64,000 nt of DNA from Mobula hypostoma (lineage: Eukaryota), in contig NC_086107.1 of NCBI RefSeq assembly GCF_963921235.1, forward strand, positions 113,276,001 through 113,340,000, written 5' to 3'. Positions 1-64,000 of this stretch are shown one piece after another. Positions within the stretch are counted from its first letter, which is position 1; each line of letters begins with the position of its first letter. The notes beneath the pieces were generated by a model. It saw only the letters and a list, made by a program, of their open reading frames with translations, was not told where the DNA came from and did no database searches. The position numbers were made by a program, and so were the translations under genes.

Positions 1-292
1 AGTAGGGGTGAGAGGGTCGGGAATGGGAGAAAGAGAAGTGGGAAGTGTGAGAGAGCAAACAGCGGGGCGTCATTACCAGAACGTATCACCAACCCACCTT
101 CCCCCTTGCCTTGTCTCACCTGTCACCTGCCAGCTTGTATTCCTTCCCCCACCCCCTACCTTCTTACTCTGGTGTGTGTCTGCCCCTTTCCTGTACCGAT
201 AAAGTGTCTCGGTTCGAAGCCTCAACTGTTTCCCTCCTTAGATGCTGCCTGACCCGCTGTCTGTCTGCATTGCTCGCGTTTTGATAACTTAC

Positions 293-415
293 CTCTTTGC
301 CAGGTAGTAGATGTAGAACCATTTCATGCAGGGATGGGCTCTGTGGTGAGGGATGTGTTGTCTCTTAGGTTCTGTGGGTATGTCATGTCTTCTCACAAAG
401 AGCTCAGCCGCTTCA
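293..415 (-). CDS. Secretin-family prepro-hormone, exon 5 (123 nt, phase 2-2): (G)EAAELFVRR-HDIPTEPKRQHIPHHRAHPCMKWFYIYYLAK(R/S); gene continues beyond the window start
   Basis: Minus-strand acceptor ttccttctcattttcag| and donor AAGAG|gtaagt. Open in the frame set by the upstream exons. RR-H motif; same length as exon 4. No homology recognised, so membership rests on splice signals, phase and motif. Confidence 0.72.
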
Positions 416-972
416 CTGAAAATGAGAAGGAATATGAAGAGAGATTTCCATTTATAGGGTGACTGTCTGGACATAACATGTGTTTCATGGTGTTCTCCTT
501 CACTGTTGTCGTACAGGAAATGTGACTTTAGAGATGTATTCTGTATACATACTTTGATAATGAATGTGCTTTGAATCTTTATGTATCTGGTCCCTTAAAA
601 TACCTTCCTATAATTTACCCACTACTGACATTAGACAGGTCAACTAGAACTGCACACAATACTCCCAATGCGGACTCACCCACACCCCTCAGCTCCCTAT
701 TAAATCCTGACCTTTTCCCCTTTAACCTGTGCCCTCTGGTTCTTGATTCCCTAACCCTGGGGAAAAAGACTGTGTGCATTCACCGTATCGGTGCCCCTCG
801 TGGTTTTGTGCACGCCTGTAAGGTCTCCTGTGCTCCAGGGAATAAAGTCCCAAACTGCCAACCTCTCTCCATTACTCAGTCGCCTACGTGCTGGCAAAGT
901 CCTCCTAAACCCCTTCTGAACTCCTTGCAGCTCAATGGCATCTTTCCTACAGCAGGGCCACCCAAAACTGAA

Positions 973-1470
973 CGTAGCACTCCAAGAGGCTCTGACAGTG
1001 CTGGAAATCTTGAGGAACACACAGCAAATGCTGGAGGAACTCAGCAGGTCTGGCAGCATCTATGCAGAGGAATAAACATTCAATGTGTTTTGGGCCAAGA
1101 CCCTTCATCAGGACAGGAAAGGAAAGAGAAGAAGCCAGAATAAGAAGCTGGGGCGGGGAAGGAGAGGGCGAGTACAAGTTGGCAGGTGATGGGTGAGACC
1201 AGGTGAGGGGGGGAACGTGGGTGGGCAGGAGAGGTGGGGGGTGAAGTAAGAAGCTGGCAGGTGATAGATGAAAGAGGTAAAAGACTGAAGAAGAAGGAAT
1301 CAGATAGGACAGGAGAGTGGATCATGGGAGAAAGGGAAGGAGGAGAGGCACCAGCGGGACATGATGGGCAGGGTGAGGAGAAGTGAACGGGTGAGAGGGG
1401 AACCCAAATTAGGAATGGAGAAAGAAAGAATAGGGAGGGGGCAGCAATGATCAAGAAGTTAGAGAAATAG
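973..1470 (-). mobile_element. Degenerate Penelope-derived 3'-end (pLTR-like) repeat with decayed hammerhead motif
   Basis: Same purine-rich body and gctggaggaactcagcagg..gcagcatc terminus as the Penelope copies. Minus strand reads gtc-CTGATGA-agggtcttggccc-AAAA (GAAA mutated). Confidence 0.7.
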
Positions 1471-1699
1471 ATAGATCCCACAAAAAAACAAGGTAATATG
1501 GTTTCATAATCTGTTACAGTGGTTTTGCAATAAGGACTGGACAGGATGTCAGATCAAAATTTCCTCCACTAACTCTGAGCTTTCTATAATGTCCTGAACA
1601 TCAGGGGAAGTGAAGACTTCAGTTTAGGGTCTCAGTGGAAGTCTACTTGGAGAATGAAACGGTGGATCTTGTTTGCTTCCCACCAGGCTAGGAAGTTCA

Positions 1700-2255
1700 G
1701 AATCAGAGTTAAGTTTATCATCTCTGCCATACGTCAAGAAATTTATGACAGCAGTACAGAACAATACATAAAAATTATTACAAATTACAACAACAATAGA
1801 TTCATAGTGAGGTGGTGTTTATGGGATAATGAACTGTCCAGAAATCTGATGACGCAGGGGAAGAATCCGTCCCTAAAATGTTGAGTGTGTATCTCCAGGT
1901 AGTAATGAGAAGAGGGCACGTCCTGGGTGGTGGGGTCCTTCATGATGAATGCTGCCTTTTTGAGGCATCGCGTCCTGGATGCTGGGGAGCCCCATGGTGG
2001 AGCTGGCTGAGTTTAAAACTTTCCGCAGCTTTTCCCAATCCTGTGTAGTGCCCCTACCCACTGCCCACCTTACCAGGTGGTTAGAATGTTCTCCATGGTA
2101 CACCTGTAGAAATTTTTGAGGGACTTTGGTGATATACCAATTCTCCTCGAAATCCTAATGAAATAAAGCCACTGAGGTGCCTTCTTTGTAGTTGCATCAA
2201 TGTGTTGGACCCAGGGTAGACCCTCAGAGACGCTGACACCCAGGAACCTGAATTT
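1700..2255 (-). mobile_element. Rex1/Babar-like LINE 3' fragment, decayed
   Basis: ORF 2070..2264 FLGVSVSEGLPWVQHIDATTKKAPQWLYFIR..SPKSLKNFYRCT resembles the better-preserved copy at 48520-49340. Confidence 0.7.
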
Positions 2256-3893
2256 GTGTGACATTCAGAGTTAATTAAAGGGAGATATAGTTAATGTGTG
2301 TGACTAATGAGGTGGCGTGTATTTAGCAGTGCGTGTATTAGTCATACTGCTGGTTTGTATTGTGTGGTTACGCACAACGAAGTAAACTCAGCCGGCCGGA
2401 GCTGAGTCACACGTTTTGTGATTAGGGAAGGAAATTTGCACTGACTTTAATACCCTGGCTTGGCTGGGGTTCCCACTCCTTATGGCTTCATAACAGCTTC
2501 CGTTGTGGGCATTGCCTAATGATGGGATGGCTCTATGTCTGCTAATCCTTTCCACTCAGGATGCACCAGTGAAAGCACCCTCTCCAGATATGTCACAGCT
2601 GAGTACGGCAAACACTCTGCCCAAGACCCCAAGAAATTGCAGAGAGTTGTGGACACAGCTTAGTCCATCACTGAAACCAGCCAGCTTCCCCTCATGGACC
2701 CTGTCTAACCCTTCCCACTGCCCCAGGAGAGCAGTCGACATAATCGAGGTCCCCCTCCCACCCCGGGACATTCTCTCTTCCCCCTCTATCGATTACAAAA
2801 GACACAAAAGCTTGAAAACATCCACAGTAGAGTCACAGGGTCGTATAGAATGGAAACAGGCCTTTCGGCCCAATGCGTCCGTACTGACCATAAAGCCCAG
2901 CCAGCTAGTCTCATCAGCTGCATTTGGCCCATCTCCCTCTAAGCCTCTCCTATCCATGGATTTATCTAAATGGTCTTTAAATGTTTCTAACATACTCGTC
3001 TCAACCGCTATTTCTGGCAGGTCATTCCAAATATAGAGCACAGAACAAAAAATAAAACTGAGCAACACATCACAGCCCCTTCAGCCCATGACGTTCTGTC
3101 AACATATAAACCTGCTCCTGTCACAGTCCCAAATGAACTTCAGCAGGCATCCAGGTTCAGGTGCTCCAGTTCCACGGAGTATGGTGAGTGGCTGCTGTCC
3201 ATTTAACACTCAAATTGCTAGTTACTGTTGCCTGCCACATTCCTTCATGGAAAGTCTGTACTTTAAGGGTTCATGCTGAGCACTCAGATCTCAATCGTAA
3301 GAGTTTCATTCCCAGTTGCTGATTTTGCCTTTGGGTTTTCTTTGTGTCGTCTTGTTTATTTTGAGTCTGGATAGCCTCCAACCTGATAGCATGAATATCG
3401 ATTTCTCCTTCTGATAAACAAATCTCCCTCCTGCTTCCTCTATTCTCCACTCTGACCTTTTATCCTCTTCTCATCTGTCTTTTACTTCCCTCTGGGTCAC
3501 CTCCTCCTTCCTTTTCTCCCACTGTCCACTCTCCTCTCCTGTCAAACTCCTTCTTCTCCAGCCCTTTACCTTTCCGACCCACCTGACTTCACCTCTCATC
3601 TTCCCCTCCCCCCGTATTTTTATTCTGGCATCTTCTCCCTTCCTTCTCAGTACTGAAGAACGATCTCAGCCTGAAACATCGGCTATCTATTGATTTCCAA
3701 AGATGCTGCCTGACCTGCAGAGTTCCTCCCAAACTTTATGTGTGTTACTCTGGATTTCCAGCATCTGCAGATTTTCTTGTGTTTCTGAGTTAATTATAGA
3801 TCTTACTGTGCACTTGGGAATCACCACTGTCCAAGGCTCTCTCATTACAACTCGATGATCAATCAAACCCTTTCCTCCTACACAGCCCATAAC

Positions 3894-4694
3894 CAGTGTT
3901 CCCTCGAAAGTGTGTGCGTGTGTGCACACATCTTTTGTTACGAGCGCACAAAGGAATTTACCCTTACACAAAAGGTTATCACCCTCTATCTCATTGGCAT
4001 GTTAAGTATATTTCACGACCGTACACAATCGCATTTCCTTTTCCAGTTTCTGATGCGAACAGTGTTGACAACATGGAGTTTGCGATGATTTGTCTGCAGG
4101 TTTTAGAACTGGCTTACTTATACTGTTTTTATTGAAGATATTATTGTTCACTATGTCGAATTCTAAAGAAGCAAAGGTCACGATGCTCAAAAATACTTCT
4201 AGTTCATTTAAAGTGGATTGGCTTAATGAAACAGTAGAAACTGCTACAACGAAAGCTCATGAGGTCAGGAACGTGCAGCTACAAGAAATATTTATGTCCA
4301 ATACAGAAACTGGTGTTACTTGCGTAATGGAAAGGTTGCTGGAGAATTTGCAAGCAGGAAGAAGAGGAGTTATATTTGGAAATTTTGCTTTTTAAAGCAT
4401 CATTCAGCAAGCAAATTACATATACACGGTGTGCAAAAACTTCAGTGAGAACATCCCTCATTACCCACTACAGGCCTGCTACGTATGTTTTGCGAGAGCA
4501 CAGATGAATGAGAACGAAAGCAATCAAACCCAGAGGAAACCAAAGACCTTATTGACAGTGTTTTGCTAGCTGTTAAAATGAATACCTCTATATTTAAAAT
4601 TCAGTGCACACATGTTGTTGTCACTGGGCAAAAATAAATTGTACAGCTCAAGATATTTACACACACTGGTCAATACAAATTAGAGGGAACATAG
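3894..4694. mobile_element. Non-autonomous hAT DNA transposon
   Basis: Imperfect 12-bp TIRs (cagtgttccctc ... gagggaacatag) and an exact 8-bp TSD cccataac (3886-3893, 4695-4702). Inserted into a CR1 3' end. Confidence 0.85.
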
Positions 4695-5030
4695 CCCATA
4701 ACCCTTCATTTTCCTTATAACCATCTGCCTACCTAAGAGTCTTTTAAACACCCCTAATGAGTCAACCTCTACCACCAACCCATGCTGCATTCCAGACACC
4801 CATCACTCTTTGTCTAAAAGAACCGATCTATGACATCTCCCCTAAACATTCCTCGGCTCACATTAATTGGATGTTCTCTGGCTAGGAAAAAGGGAAAATG
4901 TGCTGCTTTATGCTTTATCTTTCCCTCTCATAATCTTGTACACGTCATCAATTTGCCTCTTATCCTCCGTTACCCCAGAGAAAAGCTTAGCTTACTCAGC
5001 CTCTCCTCATAAGACCTGTTCTCTAATCCT

Positions 5031-5329
5031 CAGTGGGCACGTGGCCAAGTGGTTAAGGCATTGGACTAGCGATCTGAAGGTCGTGAGTTCGAGCCCCAGC
5101 CGAGGCAGCATGTTGTGTCCTTGACACATTGCTCTGCGATGACACTGGTGCCAAGCTGTATGGGTGCTAATGCCCTTCCCTTGGACAACATCGGTAGCAT
5201 GGAGAGGGGAGACTTGCAGCATGGGCAACTGCCAGTCTTCCATACAACCTTGCCCAGGCCTGCGCCCTGGAGAGTGAAGACTTTCCAGGCCCAGATCCAT
5301 GGTCTCGCAAGACTAACGGATGCCTTAAA
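5031..5329 (+). mobile_element. tRNA-derived SINE
   Basis: Pol III A box TGGCCAAGTGG and B box GAGTTCGAGCC in the head, about 230 nt of non-tRNA body, and a 9-bp TSD tctaatcct (5022-5030, 5330-5338). Confidence 0.8.
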
Positions 5330-5885
5330 TCTAATCCTTTGCACCCTCTCAGGAGCCACCAAATCCTTTCTATAATCAGATGGCCAGAACTGAACACAGC
5401 AATCTAAGTGTGATCCAGCCAGAGTTTTAGAGAGCTGCAATATTACCTCTCAGCTCTTGAACTCAATTCCCCGACTATTGAAGGCTAACATACCTTCTTA
5501 ACCACTCTATCAACTTTCAGCGCCGCTCTGAGGTGAATTCACAAGTCCGCTGGTGGCTGAGGGTGGCCTGTCCTGGGTTTGTATATGTGTGAGTGAGTTG
5601 TCAGGAGGGAGGCATGTTCTGTTGCTTGTTGTGTACTGTTTTCGGGGGGTACTGTGTTGTTCTGCTGAGTATTGTGGGGACGCTACGTTGGCACCGAAAC
5701 GCGTGGCGACACTTGCGGGCTGCCCCCAGCACAACTTTAGGTTATGTTGGATGCTAACGCAAACGGCGCCCTTTGGCGGATGTGTAATAAATAATTGAAT
5801 TGGAACCTGGATCAATGTCACCTCAGATCGGGTGGCATTCCAAAGGTCGGGTGAAGGGAGTTCCCTTAGATCATTGTGCACTCAC

Positions 5886-6008
5886 CCTCTTTCAGGAGAC
5901 CGGAAGGCCGAGAGGAATTCTTTCATGTCCTGCAGGGTGATGGTAAGGCCACGATGAGTCATGTCGTCCCAGTGCTGGAGATGTCTCTTCACCTTCTTGG
6001 CAGTGGAA
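5886..6008 (-). CDS. Secretin-family prepro-hormone, exon 4 (123 nt, phase 2-2): (S)STAKKVKR-HLQHWDDMTHRGLTITLQDMKEFLSAFRSPER(G)
   Basis: Acceptor aatgctattttcag|, donor AGAGG|gtgagt, open frame in phase with exon 3, KVKR convertase site followed by His. Unique, non-repeat sequence. Confidence 0.78.
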
Positions 6009-8899
6009 CTGAAAATAGCATTGAAACTGAACAAAAACTTCACTCAAAGGGTTAATCTGCAGATTGCCGATTCTCTGGGATACTCTGGAGCTATTCCAGG
6101 TATAATTGCATTGAGGTGTACACTTAACATCATACCGGGAGGGGGTTTCGTGTGGATAAACCCCCACTACCTGTTAAATGCTCCCAACAGCATTCGTCGC
6201 AAATAGCCTCTGAAAACCGTTCAGCTCCTGGGGCTTCGCTACTAAGTCAGGTGGAACCGTTTCAACTGACAGGAGGAGGAGGCAAAGGCGGGTTGCTGGC
6301 ATCTTAAAACCAGTCATTTGGGGCAGACAAAATTCTGTAAACGCTAGAGAAAATCCCGGGAAATCAGCAGCTTCCGAGATGCTCAAACGAGCAATCATTC
6401 CATGGCCAGAAGTCATTTAGGTCACATTTCTTCCCCACTTTGATGTTTGGTCTGACCAGCAACCGAATCTCTTGACCATGTCTGCATGCTTTTATGTGTT
6501 GAGTTGCTGCCACATGATTGGCTGACTAGATATTTGCATTAACAGGCAGGTGTACAGGTATACTTAATACAGCGGCCACCAGGTGTATAAGGGTGCGTAC
6601 CAAGTCCTGGTACTTAAGTGGAGTACGATAATGTTCTTGACAGTTGGCATAGACTTGTAGATCTAAAGACTCATTTTTGTGCTCGAACAACTCCAGAACC
6701 CGGACTAATCTGGTGACAGTGGTTTCAATTCCACCAGGGTAATTCTGGAGATCAAATTTGAATAACTATATAAAGCTGGGAATAAATTCCCTCCGGTTTC
6801 TTTCTCTTTATTCCACAAGGGCACCATGGACTGCAGTGGTTAGTGCAATGCTAACATAGCACAGCGTGTCAATTCCAATGTCATCTGCAAGGAGTCTGTT
6901 CGTCCTCTTTGTCAATGTTTACGTTTCCTCCGGGTGCCCCAGTTTCCTCCCACAGTCCAAACGCTCACCAGCTAGTAGGTCATTTGGTCATTGTAAATCA
7001 GACCATAAGAGCATAAGATATAGGAGCAGAATTAGGCTATTTGGCCTATCAAGTCCGCTCTGCCATTTCATCATAGCTGATCCATTTTCCCTCTCAGCCC
7101 CAATCTCCTGCCTTCTCCCCGTAACCCTTCATGCCCTGACTAATCAAGAATTTATCAACCTCTGCCTTAAATATACTCAATAACTTGGCCTCCACAGCCA
7201 CCTCTGGCAATTAATTCCACAGATCCACCACCCTCTGGCTATTCCGCCTGATCTCTGTTCTAAAAGGATGCCCCTCTATTCTGAGGCTGTGTCCTCTGGT
7301 CTTAGACTCCCCCACTATAGAAAACATCCTCTCCACACCCACCCTATCGAGCCCTTTGTTCCATAATTAAGTTAGGGTTGAGAGCAGCTCGAAAGGCCGA
7401 CTCCCCACTGTATCTCAAAATAAATAAATATAACTTCCATGGCCTACTCAGATTCTTTCTTCTTCAGCTGTTTACCAGATGAGGGGGAGGGTAGGTGGCT
7501 GGGAGAAGGGGCAAGAAAGGGAATAATGTGAGAAGCTGCCTCTCATCTCCTAGCTTCTCACATCATTCTCTTTCATCTCCCCTCCCCTGCCCTCACCTGG
7601 TCTCACCTATCACCTGCCAGCTTGTGCTCCTACCCCCACCCCCTTTCCCCACACCTCCTTATTCTAGCTTCTGTCCCCTTCCTTGCCGGTCTTGATTAAG
7701 ATTCTTGGCCCGAGACATCAACTGTTTATTCCCCTCCATAGATACCGCCTGACCTGCTGAGTGCTTCCAGTATTTTGTGTGTGTTGCTGTAAATTTCTAC
7801 AACTGCGGGATCAGTAATGCCTGGGATTAAAAGGCTACAATTAGCCATTGTACCCAGGAGACACACAACTTGCCCTGAAAACCCACTTGATACTGCCTAC
7901 CTGCTGAGTTTGTTTTTTATTGCGGGTTTCGAGCCGCTGCAGTTTTGAACTTCTAACTTTCAGCAAGCTTCTCTTCACCTTTCACCTTTCCGAGAAAGCG
8001 CGGTCACGTTCTCAAGGTGGGTAAGGACAGCCGACAATTTGCACAGAGGGAGAGCTCTCAAGCAGCAGAACCCTATCAACGTTGTCAAGTGCATCTCCTC
8101 CACCCACCAGTCTCAGCTCGCGCCCCCCAACTTGTAAAACGCTTTTGGCGCCACGTTCAATGTTGTGCTCATTTCCAGGGAGCGGGGCTTTAACTCAGCT
8201 CTGCCTGCTTGCCTCTTATTTTTGGTTTCGAGGCCTCCTCCAGTCCCTCCAGTGAAAAGGTTTGATTGGTATGTGAGGAAAGCCTTTTGTCATCTTGTAA
8301 TTGAGATGTTAACCCAAGGGTGGGAGGGAAGGAAGGGCGGGGCTTGTTCTGATGTTGTTGTTTTGTTTACTTATGTATGTATTTATTTTTATTTAGAGAT
8401 ACAGCGCGAAATAGGCAGTCCCAGCCCTCCCAGCCATAACCCCCCAGTTTAACCCTAACCTAACCATGGGACAATTTACAATGACCAATTAATGTACTTT
8501 TGCCAAGAATACATCATATGATACAACACATAATGACAATGATGATAAATTAATCTACTAACCGGTACGCCTTTGGACTGTGTGAGGAAACTGGAGAACC
8601 CGGAAAAAACCCATGCATTCCATGGGAAGAACATTCAGACTCCTGACAGGGGATACTGGAATTGAACTTGGAACTCTGGTGCCCAGAGCTGTAATAGCGT
8701 TGCGCTAACCGCTACATTTCCGCGGCTTTGCCTGTTGTGTTCTCCATTGTTCTGCTGAGCTATCTTGGTGCCGGAATGTGTGGCGACACTTGCAGGCTGC
8801 CTCCAGCGGATGCTTAGGTTGTGATCGTTTTTAACGCAAATGGAGCATTTCACTGTATGCTTTGGTGTACACCTGATATATAAGTGGACCGAGATATAG

Positions 8900-9235
8900 A
8901 CCTGGACCAGAATCTCAACCTGGAAATGGATCTGGAAATGAAACAGGACCTGGATCTGGACCTGGATCTGGATCTGGATCTGGACCTGGATCTGGACCAG
9001 GATCTGAACCTGGATCTGGATATGGATATGGACCCGGATCTGGACCTGGATCTGGATATGGATATGGTCCCGAATCTGGATCTGGATCTGGACCTGGATC
9101 TGGACTCGGATCTGGACCTGGATCTGGACCCAGATCCGGATCTGGATCTGGACCAGGATCTGGATCTGGATCTGGATCTGGACCTGGATCTGGATCTGGA
9201 CCTGGATCTGGACCCGGATCTGGATCCGGATTTAG
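8900..9235. repeat. Hexamer tandem repeat (GATCTG/GACCTG)n
   Basis: Directly visible; produces the spurious DL/DP-repeat ORFs 8884..9255 and 8915..9271. Confidence 0.95.
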
Positions 9236-10193
9236 TTCTGTACTTTGTTTTGTAAATGTAAATGATCTCATGACACTAATCTGGAGGAGGATATCGGAGA
9301 TCTTCTCTATGTTCTAAACAATACTTATCACTTAACTGACCTAAGAAAAGCATATTCTTCGTTCATTATTACAGTGACCTTCATGATATTTTGCCTGGTA
9401 TAAACTAGCTACTGTTTTCTCTGCATCATATCAGTGACTACACTCCCACTACAATTCATTGTTTGTAAAGCTCTGGGAGATACTGCTAACATCACAAGGG
9501 CATAAGATATAGGAGCAGAACTAAGCCATTTGGCCCATTGAGTCTGCCCCATCATTCAAGCATGGCTGATTTATTATCCCTCTTAACCCTATTCTCTTGC
9601 CTTCTCGCTGTAACTTTTGTCACCCCGACAAATCAAGAATCTATCAACCTCCACTTTAAATATACCCAACGACAGCCTCCACAGCTGTCCCTGGCAATGA
9701 ATTGCACAGATCCACCATAGATTTGGCTAAAGAAATTCCTCCTCATCTCTATTCTGAAGGAACATCCTTGTATTCTGTGGTTCAGTCCTCTGGGTCTGGA
9801 CTCTCCCCCTCCCCACCCCATAGGAAATACCCTCTTCATATCCCCTCTATCTAGTCCTTTCAAAATTCAGTAGGTTTCAATGAGATCCTCCCTCACTCTA
9901 CTAAACTCCAGCAAATACAGGCCCAGAGCCATCAAATCCTCTTCCTACTTAACCCTTTCAACTCTTTCATTCTAGGGATCATTCTTATGAACCTGCTCTG
10001 GACCCTCTCCAATGTCAGCACACCCTTTGTTAGTCAAGGGGCCCAAAACCACTGACAGTTCTCCAAGTTAAACTCCTATCTAGAAACAAATCCCCATCTA
10101 GAAACTCTTGCCTCAGAATCAAGCAGATACCCGGTGAGGCAGCTGCCAGTGTTGTTACCAATTGTGGTTACTGGATCTTTCCAGAATACTTAC

Positions 10194-10298
10194 CTCGTTT
10201 GGGCCCCCAGTATCGAGTTCAGAAAGTTTCGAGCTGCAGTCCTTCCCCTCACTTTACTCAATTCACTGGTGAACAGACTGTCTGAGTGCCTCTTGTGT
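10194..10298 (-). CDS. Secretin-family prepro-hormone, exon 3 (105 nt, phase 2-2): (R)HKR-HSDSLFTSELSKVRGRTAARNFLNSILGAQT(S); secretin-like mature peptide starts at 10288
   Basis: Acceptor tcttctcttccatctcag| and donor ACGAG|gtaagt. KR followed by HSDxxFTSELSK is the secretin/VIP/glucagon-superfamily signature, with F22/L23/I26/L27 amphipathic-helix positions kept. Confidence 0.93.
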
Positions 10299-11232
10299 CT
10301 GAGATGGAAGAGAAGAGCTGTTCAGATTTTAATGTTTCTATGTCTGTTGCACACTTGCACTAGAGGGAGGGGAGGCTTGTAAACAGGAGCAAGATTGACT
10401 GGTCACAATGCACTGATTTATATCAAATCAGAATCAGGTTTAATATCGTGCTGTGAAATTTGTTATCTTTGCAGCAGCAGTACAATGCAATACATAATAA
10501 TAGAAAAAATGCAAATTACAGTAAATATATATATTAAATAGTTAAATTAAATAAGTGGCAAGGTAGTGTTCATGGATTCAATGTCCATTCAGAAATCTGA
10601 TGACAGAGGGGAAGAAGCTGTTCCTGAATCATTGCATGTACCTCCTTCCTGACGGTACCATTGAGAACAAGACAAACAGATATCTGATTAAATGCAAACG
10701 GATCCCAAAGTGCAAAGCCAATTCAAAGTAAATTTATTATTATCAAATTACATATATGTCTGCATATACCAACTTGAGATCATTTTAAAAATACAATAGA
10801 AACAATGAAAAACTGCACACAAAGACTGACAACCAACGTGCAAGAGAAGATAAACAGTGGAAATTTAAAAATAAACTGATAGGTAATACTGTGGAGAAGA
10901 GTTGTAGAGTCCTTGAAAGTGAGACCATTAGTTGTGGAACCAGTTCAGAGTTGTGGTGAGTGAAGTTATCCACACTGGTTCAGGATCCTGATAGTTGAGA
11001 GGTAATAGCTGTTCCTGAACCTGGTGGTGTGGGTCCTGAGGCTCCTGTACCTTCTTCCCGGTGGCAGTAGTGAGAAGAGAGCACGGCCTCGACCATATCT
11101 CCAACCACGTTAGGTTGGATGAAGGTGCTCATAGTTGGAAAGGAAAAGAAGCTGCTCCCAGTGCCAGGAGGCTCAAGATAATTGGTAGATATACTGTGAG
11201 AGTGGGAAGGGAAATGGGAAGCAATATTTTAT

Positions 11233-12323
11233 GCAACACACATCAAAGTTGCTGGTGAACGCAGCAGGCCAGGCAGCATCTCTAGGAAGAGGTACAGTCG
11301 ACGTTTCGGGCCGAGACCCTTCGTCAGGACTAACTGAAGGAAGAGTGAGTAAGAGATTTGAAAGCTGGAGGGGGAGGGGGAGATCCAAAATGATAGGAGA
11401 AGACAGGAGGGGGAGGGATGGAGCCAAGAGCTGGACAGGTGATAGGCAAAAGGGATATGAGAGGATCATGGGACAGGAGGCCCAGGGAGAAGGAAAAGGG
11501 GGAGGGGGGAAAACCCAGTGGATGGGCAAGGGGTATAGTCGGAGAGACAGAGGGAGAAAAAGGAGAGAGAGAGAAAGAAAAACAATGTGTGTATATAAAT
11601 AAATAACGGATGGGGTACGAGGGGGAGGTGGGGCACTAGTGGAAGTTTGAGAAGTCAATGTTCATGCCATCAGGTTGGAGGCTATCCAGGTGGAATATAA
11701 GGTGTTGTTCCTCCAACCTGAGTGTGGCTTCATCTTTACAGTAGAGGAGGCCGTGGATAGACATGTCAGAATGGGAATGGGATGTGGAATTAAAATATGT
11801 GGCCACTGGGAGATCCTGCTTTCTCTGGCAGACAGAGCGTAGGTGTTCAGCAAGACGATCTCCCAGTCTGTGTCAGGTCTCGCCAATATATAGAAGGCCA
11901 TATCGGGAGCACTGGACGCAGTATATCACCCCAGATGACTCACAGGTGAAGTGTCGCCTCACCTGGGAGGACTGTCTGGGGCCCTGAATGGTGATAAGGG
12001 AGGAAGTGTAAGGGCATGTGTAGCACTTGTTCCGCTTACAAGGATAAGTGCCAGGAGGGAGATCGATGGGGAGGGATGGGGGGTATCAAAGGACAAGGGA
12101 GTCGTGTAGGGAGCAATCCCTGCGGAAAGCGGTGGGGGGGAGGGAGGGAAAGATGTGCTTAGTGGTGGGATCCCATTGGAGATGGCGGAAGTTACGGAGA
12201 ATAATATGTTGGACCTGGAGGCTGGTGGGTTGGTAGGTGAGGACCAGGGGAACCCTATTCCTAGTGGGGTGGCAGGAGGATGGAGTGAGAGCAGATGTGC
12301 GTGAAATGGGGGAGATGCGTTTA
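11233..12323 (-). mobile_element. 5'-truncated Penelope-like retroelement (Cys-rich linker, GIY-YIG endonuclease, 3' end)
   Basis: Close relative of the 15704-17965 arms. Flanked by a 14-bp direct repeat agcaatattttatg (11220-11233, 12323-12336). Confidence 0.88.
11296..11331 (-). ncRNA. Minimal type I hammerhead ribozyme motif (Penelope-associated)
   Basis: Minus strand: AGUC-CUGACGA-aGGG(ucucgg)CCC-GAAA-CGUC^GACU. Intact core, stem I AGUC/GACU, palindromic ACGU stem III. Confidence 0.75.
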
Positions 12324-12689
12324 GCAATATTTTATGTACATGTTGTATTTAGAATTGGGAACGTTATGCCTGTAAGGGCGGATTCAATAGCAGCTTTCAA
12401 GGAAGAACTGGACAATTTACATAGAAAGCAAAATGGAACAGAGCAAATAGGACTGCTCTTTCACACTATTACCATGCAGAGACCTGGGATCAATTCTGTC
12501 ACTGACGTTAAGGAGATTGCATGTTCTCCCTATGACCACCTGGATCTCCTCTGGCTGCTCCCACGTTCCAAAGGTGTGTGGGTTTGTAGGTGTAGTTGGT
12601 GTAGTTGGTCAACACAGGTTCATTAGCCTGGAGGGCCTGTGACCCTGCTGTATTTCTAAATAAAACAGATAAAATAAATAAAATTGCCA

Positions 12690-13850
12690 GTTTATCTGGC
12701 AAAATGCCTCATCGCCAGATCTCACCAACAGGCACCAGGACCTCGCCTGGCTGGTGGTGAGAGGGGCCCTCCCAGTCAGATCCCTCCTATACCCCCGGAA
12801 CATCGTCTCCACACCCCACTGCCCACGGGAGGACTGCAGTGAGAAGGAGTCTGTGACCCACCTCTTTGCACACTGTGAGTTCGCAAAGAGGGTGTGGAGG
12901 AGGATGGACGGGCTAGTGTCACGTTTTATCCCCAGCAGCTGCGTAACAGAGGACTCTCTGATCTACGGGCCATTCCTGGGGACGCACACGGAGACCAACA
13001 TCCGGTGCTGCTGGCAGATCATCAACTCGGTGAAAGACGCCCTTTGGTCGGCCCGAAACTTGATGATCTACCAGCACATGGAGATGTCCGTGGGAGAATG
13101 CTGCCGACTGGCACGTTGTCGACTGCAGGAGTACGTGCTGAGGGACGCACTGAAACTCGGTGCAGCCACCGCAAGGGCCCGGTGGGGAAGGACCGCTGTA
13201 TAGGTTTCTCCACCCGCGGGAGTGGGAGGGGTCGGGGGGCGGGGAGTATACCCCTCAACAATGATGTGGTAAGCTGAACTACTGGAGTGCCACGTGGGTG
13301 GCCATAAGTATGGATAGGTGCAGACTATAATGGAAAGTATGTTAAGGATGGAAAGTTATTGAATGGTTTATTGTATTGGATCAAGTAGGCTTATTCTTGT
13401 TGGAATTTAGAAGATTGAGGGAGGATCTTATTGAAATGTATAAAATCCTAAAGAGATTGGACAGGCTAGATGCAGGAAGATTGTTCCCGATGTTGGGGAA
13501 GTCCAGAACGAGGGGTCACAGTTTAAGGATAGAAGGGAAGCCTTTTAGGACCGAGATGAGGAAAAACTTCTTCACACAGAGAGTGGTGAATCTGTGGAAT
13601 TCTCTGCCACAGGAAACAGTTGAGGCCAGTTCATTGGCTATATTTAAGAGGGAGTTAGATATGGCCCTTGTGGCTAAAGGGATCAGGGGGTATGGAGGGA
13701 AGGCTGGTACAGGGTTCTGAGTTGGATGATCAGCCATGATCATACTGAACGGTGGTGCAGGCTCGAAGGGCCGAATGGCCTACTCCTGCACCTATTTTCT
13801 ATGTTTCTACATAATTTATTTTTGAATGAAGCATATTTTGAAAAAAAAAT
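12690..13850 (+). mobile_element. L1/Tx1-clade LINE 3' fragment (12690-13375, tail resumes ~13811-13850) interrupted by a CR1 3' fragment (~13376-13810)
   Basis: ORF 12754..13203 has the ORF2 C-terminal zinc-knuckle pattern CPREDC..ESVTHLFAHC.FA.RVW. The insert encodes CR1 LEFRRLREDLIEMYKI..FFTQRVVNLWNSLP and ends in tttctatg repeats. An A-tract follows. Confidence 0.8.
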
Positions 13851-14012
13851 TTCTAAATAAAATACGAAGTTAGTGCAGGCATTAGTGGCCCTAATGACCT
13901 CCTTCAGTGCTGTAAGATTCTGCAAAGTGAGTGGAAACACCAAGAAGTTTTGTGTCTCTGAAAACACCTTGAAAGAGAGGAACGTGAATACTGTTGAAAG
14001 ATCTGCGCTCAC

Positions 14013-14101
14013 CTGCGTGCTGTCGGGAAGGACTGTGCCACTTGGAGAATGAAAGCCACCATCAGGAGGATCTGAACTTTGAGCCAGGGTCTCCCAGCCA
14101 T
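14013..14101 (-). CDS. Secretin-family prepro-hormone, coding part of exon 2 (exon 14105-14013): signal peptide MAGRPWLKVQILLMVAFILQVAQS-FPTAR(R)
   Basis: Acceptor tctacctttgcag|GACCATGG with a strong Kozak context. Basic n-region, hydrophobic h-region, A-Q-S cleavage motif. Donor CGCAG|gtgagc in phase 2 joins exon 3 in frame (RRHKR-HSD). Confidence 0.9.
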
Positions 14102-14301
14102 GGTCCTGCAAAGGTAGAATCGATTAGAATCTCAAGACTGTTGGAAATTGTTCTGACTTTCTTGCAGTCACCTTCCTGCTCCGTTACCCAACCATCTTCA
14201 GAAGAATCGGGCAGATTAGGATTCAGATCCAGGTCTAGAACAGGCCAATAAATAACTTGGCCCATTTCTTGGAATATTATGAATCAGCTGATTTTACTGC
14301 T

Positions 14302-14433
14302 CAACTTCTTGAACTAGTGTGGTGCCAACTTCTTGAACTAGTGTGGTGCCAACTTCTTGAACTAGTGTGGTGCCAACTTCTTGAACTAGTGTGGTGCCAA
14401 CTTCTTGAACTAGTGTGGTGCCAACTTCTTGAA
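14302..14433. repeat. Perfect 24-bp minisatellite (caacttcttgaactagtgtggtgc) x5.5
   Basis: Identical head-to-tail units, no spacers. Confidence 0.95.
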
Positions 14434-16831
14434 TTAGATTTCTAAAAATGTTCTTCCTTCATGCAATGGCATCTATCACCCAGCCCTAAATGCCCTGAAA
14501 TGAAGATACAGTTCAGTCAACTATAGAGAGGTGTTGAGAAGACTCGAAACAATTATTTAAAGGGGCGCTTGAAATTTTTGGATGGCGGGATGGAGATACA
14601 TCTCTACTAAAGGAGGCGTAAGGCACTGCCTTCCCTCCGCTAGGCTGAAGGTCACCCTTGGGGAGGTGTAGCACCTGCTTAGCCCCAATCATGGTCATGA
14701 AAAGCCATGGGAGCAGGTAGTGGATGGTCATACGAGCAGCTGGTGCATATCACATATCCTGGTTATGCGGCCACTGACGCCAGGCAGACAGTCTCTGAAG
14801 AGTACTGATCGTGGCTGGGTTCAGCTGTCTTGCCCAGAAGAAGGCAATGGCAGAGCACTTCTGTAGAAAGTTTGCCAGGTGCAATCATGGCTATGAGACC
14901 GTGATCGCCCATGTTGTACGACACAGCACATAATGACGATGATGATGACTTGGAATTAATGTAACCTGTCTTTGTGCCGTCCTTCCAAGTAAACCAAAAG
15001 CTGGACTATTCACTTAATCTCAGAGCCGATCTGCCTGCTTTAGAACATAGAACACTACAGCACAGTACAGATCCTCAGCCCACTGTGTTGTGCTGATCTT
15101 TTAACCTACTCAGATCAATCTAACCCTTCCCTCCCACATAGCCCTCCATTTTTCTATCATCCATGTGCCTATCTAAGAGTTCTTCCAGGTCCCTAATAAA
15201 TCTGCCTCAACTATCACCCCTGGCAGTGCTTTCCATGTACCCACCACACTCTGCGTAAAAAATTACTTCTGACATCCCCTCTATACTTTCCTCCAATCAT
15301 TTAAAATTATGTCCCCTTTGTATCAGCCATTTCCGTCATTGGCAGTTCACCCAGTCTATGCCCCTTATCATCTTTACACCTCTATCAAGTCACCTCACAT
15401 CCTCCTTCACTCCAAAGGGAAAAGCCCTAGCTCGCTCATAAAACAGGGTCTCTAATCCAGGCAGCATCCTGGTAAATCTCCTCTGCACCCCCTGTGAAGG
15501 TTCCACATCCTTCACATAATGAGGCGACCAGAACTGAACACAATATTCCAAGTGAGATCTAAACAGGGCTTTATGGAGCTGCAACATTACCTCACGGCTC
15601 TTGAACCCAAACCCCCAACTAATGAAGGCCAACACACTATGCATCTTCTTAACCACCCTATCAACTTGCATACAACAGGAATTCTGCAGATGCTGGAAAT
15701 TCAAGCAACACACATCAAAGTTGCTGGTGAACGCAGCAGGCCAAGCAGCATCTATAGGAAGAGGCGCAGTCGACGTTTCAGGCCGAGACCCTTCGTCAGG
15801 ACTAACTGAAGGAAGAGTGAGTAAGGGATTTGAAAGCTGGAGGGGGAGGGGGAGATGCAAAATGATAGGAGAAGACAGGAGGGGGAGGGATGGAGCCGAG
15901 AGCTGGACAGGTGATAGGCAGAAGGGGATACGAGAGGATCATGGGACAGGAGGTCCGGGAAGAAAGACGGGGGGGGGGTGACCCAGAGGATGGGCAAGAG
16001 GTATATTCAGAGGGACAGAGGGAGAAAAAGGAGAGTGAGAGAAAGAATGTGTGCATAAAAAAGAGTAACAGATGGGGTACGAGGGGGAGGTGGGGCCTAG
16101 CGGAAGTTAGAGAAGTCAATGTTCATGCCATCAGGTTGGAGGCTACCCATACGGAATATAAGGTGTTGTTCCTCCAACCTGAGTGTGGCTTCATCTTTAC
16201 AGTAGAGGAGGCCGTGGATAGACATGTCAGAATGGGAATGGGATGTGGAATTAAAATGTGTGGCCACTGGGAGATCCTGCTTTCTCTGGCGGACAGAGCG
16301 TAGATGTTCAGCAAAGCGGTCTCCCAGTCTGCGTCGGGTCTCACCAATATATAAAAGGCCACATCGGGAGCACCGGACGCAGTATATCACCCCAGTCGAC
16401 TCACAGGTGAAGTGATGCCTCACCTGGAAGGACTGTTTGGGGCCCTGAATGGTGGTAAGGGAGGAAGTGTAAGGGCATGTGTAGCACTTGTTCCGCTTAC
16501 ACGGATAAGTGCCAGGAGGGAGATCAGTGGGGAGGGATGGGGGGGACGAATGGACAAGGGAGTTGTGTAGGGAGCGATCCCTGCGGAATGCAGAGAGAGG
16601 GGTGGAGGGAAAGATATGCTTAGTGGTGGGATCCCGTTGGAGGTGGCGGAAGTTACGGAGAATAATATGTTGGACCCGGAGGCTGGTGGGGTGGTAGGTG
16701 AGGACCAGGGGAACCCTATTCCTAGTGGGGTGGTGGGAGGATGGAGTGAGAGCAGATGTACGTGAAATGGGGGAGATGCGTTTAAGAGCAGAGTTGATAG
16801 TGGAGGAAGGGAAGCCCCTTTCTTTAAAAAA

Positions 16832-17572
16832 TCTTCATTTTTTAAAGAAAGGGGCTTCCCTTCCTCCACTATCAACTCTGCTCTTAAACGCATCTCCCCC
16901 ATTTCACGTACATCTGCTCTCACTCCATCCTCCCACCACCCCACTAGGAATAGGGTTCCCCTGGTCCTCACCTACCACCCCACCAGCCTCCGGGTCCAAC
17001 ATATTATTCTCCGTAACTTCCGCCACCTCCAACGGGATCCCACCACTAAGCATATCTTTCCCTCCACCCCTCTCTCTGCATTCCGCAGGGATCGCTCCCT
17101 ACACAACTCCCTTGTCCATTCGTCCCCCCCATCCCTCCCCACTGATCTCCCTCCTGGCACTTATCCGTGTAAGCGGAACAAGTGCTACACATGCCCTTAC
17201 ACTTCCTCCCTTACCACCATTCAGGGCCCCAAACAGTCCTTCCAGGTGAGGCATCACTTCACCTGTGAGTCGACTGGGGTGATATACTGCGTCCGGTGCT
17301 CCCGATGTGGCCTTTTATATATTGGTGAGACCCGACGCAGACTGGGAGACCGCTTTGCTGAACATCTACGCTCTGTCCGCCAGAGAAAGCAGGATCTCCC
17401 AGTGGCCACACATTTTAATTCCACATCCCATTCCCATTCTGACATGTCTATCCACGGCCTCCTCTACTGTAAAGATGAAGCCACACTCAGGTTGGAGGAA
17501 CAACACCTTATATTCCGTATGGGTAGCCTCCAACCTGATGGCATGAACATTGACTTCTCTAACTTCCGCTAG
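16832..17572 (+). CDS. Penelope-like ORF C-terminal fragment: RT thumb region, Cys-rich linker and GIY-YIG endonuclease (mirror copy 16097-16832 on minus); 5'-truncated, no start codon
   Basis: Uninterrupted frame SSFFKERGFP..VPLVLTYHP..PGTYPCKRNKCYTC..FTCESTGVIYCVRCSRCGLLYIGETRRRLGDRFAEH..VATHFN..EQHLIFRMGSLQPDGMN. A Cys-rich linker is typical of the Neptune group. Confidence 0.88.
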   Translation, partial: SSFFKERGFPSSTINSALKRISPISRTSALTPSSHHPTRNRVPLVLTYHPTSLRVQHIILRNFRHLQRDPTTKHIFPSTPLSAFRRDRSLHNSLVHSSPPSLPTDLPPGTYPCKRNKCYTCPYTSSLTTIQGPKQSFQVRHHFTCESTGVIYCVRCSRCGLLYIGETRRRLGDRFAEHLRSVRQRKQDLPVATHFNSTSHSHSDMSIHGLLYCKDEATLRLEEQHLIFRMGSLQPDGMNIDFSNFR

Positions 17573-17865
17573 GCCCCACCTCCCCCTCGTACCCCATCTG
17601 TTACTCTTTTTTATGCACACATTCTTTCTCTCACTCTCCTTTTTCTCCCTCTGTCCCTCTGAATATACCTCTTGCCCATCCTCTGGGTCACCCCCCCCCC
17701 GTCTTTCTTCCCGGACCTCCTGTCCCATGATCCTCTCGTATCCCCTTCTGCCTATCACCTGTCCAGCTCTCGGCTCCATCCCTCCCCCTCCTGTCTTCTC
17801 CTATCATTTTGCATCTCCCCCTCCCCCTCCAGCTTTCAAATCCCTTACTCACTCTTCCTTCAGTT

Positions 17866-17901
17866 AGTCCTGACGAAGGGTCTCGGCCTGAAACGTCGAC
17901 T
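17866..17901 (+). ncRNA. Minimal hammerhead ribozyme motif (mirror copy 15768-15803, minus strand)
   Basis: AGUC-CUGACGA-AGG(gucucgg)CCU-GAAA-CGUC^GACU. Confidence 0.75.
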
Positions 17902-18149
17902 GCGCCTCTTCCTATAGATGCTGCTTGGCCTGCTGCGTTCACCAGCAACTTTGATGTGTGTTGCTATCAACTTGCATGGCAACTTTGAGGAATCTATGGA
18001 TGAGGACCCCAAGAACCCTCTGTTCTTCCACACCATCAAGAATCCTGCTATTAACCTTCTATTCTACCTTCAAATTCAACCTTCCAACATGATTCTTCCC
18101 ATCTCTTGGAGGAATGTACACAGATCCCTGCTTCACACAGCAGAAAGAT

Positions 18150-18612
18150 ATACTCAGTGGCCACTTTATTAAGTACACCTGTACATCTGCTTATTAATGC
18201 AAATATCTAAACAGCCAATCCTGTGGCAGCAACTCAATGCATAAAAGCATGCAGACACGGTCAAGAGGTTCAGTTGTTGTTCAGACCAAACATCAGAATG
18301 GGGAAGAAATGTGATCGAAGTGACTTTGACTATGGGTGATTGTTGGTGATAGATGCAGTGGTTTGAGCATCTCACAAACTGCTGATCTGCTGGGATTTTC
18401 ACACACAACAGTCTCTGGACTTTACAGAGAATGGTGTGAAAATCATAAGAAGATACAATGAGCAGCAGTTCTGGGGTTGAAAACCCCTGGTTAATGAGAG
18501 AGGTCAGAGGAGAATGGCCAGACTGCTTCAGACTGACAGGAAGGCGACAGTAACTCAAATAACCATGTGTTACAACAGAGGTGTGCACAAGAGCATCTCA
18601 GAAAGCACAACA
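18150..18612 (+). mobile_element. Non-autonomous Tc1-like element (related copies ~6380-6590, 34000-34552, 38855-39270, 63410-63910)
   Basis: Shared terminus cagtggccactttattaggtacacctg, a decayed Tc1 HTH-coding segment, and multiple dispersed copies. Confidence 0.65.
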
Positions 18613-19125
18613 TAGGACATAGAACATAGTACAGTACAGCACAGTACAGGATCTTCGGCCCACAATATTGTGCCGACCTTCAAACCCTGCCTCCCATATA
18701 AGCCCCCAACTTAAATTCCTCCATATACCTGTCCAGTGGTCTCTTAAACTTCACTAGTGTATCTGCCTCCACCACTGACTCAGGCAGTGCATTCCACGCA
18801 CGAACCACTCTCTGAGTAAAAAACCTTCCTCTAATGTCCCCCTTGAACTTCCCACCCCTTACCTTAAAGCCATGTCCTCTTGTATTGAGCAGCGGTGCCC
18901 TGGGGAAGAGGTGCTGGCTATCCACTCTATCTATTCCTCTTATTATCTTGTACAGCTCTATCATGTCTCCTCTCATCCTCCTTCTCTCCAAAGAGTATGT
19001 TGGACCTTGAAGTGGACGGGCCACACCAGCAAAAGTCCAAGAATACTCAACGGCTGCTTGATTAGGTACAGGAAGTTCCTAACAAGTGGCCACTAACCAA
19101 ATGAAGAAAATACATTTTTACTTAC

Positions 19126-19185
19126 AGTGTTTCTGGAGCAGGTACCTCGCTTGTGAGAGGAACAGTCCAGCTAATGCTTTTGACT
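19126..19185 (-). other. Putative non-coding exon 1 of the secretin-family gene (5' end inferred from TATA position)
   Basis: Donor ACACT|gtaagt at 19126/19125 in unique sequence, about 80 nt downstream of a TATA box. Exon 2 begins with an acceptor 4 nt before the ATG, so an upstream exon is required. Confidence 0.65.
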
Positions 19186-19207
19186 CCTAAGATCCAACGA
19201 ACTTCCT

Positions 19208-19340
19208 CTATATACTCTCCTGATCTTGAGATCACCGGATATATCCACTCACTCAAAGCCTGCTTCTTTGATTCACTCCCATAATTGACAAGCAAACTGT
19301 CTTTTATCTTGCTCATGGAAGGTCAAGGTTAGATAAACCA
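19208..19340 (-). promoter_or_regulatory. Putative core promoter of the secretin-family gene
   Basis: TATATAG on minus at 19214-19208, GATA motifs (ttatct 19304-19309, agataa 19331-19336), and nuclear-receptor half-site-like aaggtca/tcaaggtta at ~19319-19331. Confidence 0.55.
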
Positions 19341-21894
19341 CAAATGTCAAAGCGCTTATTCACCAAAACAAGGCAGAGAGGACAGCGATTAGAAGTGGGC
19401 TGTGGTTTACTCCCCCGACCCAGGAGATGAAGATAATCGACATACAATAAAAGACATCTAATGACTCTGTTGGTGCAAGTATTTAAATCCAATTGCTATT
19501 ATCTGTTAAAATGAGGAAGTAATTTTAGTATGATAACTAAATAAGTAATGGTCCAATGTTATTTTGATGACTAGTCCTCGTTATTATTGATTTCTAATGT
19601 AATAAATGGAACATGATGTCTAATCAGGAAAGTCTGGTCCGATTAAGTAGATCGTCTCCTCGTCAAAAACATTCCGCAAGAGTATCGGATTAAGGAAATG
19701 TTCAGACATATTTCACATGCAGTCTTGAATAACAGAGAAACAATTCCCAGTACATTTTCCAAGTTTGCTCACTTCGGTGTGGCCTGTTTTTGATTTCACA
19801 CACAAGCTATTTAACATGTGTGAAAGACTTAAACAGCTGTTGGACAAACTCGGGTTGTTTCCTTTGGAATGGTGGAGGCTGGGGGTGATTTGATAGAGGT
19901 TTGTAAGATTATAAGAGGCCTGGTTAGAGTAGACGGAGTATATTTTTCCCAGGGTACTTACTGCCTGTTACACCGCTGACGTTGAGGGCAGCAATGAAGG
20001 TCCTCCATCTCTGGTGGTGTTCAGGGCTTTCTTCATTGCGTCAGTAGCTTCCTCTTGGTTTTCACTCCTGTCAGTCATGAAAATCCCGAGTGGAGACTCA
20101 GGAATACCATCACACTCCGATGCAGGAGGAGTCTCCATTGCTGTTTCCATAAAAATTTTGTTTTACCAGTCGGGGTTATTAGCCCAGAGCTGAACCCCCT
20201 GAACCTGGAGGGCTGGTGGACCTCTCTTAGTCTGGCCTCTACCCTTTGACCTGTTTGCTATGGGTGACCCAACCACGAGCCAAAGCATAAAGCCCTGACT
20301 CCAGCCAACATAGCTCTCCGGGTCATTGAGACACGCAAGCCTCCAAACCCTACGACAAAGTTTCGGTCCTCTTGGAAGTTTTCCAGGGTAGAAATATCTA
20401 ATACCAGAGGGTGTGCCCTAAAGGTGAGAGGGGTAAGGTCAAAGGGGATGTGAGAGGGGATGCCTGGAATGTGCTGTCTGGTATGGTGGTAAAGTCAAAT
20501 ATATTGGAGGCTTTTAAGGGATGTTCAGATAGGCTCATGCATGTGAGGAAGATGGAGGGATAGGGTCATTCTGTAGTTCGCGGAGGTGAGTTTTTGGGGG
20601 GCTTTTATTTACTTTTTGGCTGGTTCAGCACAACATCGTGTGCTGTACTGTTCTATGTTCTATGTAAGAGGCTCCTTCATGGCTTATAGAATCAGAATCA
20701 GAACCAGGTTTATTCCCACCGATGTAGAGTACATTGTGAAACTTGCTGTTCTGCAGCAATGGTGCAGTGCGATGCATAAAAGTGTCTTTAAATTACGATA
20801 AGAAGTGAATAAGGAGAGGAAGATATTGAGGAGGTGTTCACGGGTTGGAGCATAGGACATTACAGCACAGTTCAGGCCCTGGGGCTCACAATGTTGTGCC
20901 AAACTTGAAGCTAGTCTAAGGTCATTGGTTCATGGATCATTCAGAAATTTGATGGTGGAGAGGAAGAAGCTTTTCTGATAATGTTGTGTGTGTGCCTTCA
21001 GGCTCCTGGACCTCCTCCTTAATGGTACTAATAAGAAGAGGGCATGTCCTGGGTGGTGGGGGTCCTTAATGATGGACGCCACCCTCTCGATGGTGGGGAG
21101 GCTGCTACCCATAATGGAGCTGGCTGAGTTTACAACCCTCTGCAGGTTTTTCCTGACCCAATGCTTCATCGACTCTATATCAGGTGCTGATCCAACTGAT
21201 GCTTTCCACGGTACACTGGTTAGTGACTTTGGTGACATACCCAATCTCCTCATACTCCTGATCAAGTCAAGTCACTTTTTAATGTCATTTCGACCATAAC
21301 TGCTGGTACAGTACACAGTAAAAACGAGACAACATTTTTCAGAACCATGAAATAATACAAAAACTACACTGAACTACGTAAGACAACACAAAAACTACAC
21401 TAGACTGCAGACCTACCCGGGACTGCATAAAGTACACAGAACAGTGCAGGCATTACAATAAATAAGAAACAAGACAATAGGCTCAGTAGAGGGCAGTTGG
21501 TTGGTAGTCTGATGGCTTGGGGGAAAAACTGTTACATAAATAAACAGCCGAATGGCGGTGTCCAGGATTCTGTCCGTTTCTGTACTCCTGCCGAGTATTT
21601 CGTTGGAGTCCGATGTAGTCCATTTAATGTCCATTGGAGAGCGGAATGGACGGGAGAGCCAGCCGGCTTGCTTTTTCCCTGGCATTGGACTCCTGCCCGC
21701 TCGCCTCATGAAATTTAGCCGCTGGTATGCCTTCTTTGTAATTGCATCAATGTGTTGGGCCCAGGATAGATCGTCAGAGACGATGACAGCTATCATCTTG
21801 ACGTTTTCTGCTGCTGCCCTCTCAATGAGGACTGGTGTGCATTTTTCTGACTTCTCCTTCCTGTCAAGCAACCCAGTAAATTTCCAAAATATCG

Positions 21895-22578
21895 GTGGGG
21901 AGGAGAAGATGGCGGCACGACGCAGCGTGCGCGGCCGCTCCGAACTGATATCGTATTTGTTAAATAGGGGCCGTGCACAATCCTGATTTGATGGAGACAG
22001 ATGTGAGAGGCATGGAGGAACATCTGGAGAAACTTCTGAAATGCCCACTTCGCTGCTGCTGCTACTGTGCAATCAAGAATCTCCGGAGGTAAGGCCCCAA
22101 ATCCTCGGCTTTGCCTATTGCCTGTTGCCGGGGCCGGGGTCGAAGCGCTCGGCAGAGATGGTGCTCGGTGCTTGGTGTCGGAGGGCTGGTCGGAGGCTCG
22201 AAGTTTTCTGACGGACTCAAGAATCGGCTGTGGTTGGGTGCTTCCAGGATGCTGCGTTGGCAAGTTTGCGGCGCTGGAAGCTCATGGCACGAAGAGAGTT
22301 TCTCTTCCTTCTACCGTCTGCGTGAGATGATGGGACTCTCGAGAGACTTTGAGACTTTTTTTACCGTGCCCATGGTCTGTTCTTTATCAAATTACGGTAT
22401 TGCTTTGCACTGTTGTAACTATATGTTATAATTATGTGGTTTTTGTCAGTTTTTTTAGTCTTGGTTTGTCTTGTATTTCTGTGATATCATACCGGAGGAA
22501 CATTGTATCATTTAATGCATGCATTACTAAATGACAGTAAAAGAGGACTGCGTGTCCTCATAATCTAATCTAATCTAA
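21895..22578 (+). mobile_element. Non-coding retroposon with (TAATC)n tail; related copy on minus at ~35972-36600 and a fragment at 63945-64000
   Basis: Shared tgatatcgtat..gttaaataggggc..gatttgatggaga body in all three copies and a microsatellite 3' tail. Confidence 0.65.
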
Positions 22579-24968
22579 ATAGATGTAAAACAGAAAGGTT
22601 TGGAAATGTTCAGCAGGTCAAGCAGCATCCATGAAGAAGAATAAACAGGTGACATTTCACCTCTGCCCAAAATGCCAACTGCTTATTCCTTTCCACAGAT
22701 GCCGCCTGACCTACTGAGTTCCTCCGGCATTTTGTGTGTGTTGATTTGGATTTCCAGCATCTGTAGAATCTCTTGTGCCTATAGTTTCAATTCATTGACC
22801 TTTCATTATCAGAATCAAGTTAAGTATCGCCGGCATATGTTATGAAATTTGTTTTCTTGGTGTCAACAGTAAAATACAATATATAATAATAATAATAGAA
22901 AAAATCTGTGAATCGCAGTAAGTATATATATTAAATAGTTAAGTTAAATAAATAGTACAAACCCAGAAATAAAAAAGTAGTGAGGTTGCGTTCCTCACCA
23001 AACCCAGCTCCTCTCTCTAATTGCCCTCGAGATGGTGCTGGTGAGCTGCTGCAGTCCTTTGGGTGTGGATATACCCGCAAAAATATTAAGGAGCGAGCTC
23101 CAAGACTTCGACCCAGCGATGGTAAAGGAATGGTGACGTATTTCCAAATCAGGATGACATATGGGTTTGAGAGCGACTTCTAGCTAGTGGTGTTCCCTAT
23201 GCTTTTAAGACCATAAGACGTAGGAGCAGAATGAGGCCATTCAGCCCATTGATCTGTTTGGCCATTCAATCGAGGCCAATTCATTTTCCCTCTCTACCCC
23301 ATTCTACTGCCTTCTCTCCATAACCTTTGACACCCCCTACCAATCCAGAACCTATCAACCTCCGCTTTAAATACACCCTTCTTACTCTGACTCCTCATCT
23401 TCTTTCTTCAGTCCTGATGAAGAGTTTCAACCTGAAACGTCAACTGTTTATTCGTTTCCATAGATGCTGCCTGTCCTGCTGAGTCCCTCCAGCATTTTGT
23501 ATGTGTTGCTTAAATACACCCCATGACTTGGCCTCCATAGCCATCCGTGGCAATGAATTCCACAGATTCGCCACCCTCCAGCTAAAGAAATTCCTCCTCA
23601 CCTCTGTTCTAAATGGATGTCCCTCTTTTCGAAGGCTGTGCCCTTGGGTTTGGAGGTTTGGCTGATTTAAGTGCTGGGCCAGATTGAAAAGTTTGGGGTG
23701 TTGGGAACGGAGGCGAGGGATGGGCCAATGTTCAGCTCACTACTCCGCGAGGTTTACTCACCCCTGTGCTGAACTGAAGCTGCGGCTTGCAACTAACAGG
23801 CTTCCGGACCGGCCTTGTGGCTGTGAACTCACTGTCAATGAATTCCATTTGCTTACTTTTTACTGTTTGCACAATTTGTTTCTTTTTGCACACTGGGTGA
23901 TTGATGGTCCCCTTTTACAATGGGTTCTACTGGGTTTCTTTGTCTTGTGGCTGCCTCTAAGAAGATGAATCTCACAGTTGTATAATAGTATACATACTTT
24001 GATAATAAGTGTACTTTGAACTTTGAACCTAGACTCCCACATAATCGGAAATATGCTCTCCACATAAACTCCATCAAGACACCTTCTCTCCAATTACAGC
24101 ACATCCCTTCTTTAAAAGGGGTCCAAAACTGTTCACAATACTCCAAGCATTGTCTGACCAATGCCTTATGAAGTTTCAGCATTACATTCTCGCTTCTCTG
24201 TGCTCCCCCTGTCCTTCTTGTCACTGGAGGTGGTGGCTTTGGAAGGTGCTTTTTGAGGGGTCTTGGTGAGTCGTTGCATCCTGTAGATGGGTTCTCTCGG
24301 GGGCTGGGGTTTCTCTCCCACATCCCACCGAGTGCTGGATTCATTGGCCACTGTAACTTATCCGCAGTGCGCAGGGGAGCGGTGGAATCAGTCTGCTGCT
24401 GCTGGGAATGTGGGAAAAAAATACAAGAAGGTTAATGTAGGATTAAAGATGAGATGAACTTTATTTGTCTCATGTACTTTGAAACATCGAAACGTACCGT
24501 GAAATGCTTTGTTTTTGTCCACGATGAGCACAGTCTGAGCGTCGTGCTGGGGGCAGTCCGCAAGGGCCGCCATGCTCCCGGCGCCGACATTCTGGCGCCG
24601 ACATTCCGGCACCAACATTCCGTGCCCACAACTTACTAACCCTAACCTGTACACGTCTAGACTGCGGGAGCGAACCAGAGCACCCGGAGGAACCCACGCA
24701 GTCACCGGGAAAACGTAAAATCTCTTCACGGACGGGCAGCGGGAATTGAACCCCGGTCTTCGAGCTGACCTTGTAAAGCGTTGTGCGAATGGGGGCGCGA
24801 CCATGCTACTCATTAGTGCTTGAGGGTCAGTGTTGATCCGGTGAGGTGAAGGACCTGTTTCTGGGCCCTAGGCCTCTGTGACAAAAATCTTCGTAATTCG
24901 GAAAGTGTGTAGCTCGGGTGGTCGATGGTGGGGTTGAGTGGTTCTCCGATTTTGGCAATTCACCATGC

Positions 24969-25328
24969 GAGGAGACATCGTCAGTGCTCTGTACACTTGT
25001 GGTGAGTCGTCCGAATGCTTGGCCTTTATATACTTATCAATCAGCTGATTGGTCGTCATTACAGAAACTCAATTACCATGTAGGGGGAGTACCTCATTGC
25101 TGATTAATTGCGTGGCGAACTCCCGTGAGTTGTGGTCTGAACCAACGCGGACAAAGCTCCAGGCGACAACGCACAGAGCTGGCCACGCAACCAATCAGTA
25201 ACGAGATCTCCTCCCTACATCACACTGAGTTTCTGTAATGATGGCCAATCAGCTGATTAATACATACATAATGGCCAAGTATTCGGAGGACGTGCCACAA
25301 ATGAACAACACTCTGACAATATCTCCTC
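24969..25328. mobile_element. Imperfect ~360-bp fold-back (MITE-like palindrome)
   Basis: gaggagacatcgtcag pairs with ctgacaatatctcctc; aatcagctgattggtcgtcattacagaaactca pairs with tgagtttctgtaatgatggccaatcagctgatt. Confidence 0.7.
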
Positions 25329-25732
25329 CTACAGTGACAAAATATTTGCAGATGAATTGGCCAGATCAGAGAACAACTCAACTAAAATATCCATCATTAC
25401 CAATGCTCAGCCTGTGAGCCTCAGAACTAAACGTGCTAACCAGCAGTATTTTCCAGTTCCAGTACAGTTGTGTACTCTACACGATGATTTGTCCTTTTTC
25501 AATTGGTTGTATTCATCACTGCCAATCCTGCAAAAACATTTTGGTTCACTCCAGCTGAACATTCTAACTATAAGCCTATTCCTCCATTACTCAGCTCAGA
25601 CCTTGTTCAAGCAGAATGGCCATTTATACTTTGATTTTTCTTTCATGAATTTTAAAAAAAGCTAAAACTTTGGCCTCACTAACTGTCTGCAAAAAGTCAA
25701 TTTGACCTCTATACTTTTGTACCACCCTACAT

Positions 25733-26196
25733 TATTGTTCCCTCTAAGCTGCGTGGGTGCGTGGCCGCACGGTAACTGAAATGCTCCTGTGCACATAGCC
25801 TTTGTAGCCACGCAGCTGGGACTTTCCTTTGAGATACAGTACGGAATAGACACTTCCGGTCCTTTGAGCTGCGACATCCAGCAACCCCTTGTTTAATCCT
25901 AGCCTAACCAGGGGAGAATTTACAATGACCAACCAACTGGTACGTCTTTGGACTGTGGGAAGGAAACCCGAGCACCTGAAGGAAACCCATGTGGTTACGG
26001 GGAGAACGTATGAGATCCTTGTAGGCAGTGGTGGGATTTGGATCCAGGTCGCTGGTACTGTAAAGCGTTGTGCTAACCACTACACTAGCGTGCCACCCTT
26101 TATATAATGTTTTATCAAAGCGCCATGCAGTTTTCAGGCCGTGTAAAAATTTCCTGTTCAGAGCAATGGTTGTAAATAAAAATAAGGGGAACATTG
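25733..26196. mobile_element. Non-autonomous hAT element (same TIR family as 3894-4694) interrupted by a SINE
   Basis: TIRs tattgttccctc / ggggaacattg; degenerate 8-bp TSD ccctacat / cactccat. Confidence 0.6.
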
Positions 26197-27231
26197 CACT
26201 CCATGCTATACACTGAAGTCAATTGATGTGAAGATGTTTTGCATTGAGACACTCAGTGATGCATGGTAGCATAGCCGTTAGCACAACGCTTTACAGCGCT
26301 GGCGTTCAGCGATCGGGTTCCATCCCCGGCACTGACCATAGAGAGTTTGTACATTGTCCCTCTGACGATGTGATTTTCCTCCAGGTACTCTGCTTCCCTC
26401 ACGCATTAGGGTTAGAGTGTTGCAGGCACGCTGTGCCAGCAGCGGAAACATTTCGACACTGGTGGCCCGCTCCCTGCACAATCCTTAACAACTTGATTTG
26501 ACACAAATATACATTTCACTCTGTGTTTCAACGTGCACGAGAATGTGCGAACTCCTTACCGACAGCGGTGGGAATTGTACCCCAGTCGGTAATCACTGGC
26601 ACAGTAACGCAATGCCTCAACTCCTACGGTACTGTGCCACCGTAAGCAACACCCACAAAATGCTAGGGGTTGCTCAGCAGGTCAGGCAGCATCTATGGAG
26701 GGGAATGAACAGACGATGTTTCAGGAATGATGAGACGTCGGCTCCAATGCCTGACCTGCTGGGTTCCTCTTGCATTTTGTGTGTGGTACTCTTCTACATG
26801 CCTCATCGAACCAGAGCTGGTCTCCTGGCTTGTTGGCGAAAGCAGGAGATACGTTGGGCCTTGAGGTTACAGACGGTGAGCAAGTACGGTTCTGCTGGGT
26901 GAGAGTTGGTACCACGTGTTTCAGATACACTTGGTTTTTTCCCGTCAATTTTAGCCTGACTCTATCCCATCCCTGATTTGGAAATAGATCCACGGTTACC
27001 TAGTGGTTAGAGCAAGGCTCTACAGTACCAGCGACCCAAGTTCAATTCCTGCAGCTGTCTGTAAAGAGTCTGTATGTTCTCTCCGTGACTGCGTGGGTTT
27101 CCTCTGGGTGCTTCGGTTTCCTCCCACAGTCCAAAGATGTATCAGTTGGTAGGTTAATTGGTCATTGTAAATTGTCCCTTGAGTAGGCTAGGATTAAATC
27201 AGGGGATTGCTGGGTGGAGTGGCTTGAAGAC

Positions 27232-28065
27232 TTGGCCACTCCAGGTCATTAATTTTCTTGTTTTTAAGACATTCCTGTGTAGCTTTGGTTTTATGCTTGA
27301 GTCATTGTCTTGCTGGAAGACAAATCTTCTCCCAAGTCACAGTTCTCTTGCAGACTGCATTAGGGTTTCCTCCAGGATTTCCCTGTATTTTGCTGCATTC
27401 ATTTTACCCTCTACCTTCACAAGCCTTCCAGGGCCTGCCGCAATGAAGCATCCGCACAGCATGATGCAGCCACTACCATGCTTCACGGTAGGGATGGTGT
27501 GTCTTTGATGATGTGCAATGTTTGGTTTACGCCAAACATAGAGTTTAGTCTGAAGGCCGAAAGGCTCAATTCTGGTTTCATCAGACCATAGAACCTTCTT
27601 CCAGCTGACTCCAGAGTCTCCTACGTGCCTTCTGGCAAACTCTAACCATGATTTCATGTGAGTTTTTTTCCAACAGCGGCTTTCTCTTTGCCGCTGTCCC
27701 GCAAAGCTGCAACTGGTGAAGTACCCGGAGACTGCCGTATGCACAGTCTCTCCCATCTTGGCTTGTAACTCCTCCAGAGCTGTCATAGGTCTCTTGGTGG
27801 CCTCCCTCACTGGTCCCTTTCTTGCACAGTCACTCAGTTTTTGAGGACGGCCTGCTCTAGGCAGATTTACAGCTGTGCCATATTCTTTCCAGTTCTTGAT
27901 GATTGACTTAACTGTACTCCAAAGGATATTCAGTGACCTGGAAATTTGCTTCTATCCATCTCCTGACTTGTGCTTTTCAATAATCTTTTTGTGGGGTTAC
28001 TTGGAGTGTTCTGTTGTCTTCAGGGTGTAGTTTCGTCCAGGATACTGTTTCGCCAATAGTTGGAC
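27232..28065 (-). mobile_element. Tc1-like transposase pseudogene fragment
   Basis: REATKRP..LEELQ..LEFARRH..WKKVLWSDETRIE.FG..YVWRK..TIPTVKHGSG.IM..GCF.AAGPGRLVKVEGKMNAAKYREILEE; truncated and disrupted. Confidence 0.9.
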
Positions 28066-28777
28066 TGCCAGAGATCTCCCATGTCAACATCTGCCAATCA
28101 CGATTTCACTGTCTCTTGAAGCCCAACCCTATGTCCTCATGTTGGGTAAGGCTGGCCAACCGGGCTCTGGCGAAGCCCTATGGATAGAATGGATTACAGA
28201 AACACTGATGAACTACCGTCCACTGGGGGCAGTCATCCATTGGAAGCTAAGGCCCCAAGAAGAAGATTTTACATGTACTAGGAATTTGCTGTGGGTCCTT
28301 TTCCCCAGCCCTTTATTTCTTTCACGAATCAACTTGCCAGCTCTTAACTTCAGCTCTGTCCCCTCTCCCAGTTTCACCTGTCACCTTCCACCTTGTACTT
28401 CTTCCTCCCCTCCCCCCACCTTCTAGCTTTGACTTCTCCCCTTCTTTTCCAGTCCCGCTGAAGGGTCTTGGCCCGAAACGTCGACTGTAGGTGCTGCCTG
28501 GTCTGCTGAGTTTCTCCAGTAATTTGTGTGTATTGCTTGGATTTCCAATATCTGCAGACTTTCTTGTCAGTGTAATGCTGAGGCTTTATAAGGCACTGGT
28601 CAGACTGAGTCTAGAATATTGTGAGCTGTTTTGGGCTTCTTATCCAAGAATGGATGTGCTGGCATTGGAGAGGGTCCAGAGGAGGTTCATGAGAACGATC
28701 CCAGGAATAAAAGCGTTAATGTATGAGGAGCATTTCATGGCTCTAGGCCTGTACTCACTGGAGTTTAGGAGAACGAA

Positions 28778-29150
28778 GTCATAGTCATAGTCATACTTTA
28801 TTGATCCCGGGGGAAATTGGTTTTTGTTACGGTTGCACCATAAATAATTAAATAGTAACGTGTAAATTATGCCAGGAAATGTCCAGGACCAGCCTATTGA
28901 CTCAGGGTGTCTGACCCTCCAAGGGAGGAGATGTAAAGTTTGATGGCCACAGGCAGGAATGACTTCCTATGATGCTCTGTGCTGCATCTCGGTGGAATGA
29001 GTCTCTGGCTGAATGTACTCCTGTGCCCACCCAGTACATTATGTAGTGGATGGGAGACATTGTCCAAGATGGCATGCAACTTAGACAGCATCCTCTTTTC
29101 AGACACCACCGTGAGAGAGTCCAGTTCCATCCCCACAACATCACTGGCGA
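28778..29150 (-). mobile_element. Rex1-like LINE 3' fragment with (GACTAT)n tail; second copy ~37505-37755
   Basis: ASDVVGMELDSL..ILDNVSHPLH..STFSQRL..PRCSTE.HRKSFLPVAIKLY. Confidence 0.7.
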
Positions 29151-29164
29151 TGGAAGGGGCGGGT

Positions 29165-30030
29165 CTTATTGGGTGAGTGGGCAAATTCATGGCAGATGCA
29201 ATTTAATGTGGATAAATGTGAAGTTATCTACTTTGGTGGCAAAAATAGGAAAACAGATTATTATCTGAATGGTGGCCGATTAGGAAAATGGGAGGTGCAA
29301 CGAGACCTGGGTGTCATTATACACCAGTCATTGAAAGTGGGCATGCAGGTACAGCAGGCAGTGAAAAAGGCAAATGGTATGCTGGCATTTATAGCGAGAG
29401 GATTCGAGTACAGGAGCAGGGAGGTACTACTGCAGTTGTACAAGGCCTTGGTGAGACCACACCTGGAGTATTGTGTGCAGTTTTGGTCCCCTAATCTGAG
29501 GAAAGACATCCTTGCCATAGAGGGAGTACAAAGAAGGTTCACCAGATTGATTACTGGGATGGCAGGATGTTCATATGAAGAAAGACTGGATGAACTGGGC
29601 TTGTACTCGTTGGAATTTAGAAGATTGAGGGGGGATCTGATTGAAACGTATAAAATCCTAAAGGGATTGGACAGGCTAGATGCAGGAAGATTGTTCCTGA
29701 TGTTGGGGAAGTCCAGAACAATGGGTCACAGTTTGAGGATAAAGGGGAAGCCTTTTAGGACCGAGATTAGGAAAAACTTCTTCACACAGAGAGTGGTGAA
29801 TCTGTGGAATTCTCTGCCACAGGAAACAGTTGAGGCCAGTTCATTGGCTATATTTTGGAGGGAGTTAGATATGGCCCTTGTGGCTACGGGGGTCAGGGGG
29901 TATGGAGGGAAGGCTGGGGTGGGGTTCTGAGTTGGATGATCAGCCATGATCATAATAAATGGTGGTGCAGGCTCGAAGGGCCGAATGGCCTACTCCTGCA
30001 CCTATTTTCTATGTTTCTATGTTTCTATGT
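29165..30030 (+). mobile_element. CR1 LINE 3' fragment (RT C-terminus), young subfamily also at ~13376-13810 and ~32450-32945
   Basis: ORF 29169..29930 [61 protein letters not shown]; 3' tail (TTTCTATG)n. Confidence 0.92.
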
Positions 30031-33000
30031 AAACCTACCGAATATTGAAAGGCCTAGATAGAGTGGATGTGGAGAGGATGTTTCCTATAGTGGGGGAGTG
30101 TAGGACCGGAGGACACAGCCTCAGAATACAAGGATGTCCCTTTAGAACAGAGTTGATGAAGAATTTCTTTAGCCAGAGGATGGTGAGTCTGTGGAATTCA
30201 TCATCACAGACAGCTGTGGAGGTCAAGTCATGGGGTATATTTAAAGCGGAAGTTGATAGGTTCTTGATTAGCCAGGGCATCAAAGGTTACGGGAAGAAGG
30301 GAGGAGAATGGTGTTGAGAGAGATAGTAAATCAGCCATGCTGGACTTGATGGACCGAATGGCCTAGTTCTGCTTCTATGTCATTTGGTCTGATGGTCTTA
30401 GTTCAAGCTGAACAGGGTTGGTTCTGTAAACTGGAAGGGGGAAACAGTGAGAGGGGTTTGCAGTGATGGAAGCGAAGTTGTGTGAAGGAATCCAAGGTGC
30501 CATGGAACTTCGAGGGGGGGGAGGAGCGTAGTGAAGGGCAACAAACACAGGAGGTACATATAACAGAAGAAAAAAATGAAAATCCAATCATCTAAAAACA
30601 TTTAAAAAATTCACAAATGAGTGGTTCTTATCTGGCAATGATTGTATCAGGTGCTGGGGCTAGAACGTTTATCTCCTCGGTGATAAGTTCTGGGCATTGC
30701 TATCGTCAGGAATGGCTGGTATTCTGTTTGCTACTGGGAATTCCAGGGCTTAGGACTTTGGCACCTGAAGGTATGGCCAGCTCCGGTCGGAGCTGGGGGG
30801 GGGGCGGGGGTGGTCACGGAGGGGCGGAGGGGTGGAGCAGGCGAGGGAGGTGAGGGGAGAGGGGAAGGTATCTTGCTCCTCGTCGAATGGGTGGCCGCAG
30901 CCTGCCGCCTCCCCAACTCCCACAAGTCGCTGACTACCAACCCTGCCGACCGCTGCTGTCTCCCTCATCACTCAGGGAGGCCGCGTGTATCCTGCCCTCC
31001 GGGCGGATTGAGGAACCCCTTCTAAAGCAATGGGAGGGGGTTTCGGTTCCCTAGTATATCGTTAACAGAGCATCTTGAGCAGTGGGCAGAGGTGAATCGG
31101 AATCAGGTTTAACGTCTCTGGCATATACAATGACGCTTGTTATTTTGTGGCAGCAGTACAGTGCAATAGACAAAAAAAAACCTATAAATTACAATAAGAA
31201 ATATATTTAGAAACAAAAACATTACATTAAATAATTGGTGCAAAAAGAGAGCAAAAAGAATAGTGAGGTAGTGTTCAACGTCCATTCAGAAAGCTGATGG
31301 CGGAGGGGAAGAAACTGTTCCTGAATCGTTGAGTGTGTGTCTTCAGGCTCCTGTATCTCCTCCCTGACGCTAGGCCACACCTGGGGTATTGTATATAGTG
31401 CTGGTCACCCCACTACAGGAAAGATTTTGAGGCCTTGGGGAGGGTGTAGAAGAGGTTTACCAGGATGTTGCCTGCTTAGAGGGTATGTGTTAGCACGAGA
31501 GGCTGGAAAAACTTGGGTTGTTTTCTCCAGAGTGTCGGAGACTGAGAGGAGATCTGATAGAGGTTTATAAGATTATGAGAGGCAGAGATGGAGTAGATGG
31601 AGAGTATCTGTTTCCTAGGGTAGAAATGTCTAATACCAGAGGGCATGCATTGGAGGTGCAAGGGGGTAGGTTCAAAGTGGATGTGAGGGTTAAGTTTTTT
31701 ATTCAGAGTGGTGTTGTTGCCTGGAATGTGCTACCTGGTATGCTGGTAGAAGCAAGTACATTAGAAGCTCTTAAGAGACATTCAAATAGATACATGGATG
31801 TGAGGAAGATGGAGGGATACGGACATAATGTAGGTAGGAGGCATCAGTGCTTGGGTGTTTTTTATTTGCTCCTTAGTTGGTTTAGTACAAAATTGTGGGC
31901 TGAAGGGCCTTTTCCCATGCTGTACTCTTCTATGTGTACGTCAATGAGAAGACGGCATGTCCTGGGAGGTGGGAGCCTTTAATGATGGACGAACCTTGTG
32001 TCACTTTGTGGGGTGGCAGAGAGTGAGACAGCCTCATTTCGCCCCCCCCCCCAGTTTCTGAGAGATCGACCTTATAGACGTCGGCCAGCCCCCCCTTCAT
32101 TTCCAGCCCCTCTTCATGCACCTCACCACTGACTGCTGTGCCTTCACTGCCGGGGCCCTAACCTCTGGGCTCCCTTCCTCTAGTCCTTTAAGATTAGAAC
32201 TGTCAGCAAACCGTCAGGTCATGAAGTTCAAGTGCAAGTTTAATTGTCATTCGACCATACGTGAATACCCATGAATACGGACAAACGAAACAGCGTTACT
32301 CTGGGACCAAGGTACAAAACACAGAACCAACAGTCACACACAGCACAAAGCACATATAGCACGTAACACACAACACATATCAGTAAAATACGGTCACACA
32401 AATAGATAGTCCAAGAGCATGAACGTGGCAGCAGCCTGCTGCCGAACACAAGAAGGTTCACCAGATTGATTCCTGGGATGGCAGGACTTTCATATGAAGA
32501 AAGACTGGATGAACTGGGCTTGTACTCGTTGGAATTTAGAAGATTGAGGGGGGATCTGATTGAAACGTATAAAATCCTAAAGGGATTGGACAGGCTAGAT
32601 GCAGGAAGATTGTTCCTGATGTTGGGGAAGTCCAGAACAAGGGGCCACAGTTTGAGGATGGAGGGGAAGCCTTTTAGGACCGAGATGAGGAAAAACTTCT
32701 TCACACAGAGAGTGGTGAATCTGTGGAGTTCTCTGCCACAGGAAACAGTTGAGGCCAGTTCATTGGCTGTGTTTAAGAGGGAGTTAGATATGGCCCTTGT
32801 GGCTATGGGGGTCAGGGGGTATGGAGGGAAGGCTGGGGCGGGGTTCTGAGTTGGATGATCAGCCATGATCATAATAAATGGCGGTGCAGGCTCGAAGGGC
32901 CGAATGGCCTACTCCTGCACCTATTTTCTATGTTTCTATGTTTCTAATACAGCCTGTCTTCTGCTCAGCGAAACTGGGTTGGGGGCAGCCCTGACTCCAG

Positions 33001-36000
33001 CTTGGAAGCCATGCCAAGCCATCTCTGGTAGTGTGCACCAACCCCGATGCCTCGCTCTGGGACGGCTGTAAACAGGCGGCACCGCGGCTTGAGGCCTAGT
33101 CCTCGAAACATCCAAGGCCACGCAGCTGCCCTGCCGCCTGCCCCTGTCAACCGCCAATAGATCAGTGAATCGGACTTGCAGCATTCCACCTTAACAATGC
33201 CCAACAGGGTCTGGCGATCACAGGAAAGGCGACTAAGATGATCACTCGCTGTTAGACTGCACTCCGCCTTCGCACACCAACTCCTCCGATGCCTCTCTGA
33301 CGCAGGTAGCGGCACGATCCCCACCAAGTCCAGCTCCTTCAGCTTTTCCACCAAAGAACAACTCAATGATGGGATAGACCTGCAGTACCTCAAGATCTTA
33401 ACATCCAGCAGGGTCTTGCAATCATAAAAAATATCTTTATGAAAGACAATAACGCCTTGGGTGCACCCCGTAGAAGCTGCTATGATCGAACGTGATGCCA
33501 TCTTACCTGAAATCCGAAACTGTCATTGGCCGCACTCTACCATCACGACACGACTTGTACGTGTCCAGGAAAGAGAAGCAGGAAGGAAAACATTACAGGC
33601 GCCACTTACCCTGCAAGCTGCCTTTTCCAAAAGCTCCCTTCGGGAAAGCACTACAGGGCTATTAAAATAAAAAAATTCAAACCATCTTAAATGCTTCTTC
33701 CTCTCAACAGTAAATCTGATCAACCATTCTAGTGAACCCCACTCCACACCCCCCTCTATCTATGACCTCAGTCACTGTAAGCACTTTAAATCATTTATTA
33801 TAATGCTGTTGACTTTGTAGATACTTGCTGGCATTTATATATGTATCTATACATGCTTTATTCTATATCCGTACTTTAACCTCTAACTTCATTTTTATAT
33901 AATTCTTTATTCTTTATAATTGTTGGATGTTGTTATTGCAAGCCATGCCAAAACACCACAGCAGATTCCTAATACATGTAAGCACACAATCTGCAACCCT
34001 CTTAATTAGGTGCACCAGTACACCTGCTCGTTAATGCAAATATCCAATCAGCCAATCATGTGGCAGCAACTCAATGCATAAAAGCATGCAGACATGGTCA
34101 AAAGGTTCAGTTGTTGTTCAGACCGAACATCAGAACGGGGGAAGAATGTGATGTAAGTGACTCCGACAATGATTTGTTGGTGTCAGATGGGGTGGTTTGA
34201 GTATCTCGGAAAGTGCTAATCTCCTGCGATTTTTCACACACAGCGGTCTCTAGAATTTACAGAGAATGGTGCGAGGAACAAAAACAAATTCAGTGAGGGG
34301 CAGTTCTGTGGGCAAAAGCGCCTTGTTAATGAGAGAGGTCAGAGGAGAATGGCCAGATTGGTTGAAGCTGACAGGAAGGCGACAGTAACTGAAATAACCA
34401 CACCTTACAACAGTGGTGTGCAGAAGAGCATCTCTGAATGCACCATATGTTGAACCTGGAAGTGGATGGGATACAGGAATAGAAAACCATGAACGTACAT
34501 TCAGTGGCCTCTTTATTAGGTACAGGAGGTGACCAATAAAGTGGTCCCTGAGTGGATGGAAACTAGTGCACAGTTTTCCTCTCGAGGGCGAGGAACTGAG
34601 GGATAGCAGTGTACTCCTAACTCCTTAAGAGACGCAGTTGGTAGACAGGGACGGACCAGTGTGTGAAAAATCCAGGATACACAGAAAGGACACCGTACAT
34701 ATTTCATTTGAAACAAGAAAAGGCAAACAGTGAGAGACAGAAAGTACTTTCAGATTCAAGGGTGCAGATTAATCCCTTCAGAACAATCTGAATCCTTGCC
34801 TGATATCTTGCCTTTGTCGTCTTTGATAAATGGGGACAAATGCTCTAAACAGTTGGTGTTTTTGGAAACAAAGTTTGCTAACCGCCACTGACATTGGGTA
34901 AACTGCAGTGTAAACACCGCTTGAAGGTTAGCAGGGTGGGAGAGGTTGTGTGTGTTCAGTCTACGAGGAGACTGAGAGAATTGCTAGGACGTCACCTCCT
35001 GCTCTTCCCTGGGTCTTCATCACCTTTGTTGACAGCAGCTGTGACCTTCAACGGTCTGAATTCCACAGAGCAAGGAATCAGGCCCTTCACCCATCAATTC
35101 CATGCAGCCGTTTATACTACACCATGGCAGTGTAGTGATTAGCATGGCACTATCACAGTTCAGCACGTCAGGGTTCAGAGTTCAATCCCAGCATCCTGTA
35201 TAAGGAGTCTCTGTACGTTCTCCCCTGTGCAATGTGTGAGTTTCCTCCGGGTGCTCTGGTTTCCTCCCATGGACAAAGACGTACCGGTCGATAGGTTAAC
35301 AGGTTATTGTAAACTATTTGGTGATTAGGTTTAGGGTAATCGGGTCTGTTGGAGTTTGCTGAAGGGCCTATTCCGCACAGTGTCGCTAAATAAAAAAAAT
35401 AAATATTTTTATGCAACTGTCATGCCCTCCCCTTATCCTACACACAAACGATTCTGTAGAAATCTTGAGAAAGGCACACAAAATGTTGGAGGAACTCAGC
35501 AGGTCATGAGGGGAATAAACAGTCAACGTTACGGCACGATGTCCGTTCAGTTTTGATGAATCGTTTTGGCCTGTAACATTGACGGTTTATTCCTCTCAAT
35601 ATCTGCTGTCTGACCTGCTGCATTCCCCCTTCCCCCAGTGTTATGTGCGTGTTCCCGTTTACCTTCCTCTCCTCCAGGGAAAACAGAGCCAGTCTCCTTG
35701 GACTCTCCTGATTTCCTCCGCCCCAGGTAACATCATCTGTCCCATCACCAATACCATCCCTTCCTCTGGGGTGGTGACCAGAACTGTACAGAGTACTCCA
35801 GCTAAATTTATATGTGTTTAACACTTATAAACAATTTATAAGCGTTTTTGAACTTGACCAGTGTTCTTTAAGTTCAAGTTTAAGTTTATTGTTCTTCAAC
35901 CGTACACGGCTGAAAGAGACAACATTCCTCCAAACCATGGTGCACAACACAGTACATATAACTCACACACATTAGATTAGATTAGATTAGATTATGAAGA

Positions 36001-39000
36001 CACACAGTCCTCTTTTATTGTCATTTAGTAATGCATGCATTAAGAAATGATACAATATTTCCTCCGGTGTGATATCACAAAACACAGGACAGACCAAGAC
36101 TGAAAAAAAACCACATAATTATAACATATAGTTACAACAGTGCAACAATACCATAACTTGATGAAGAAGTCCATGAGCACAGTAAAAAGTTCAAAGTCTC
36201 TCAAATGTCCCACATCTCACACAGACGGGAGAAGGAAGAAAAACTCTCCCCGCCATACCCGACCATGGTCCGACTCTGAGTCATCCGAAAACTTCGAGCC
36301 TCCGAATCAGCTCTCCGACACCGAGTACCGAGCACCATCTCTGTCTGAACGATTCAACCTCAATCTCGGTTGCCAACAGCAGGCAAAGCCGGGGATTTTG
36401 AGGCCTTCCCTCCGGAAGATTCCTGACCGCGCAGTAACGACAGCAGCGAACAGACATTTCAGAAATTTCTCCAGATGTTCCTCAGTGTTTTCACATCTGT
36501 CTCCATCAAATCAAAATTGTCCACGGCCCCTATTTAACGGATACGATATCATTTTTCACCGGAGGGCTGCGCACGCATGGCGCGCTGATCTCTCTCTCCT
36601 CCCACATAAACACATAAAGTAATATTACCACAAATAAATGAACAAATAAGGTGAATGTACGACGCAAGTTAAAAAGGAAACAGTATAACGCGAATGGCGC
36701 TGAAGTGTGATGAGACCTGGGTGGAGGCAGGGAATTCAGCAGTCTCACTGCCTGGGGGGAAGAAGCCGGTTTCCATCCTAACAGTCCTTGACCGGATGCT
36801 ATGGTACCCTCCTGCTCTTGTGTACTGAAGCTCACCATTGCTGATTTTTTGGAAATTTGCTGTATGCTTCTTGGCTTTTGCTTTTCCACTTTAAAACAGT
36901 GGCTCAGATATGTGATTGGCTGTAAGGTGTTTTATCGATCCTGCTGAAAGTTCAAAGTTCTAAGTAAATTTTATTATCAAAGTACATATATGTCACCATA
37001 TACAACCCTGAGATTCATTTTCCTGTGGGCATACTCAGCAAATCTATAGAATAGTAACTATAACAGGATCAATGAAAGATCAACCAGAGTGCAGAAGACA
37101 ACACACTGTGCAAATGCAAATATAAATAAATAGCAATAAATAACGAGAACATGAGATAATGTGATAAAGAGTCCTTAAAGTGAGATCATTGGTTGTGGGA
37201 ACATCTCAATGATACGGGGAGAGAGTGTAGTTATCCCCTTTTATTCAAGAGCCTGATGGTTGAGGGGAGTAACTGTTCATGAACCTGGTGGAGTGAGTAC
37301 TGAGGGTCCTGTACCTTCTATGTGATGGCAACAGTGAGAAGAGAGCGTGACCTGGGTGGTGCGGATCTCTGAGGACGAACGCTGGTTTTCCGTGGCAAGT
37401 TTCATATAGATGTGCTCAATGGTGGGGAGGGCTTTACCCCTGATATACTGGGCTGAATCCACTAGCTTTTGTAGGATTTTCCACCCAAAGGCATTGGTGT
37501 TTCCATAGTCATAGTCATACTTTATTGATCCTGGGCGAAATTGGTTTTCGTTACAGTTGCACCATAAATAATTAAATAGTAATAAAACCATAAATAGTTA
37601 AATAGTAATACGTAGATTATGCCAGGAAGTAAGTCCAGGACCAGCCTATTGGCTCAGGGTGTCTGACCCTCCAAGGGAGGAGTTGTAAAGTTTGATGGCC
37701 ACAGGCAGGAATGACTTCCTATGACGCTCTGTGCTGCATCTCGGTGGAATGAGTCTCAGTCTATACCAGGCTGTGATGCAGTCAATCAATACACTCGCTA
37801 CCACACATCTATAGAAGTTTGTCAAAGTTTTAGATGTCACGCTGAATCTCTGTAGACTCCTAAGAAAGTAGATGCACAGTAAAATGAAGAAATAAAATAG
37901 AATCAATGAAAAACTACGTACAGAGACTGACAAACAATGTGCAAAAGAAGACGATTCTTGCAAGTACAAAAACAAAAAAATAAATAATACTGAGAACATG
38001 AGTTGTAGAGTGGTTGAAACTGAGTCCAGGGCTGGAGGAATCATTTCAATGTTGAGGTGAGTGAAGAGTTGATGAGGGTGGGAAAGGTGCTGTGGAAATG
38101 CAAAGCTTTTTGTTGTAAATTTCCCTGAAATGGTCGGAGGTAAGAAGATGATCTATACCCTTTGGGCTGTGAAGCTTTGGAGTTGGGTGACTCTCGGATG
38201 AGATTGGTTGATTTGTGATAAAAATGAAAGATTAGCTTTATTTGTCACGTGTACGCTGAGATACTGAATCATACAGTGAAAGGCTTCATTTTGCATCAAG
38301 TCAATCAGCCAGGTGTTGAGGCCTGCACAGGCAGGCGCCTCCCAGCCTCGGCCCAGCTAACAGGAGTCACCTGCCACTCATCACCTGCAGCCTATTGAAA
38401 CCCAACTCTCATCCCCAGTCCGTGTTCACTCATCGAACCAGCCAGTCTCAACCAGCTGCTCTTAGCCTTCAGTTGCCTTGTTGTGTTAAGTATACATTCT
38501 CGCTCATTTTGTGGCCTCTCGTGGCGTGTTATTTTGTAGTTTATTATTGAAGTGATCGCTCACTGCTAAATCATCTCCAGCACTCTGCGTTCGAGTCAAG
38601 CCACCTCTACATTTCCTGACATGAGGGTTGTGCTGGGCAGTCCGCAAGTGTCACCTTGCTTCTGGCGTCAACATTGCATGCCCAAACCTCACTAGCCCGA
38701 ACCCATATGTCTTTGGAATATGGGAGGAAGCATTCTCTGCATTCATTGTTCTACCAATTGAACACTTCCTCTTACAAATACTTGATGCTTATTAAGTTTT
38801 CTTCCTGAGGAAAGCACACTGCCTGGCATGGAAGCTCCAAAGCACAGGATCAAAAGACATCAGAATGGGGAAGAAATATGGTCCAAGTGACTTTGACTGT
38901 GGAATGACTGTTGGTGCCAGATGGGGTGGTTTGTGTATCTCAGGAACTGCTGACCTCTTAGGATTTTCAGGCTCAGTCTCTGGGGTTTACAGAGAAAAAC

Positions 39001-41064
39001 AAAACAAAACAAAATCCAGTGAGCAGCAGTTCTGTGGGTGAAAACACCTTGTTATTGAGAGAGGTCAGAGGAGAATGGCCAAACTGGTTCAAGCTGAGAG
39101 GAAGGTGACAGTAACTCAAATAACCACACATTACAACAGTGGTGTGCAGAGAGCATCTCTGAACACACAACACATCGAACCTTGAAGTCAATGGGCTACA
39201 GCAGCAGAAGACCACGAACATACACTCAGTGGCCTCTTTGTTTACCTCCACAGGAGGTTCCTCATAAAGAGGCTGCTGAATGTAGATTCCTTCAAGGACA
39301 TTGAGCCTGTGAGGCTGGTGAGATAAAAACAATCGGAAGACGCAGGAATGTGAGGCGATTCTACCAACCCATAAAACAAGGGGAAGGAATTCACATTCAC
39401 ATTCACATTCCTTCTCCTTGCAAATCATTGCAAAGATAAAGGACATTAAAGATAGAGTTTGGGCCTCAAACTTCATTCTTTTTCATAGGTGTTAGACTGC
39501 TTGAAGGATGGGTTTTACCTCCCTAGCCTGATGTCGCAAAATTCCACAAATTCAACGTACGAGGCTTACAGAGAAAGAAACATCAGGAAAGAAACATTTC
39601 TCAGATCCTCCCAGTCAATAAAGCAACTTTAAAGGGTAGTCGTCGTTGCAGAGTGTGGAAAACATACCTACGCACGGCAAGATCCCAAACATACCTACGC
39701 ACAGCAAGATCCCAAAATCCAAATTATGTCACAGGACTCACAAAATGCAGGAGGAACTCAGCAGGTCAGGCAGCATCTGCGGAGGGAAGTGAACAGTGGG
39801 CATTTCGGACCGGTACACATCCTGATGAAGGTTCTCGGTCCAAAATATTGATTGCTCATTTCCCTCTCTAGATGCTGCCTGACCCAATGATTTCTTTCAG
39901 TATAAGACCACAAGGCATACAGACAGAATTAGGCCACTCAGCCCATTGAGTCTGCTCCACCGTTCCATCATGGCTGATTCATTATCCCTCTCAACCCCAA
40001 TCTCCTGCTTTCTCCCCGTAACCTCTGATGTCCTGACTCATCAAGAACCTATCAAACACCACTTTAAATATACCCCATGACTTGGCCTCCACAGCCATCT
40101 GTGGCAATGAATTCCCACAATCCTCCACCTCAGGCTAAAGAAATTCCTCCTCATCTCTGTTCTAAAGGGTCGTCCTTGTCCTCTGGGGCTGTACCACCAG
40201 AATAGCCACCCATTGGAAATATCCTCTCCATTTCCACTCAATCTAGGCTATTCAATATTGGATATTTTATTTATTTATTTATCAATTTAAAGCACAAAAT
40301 AGGCCCTTCCGGCCTTTCGAGTCGCACCACCCAGCAACCACCGATTTAACACCAGCCTAATCACGGGACAATTTACAATGACCAATTAACCTACCAACCG
40401 GTACATCTTTGGACTGTGGGAGGAAACTGGAGCACCTGGAGGAAACCCACACGGAGAACGAACGTTGTGGGGTGAACGTCCAACCCTCTTACCTACAGCA
40501 GCGGGAATCGAACCTGGGTCGCCGGTACTGTAGAGCGTTGTGCTAACCAGTACGCTACCACGCTGTATATTTCAGTGAAATCTCCCCTCACTCTTCTAAA
40601 CCGATTTTGTTTTTTTTTTGTGTGAACGTTGATCAAGATTTGCAGCCACTGCAGAACCCCCCGTGTCGAAATTATGGTTTGGGCCTCGAACTTTATCCTT
40701 TTTCACAGGACAAGGAGAAATCCCTTCCCTTCAGCTAAAGGGTAGACGGAGCCTCAACACACCACATTCAGAGGATATCACCCTTGACAGGACGAGGCTC
40801 CCTCAGATTGCACTGGAGTTGCCCGCCTGGATTTAGAATCCGAGTCAGTATTTATTTATTGCTTCATTCATTCATTTATCTCACTACTGCATCCATTTAT
40901 TTACTATTTATTTATTCATTTTCTTATTTACTTACTATTAATTTTCTCACTCACTTACTAAATAAAATACAATGTGGAATTGGCCCTTCCAGCTGGGCCG
41001 CCCAACAACCTCAATTTTACCCTAGCCGAATCGCAGGACAATTTACTATAACCAATTACCCTTC

Positions 41065-41795
41065 CCACCCTGTCACTTGTAAAAATGCCATCCCCTTCTC
41101 TCAATTCCTCCGTCTCTGCTGCATCTGCTCTCAGGATGAGGCTTTTCACTCCTGATGTCCTGCCTCTTCACAGAAAGGGGCTTCCCTTTCTCCGCCGTCA
41201 ATGCTGCCCTCACCCGTGTCTCTTCCATTTCACGTGCATCTGCCCTCACCACATCCGTCCGCCACCCCACCAGGGATAGGGTTCCTCTTGTCCTCACCTA
41301 CCACCCCACCAGCCTCCGGGTCCAGCACATAATTCTCCATAACTTCTGCCATCTCCAACCGGATCCCACCACCACATCTTTCCCTCCCACCCCCCACTTC
41401 CCACTTTCATCTTTCCACAGAGATTGCTTGCTACGCGACTCCCTTCTCCATTCGTCCCTCCCCACCGACTGCCCGCCTGGCACTTACCCTTGCAAGCGGA
41501 ACAAGTGCTACCCCTGCTCCTACACCTCCTCCCTCACTACCATTTGGGGCCACAAATAGTCCTTCCAGGTGAGGCGACACTTCACCTGTGAGTCTACTGG
41601 GGCCATCTACTATGTGGCCCCTTGAATATTGGTGAGACCACTTCACCGAGCATCTACACTCTGTCCGCCTGAAATAACGTGATCTCCCGGTGGACCCTTT
41701 GTTCACTTCCATAGAAGCTGCCTGACCTGCTGAGTTCTTCCAGCATTTTGTGTGTGTTTCTCAGGATTTTCAGGACCTGCAGAATCTCTGGTGTT
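41065..41795 (+). mobile_element. Decayed Penelope-like element fragment
   Basis: KNAIPFSQFLRL..ICSQDEAF..ERGFP..RVPLVLTYHP..PGTYPCKRNKC, with stops and deletions. Confidence 0.8.
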
Positions 41796-41881
41796 TATAT
41801 TAAAATTATGCCCCCTTGTATTACCCATTTCTGTCCTGGGAAAAAGTCTCTAGCTGTCCACCCTGTTTAAATGTTTAACCA

Positions 41882-42166
41882 TGTAGCGATGTGCTACACA
41901 CAGCGCTAGAATAACCACATGGAGTCGGTGAGTTAAAGTTCCAATGAAAGAGATTTATTCAAACTTTGCGGCCCGCCTTAAAGCCTTCCCGTTCCCACCC
42001 TCCCTGGGCGGGATTGCTGTGGGGAATGCATATTCCCAGACCCTTTCTGCGCGCGGGATTTTCCCCCCGCTGGTGAAGATGGCCTGGCGCCCTTTTTGGG
42101 GCCGGCCCTCTGCCTGCGCGCGCTGTTGTGAGCCGGTTCGTGTGTGCCAGAAAGTGGGTCGCCACA
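41882..42166 (-). mobile_element. Probable solo LTR
   Basis: TG...CA ends with short imperfect inverted termini (tgtagcga / tcgccaca), AATAAA on minus, CpG-rich. No clean TSD. Confidence 0.5.
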
Positions 42167-42437
42167 TACATTTAATATATAGAAGCATGTACTTACATAT
42201 ACTTATGATAATTCACAGCTTTTATTTTAATGTATGGCATTGTACTGCCACAAAGACAACAAATTCAATACATCCCATGCCCTCCACCTCTTCAATAACT
42301 TCCAATTCCCCGGTCCCAACTGCTTCATTTTTACTAAAAAGATGCTTCCTCTCCCCCACCCCTTTGTCTTTCAAATTACTGATCTTTCAACTGAACCTAC
42401 AAGCATTCTTCAAATCCTTCCACCTCCTTCATTCTTC

Positions 42438-42473
42438 AGTCCTGACGAAGGGTTCTGGCCCGAAACGTCGACT
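42438..42473 (+). ncRNA. Minimal hammerhead ribozyme motif in a short Penelope-derived repeat (similar near-intact cores at 23410-23445 and 62146-62182)
   Basis: AGUC-CUGACGA-aGGG(uucugg)CCC-GAAA-CGUC^GACU. Confidence 0.7.
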
Positions 42474-43379
42474 CATTGTTTCCACGGATGCTGCCCGACC
42501 TGCTGAGTTCATCCAGCGTGCTGTGAATGTTACTCCAAATTCATGACATGTGCTGGTGATATTAAACCTCATTCTGATTTTGATTCTAATTATGCTTCTT
42601 GCCTTGTACATCTCCATCAAGTTACCTCTCATCCTTCTTCTCTCGAATTCAGCCCTTTACCTCTCCCACCCGCCGTCCACCTCACCTGGTCTTACCAGCT
42701 TGTCCTCCTTCCCCTCCCTCACCTTGTCATTCTGGCTTCTTCCCCGTCCCTTTTCAGTCCAGAAGAAGGGTCTCGGCCTGAACTGCTGACTGTTTATTTC
42801 CCTCCGACCGGCTCCTGAGTTCCTCCGGCACTATGTGTGTGTTGCTCAAGACACAATCGCCAGAAAACGCATATTACCAGGCTCTAGAGTTATAAAACTC
42901 CTGAATGGACCTTCATCACTTGGTCCATATCATCGTGGCCTCGGACTTATCTGTCGACCTGCTCTGTAACTATGATACTGCGGCGTAGCAGAGCGGAAGC
43001 CGTTACAGAACTACTGCTGTCTGTAAGGAGTTTGCATGTTCTCCCTGTGGCCGTGTCGTTCCCCCGCGTGCCCCAGTTTCCTCCCACATTCCAAAGACCT
43101 GCGGGTTAGGGTCAGCGAGTCATGGACACACTATGTTGGTGTTGAAGGCGTGGTGATACTTGCCTCCAGCAAATCCTTAGACTGCGTTAGCTCATTGGCT
43201 GTCTGTTCCGATTTGGCTGCTATTTCAATTAATATCCTAACACACGTTGAATTCATTTTTGTTAAACATTGTACAACTGCGCATTAAATTTTCCAGCAGA
43301 GAGCAGACATCAGTACCAGTGAGGCAGATGTCAAATCACTGGGTGTCAATCAGAGAAGAGATTATTCTTTCTGATAAAG

Positions 43380-45352
43380 AAGAAGAGGGAGTTGTATGAA
43401 ATGTATAGGAAACAGGGGGTAAATCAGGTGCTTGAGGAGTATAAGAAGTGCAGGAAATAATTAAGAAGGAAATCAGGAGGGCTAAAAGAAGACATGAGGT
43501 TGCCTTGGCAGTCAAAGTGAAGGATAATCCAAAGAGCTTTTACAAGTATATTAAGAGCAAAAGGATTGTAAGGGATAAATTTGGTCCTCTTGAAGATCAG
43601 AGTGGTCGGCTTTGTGCGGAACCAAAGGAAATGGGGGAGATCTTAAATAGGTGTTTTGCGTCTGTATTTACTAAGGAAACTGGCATGAAATCAATGGAAT
43701 TGAGGGAATCAAGTAGTGAGACCATGGAAACTGTACAGATTGAAAAGGAGGAGGTGCTTGCTGTCTTGAGAAAAATTAAAGTGGGTAAATCCCCGGGACC
43801 TGACAGAGTGTTCCCTTGGACCTTGAAGGAGACTAGTGTTGAAATTGCGGGGGCCCTGGCAGAAATATTTAAAATGTCGCTGTCTACGGGTGAGGTGCCG
43901 GAGGATTGGAGTGGCTCATGTTGTTCCGTTGTTTAAAAAAGGATTGAAAAGTAATCCCGGAAATTATAGGCCGGTGAGTTTAACGTCGGTAGTAGGTAAG
44001 TTATTGGAGGGAGTACTAAGAGACAGAATCTACAAGCATTTGGATAGACAGGGACTTATTAGGGAGAGTCAACATGGCTTTGTGCATGGTAGGTCATGTT
44101 TGACCAATCTATTGGAGTTTTTCGAGGAGGTTACCAGGAAAGTGGATGAAGGGAAGGCAGTGGATATTGTCTACATGGATTTCAGTAAGGCCTTTGACAA
44201 GGTCCCGCATGGGAGGTTAGTTAGGAAAATTCAGTTGCTAGGTATACATGGAGAGGTGGTAAATTGGATTAGACATTGGCTCAATGGAAGAAGCCAAAGA
44301 GTGGTGGTAGAGAATTGCTTCTCCGAGTGGAGGCCTGTGACTAGTAGTGTGCCACAGGGATCAGTGCTGGGTCCATTGTTATTTGTCATCTATATCAATG
44401 ATCTGGATGATAATGTGGTAAATTGGATCAGCAAATTTGCTGATGATACAAAGATTGGAGGTGTAGTAGACAGTGAGGAAGGTTTTCAGAGCCTGCAGAG
44501 GGACTTGGACCAGCTGGAAAAATGGGCTGAAAAATGGCAGATGGAGTTTAATACTGACAAGTGTGAGGTTTTGCACGTTGGAAGGACAAACCAACGTAGA
44601 ATATACAGGGTTAATGGTAAGGCACTGAGGAGTGCAGTGGAACAGGGGGATCTGGGAATACAGATACAAAATTCCCTAAAAGTGGCGTCACAAGTAGATA
44701 GGGTCGTAAAGAGAGCTTTTGGTACATTGGCCTTTATTAATCAAAGTATTGAGTATAAGAGCTGGAATGTTATGATGAGGTTGTATAAGGCATTGGTGAG
44801 GCCGAATCTGGAGTATTGTGTTCAGTTTTGGTCACCAAATTACAGGAAGGATATAAATAAGGTTGAAAGAGTGCAGAGAAGGTTTACAAGGATGTTGCCG
44901 GGACTTGAGAAACTCAGTTACAGAGAAAGGTTGAATAGGTTAGGACTTTATTCCCTGGAGCGTAGAAGAATGAGGGGAGATTTGATAGAGGTATATAAAA
45001 TTATGATAGGTATAGATAGATTGAATGCAAGCAGGCTTTTTCCACTGAGGCAAGGGGAGAAAAAACCAGAGGACATGGGTTAAGGGTGAGGGGGGAAAAG
45101 TTTAAAGGGAACATTAGGGGGGGGGCTTCTTCACACAAGAGAATGGTGGGAGTATGGAATGAGCTGCCAGACGAGGTGGTAAATGCGGGTTCTTTTTTAA
45201 CATTTAAGAATAAATTGGACAGATACATGGATGGGAGATGTATGGAGGGATATGGTCCGTGTGCAGGTCAGTGGGACTAGGCAGAAAATGGTTCGGCACA
45301 GCCAAGAAGGGCCAAAAGGCCTGTTTCTGTGCTGTAGTTTCTATGGTTTCTA
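43380..45352 (+). mobile_element. CR1 LINE, 5'-truncated ORF2 with the reverse-transcriptase core and frameshifts
   Basis: ORF 43836..45083: NYRPVSLTS, QHGF, DFSKAFDKV, VPQGSVLGPLLF, YINDL, KFADDTK; microsatellite 3' tail. Confidence 0.95.
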
Positions 45353-45412
45353 TTGTCGTCTTTTATTGAAGTCAAAGTCCAAGTTGAGTCTATTGTTGAA
45401 TGTACAAGTACT

Positions 45413-45875
45413 ATGAATGTGTGTGTGTGTTTGTGAGAGTGTGTGTGAGTTTGTACAACAGTGGGTATGAGTGCGTTTGTGAGGGTGTGTGTGAGTTTGT
45501 ACGTGAGTGTGTGCGAATGTGCTTGTGAGTGTGTGTGTGTTTGTGTGATGAGTGTGATTGTGAGTATGTGTGTGTTTGTGATAATATACGAGTGTGATTG
45601 TGAGAGTGAGTAGAAGACACAATGCGTGTGTGAGTATGCCTGTACGTGTAAGAATATCTGAGATGGTGCTAAGATGTGAGTGAGTGTGCAAGTATGTATG
45701 ACAAAGTGTGAGAGAGAGTGAGCGCACGTACATGTGTGTGAATGTGTATATGACCCTGTGTGAGTGTCTGTATATGACTGTGTGAGTACGTACATGTGTA
45801 TATGACTGTGTGAGTGTGAATGTGTGTATGACTCTGTGTGAATAGTGTGTTTGTGCCTGTGTTTGTGTCTGAGTT
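45413..45875. repeat. Degenerate (GT)n-rich simple repeat
   Basis: Directly visible; source of the His/Thr-rich spurious ORFs. Confidence 0.9.
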
Positions 45876-46811
45876 TGCTTTGGGGACTGGACTGTGACAC
45901 CATCTGGACTGAGGCAGTAAAAAAGCCACCATCACCTGTAAAATGAGTCTCCTGGTATGGGACAGTAAGAACAGAAGTCCCTCGGTGTTGATGGGACGTT
46001 GCCTTTCTCTCACCCACATGACACCAGATTACTTGGTACAGATCTGTTACTGGTCAGAACCAGAGGCCGCCACATTGCATTTCTGATTGTGGCCTCTAGT
46101 GACCCCTGGTGGTGCCTTTCTGCATTGAAGGCCGAGCCGACAGCACCTTGAACAATGAGAGAGCAGAGTTAAGGCTTATTTGTCAAGGACAAAGAAAACG
46201 TCCAGGATGATGAACATTTTCTCCATATTGTATGCAGCAAAACCTCCCAAGGACTTGTCTACATTTTGTATAGTGATGCATATTCTTTGAAAGAGCAATT
46301 GAGCCACTCTCCTGTGCTTTTTGTAGCATACAGTTAGCACAATGTTTTATAGTGCCAAGTTTTACCGACTGGGATTCAGTTCCTGCTGGTCTGTAAGGAG
46401 TTTGTATGTTCTCCTCATGACCACATGGGTTTCCTCCGGGTGCTCTGGTTTCCTCCCACAGTCCAAAGAGGTACAAGTTAGGGTTAGTAAGTTGTGGACA
46501 TGCTAGGTTGGTGCTGGAAACATGGTGACACTTGCCCTCAGCATGTCCTCACCCCGTATAGGTCATTGACACCAACGACCCGTTTCTCTGTATGTTTCGA
46601 CGTTTGAGTGTACATGTGACAAATAAAACTAATCTTCACTTTTTTTCCCACAGACCTAACCCCTCTCATCCCTTCTCTCTTTGTCTCTTTCTCTCTCTCT
46701 CTGTGTCTCATTCTGCCTGTTTTTAGCCAGAGGGTGGTGAATCTGTGGAATTCATTACTGCAGATGGGCATGGAGGCCAAGTCATTGGGTTTAATTCTGC
46801 TCCAATGTCTT

Positions 46812-47633
46812 ATAGAACCATAGAACCATAGAAACTACAGCACAGAAACAGGCCTTTTGGCCCTTCTTGGCTGTGCCGAACCATTTTCTGCCTAGTTCCA
46901 CTGACTTGCACACGGACCATATCCCTCCATACACCTCCCATCCATGTATCTGTCCAATTTATTCTTAAATGTTAAAAAAGAACCCGCATTTACCACCTCG
47001 TCTGGCAGCTCATTCCATACTCCCACCACTCTCTGTGTGAAGAAGCCCCTGCTAATGTTCCCTTTAAACTTTTCCCCCCTCACCCTTAACCCATGTCCTC
47101 TGGTTTTTTTCTCCCCTTGCCTCAGTGGAAAAGGCCTGCTTGCATTCACTCTATCTATACCCATCATAATTTTATATACCTCTATCAAATCTCACCTCAT
47201 TCTTCTATGCTCCAGAGAATAAAGTCCTAACCTATTCAACCTTTCTCTGTAACTGAGTTTCTCAAGTCCCGGCAACATCCTTGTAAACCTTCTCTGCACT
47301 CTTTCAACCTTATTTATATCCTTCCTGTAATTTGGTGACCAAAACTGAACACAATACTCCAGATTCGGCCTCACCAATGCCTTATACAACCTCATCATAA
47401 CATTCCAGCTCTTATACTCAATACTTTGATTAATAAAGGCCAATGTACCAAAAGCTCTCTTTATGACCCTATCTACTTGTGACGCCACTTTTAGGGAATT
47501 TTGTATCTGTATTCCCAGATCCCTCTGTTCCACTGCACTCCTCAGTGCCTTACCATTAACCCTGTATGTTCTACCTTGGTTTGTCCTTCCAACATGTAAT
47601 ACCTCACACTTGTCTGTATTAAACTCCATCTGC
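46812..47633 (-). mobile_element. CR1 LINE 3' fragment, same subfamily as 43380-45352 (third copy ~60305-60730 on plus)
   Basis: ORFs 47192..47629 and 46892..47188 are nearly identical to the C-terminus of the 43836..45083 ORF. Confidence 0.92.
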
Positions 47634-48511
47634 CTTATGGTCTAGTGATTCTGAATTAATTATGAGTAAACAGGAATTGCTGAATTGAAAAACAGGTCAG
47701 TAAACCTTCCCTGACAAGGTGTGACACAGACACAAGAGAGTCTACAGATGCCGGAAATCCAGAGCAACACACACAAAATGCTGGAGGAACTCAGCAGGCC
47801 AGGTGGAGAGGAATAAACAGTCGACGTTTACTGCCTTTCACAGATGCAGCTTGACCTGCTGAGTTCCTCCAAGGTTTTACACAGGGAGGGTCCTGCCTCG
47901 GAGTCGGGTGGTAAACCTGCTGCACACAGAGCATTTGGAGGAGGATGAAGCTGCAGCTTGTGGAGGGTTCAGGCGGGTAGCCTGGGGAGGAAGCTTTAGG
48001 AAAGGGGGTTGGGACGGTGCTTGTGGACAACCTGTGGGAGGTGGGCAGGTTCAGAGAAGCAATATCAGGAACACCTTCTGGTCCATAGTGATTAGCAATA
48101 AGACCATAAGCTGTCATCATCATGCGCTGTGTCGTATGACATCATCATTATGCGCCGTGTGACATGGGAGATCATGGTCTTTCCAAGACCATGATTGTCC
48201 TTGGCAAATTTTTCTGCAGAAGTGCTTTGCCATTGTTGCCTTCTGGGCAGTGTCTTTACAAGATGGGTGACCCCAGCCATTATCAATACTCTTCAGAGAT
48301 TGTCTGCCTGGTATCAGCGATCGCATAACCAGGACTTGTGATATGCACCATCTGTTCATACGACCTGCTCCCATGGCTTCATGAAACCCTGATCCGGTGG
48401 GGACGGGCAGGGCTGCGGTTAAGCAGGTGCTACACCTTGCCCAAGGGTGACCTGCAGGCTAGTGGAGGGAAGGAACGCCTTACACCTCCTTTGGTAAAGA
48501 TGTATCTCTAT

Positions 48512-49340
48512 CAATAACCTATCTCTCAACGTCAGCAAGACGAAAGAATTGGTTGTTGACTTCAGAAGGAGTAGCGGGTCACACGACACAATTTACATCA
48601 GTGGTGCGCAAGTTGAAGAGGTCAAGAGCTTTAAGTTCCTCGGGGTCAATATCACAAATGATCTGACTTGGTCCAACCAAGCAGAGTTCACTGCCAAGAA
48701 GGCCCACCAGCGCCTTTAATTCCTGAGAAAGCTAAAGAAATTTGGCCTGTCCCCTAAAACCCTCACTAATTTTTATAGATGCACCGTAGAAAGCATTCTT
48801 CTGGGGTGCATCACAACCTGGTATGGAAGTTGTCCTGTCCAAGACCGGAAGAAGCTGCAGAAGATCGTGAACACGGCGCAGCACATCACACAAACCAACC
48901 TTCCCTCCGTGGGCTCACTTTACACCGCACGCTGTCGGAGCAGTGCTGCCAGGATACTCAAGGACATGACCCATCCAGCCAACAGGCTTTTCGTCCCTCT
49001 TCTCTCTGGGAGAAGGTTCAAGAGCTTGAAGACTCGTACAGCCAGATTTGGGAACAGCTTCTTTCCAACTGTGATAAGACTGCTGAACGGATCCTAACCC
49101 GGATCTGGGCCGTACCCTCCAAATATCCGGACCTGCCTCTCTGATTTTTTGCACTACCTTACTTCCCATTTTTCTATTTTCTATTTATGATTTATAATTT
49201 AAATTGTTAGTATTTACTAATTTTAACTATTTTAATATCTTTAATATTTAATATTTGTAATCCAGGGAGTGTGAAGCGCAGAATCAAATATTGCTGTGAT
49301 GATTGTATGTTCTGGTACTAATTGTTTGGCAACTATAAAG
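48512..49340 (+). mobile_element. Rex1/Babar-like LINE 3' fragment inserted in an older repeat
   Basis: LNVSKTKELVVDFRR..FKFLGV.I..DLTW..KKAHQRL..LRKLKKF..TLTNFYRCTVESIL..WYG..HPANRLF..L.SGRRF..RTARFGNSFFPTVIRLLN; possible short TSD gtatctc. Confidence 0.85.
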
Positions 49341-51406
49341 TATCTCCACCCTGCCAACCGTAAGAAATAGAATGAGAATTAGGCTATTCAGCCCACTGAG
49401 TGCGCTCCACCATTCTATCATGGCTGATTTATTAATCCTCTCAATCTCACACTCCTACCTCCTCCTGGTAACCTTTGACGTCCTTATTAATTAAGACCTA
49501 TCAACCTCTGCTTGAAACTTTCAGTTGGTGCTGCCTTCAGGTGGTCGTGTGGTAGCGCCCTCTGGTGGTTACCCAGTGCTGCTCGGTGGAAGAACAGGCT
49601 GGACCAGGACAATATATATATTTTTATCTTTGTGACTGTTTTTCTGAAATCATAACCATATGTGCTATTTGTGCTGTGTGCTGTTGGTAAAGTATTTTGC
49701 ACCTTGACCCATGTGGAACTGTTTTGTTCGCCTATACTCATGTGGGGTTGAATGATAAGTAAACTTGAAATGAAATACATCCAATTAATCCACATCTGTC
49801 TGTGGCAATGAATTCCACAGATTCACCACCTTCTGGCTAAAGAAATTACTCCTCAACTCTGTTTGAAAGGGAAGTCTTTCTACTCTGAGGCTGTGCCCTC
49901 TGGTCCTAGACTCTCCCCCCTACAGGAAGCATCCTCTCCACATCCACTCTATCTCGGTCTTTCAATGTCCAATATATATCAATGAAATCCCCCCTCCTTC
50001 TTCTGAACAGTGAGTACAAGCCAGAGTCATGAAACACTCCTGAGATGTTAATGTCCACATAGTTGAAATGAATTAGCTGGTGGAATAGAAAGGGAGGCGG
50101 GTCATTCACTGTGCCTGGTTAAAGTGTCTTTCGTCCATAGGTATCCTGAGGCCTGACAGTGGCAATGATCTATTCCAGCATTTTCACTTTCTTGTAATCT
50201 CTAATCGGGGAATACATCTTAAAGTGAAGAGGCACAGTTAGTGTCTCACTGAACAGGATCAGAAAAAGTTGGGGACAGTTGTAAACTCAGCCAGCTCCAT
50301 CATGGGCACCAGCTCCCTAACATCCAGGACACCTTAAAAGGCCATGTCTCATAAAAGACGGCATTCATCACTAAGGACCCCCATCACCCAGGACATTCTC
50401 TCTTCTGAGGAGGGAAAGGAGGAGGTACAGGAGCCTGAAGACACCCACTCAGTGATTCAGGAACAGCTTCTTCCCCTCTGCCGTCCGATTTCTGACTGGA
50501 CGTTGAACCCATGATCACTACCTCACTGCTTTTCCTCTCCTTTTGCACTATTTAAAATTTTTTTTTATATACTTATTGTAATTTATAGATTTTATTATTA
50601 TGTATTGCATTGTGTACCTGCTGCAAAACAACACATTTCACGACATGTGCTGGTGATACGAGACCTGATTGAGTGCCAGCCTTCAGTCTGGGAAAGTTTT
50701 CATTGCAGCCGCAGTACTGGCCCAGAATCCTCCAGGGGCCGCCTGTGCACACTCTAACTTTTGATTAAGTTGGCTGTTAGCCTGCAAGGCCAGGTCGTTT
50801 CCCCTTCCTCCTGCGTGCGGAATAAAGTCCCTGGTATTTCAAACTGTTATCCTGCTTCATAAGTATTGCTTCCTCTGGAAGCAGTGAAACAGATTAACGG
50901 CGCCGCTGAAGGGTTTTGGCCCGAAACATCAACTGTACTCTTCCATAGATGCTGCCTGGCCTGCTGAGTCCCTCCAGCATTTGTGTTGCTTGGATTTCCA
51001 GCAACTGCAGATTTTATCTTGTTTGAGATGAACGGTGCGGATTCCTTTTTCTGTTAAAGCTTGCAATGAATCAGAACCATTTAATATCGCGGGCATATGT
51101 CGTGAGATATGTTGTTTTGCAGCAGCAGTACAATGCAAAGCTACTGTCTTCCTGCATTCACTGTTGCACCTTATTCTTGAATTGTTAATGTGTCGGAGCG
51201 AGTCAGTTTAAGTGCACGCGTCTTCTTCCTCTGTGCTCTTGTTACTGAGGGCAATATCCCACCAGCCTTGTTGAATATGCAGGGTTCCTTTAAAAGATCT
51301 CCGAAGTACAAGAGGCCACATTACCTTGCATCTGAATCAGGTTTATTATCCTGGAAGTTTGTCATGAAATGTGTTGTTTTGTGGCAGCAGAACAGTGCAA
51401 TACATC

Positions 51407-51705
51407 TGGTAGCGTAGTGGTTAGCACAACGCTTTAGTGTACTGGCGGCCGGGTTTCAATTCCCACCACTGCCTGTAAGGAGTTTGCACGTTCTTCCCGT
51501 GACCGCGTAGGGTTTCCACCCTCAGTCCAAAGGCCGACTGGTTGGAGTTTACACGTTCTTCCCGTGACCGCGTAGGGTTTCCACCCTCAGTCCAAAGACC
51601 TACTGGTTGGTAGGTGATTGGTCGGTTGCAAATTGTCCCATTATTAGGCTAGGGTTAAACTGGGTGATTGCTGGGTTGTGGGCCTACTCTGTATCTAATA
51701 ATAAA
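51407..51705 (+). mobile_element. tRNA-derived V-domain/HE1-type SINE (representative; relatives at ~6828, 8390, 24480, 25880, 26995, 35125, 40290, 46320, 59340)
   Basis: A box TAGCGTAGTGG, B box-like GTTTCAATTCC, central segment gtttcc..cagtccaaaga shared across copies. This copy has an internal ~66-bp tandem duplication. Confidence 0.7.
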
Positions 51706-54700
51706 ATGAATACATAGTGCAAAGACAGCAAAATAATGAGTTATAAATACAAGACATTCTACAAATGTTGGAAATCCACACAAACACACACAGGCAGCAT
51801 CTGTGGAGGGGAATGAACAGTCAATAGTTAGGTTCAAGAAGGCAGCTCGTCACCACCTTCTCAAAGACAACTAGGGATGGGCGATAAATGCTGGCTTAGC
51901 TGACAATGCCCACATCCTGTAAATAAATACATTTAAAAACACAAAAAATATACTTTAGGCCAAGATCTTTCTCCCAAAGCAAGGATTCATTTCCACAGAT
52001 GCTTCCTGAGTTCCTCTGGCATTGTGTTTGTGTGTGTGTGGGTGTTGCTCTGCAGAACAGTGAGGTACTGTAGTGTTGATGACACCCTCTGCCTTCCTGT
52101 TAGATCCCACTATCTGCAGCCCTTTGGTAACCACGACGCCACCAGATGTATTGCATTGTACTGCTGCCACAAAACAGCACATTTCATGACAAACACCATC
52201 TCCCTCCATCCTTCTCCCACCTGGCTCGATCTGCCCACCAACCCCAACTCCCTACTGGATATGCCTCACCCCTCCCTTGTGTCTCTTTGCATTGGCTGTC
52301 TCCCCTCTCTGCTCTCAGGCCTAATCAGGGTCTCAACGCAAAACGTTGGTCAGTCATTCCCTTTCCTCCACAGGTGCTGCCTGACCCGCTCAGTTCCTCA
52401 GAGATTTTTGTTTGGCCCGCATGTTTCCTAATTAAAGTTTAATTATCATTCAACCAGACATGAATGTAGCCAAACAAAATGGCGTTCCTTCATGGCCAAG
52501 GTGCAAAACGCATTACCAACAGCAAACAGCACACTGCACATAATAAATAGCACGTATGGTTATGATTTTCAGAGAAAAGAAAAAAACTAGCTAACTGAAG
52601 TCCCTGAGTGGCATGACTGTAGATTGTTCTGGTCCAGCTTGTTCTTCCACTGAGCAAACACTGGAGGGCAGCATCGACAAGCAAGGCCAACCCCCAACCC
52701 CTACAGATTCCAGCACCCCCAGATGAGGCTCCTGGCAGTACTTCATTGCTGGGATCATATCCTGGGGCTTTGAAAGGTGCAGTAGAATTTCAAGTTGTTA
52801 TCATGTCGCCGAACAGATTGGCAATGTTTCTTTTGGTCAGCCATACTCACCATAGCAATGTTCTATGGGCTGTCCATCTGCAGTTTGTACTAATACTCAG
52901 CCTTTGCTGTACCTGTCCTTGTAATGAGCTGTTTGGACTAGAGAGCATTGGGTTCCGAGGTCTCCAGAGCACTTGAATTTGTTCCTTGCTGCTTTAACGT
53001 GAGTTGTTATTTTGTTTAATGCAAGTCATTAATTCTGTGCTTTCTGTTTAACCTTGTTGAATTTATTTTGACTGGCAAGGGTTTTCCGCATTCTGTGATT
53101 ATTTAAGCAGACACCCGATTGGCGCTTATCGCGGGGTCCGACCTTTGAGAAGGTTTCATCTCACCATGTCGCTCGGCCGAACCGCTGATGTTTTGTTGGA
53201 ACTCTTATAAACAAACCCTTGTCGCCATCTCTACCTGGGCGTCTGTCTTGTGTTCTGTCATTGCCAGCGCACACTGTGAGCATGTCCCATTTAAATAAAC
53301 CACCATCTGGGAACAACTTCAGTTAAAGTTTAACCAGAAGCGCGCTATGCTTTCAGAACAGCAAACAAGGATGCGGTAGTCATCCAGATAACGTTTGCCT
53401 CAGGGAATAGGTGGTTTGGTCTGGCAGGACAATCGAGAAATCTGTGTATTGTAATTGCACCCCGTCATTACCCCTGCGCTGATAGTGTGAGCAGGTCGTG
53501 AGATGTCTGGAATATTTGGTTCAGTGTCGTGTTACCTCACTGTATCAGTTTTTAAATTTAATTTTAGTTTAGTTAGAGATACAGCACAGCACCACGTTCT
53601 CCCGGCCCAACAAGCCTGCACCACCTAACTACACTCATGTGTCCAAATTAACCTCGGAACCCATACGTCTTTGGAACATGGCCAACCTGGTCCTCTTGAT
53701 CAGGGCTGGTTATGGTGCCTGTGGCTCTGATGAGAGAAAGGATCTTTCTTTTGTTGAGGGGCTCAGCAAGCAATCATCTCGATGACGGCATTCCTCCGAA
53801 AACCTTCCGAGCAAAGCCAACTTCAGGCAAAGCACCCAACTTGCAAAAGTTCGGAAATATCAATGCAAGCAAAACAGATTCAACATCAAAATGTTCTTTT
53901 TGTTCATCTTAAACAGAGGGCCAAGAAAATTGCATTTTAACTCACTGTACTCTGTGCCAAAAAAAACTCTCCAACTTCTCTCAGGAAAATATCAGTGTAC
54001 TCCTTCCTCTACTGACAATCCCTCACCCAGTGTTTCCTCCCTCCACTATTTCTTCTTTCCAGCTTCACCCTGTGCCCCCGTGGTAGCATTAACCACTTTC
54101 ACAAAGAGTGCTTTCTGTCCCTGTAAACAGTGTAACTACAGAACAAAATTCCAGGGCTGTTTCAAATCATGTCTCTCAGAATAGCTCGAGATGATTCTGA
54201 ACTTTCTCAGTACCATTTTGTTTTCGAACTTTTAAACCAATGTGGAGCTTTAGAGATCAGTGGAAGGATCTGAAATGCTGGGGCCTGTCCTCCTACGGTC
54301 CCCAGCATCAACGACCCTCACCATTATGGTCCCTTCTCACTGCTGCCATCAGGAAGAAGGTACATGAGTCTCACGGCCCACACCACCAAGTTCAGGAACA
54401 GTTATCACCCCTCAACCATCAGGCTCTTGAACCAGAGGAGGTAACTTCACTCACCCCATCACTGAACTACTCCCACAACCCACGGACTTACTCTCAAGGA
54501 CTCTTCATCTTATGTTCTCGATAATTATTATTATAATAATTACTCATTATTATTATTATTATTTCTTTATTTTTGTATTTGCAGAGTTTGTTGTCTGAAT
54601 CAACGCCCATATTGGTGCAGTCTTTCATTGATTGCATTTTGTTTCCCATATCTACTGTGAATGCCTGCAAGCATACGAATCACAGGGTTGTATATGGTGC

Positions 54701-55688
54701 GATCTTTGCACTTTAATATTAAATTTGCCTTGAACTTTGATTTAACGGAGATATAAAAGAGAATTGATTTATGACCTTCCAAAGGCAATATCAGATGGGA
54801 CAAATTTAAAGTCAATTGACAAAAGATGCAGAGGAAAGATGGGAGAAGTTTCAGGCAGTGATCTGGGATAGCTGCTGAAAGGACTGTAGAAGTAGATTTA
54901 ACAGGGACTTTCAAAGGGAGAGAGGTGGGGGGGTGGGGGTTTGAAACCTTTGGGTGTGTGGGGATAAATAGTGGATATTCCAAACTTCCAGTTTTGGTTC
55001 AATGGGAAGAATGGCCTCAGTTTCTACAGTTGGAATGAAAGGTGCCTCGGTGGCGACAGTCTACTTAGGGGTCAATATGCCGTGTCGTTAGAGGCCGCAG
55101 TTAAACTCCCTGAACCTCCCCGGGGGAACAGTGCAGGAAGTGCCTTTTACAGCCTCCTGATGTCCCGAAGCCCACTCAAGGCAAGGACACCCTTCTTGAA
55201 GAGGAGTAGTGAGCCATGGGGACAAAATGTTTCTGTGCACAGCAAGATCTCATACTGAGCACGCAATCCTGGTGGGGGTGGGGGTGGGGAGGGGGGCAAT
55301 TTGAAAAATCCAACATTGATTGCAGTTGAATGTTGCTAGTGTGATGTGGGGGGTGTGTAGCAGGTAACAAAACAAAGCTGGGGAGAAACAAATTGGAAAT
55401 GAGTCAGTCGGGATTGGATCAATGCCCCTAACCTTCCACTCTCCACCCTCCCAGTCTGTTTATGAGCAGGTGACAGAGATGGCGTCCAGTGCCCTGGGTA
55501 TTGATGGGTCTAGGAAGTGGTGGTAACCAATTCTAACATTATCTTGGTTGGCTTTTGAATCCCTTGGTTCCTAAAATTCTTTACCCAGAACTGCACAAAC
55601 CTCCCAAAAATACAGATGGAGAAATTTCTACAAAAGGTCCCAACTCCTGCCTTATCGGCCTGATAGAGTATTTACAAAAGTCACACTG

Positions 55689-55850
55689 GGCATCCCATGC
55701 TGATGTCATCAAAAGGTGCAGAGTACTGGCCTTCTTATGCTGACATCATCAAAAAAGGTCAGAAGCCTTGATCATCCTGTGCTGACATAATCAAAAAGGT
55801 GCTGAGCTTTGACCTTCTCATGCTGACATCGTCAAAAGCTGCTGAGTGTT
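55689..55850. repeat. Degenerate ~40-bp tandem repeat x4 with conserved core tgctgacatcatcaaaa, just past the protease stop codon
   Basis: Four cores visible at ~55698, 55738, 55780 and 55821. Confidence 0.75.
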
Positions 55851-55931
55851 GTGGTGCGTTCAAGATGGTCCCTGTGACATCACCACTGATGGTCAGCCTC
55901 CCACACCTGGTGCACGAGCGGTCTGCTTTGG

Positions 55932-56126
<195 letters not shown>

Positions 56127-59100
56127 CTACTGCTGGCGGGGCGGGGTGGGGTTGTAGGCGGCTGGGGTGGATGGCCTGTACGGAAGAACACAAGAACATA
56201 AGAAATGGGAGCAGGAGTCGGCCGTCTGGCCCGTCGAGCCTGCTCCACCATTCAACAAGATCATGGCTGATCTGGCCATGGACTCACCTCAACCTGCTGC
56301 CTTTCCCCCATAACCTTTAATTCCCCTACTATGCAAAAATCTGTCCAACCTTCTCTTGAATATATTTACTGAGGTGGCCTCCATTGCTTCATTGGGCAGA
56401 GAATTCCAGGTTCGCCACTCTCTGGGAAAAGCAGTTCCTCCTCATCTCTGTCCTAAATCTACTCCCCCAAATCTTGAGGCTATGTCCCCTAGTTCTAACC
56501 TACCAGTGGAAACAACTTCCCTGCCTCTATCTGTCCCTTCCATAATTTTATATGTTTCTATAAGATCTCCTTTCATTCTTCTGAATTCTGGCAGGTACAG
56601 TCCCAGGTGACTCAATCCCTCCTCATAGTCTGACCCCCCTCATCTCTGGAATCAGCCTGGTGAACCTCCTCTGCACCACCTCCAAAGCCAGTATATCCTT
56701 CCTCAAGTAAGGAGACCAGAACTGCACACAGTACTCCAGGTGCGACCTCACCAGTACCCTGTATAGTTGTAGTTGTGCTACTGCCTCTGGTACCTCACCA
56801 TTCCCTCACCTTTTACCTTTCTATCACCTGGATGCACGAGGCTGGCGTGGCCCCGCAGCCTCATGAGCACTTGGAGAGCTCGCTGCCTTGATTGTGATAT
56901 GGTGGCGTGGTCTCCGTCCCCTCCTGCACTCACTGACTCCAATCCCCCAACACAGACGCACAAGTCCAATGGAGAACTGAGGGAGCATCGCACCCCGCCC
57001 CCCACACCCCCACGCCTCACTGAGGGAGCAGCCTAGGCCCACACACCTGGCCCACTTACTGAGGAAAACTGCATTCTTTTGTCCCTTAAGGACAGTGATG
57101 GAGCATTTCACTGTGTACTTTAGCAAAGCCCGTGTCTCCCAGCCGCCCAGACAGCAGAACCTACAACCCGGCGCTCTGCTCGCCTGGGATCTTGCTGTGC
57201 ACGCATCTGCATTCACGCCGCCCATGTTACAGTGACAGCCCCGCGGATGCAGCTCGCCGACCGCCCGCAGAGCGGGGTGGTCCCCTGAGGCCGTAGTCTC
57301 CACAGTAATAGAGGCAGGGTCTGCCCTTCCTGTAGCAGGTGGCCAACCCTGGCTGTACCTCCACATGTGGGCTCAGCCAAGGAGGACAGGACTTTCACCA
57401 CAGGCCCCATCACCTGGTTGATGCCGTGACTCCAGAAAGGAGCCACAGTCCTCTCTACTCACAGTCCGCCATTCATTAATACACCAGGGCCCCTTGTCGG
57501 TCTGACTAAGTCAAAAGAAGCAGCCTTAGGAACTACTCTAGGGCAGGGTTCGCAATCATTTTTATGCCATGGACCCTTACCATTAATCGAGGGTCTGTCG
57601 TCCCCAGGTTGAGATTCTCTGCTCTAAAGTCGAACGGTGCCAGAGCACAGAAACAGGCTCTTTGGCCCATTTAGTTCGTGCCTGCCTGGCCTTCTGCCTA
57701 TTCCCATCTACCTGTACCCACAGGCCTCCATCTCTCATCCATCCACCTACCCAACTTCTCCTAAACATCTGCAAATTTGCTGATCAGTGTCTCTAGAAGC
57801 AGGTGCAATGCCCAATTTATACTTCTACGTCAAATGCACACCGTAAGTCCCGCGTACCCTACGCCGCAGGGTGACGTGCACCTCCCCAAAAGTGTAACTC
57901 ACGCATCGCGGCGAAGCAGACCACAACAACTGCGATTGGTCCGCTTGGTAGCATCGCATTTCTGGTTGCTTTTGTCCGCCATGTCTGTACACTGATGCGA
58001 AATGAATGGTTGGAGACAATGAACCAAATTGTCAAATCTACCTGCCTATATCTGAAAATATTTGAAATGCATTTCCTCGTCCATGTCTCTCACAAAGAAA
58101 CTCAACACAGTGGCATAGAAACCCCACCACCAACTAGTGTTGTGGCGGTGAATTGCAGAGCAACGCAGACACAACAACGCATGCTTGCTACGGCGTAGGG
58201 CTACGCATTAGTATAAATCAGGCCTACGGCGTAGCCCGTACGCACAGGCTTAAGAGGGTTGTCGTTGTACCGTCAGAGGTTGGAGGAGTGAAGGGTGGGG
58301 GCAGGGCATCAGGCTGCACTGAACCGGTGACAAAAGAAAGACCGTCCACATCACCGAAACGGAAGGAAAATACAATATACAAAAGCCTGCAGAGGACAGA
58401 AACCTGAAATCAAGACAGAGATGTTGGAAACACTGATCAGACCGGGCAGCATCTGTGGGAGAGAATCAGAGTCCACATCTCAGTTTGTAGAGACTCGGAA
58501 AGATGGGGGGTGGGGGGTAGAAAGTTTTTCGAGCTTGGCCTGTACCTTTGGGTTCAAGGTCTCTGTGTCCTATAGGTCGTCCTATCTGAAGAAGCTTTAG
58601 GAAGCCACGGTGAATGGAAAAAGTATAAAACTGTTTGGGGTCTGATGCTCTTGTTTCTATGTGGGTGATGTTAGTTTTTGTGTATGAGAGAGGGCGTTGG
58701 GGGCTTGATGCTATTGTTGCTGTTCTTTTTCGCAAGGGAGGGGCGTTAGGGTTTGATGTTATTGTCGCTTTTATTGAGAGGGAGGGGGTTTGGGGTTTGA
58801 TGTTCCAGTCACTGTTTTCCGTGTGGGCGACCTGTTAGTTTTTGTGTGAGGGAAGCGTTGGGGGGGGGGTGGGGGCGGGTTTGAGGTTTGATGTTCTAGC
58901 TGCCATTTTCCATGTGGGTTTGGGGTTTGCGAGTTTTGTTTCTTTTTCTTTTTCATGGGGGAGTTGATGATTTTTCTCTCAACAACCCCCATGGCTTTTC
59001 TGTATTTCACGGCTATCTGGAGAAGGCAAATATCAGGGTTGGATTGCACAGGCATACTTTGACAATGAAATGAACCTCTGGACCTTCAATCACCGCCAAT

Positions 59101-60962
59101 TTGCTCTCATCGTCGGTGGCCCAGTGGGCAAAGTGCAGAGAAATCGGAGAGATGTGTTCAGATTCAGGACTGCGAGTTCTGTTCAAGTTCAGTCCTGGTA
59201 CAGGAGACGAGAATGGGCAGTGGACACAGGTCATAACACTGGAGGCAGGGGTGGAACGGGTGAAGGTGCAGACTGGGGGATTCTGGAGAGGCTGAGAATG
59301 GCCAGAGGCTATTTATTTGCGAGGGAGGGGGTTCGGGCACAGAGCAGACCCTCTCACCCAATGATCCTTGTTGCCCTATTTAACCCTCCGAATCACAGGA
59401 CAATTTACAATGACCAATTAACCTACTGTCTTTGGATTGTGGGAGGAAACCAGAGCACCTGGAGAAAACCCACACACACACGGGGAGAACATACAAAGTT
59501 TCTTACAGAGGGCGCCAGAATTGGAGTCTGAACTCCGACGCCCTGAGCTGTAATAGCTACGCTACCGCGGCGACCCATGATTACCGTGGTCATGGAGTTG
59601 GGGTTCTGAGCCATTGGCACAGAAGGGAGCAGGGTTGAGTAGCGTTGAGGGTGGGGTGAGATCAAGTTGGACGGGGAGGAGTTCAGAGAGATTATTGTGT
59701 CCTGGCGGGAAGAGGAGAGAACCAGCAGCACCTAGCCAAGGAGTCAAACCTCTTGAGAGGCAAACGGGGGGGGGGGATTGTAGGAGGTGGAGATGCAAAG
59801 AGGATGGAAATATAAGGGGGTAATAGGGGGCAGTCGGCTGCATCAGGTCAGAGGTCGGGAGGTCGCGGGTCGGCGGTTGCTTCCTACAGAAGGACAAAGT
59901 TCGAGTTGTTGCTTTCCACGATGCTGAGAAGAAAATTCCGAAATTCCGAGACCTATGTGATGATTGGTGTGGACGATACTTTATATTGGTCTCTTTCTGT
60001 GTTTTCTGTTTTGCTGCTGATCGGCGGGTGCGCGATACGTTACTTCTTTTGGGCAAGGGAGAGGTTGGGGATTTGGGGTCTGATATTCTTGTTCATGTCT
60101 GTCCATGTGAGTCATCTGTTAGTTTTTGTTGGGGGGGAAGAGGTTGAGAGTTTAAGGGTTTGATGTTTCAGCTGCTGTATCCATGTCTGGGTGGGAGATC
60201 TGTTAGTTTTTGTGTGAGGGAGAGGTTGGGAGGGGGAGTTGATTTAGGGGTTTGATGTTAACTGCCATGTCTGTGTCTGGGTGGGAGATCTGTTAGATCT
60301 TGTGTGCAAAGGTTGAATAGGTTAGGACTTTATCCCCTGGAGCGTAGAAGAATGAGGGGAGATTTGATAGAGGTATATAAAATTATGATGGGTATAGATA
60401 GAGTGAATGCAAGCAGGCTTTTTCCACTGAGGCAAGGGGAGAAAAGACCCAGAGGACATAGGTTAAGGGTGAAGGGGGAAAAGTTTAAAGGGAACATTGG
60501 GGGGGGGCTTCTTCACACAGAGATGGTGGGAGTATGGAATGAGCTGCCAGATGAAGTGGTAAATGCGGGCTCACTTTTAACATTTAAAAACTTGGACAGG
60601 TACATGGATGAGAGGTGTATGGAAGGATATGGTCCAGGTGCAGGTCAGTGGGACGAGGCAGAAAAATGGTTTGGCACAGCCAAGAAGGGCCAAAGGGCCT
60701 GTTTCTGTGCTGTGATGTTCTATGGTTCTACGAGGGATTGGGAGGGTGGAGTTTGCAAGCATTTTCTTTTTATTTTGTTTTTCTGTATTTCACAGCTACC
60801 TGGAGAAGATGAATTTCAGAGTTGTATTCTGCATACATAACTTTGATAATAAAATAGACCTTTGACCTTTTGAACAAGATGGGCTCTAGTCCAAGGCACA
60901 CAGCCAGTGAGGAACCTTAGTTACATCGTCTTGGCAATTAGGATTCTGGATAAAGATTGTAC

Positions 60963-61099
60963 CTGGCAGGAGTCCTTCTTGCCCTCTGGGTAACCAGCAC
61001 ATATCATCTGGGGCGTGATGGAGTAGGAGTACGCTTCATTACAAACTGACTGATCCACCAGTTTCACGTCCACTTTCTGAAGAACATCTTCTACTGGAC
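60963..61099 (-). CDS. TMPRSS6: Matriptase-2-like protease, penultimate exon (137 nt, phase 1-0): (G)PVEDVLQKVDVKLVDQSVCNEAYSYSITPQMICAGYPEGKKDSCQ
   Basis: Acceptor ttctttcctttcag|, donor CCAG|gtacaa; splices in frame to GDSGGP. LQKVDV..Y.Y..TP.M.CAGY..GKKD.CQ is TMPRSS6-like; Asp189 indicates trypsin-like specificity. Confidence 0.9.
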
Positions 61100-62929
61100 C
61101 TGAAAGGAAAGAACCACTGGTTTCTCCTGGTTTCTTTGGCTTGTTTCATCCTGTGCAGCCTCCTGTGTCTCTGGGATGTGGCCAGAAACACAGGGCGGCC
61201 AGTCTCACTCACACACACACAGGTACAATCGCACGCAGAGTTACCAGGTCATTTCTACATCAACTGAACCTGAATCTACCCCTTTGTTGTTGGGTTTGGA
61301 GGCTTGTGTGCCTCAATGACCCGGAGAGCTACGTTCACTGGAGTCAGGGCTTTGTGCTTTGGCTCTTGGTAGGGTCATCCATGCCAAACCGGTCAAAGAG
61401 TAGAGGCCAGACTAAGAGTAGTTTACCGGTCCTCCGGGTTCGGGGGTTCAGCTCAGGGGTAACAACCCTGACTGGTAAAACAAGACAGTTATGGAGACAG
61501 CAATGAAGAATCCTTCTACATCTGAGTGTGACAGTATTCCTGAGTCTCCACCTGGGACTTGCATGAGTGACAGTAGTAAAAACTGAGAGGAAGCTACAGA
61601 CACGGTGAAGAAAGCCCTGAACATCATGGGAGTTGGAGGACCTTCATTGCTGCCCTGTACACCAGCAGTGTAATGGCCAGTAAGTCACCACTTCCACTGG
61701 CAGCTCATTCCACACTCTCATGCCCCTCTGAGCAAAGAAGTTCCTCCTCATGTTCCCCTTAAATATTTCATCTTTCATCCTAAAACCATCTTAAAACATT
61801 CTAGTCTCACCCAACCTCAGAGGAAAAAGCTCCATGTATTTACTCGATCTACGTCCCTCTTAATGTTGCATACCTCTATAACATCTCCCCTCATTCTCTG
61901 ACGCTCTAGGTAATAGTCCTAATCTATTCAACCTTTCTTTCAAGTCCCAGCAACACCCTTGTCAGTTTTTTCTGTACCCTTTCAAGCCCATTGATATCTT
62001 TCCTGTAGGTAGGTGACCAGAACTGTGTACAATACTCCAAATTATGGTGTATCATTGTCTTACACAACTTCAACATAACATCCCAACACCCATACTCTTC
62101 ATCTCTCCACACTCTCTTAGTCTGGGTTCTTCGCCCTTCCTTTTCAGTCCTGATGAAGGGTCTCTGCCCTGAAATGTCGACTCTTTATTCACTTCCATAG
62201 ATGCCGCCTGACGTACTGAGTTCGTCCAGCATTTTGTGTGTGTTACCTTTACTCAGCGCCCTGATTAATAAACTCCAACGTGCCAAAAGTTCTCTTTACA
62301 ACCATGTCTCCTGTGATGCCACGTTGAAAACATTATTTCCTTCTCCGAAACTACTTCCCTTTCTCCCATTGTCCACTCTCCTCTCCAATCAGACTCCTTC
62401 TTCTTCAGCCCTTTATCCTTTTTCCACCAATCACCTCCCAGTTTCTCATGTCATCCTCACTTCCCCTACCCTCCTGGCTTCTCCAGTGTGTACACCTCCT
62501 CCTCCTCCCCCTCACCTCCTCCTTCCCCTCACCTCATCTCCTCCTCTGGCTTCTTCACCCTTCCTTTGAGGTCCCATTGGAGAGTCTCGGCCCACTCACC
62601 CTTCATTCCTCTCCCTAGAGGCTGCCTGACCTGCTGAGCTCCTCCGGCATTTTGTGGGTGTTGCTCCGGATTTCCAGAGGAATTGCAGATCTGTTTCCCA
62701 GATCCCTTTGTGGTACTACACATCCGTTGTCAGGGAGAAACGTGAAAACTCCACTGAGGCAGCATCAGAGGTCAGGACTGAACCTGGGTCACTGGTGCTG
62801 TGGGGTGTCACCCTTACCAGCACCGCCCCGCCGTGATGCGTCAGCTGGCAGCTCTCTCTCTCTACATATGTTCACTCCTTCTCTCTTTCCCTCTTTCCCC
62901 CTCTCTGTCTGGTAATCACACCTATGAGA

Positions 62930-63365
62930 GCAACACGCACAAAATGCTGGAGGAGCTCAGCAGGTCAGGCAGCACCAGTGGAAATGAATCAACAGTCAAC
63001 GGTTCAGGCTGGGCTCTTCATCAGGACTGAAAAGAAAGGGGGTAGGTGGCAGAATGAAAAGGTGGGGAGCGGGGAAGAAGACAGGTGAAGTCAGGTGGTT
63101 GTGAAAGGCAAAGGGCTGGAGAGGAAGGCATATAATAGGCGAGGAGGAGAAAGGGAAGGAGGATGGGGCACCTGGGGAGGTGATAGGCAGATGAGGAGAA
63201 GAAGTAAGAGGCCAGAGTGGGGAATAGAAGAAGAGGGGAGGTGAAGAAAAAATTCGGAAGGAGAAGTCAATGTTCATGCCATCAGGTTGGAGGCTGCCCA
63301 GACAGAATATAAGGTGTTGCTCCTCCACCCTGAGAGAGGCTTCATTGTTGGACTGGGAATTGGCC
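62930..63365 (-). mobile_element. Decayed Penelope-like 3' end
   Basis: EASLRVEEQHLIFCLGSLQPDGMNIDFS (GIY-YIG C-terminus) followed by a decayed hammerhead motif. Confidence 0.75.
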
Positions 63366-64000
63366 CACAGGAAATTCACAGGGCATGTTTCTGCACTGTA
63401 TGTTGCATGAAGGCCACTGAGTGTATGTTGGTCTTCTGCTGCCGTAGCCCATCCACTTTAAAATTCGACACGTTGTGTGTTAAAGGGCATCTCTAAGCAC
63501 ATGTCTGTTGTCACCTTCCTGTCATCTTCAACCAGTCTGGCCATTCTCCTCTGATCTCTCTCATTTACAAGGTGTTTCCACCCACAGAGCTGCCACTCAC
63601 TGGATGTTTTTTGCTTTTTTTGCACCATTCTCTGTAAACCCTATAGAGACTGTTGTGCATGAAAACCCCAGGAGATCAGCAGTTTCTGAGATACTCTGAC
63701 CACCCTATCTGGCACCAACAATCATTCCACGGTCAAAGCCACTTAAATCACATTTCTTCCCCATTCTGATGTTTGGCCTGAACAACAACTGAACCTCTTG
63801 ATCATGTCTGCATATTTTTTGAGCATTAAGCCGCTGCCATGTGATTGGCTGATTAGATATTTGCATTAAGAAGGAGTGCAGGTGTACCTAATAAAGTGGC
63901 CACTGACTGTACAGTACTGTGCAAAAGTCTTAAGCATGTATATAAATGATATCGTATCTGTTAAATAGGGGCAGTGGATATTTCTGATTTGATGGAGAAT

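Follow-up and report, generated by a model that had tools for sequence, protein, structure and literature searches.

A spliced gene for a secretin-like hormone precursor in Mobula hypostoma lies outside the conserved secretin neighbourhood

The secretin genes (sct) of zebrafish and other fish were described in December 2025 (PLoS Biol, PMC12714231); in its available part, this paper ascribes the years during which fish secretin was overlooked to the strong divergence of the precursor. It also reports that, C-terminal to the hormone, fish prosecretins have a conserved region that gives rise to processed peptides with an N-terminal pyroglutamate. This region probably corresponds to a cassette beginning with QLGD, which we see in chimaera, sturgeons, paddlefish and an arowana protein. 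S3 Table of the same paper gives the gene order ric8a-deaf1-drd4/sct-cdhr5b in gar and deaf1-drd4-sct-cdhr5b-irf7 in elephant shark. Neither elasmobranchs nor a second secretin copy are treated in the available part of PMC12714231. We analysed a 64,000-nt stretch of M. hypostoma DNA (the window), the minus strand of which contains exons 1–5 of a hormone-precursor gene, hereafter copy A. As detailed below, copy A is real and spliced, and it codes for a secretin-like gut-hormone precursor of a cartilaginous fish.

Exon structure and a putative transcript

Within the window, copy A comprises five minus-strand exons (one non-coding and four coding), all bordered by GT-AG sites and with coding junctions in phase 2; the acceptors of coding exons 2–5 are pyrimidine-rich ...AG sequences and their donors read GTGAGC, GTAAGT, GTGAGT and GTAAGT. 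The exon borders, splice sites and phases proposed in the initial annotation thus all hold. Exon 1 (19126..19261, a minimum at its 5' end) is a non-coding 5' UTR of 136 nt with no ATG, followed by the donor GTAAGT from 19125. Exon 2 (14013..14105), which ends in phase 2, provides the start codon (14101-14099, in the context ACCATGG) and a putative signal peptide, as suggested by a hydrophobic run. Exon 3 (10194..10298) encodes an RHKR processing site and a secretin-type hormone, the 27-mer being coded by 10288-10208. Exon 4 (5886..6008) encodes a KKVKR processing site and then a fast-evolving stretch starting with HL, which a colinear alignment places opposite the QLGD peptide of other fish prosecretins, and exon 5 (293..415) a linker and the first half of a two-cysteine C-terminal domain marked by a C-x-x-W-F motif. 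Once spliced, the frame is open over 146 aa up to the last in-window exon, the minimum length originally claimed, and displays a hydrophobic N-terminus followed by KR-HSDSLFTSELSK.., KR-HLQHW.. and RR-HDIPT... Leftward extension, proposed as a way of finding the remaining exons, gave exon 6, also on the minus strand, 3.1 kb past the left window edge (window coordinate -3112 to -3226, contig 113272888-113272774); it is 115 nt long including the TAA stop codon, is joined in phase 2 and has ...CCTTGCAG as its acceptor. Altogether, the gene has six exons, spans ~22.5 kb and encodes a precursor of 184 aa. Its introns are rich in repeats.

When the basking-shark counterpart of the protein was compared with the 64 kb by tblastn, the four best matches were the four coding exons, in order along the gene (E values from best to worst: 5.8e-12, 1.4e-4, 2.2e-4 and 0.007), which places the exon structure beyond chance. 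More specifically, shark residues 1–29 recover exon 2 (E 1.4e-4, with 15 of 28 aligned residues identical) and residues 107–149 recover exon 5 (E 2.2e-4). Copy A has orthologues in three sharks (basking shark and catsharks), which are listed in NCBI as 'uncharacterized' LOC proteins. The four sequences are colinear across every exon junction, and they form a single clade in our trees (support 98–99/97–98).

A TATA box had also been proposed. The motif, TATATAG, is present at 19208..19214 on the minus strand, and exon 1 is indeed non-coding, but the motif falls within the part of exon 1 that a contig from sequencing run X1 covers. Letters 1–137 of this contig (1,709 letters) match 19261-19125 without mismatch and the match stops at the exon-1 donor, the one extra letter, a G, being common to the first base of exon 2. 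Because the X1 contig starts 47 nt upstream of TATATAG, a promoter role of this motif is doubtful; the TATA-like GATAAAAG at 19308-19301 would suit the contig start better. Six of six sampled words from exon 3 are present in run X1, with next to none in two sister runs; that X1 is RNA is only a guess, and the exon-1 junction is the one copy-A junction with read-level support. The gene is absent from every run recorded as RNA, which, together with the fast evolution of the propeptide and the repeats filling the introns, would fit a silent or decaying gene from which no hormone is made. We find this barely credible, since the 184-codon frame is uninterrupted through all six exons, the splice sites follow the consensus, the start codon lies in ACCATGG, the hormone is conserved with sharks (20/27) and the match of the X1 contig ends at the exon-1 donor.

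One hormone peptide and a two-cysteine propeptide domain

The exon-3 peptide matches the Pfam family Hormone_2 (PF00123) with 38.1 bits, against a cut-off of 21.2, over profile positions 1–28 of 28, bearing out the earlier proposal of an unlisted spliced gene of the secretin superfamily with one secretin-like peptide on its own exon. RHKR directly precedes the His of this hormone, which has the near-invariant Phe6. The 27-mer is identical at 20/27 positions to the three shark orthologues, at 16/27 to elephant-shark secretin, at 13/27 to a catshark PHI-like peptide and at 11/27 to catshark VIP. In a phmmer search of the PDB, human VIP (E 0.0027) and PACAP (0.035) ranked ahead of human secretin (0.15), and the identity to catshark PHI is not much lower than that to elephant-shark secretin; at the level of the peptide, the assignment of copy A to SCT is weak.

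Searching 1.84 billion representative sequences with the catshark protein gave 13 matches at E≤1e-3. Among them are the elephant-shark (Callorhinchus milii) protein named 'Secretin' (UniProt V9L9J8, encoded by the gene listed in NCBI as LOC121850333; E 7e-8, residues 18–189 of 195 aligned), marsupial, tortoise and caecilian proteins that also bear the name secretin, a frog protein without a name, a VIP peptides-like protein of paddlefish and a gecko VIP. The Mobula genome has a separate VIP-type gene on a different contig, and in catshark, too, VIP is a protein of its own. The combination of unnamed shark orthologues, a named elephant-shark secretin and a published fish secretin argues that copy A is a gene of the secretin (SCT) subfamily as judged from its sequence, and not a new hormone family. 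The suggestion of an undescribed hormone system holds only in part: the orthologues are already in NCBI, as uncharacterized LOC entries, and secretin has been named in elephant shark and published in fish.

The initial annotation further envisaged at least two divergent His-initiated cassettes besides the secretin-like peptide, in other words, a new system of several peptides, with one bioactive family peptide coming from each of exons 3, 4 and 5. All three stretches of M. hypostoma do have a dibasic site before a His, 3/3 sharks keep the KR-HL with which exon 4 starts, and exon 4 occupies the position of the conserved second peptide (QLGD start) found in other fish prosecretins (PMC12714231, available part). 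However, Hormone_2 has no match in exons 4 and 5 at E≤10, searching the spliced protein with a family-peptide profile gives a single domain and no second peptide, and tblastn of the window reveals no further family exon. A profile of five QLGD cassettes does not find exon 4 at E≤20, and this exon is identical to its shark counterparts at 15–16/40 positions and to chimaera at 6/40; altogether, exons 4 and 5 are 30–40% identical to sharks vs 74% for the hormone. The RR-H site of exon 5 occurs in none of the three shark orthologues, which have LRDQD, LRNPD and QRNPD instead, and the exon is part of the two-cysteine domain that begins there and runs into exon 6. The multi-peptide reading is thus largely refuted for exon 5 and, as a whole, very improbable; on sequence grounds, the precursor outside the hormone is propeptide rather than two more family hormones.

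The two-cysteine domain, a prosecretin feature that we derived here and that has no curated family definition, was represented by a profile built from four cartilaginous-fish proteins, copy A not being among them. The profile matches the completed copy-A protein with 33.7 bits (residues 133–180). In a set of 95 proteins, it also matches sturgeon and paddlefish (21–27 bits) and, at about 10–20 bits, bird, alligator and turtle proteins named secretin as well as unnamed frog proteins; in the same set, shark and gecko VIP precursors are unmatched and no teleost VIP precursor falls below E 0.65. The domain is therefore common to copy A and the elephant-shark, sturgeon, frog, turtle and bird prosecretins, whereas VIP precursors are without it. 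Contrary to the statement that the precursor fits no family member, its succession of signal, hormone, middle exon and two-cysteine domain is the layout of non-mammalian prosecretins.

Note that the dibasic site after the 27-mer, which is kept in chimaera, paddlefish, sturgeons, frog, turtle and bird, is lost in all four copy-A sequences (the window gene and the three sharks). By analogy with the family, the signal peptide would be removed first, and prohormone convertases would then cut after RHKR, exposing His1 of the secretin-like peptide. With no dibasic site after the 27-mer, the next cut would fall at KKVKR, 8 to 11 residues later, and the resulting peptide of about 35–38 aa would be extended at its C terminus and probably not amidated. 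It would be expected to signal via Gs and cAMP by way of a class-B1 receptor from the secretin/VPAC group. Processing, extended mature peptide and receptor are all predicted here from what is usual in the family.

A second secretin-type gene and the relationship of the two copies

Copy A lies outside the conserved secretin neighbourhood, (ric8a-)deaf1-drd4-SCT-cdhr5-irf7: the gene upstream of it encodes a TMPRSS-like protease, and downstream lie SLX1, IGF2 and an achaete-scute-like gene. We looked for 7TM (DRD4) and cadherin (CDHR5) exons in 368/368 ORFs of at least 55 aa at window positions 19300-64000 and in 585 of the 606 single-copy ORFs (minimum length 50 aa) from 120 kb downstream plus 80 kb upstream, and found none from -120 kb to +125 kb around copy A. 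A second secretin-type gene, copy B, is present on the same chromosome-scale contig, at 0.7 Mb, 112.6 Mb from copy A. It is flanked by a Ric8 gene (0.28–0.33 Mb), a SAND gene (0.494 Mb) and an IRF gene (0.93–0.945 Mb), a block that agrees with the gar and elephant-shark orders. A MYND exon was not found near the SAND gene, which is not nameable as DEAF1; the PDB matches of the IRF gene do not tell IRF7 apart from IRF4 or IRF3, and neither DRD4 nor CDHR5 turned up within 694–744 kb. That copy A is off the secretin locus while a second copy sits on it was unexpected and goes beyond the view taken in the initial annotation.

Three phase-2 exons of copy B join in frame. Its hormone exon is 105 nt long, like exon 3 of copy A, and scores 36 bits with Hormone_2; the RHKR site and the first 12 nt of the hormone exon are identical in both copies, and the hormone has Leu6 where copy A has Phe6. 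Copy B also encodes a two-cysteine C-terminal domain. No signal-peptide exon was found within 10.5 kb upstream, so that copy B may be incomplete or dead. This last result is compatible with copy A being the sole true secretin orthologue, relocated, and copy B a lineage-specific duplicate left behind and possibly decaying. Phe6, near-invariant and present in A only, would agree with such a scenario, as would the annotation of A orthologues in three sharks while a B-type protein is absent from the 84 profile matches and the 13 representative matches; furthermore, copy A groups with elephant-shark secretin with a support of 81/84 under LG+G4. However, this node collapses under a mixture model, the splice sites of B are intact and its frame is open through three exons to the stop, and its C-terminal domain looks closer to that of bony vertebrates than copy A's does. 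In addition, third codon positions of the hormone exons are identical between A and B at only 14/34 sites; they are nearly saturated, which implies that the duplication is not recent. We therefore regard the relocation scenario as unlikely.

The opposite assignment, in which copy B is the secretin orthologue and the copy-A clade an older paralogue, i.e. an undescribed cartilaginous-fish secretin-like hormone with a function of its own and perhaps a distinct receptor preference, seems to us more doubtful still. It draws on the position of B, not A, in the Ric8, SAND, x, IRF block, on the weak association of B, which sits on a long branch in the trees, with tetrapod secretins (75–77/74), on the derived propeptide of A with its lost post-hormone dibasic site, and on the absence of a name for the A orthologues in NCBI. 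Yet elephant-shark secretin, which does lie in the conserved block, is at least as close in sequence to A as to B (16/27 hormone residues identical to A vs about 12/26 to B, the latter a hand count), and A and B share their RHKR site and the start of their hormone exon. AU tests do not favour this topology and reject none of A+B (p 0.21), A+B+chimaera (0.25) and B+chimaera (0.34).

We consider it rather probable that the window holds exons 1–5 of an SCT-subfamily gene for a 184-aa prepro-hormone and that A and B are old duplicates, co-orthologues of tetrapod SCT. The simplest route to this arrangement would be a local duplication of a single ancestral secretin gene, the copies being later split by rearrangement, with copy B keeping the ancestral Ric8, SAND gene, SCT, IRF neighbourhood. 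A more specific proposal, which we put forward tentatively and as something that could easily prove wrong, is that elasmobranchs have two secretin-type genes, a Leu6 copy at the ancestral locus and, elsewhere on the same chromosome, copy A, with a canonical hormone N-terminus, a rebuilt propeptide and, for want of a dibasic site after the 27-mer, a longer and non-amidated hormone. If both copies are expressed, sharks and rays would have in copy A a secretin-like hormone not described before, with its own tissue pattern or receptor preference.

Comparison with known precursors

The C-terminal half of the copy-A hormone (..FLNSIL) is VIP-like, in keeping with the best PDB match, but VIP precursors contain two family peptides and no two-cysteine C-terminal domain, whereas copy A has one peptide and the domain. 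Sauropsid and marsupial prosecretins have, like copy A, an SCT-type hormone (FTSELSK core) and a two-cysteine domain recognised by the cartilaginous-fish profile; they differ in carrying two tandem Hormone_2 peptides (two Pfam stretches) instead of one. Reportedly, a chicken-type SCT gene with SCT-LP plus SCT was described by Wang et al. in 2012. In zebrafish and other fish sct, the region following the hormone is conserved, whereas its counterpart in copy A and the sharks is His-initiated and not recognisably conserved.

The elephant-shark secretin gene differs from copy A in its span (3.8 kb vs ~22.5 kb), in its location between drd4 and cdhr5b (PMC12714231, S3 Table), where copy A does not lie, and in having a KR right after the hormone and a conserved QLGD...FTS second peptide, both of which copy A lacks. 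The two precursors are nevertheless similar in length (~190 aa in elephant shark, 184 aa for copy A) and in architecture, each having a signal, an SCT-type hormone introduced by R-x-x-R-His, a middle exon after KR and a C-x-x-W-F...C domain.

Structure of the window gene

The gene under study, referred to here as copy A, had been read as four minus-strand coding exons with canonical splice sites, phase-2 junctions and one open frame, and inspection of the sites together with scripted joining confirmed this reading. Exon 2 (14105–14013) follows a pyrimidine-rich AG acceptor, carries the ATG at 14101 in an ACCATGG context and ends at a GT(A/G)AG-type donor; exons 3 (10298–10194), 4 (6008–5886) and 5 (415–293) are each bounded by a pyrimidine-rich AG acceptor and a donor of the same type. 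Splicing exons 2–5 yields a single open frame of 146 residues up to the last in-window exon, with all junctions in phase 2. The non-coding first exon also stands: on the same strand, exon 1 has its 3′ end at 19126, before a GTAAGT donor, and contains no ATG. The initial annotation expected further exons to the left of the window, and scanning the flank beyond the window edge with a C-terminal-domain profile from sharks indeed located exon 6 at window coordinates −3112 to −3226 (minus strand; acceptor ...CCTTGCAG, phase 2), where the frame closes with TAA. The completed gene spans about 22.5 kb and encodes a precursor of 184 residues.

The proposed TATA box exists as a motif, TATATAG being present at 19214–19208, and probably loses its assigned role: a 1,709-letter contig of sequencing run X1, which is only guessed to be RNA, covers 19261–19125 (exon 1) with 0 mismatches, and because TATATAG lies inside this matched stretch, it is probably not the core promoter. 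None of the runs on record as RNA is listed as containing copy A. On 250–19300, contigs of runs X1, X2, X4 and X5 (90% likeness) are swamped by repeats and neither support nor contradict the junctions 14013/10298, 10194/6008 and 5886/415; the summed contig depth is very high over most of this stretch, as expected from interspersed repeats.

Several repeats lie in and around the gene. Intron 1 harbors a perfect inverted repeat (15704–16832 and 16837–17965; 1,129-nt arms, 100% complementary, 4-nt spacer), which is either a repeat that underwent inverted duplication very recently or an assembly artefact, and intron 3 holds a long simple repeat (8638–9314). A segment made up of the last ~70 coding nt of exon 6, its stop codon and the adjoining ~55 nt of 3′ UTR recurs ~750 bp 3′ of the exon (stretch L008 outside the window, ~6100–5975, minus strand); between the original and its duplicate lies an inserted repeat, the ends of which are inverted copies of each other. 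Elsewhere, the window contains a LINE-type reverse transcriptase ORF (43827–45080, plus strand; RVT_1, 123 bits) and the remnant of a Tc1/Sleeping-Beauty-type transposase HTH (27340–27951, minus strand).

Assignment to the secretin subfamily

The window gene is real and encodes a precursor of the secretin subfamily that contains a single family hormone instead of three novel ones. This hormone, the exon-3 peptide, aligns with Pfam Hormone_2 along the entire profile at 38.1 bits (cut-off 21.2). A word-indexed search with exon 3 returned two annotated shark proteins, one of which, used as query, led to a third; the three are LOC144669437 of the basking shark (Cetorhinus maximus) and LOC119956275 of the catshark Scyliorhinus canicula, both annotated as 'uncharacterized protein', and a partial hypothetical protein of S. 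torazame. All three align colinearly with the spliced window protein over all exon junctions, and the four best tblastn matches of the basking-shark protein to the window are exactly the four coding exons. A full HMMER pass with the catshark protein against 1.84 billion representatives gave 13 matches at E≤1e-3, for 10 of which names were retrieved: these include the elephant-shark 'Secretin' (UniProt V9L9J8, gene LOC121850333; aligned residues 18–189 of 195), proteins bearing the name secretin from a tortoise, a caecilian and two marsupials, one gecko VIP and a frog protein without a name. A paddlefish match is labelled 'VIP peptides-like' and has the same architecture as copy A. The idea of an undescribed hormone system holds only in part: genes of this kind had not been named before but are already annotated, as 'uncharacterized' in sharks, and belong to the secretin subfamily.

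The hormone is identical to elephant-shark secretin at 16/27 positions, to catshark PHI at 13/27 and to catshark VIP at 11/27, and a PDB search with it ranked human VIP above human secretin. It is the two-cysteine C-terminal domain, more than the hormone, that places the window gene in the secretin subfamily. The completed window protein reaches 33.7 bits with a profile of this domain that was derived from four other proteins of cartilaginous fishes. Among 95 fetched proteins, a set collected using a profile that includes the two-cysteine domain and hence not an unbiased sample, the same profile matches sturgeon, paddlefish and unnamed frog proteins as well as proteins named secretin from many birds, an alligator and turtles; the VIP precursors of sharks and gecko in this set are not matched at all, and those of teleosts never below E 0.65. 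In a Protein Atlas search with the domain, Hormone_2 precursors came out on top at 0.81, which is below 0.9 and serves as a lead only, and the AlphaFold2 model of the shark protein (7-sequence alignment) has a mean pLDDT of 42.2, too low for use. The two-cysteine prosecretin domain is retained all the way from sharks to birds but has disappeared in placental mammals; no function was seen proposed for it in the portions of the literature consulted.

Exons 4 and 5 had been taken for divergent His-initiated cassettes, a view that the profiles and the shark sequences do not support. Exons 2, 4 and 5 contain no Hormone_2 match at E≤10, the family-hormone profile finds a single domain in the window protein (54.3 bits), and none of the three sharks has the RR-His site of exon 5. 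Exon 5 is the first half of the two-cysteine domain (C-x-x-W-F ... C), which continues in exon 6. At the position of exon 4, the chimaera (elephant shark), paddlefish, two sturgeon and arowana proteins carry a basic site followed by a second peptide, the QLGD cassette, with an FT(S/N)-x-Y core. Between chimaera and paddlefish this cassette is conserved as well as the hormone (23/44 versus 15/27 identical residues), and the family-hormone profile detects only a 6.2-bit remnant in the chimaera copy. In the part of PMC12714231 available, pyroglutamyl peptides of zebrafish are traced to a region conserved across fishes, to which the QLGD cassette presumably corresponds. Only the basic site-His-Leu start of the cassette remains in copy A, where it is kept in four of four sequences (window gene and sharks); exon 4 is otherwise identical to its shark counterparts at 15–16/40 positions and to the chimaera at 6/40. 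A five-sequence profile of the cassette failed to detect exon 4 at E≤20 and gave no credible match at the locus of either copy A or the second gene described below.

In chimaera, paddlefish, sturgeons, frog, turtle and bird, the 27-mer is directly followed by a dibasic site. This site is replaced in four of four copy-A sequences, the next basic cluster lying 8–14 residues on, so that the copy-A hormone would be extended at its C-terminus and devoid of an amidation signal, with a predicted length of ~35–38 residues in Mobula hypostoma.

Two secretin-type loci

The genome carries two secretin-type genes, of which the window gene is the one outside the conserved locus. A whole-genome search with a shark protein found another hormone exon at 0.70 Mb of the contig that bears copy A. 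This second gene, copy B (G000:C45:704591–715272, plus strand; stretches L029 and L032), comprises the hormone exon and two C-terminal-domain exons, all in phase 2. Its hormone exon has the 105-nt length of window exon 3 and the same phase, first 12 nt and RHKR-His start; it scores 36 bits with Hormone_2, Leu replacing the Phe6 of the family. The other two exons, 9 and 10.5 kb downstream, carry the frame to a stop and encode a two-cysteine domain closer in look to the bony-vertebrate version. A heuristic search for the signal exon gave no convincing candidate.

Genome-wide family searches place around copy B a Ric8 gene (0.28–0.33 Mb, one of 3 loci in the genome), a SAND-domain gene (0.494 Mb, one of 4) and an IRF gene (0.93–0.945 Mb, one of 9), in the order found in gar and elephant shark according to the portion of PMC12714231 consulted (S3 Table). 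By PDB search, the SAND gene matches SP140, SP100 and GMEB1, its identity as DEAF1 not being proven, and a zf-MYND search near it yielded no match in this part of the contig; the IRF gene matches IRF4, IRF10, IRF7 and IRF3, all at E 1e-14 to 1e-16, so IRF7 is not singled out. Neither DRD4 nor CDHR5 was found beside copy B in 694–744 kb. By our own estimate, not a computed one, chance is very unlikely to bring three rare markers together in 0.7 Mb and in the order expected.

In the same table, elephant-shark sct is flanked by drd4 and cdhr5b, and deaf1 and irf7 lie farther out (PMC12714231, S3 Table). Near copy A, a Pfam scan of window 19300–64000 (368/368 ORFs of at least 55 aa) and of 120 kb downstream and 80 kb upstream (585/606 single-copy ORFs of at least 50 aa, the omitted 21 being mostly minisatellite) revealed no 7TM or cadherin exon. 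Stretch L009, 10–18 kb downstream, holds a 6-kb G-rich minisatellite (1542–7620; period 29, ~207 copies), several frames of which are open as Pro/Thr/Ser/His-rich text; these frames were considered as a mucin-like CDHR5 exon and rejected, the repeat being G-rich and its period not a multiple of 3.

The upstream neighbor, on the same strand as the hormone gene, is a transmembrane-serine-protease-like gene whose last exons, trypsin exons together with an LDL-receptor class A (LDLa) exon, lie at 55935–56126 and 60924–61145 (trypsin) and continue, again with trypsin, at L020:2314–2679 and L020:9289–9633 (all minus strand); its trypsin fold has TMPRSS6 as top PDB match (1.4e-15). Downstream lie SLX1 (L010:3062–3337 and 9297–9512, minus strand; GIY-YIG and SLX1_C exons), IGF2 (B- and A-chain exons at L016:9489–9668 and L014:1103–1477, plus strand; top PDB match IGF-II at 2.4e-13 versus IGF-I at 4.6e-7) and an achaete-scute-like bHLH gene (L018:6989–7456, minus strand). 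Since IGF2, ASCL2 and SCT are all on human 11p15.5, the linkage of copy A to IGF2 and the achaete-scute-like gene is regional, not local.

The hormone exons of the two copies are identical at 62/105 nt and at 14/34 third positions, and the duplication is therefore old. Trees were computed on the hormone together with the C-terminal domain (21 rows, 83 columns), the outgroup being three PHI peptides represented by their hormone columns alone. Copy A of the window and its three shark counterparts come out as one firmly supported clade (98–99/97–98). This clade groups with elephant-shark secretin under LG+G4 (81/84), a grouping that is gone under a mixture model, and copy B, on a long branch, falls weakly with tetrapods (75–77/74). 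None of the three groupings tried in AU tests was rejected (p 0.21, 0.25 and 0.34).

Note that the genome also holds a VIP-type gene at G000:C22:7114262–7126904 (plus strand; L030 and L031), with a PHI-like exon reading HSDGLFTSELSK.. and a VIP exon that starts with Glu-Val-Asp-Asp, not His-Ser-Asp-Ala, and so lacks the His1 normally needed by peptides of the family. This gene may be a second, divergent VIP paralogue.

Secretin genes in cartilaginous fishes

Secretin was the first hormone to be discovered, and its gene was believed until recently to be missing from fishes. Cardoso et al. (2014, Gen Comp Endocrinol) reportedly described SCT in coelacanth and elephant shark. Our search of full-text literature, which covers few subscription journals, found no paper on an elasmobranch secretin or on two secretin genes. 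No secretin transcript was recovered in the catshark pancreas, liver and brain transcriptome (PMC4362833), in which the intestine was not sampled, so that it says little. Once the 'uncharacterized' shark genes are named secretin-type, a gap in chondrichthyan annotation is closed. The QLGD second peptide is missing from both copies, within the detection reach of our searches, and copy A is devoid of the post-hormone cleavage site; together with one copy at the conserved locus and the other beside IGF2, the two-copy arrangement provides a testable handle on the evolution of secretin genes around the split between cartilaginous and bony vertebrates.

Follow-up and report, generated by a model that had tools for sequence, protein, structure and literature searches.

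A second secretin-like gene in the ray Mobula hypostoma, shared with sharks and probably a paralogue of secretin

Which member of the secretin/glucagon superfamily is encoded by the window, i.e. the whole stretch of 64,000 nucleotides analysed here (C45:113.276-113.340 Mb, on a 117-Mb contig), is the question raised by this locus. A six-frame scan of the window found one secretin-type peptide start, located in exon 10298-10194, which has AG/GT borders in phase 2 on both sides, a pyrimidine-rich acceptor and a GTAAGT donor, and matches the Pfam family Hormone_2 (PF00123) with an E of 1.6e-9. The secretin-family peptide originally predicted here is thus present as described, and it belongs to the superfamily, as it shows His1-x-Asp3-x-x-Phe6-Thr7 and follows a basic site within a precursor that is secreted. 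The original prediction took the peptide for a mosaic of secretin and VIP; the main point, which it overlooked, is that this is the second secretin-like gene in the genome. The gene, designated SCT-B here, is an unannotated and so far unnamed vertebrate hormone gene with the following features (window positions unless stated otherwise):

14013..14105, minus strand: signal-peptide exon, in which 29 codons and 2 further nt run from the ATG at 14101 to a phase-2 donor.
10194..10298, minus strand: hormone exon (105 nt), encoding a basic pro-site and mature residues 1-31, with His1 at 10288 and Ser4.
5886..6008, minus strand: third coding exon (123 nt), encoding peptide residues 32-38, the processing sites and the start of the C-terminal propeptide.
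5984..5998, minus strand: K-K-V-K-R processing region, with the ray-only KK at 5998-5993 and KR of the conserved K-x-K-R at 5989-5984.
293..415, minus strand: fourth coding exon (123 nt), with the motif P-C-x-x-W-F-x-x-Y-Y common to sharks.
C45:113,272,888-113,272,774 (locus L031): fifth coding exon with the stop codon, about 3.1 kb past the window start.

The five exons join in phase 2 to give 184 codons without internal stops. The signal-peptide exon is the sole hydrophobic ATG exon with a phase-2 donor 5' of the hormone exon (one of the two listed), and its product shares 55% identity with the N-terminus of a shark orthologue; the third coding exon (6008-5886) matches a shark orthologue in tblastn with an E of 0.008, while exon 415-293 is single copy in the genome (one of eight matches significant). 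Another last-exon candidate, L031:4139-4222, was rejected for its wrong phase. Record 1 of contig X1 (1709 nt) is a spliced transcript uniting exons 6008-5886 and 415-293, which occupy its positions 335-457 and 458-580 with no mismatches; X1 represents one of three sequencing runs, all from one study and none recorded as RNA, its RNA nature being guessed. The first 334 nt of X1 leave room for two exons (105 + 93), and the remaining 136 nt are presumably 5' UTR, for which the TATA-like motif near 19214 does not account by itself. The joint 10194-6008 and the hormone and signal exons are absent among the X1 read matches listed. The original prediction depended on there being no additional exon between 10194 and 6008 that supplies a standard processing site, and none was seen: the scan gave no candidates under its thresholds, and in all three shark orthologue proteins the hormone peptide continues directly into the tail.

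Three repeat structures were observed around these exons. The last coding exon has its 3' half repeated about 750 bp downstream (L031:6095-5975), beside part of the following repeat in inverted orientation. A 2262-bp near-perfect palindrome (99.8%) lies 5' of the signal exon at 15704-17965, with its repeat also found at 11233-12323, and is either a real hairpin or an assembly artefact. The intron between the hormone exon and the third exon contains a hexamer-type tandem repeat (8877-9314), which gives rise to long spurious open frames.

Orthologues of SCT-B are found in three sharks. In an exhaustive protein search, one of the 58 matches, at 76% identity, is the hypothetical protein GCB75653.1 of Scyliorhinus torazame, and two further orthologues are the uncharacterized LOC119956275 of S. 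canicula and LOC144669437 of Cetorhinus maximus. The ray peptide is identical to each of the three in 20 of 27 residues. The Ser at position 4 pointed out by the original prediction is confirmed and, like the tail, is kept in all three sharks; of the 176 peptide starts of the family in the proteins retrieved, four have it, each in an SCT-B orthologue record. A word-index protein search with a 43-residue open frame as the query matched none of 42 candidates, and a profile search with 8000 scored candidates returned the same three sharks only, and SCT-B may occur in other lineages too; no orthologue from bony fish or a chimaera turned up in the protein searches.

No G-K/R-R follows peptide residue 27, as originally noted, and the reading frame passes into exon 6008-5886, where the ray has KK as peptide residues 36-37 and KR as residues 39-40. 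A peptide of about 35 residues spanning two exons had been predicted to be released at KK; the count to KK is arithmetically right and two exons are indeed involved, but KK is not a shared site, as it is missing from all three sharks, while K-x-K-R is kept in all, with KR at position 39 in the ray and the two catsharks and at 41 in the basking shark. The conserved product is therefore an unamidated peptide of 38-40 residues; that of the ray is likely a 38-residue free acid, and a 35-mer could be no more than a minor form confined to the ray. In the sharks, Gly-Lys is located two residues ahead of KR, and a shorter amidated form may be produced there. Contrary to the original prediction, the lack of an amidation signal does not single out SCT-B, since the signal is also missing after the first peptide in 11 of 11 secretin precursors from birds, turtles and squamates and in the canonical-type secretin gene of the ray (gene A, see below). 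The signal is likewise missing after the second peptide of turtle secretin precursors (3/3 records), while frog secretin has GKR (PMC3084839, in the part available). In exon 415-293, a ray-only KR is followed by Gln and could release a pyroglutamyl, cysteine-containing peptide; its equation with the pyroglutamyl peptide of zebrafish sct (available part of PMC12714231) was dropped, as this KR is missing in the sharks.

The processing, receptor and tissue of SCT-B, like its ohnology, we infer. The 184-residue precursor would enter the secretory pathway via its signal peptide, which would be cleaved off; a prohormone convertase would then cut after the KR preceding His1 and after K-x-K-R, and a carboxypeptidase would trim the basic pair, yielding the 38-residue unamidated peptide and a two-cysteine C-terminal propeptide. 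Signal cleavage, convertase cuts and carboxypeptidase trimming are established prohormone biology. With its C-terminal helix, the peptide would bind a class B1 receptor at the extracellular domain, His1-Asp3-Phe6 reaching into the core, and receptor activation would act through Gs and cAMP, resulting in a secretin-like action. The secretin receptor is a tentative first guess for this receptor, and cross-activity on VPAC receptors is likely to be found. Since position 4 influences PAC1/VPAC selectivity (PMC9331257, accessible portion), Ser4 should disfavour PAC1.

The genome gave 17 Hormone_2 matches, three of them weak or partial, among which glucagon is located on C18, PACAP on C1, GHRH on C2, a VIP/PHI-like cluster on C22 and two secretin-like exons on C45. 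The GHRH gene clusters with skate somatoliberin in the tree. It retains a second, PACAP-like hormone exon (C2:185,894,145 and 185,897,428), which is also present in skate somatoliberin records; GHRH is reportedly called single-exon in reviews. The VIP-type locus (C22:7.12-7.21 Mb) contains one PHI-like exon and a diverged VIP-like exon without His1, together with five more near-identical copies of the PHI-like exon at about 2.4 kb spacing in two opposed groups, and PHI-like peptides are also repeated in skate 'VIP peptides-like' proteins. The second secretin-like exon on C45 belongs to gene A:

C45:685,084-715,272: gene A, with the signal exon at 685,084, the hormone exon at 704,591-704,695 and the last exon at 715,170.

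Gene A is the orthologue of secretin. In its last exon, it matches bird secretin with z of 9.0-10.5 in all four passerine records and turtle secretin with z of 3.9, while no match was found to the squamate tail or the alternative bird tail; one of ten VIP controls also reached z 7.0. A SAND exon (494 kb), presumably of DEAF1, is located 210 kb away on one side, and an IRF gene (930-946 kb) lies 225-241 kb away on the other. The identity of this IRF gene is ambiguous, as one exon scores 62.4 for an IRF4-type, 59.0 for IRF7 and 56.1 for IRF3, and the other 42.5 for IRF3 and 38.2 for IRF7; a cadherin search for CDHR5 (150 scored of 868 candidates) gave no match on C45. The elephant shark prosecretin locus has the same gene order as the neighbourhood of gene A (PMC12714231, in part). 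Gene A has no amidation signal and is predicted to yield a 29-residue free acid from a seemingly short three-exon precursor.

SCT-B and gene A lie on opposite arms of C45. The downstream flank of SCT-B, the one covered here, contains a GIY-YIG exon at 31 kb, presumably of SLX1, and an IGF gene at 79-91 kb, so that SCT-B does not occupy the position of SCT in the block DEAF1-DRD4-SCT-CDHR5-IRF7. The neighbouring IGF is closest to IGF2 in PDB (53.6 vs 35.3 bits) and is likely IGF3; the available part of PMC12702675 contains nothing on IGF3 synteny. This third IGF gene, at C45:113,195,567-113,207,348 (113.2 Mb), is distinct from the insulin-family pair at 59.2 Mb, which is read as INS-IGF2 from its tandem position alone and whose IGF2 is 58 Mb away from gene A.

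Several other families have members on both arms. Neurotrophin genes are located at 25.0 Mb (BDNF 214.6 vs NT4 124.9 bits) and 90.3 Mb (BDNF 164.6 vs NT4 161.7 bits), and represent BDNF and an NTF4-like gene, respectively; TEAD genes are found at 3.4 and 103.7 Mb, and IRF genes at 0.94 and 109.8 Mb, the latter matching IRF3 best in both exons (IRF3 vs IRF7, 53.8 vs 44.0 and 59.3 vs 34.0 bits). Genome-wide, three neurotrophin matches were obtained, one on C66 and two on C45, and one of NGF and NTF3 may be missing from the assembly or from the search. Four to five gene families are paired across the two arms. IRF3 and IRF7 are described as ohnologues of one paralogon (available part of PMC12220609), and human 11p (BDNF, FSH-beta) and 19q13.3 (NTF4, LH-beta) as sister sets of the second duplication (PMC3280201, in part). 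With its paired paralogues, C45 looks like a fusion of two sister segments, each with a secretin-like gene, and appears to have united mutually paralogous 11p-type and 19q13-type segments; SCT-B is located within the segment paralogous to the secretin region. As the shark orthologues are placed on sequences of 27.7 and 26.2 Mb, the data suggest that the site of SCT-B predates the fusion of C45.

Sequence comparisons point in the same direction less firmly. In a tree of 58 peptides and 27 columns, ray and shark SCT-B form their own clade (87/81), which lies outside VIP/PACAP (97/96) and is unplaced with respect to PHI, GHRH and secretin. In a second tree of 53 rows and 27 columns, SCT-B groups with the secretins and gene A at 69/68 on an unstarred branch, a grouping that arises only after the removal of five rows that were overlong or aberrant (two peptides from frog and one each from shark, bird and squamate). 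In this 53-row tree, the grouping of SCT-B with VIP is rejected (p-AU 0.017), while that with PHI is not (p-AU 0.105). The original prediction is supported in that the peptide is neither the known chondrichthyan secretin nor the known PHI. None of the four SCT-B tails exceeds shuffles against a secretin last-exon profile (sauropsid L/I-C-P motif), and in pairwise tail scores secretin is not separable from VIP controls. The tail contains two cysteines in the ray and all three sharks, one in 7/7 secretins and none in 13/13 VIP/GHRH precursors, and its motif C-x-x-W recalls one bird secretin exon (z 3.5 in the ray, not significant in the three sharks). Atlas ranks a secretin cluster first for SCT-B (0.94), with recognition under the Atlas threshold. 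Taken by itself, the sequence leans towards a secretin affinity without proving it, and most of the argument for secretin paralogy comes from chromosomal position.

SCT-B is thus probably a functional prohormone gene and a paralogue of secretin, most likely derived from the second round of genome duplication in vertebrates and retained by sharks and rays; that it is a true second-round ohnologue of secretin is slightly favoured. A later secretin duplicate, arisen on the stem of the chondrichthyans or elasmobranchs (perhaps along with IGF2), relocated and with the same processing and receptor class, is an unlikely source: the IGF2-like character of the neighbouring IGF, the identical first 12 nt of the gene A and SCT-B hormone exons and the recovery of orthologues from sharks only are all in line with it, whereas the two ray peptides share 14/27 residues against 20/27 between ray and shark SCT-B, a chance arrival in precisely the segment sister to its own is improbable, and gene A and IGF2 are far apart here. 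Even less probable is an origin from a PHI-, PRP- or GHRH-type exon, e.g. the missing fourth VIP/PACAP/GHRH copy, which would have lost its partner exon, been translocated and act on VPAC/GHRH-type receptors. The tail cysteines, a location fitting the secretin paralogon and the best tree, which favours secretin, argue against this origin; the highest 27-residue identity of SCT-B beyond its own group (PHI-like peptides, 16/27), the p-AU of the PHI grouping and the match of the tail alone to a GHRH cluster in Atlas (0.86, a lead only) argue for it. The length of 105 nt was dropped as a diagnostic of secretin hormone exons, as GHRH and PHI-like exons are equally long.

The original reading, an ancestral-type mosaic of secretin and VIP giving a 35-mer cut at KK and related to helodermin or convergent with it, is very improbable. 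Its LNSIL is indeed identical to residues 23-27 of human VIP, the ray does have KK, and the peptide scores highest against VIP in PDB (20.6 bits, followed by PACAP38 with 17.8, GHRH with 16.1, secretin with 15.4 and exendin-3 with 12.6). The peptide is encoded, however, by one ordinary 105-nt exon, which leaves no exon mosaic, its identity to VIP-type peptides (11-13/27) is not above that to PHI-type ones (up to 16/27), the VIP grouping is rejected, no shark has KK, and the origin of the exendin genes is placed in the glucagon-related Gcgl/Gcrp gene (PMC8312260, in part). That SCT-B is simply the orthologue of the known chondrichthyan secretin is largely refuted, being the least credible of all: its N-terminal half is secretin-like and elephant shark prosecretin has been published (PMC12714231, available portion), but gene A owns the secretin last exon and the SAND/IRF surroundings, while the neighbours of SCT-B are the presumed SLX1 and an IGF.

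In the standing model, a single progenitor gave rise to four genes (PMC3434177 and PMC5207463, in part), and one SCT gene is named in the available parts of PMC2880984 and PMC7251081. No description of a second secretin gene was found in the literature, nor any occurrence of the three shark gene identifiers in the works surveyed; shark genome supplements and key subscription papers lay outside the search, and an earlier mention is possible. By adding a fifth gene, one located in the segment paralogous to the secretin locus, SCT-B would contradict the four-gene count, which is testable by synteny and receptor assays. If it is a true ohnologue, the secretin ancestor already occupied an ancestral chromosome of its own when the last genome doubling took place, the view of secretin as the fourth copy of a single VIP/PACAP/GHRH/SCT progenitor is wrong, and the jawed vertebrates started out with five or more genes of this kind. 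Elasmobranchs would then retain a hormone of 38 residues with Ser4 that is new to the literature and may be the ligand of an orphan class B1 receptor, and in other lineages SCT-B would have been lost or have escaped annotation. The peptide also offers a natural Ser4 ligand, the position tied to PAC1/VPAC selectivity in the accessible portion of PMC9331257.

Among the known systems, PACAP38 and GHRH resemble SCT-B in their long forms (38-44 residues), while their identity to it is 10/27 and both genes are located elsewhere (C1 and C2). The tail of human GHRH likewise crosses an intron. Helodermin, helospectin and the exendins are family members with a C-terminal extension, and exendin-3 scores below VIP, PACAP, GHRH and secretin against SCT-B. 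The exendin gene is related to Gcgl/Gcrp in PMC8312260, and exendins are called weaponised VIP in PMC11209219; the available parts of both do not tie them to the SCT-B locus, and convergence is the simpler reading of the proposed helodermin likeness. VIP shares the LNSIL end with SCT-B, and PHI-like peptides come nearest to SCT-B in identity outside its own group; unlike PHI/VIP, SCT-B has one hormone exon rather than two (no second one nearby or in the three shark proteins), and the VIP-type locus is on C22. The sauropsid SCT-LP, the first peptide of bird and turtle SCT precursors, is similarly unamidated and extends past residue 27-28 (11/11 precursors), but it is encoded by a tandem exon inside the SCT gene, whereas SCT-B is a separate gene, and the two share 8-10/27 residues. 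Secretin itself (elephant shark prosecretin LOC121850333 and zebrafish sct; PMC12714231, in part) has, like SCT-B, a signal exon, one 105-nt hormone exon and a cysteine-bearing C-terminal propeptide, and 12-13 of 27 residues are identical between SCT-B and bird and turtle secretin. SCT-B differs from secretin in its location outside the DEAF1-DRD4-CDHR5-IRF7 locus, in Ser4, in its conserved length of 38-40 residues and in a tail without detectable last-exon similarity.
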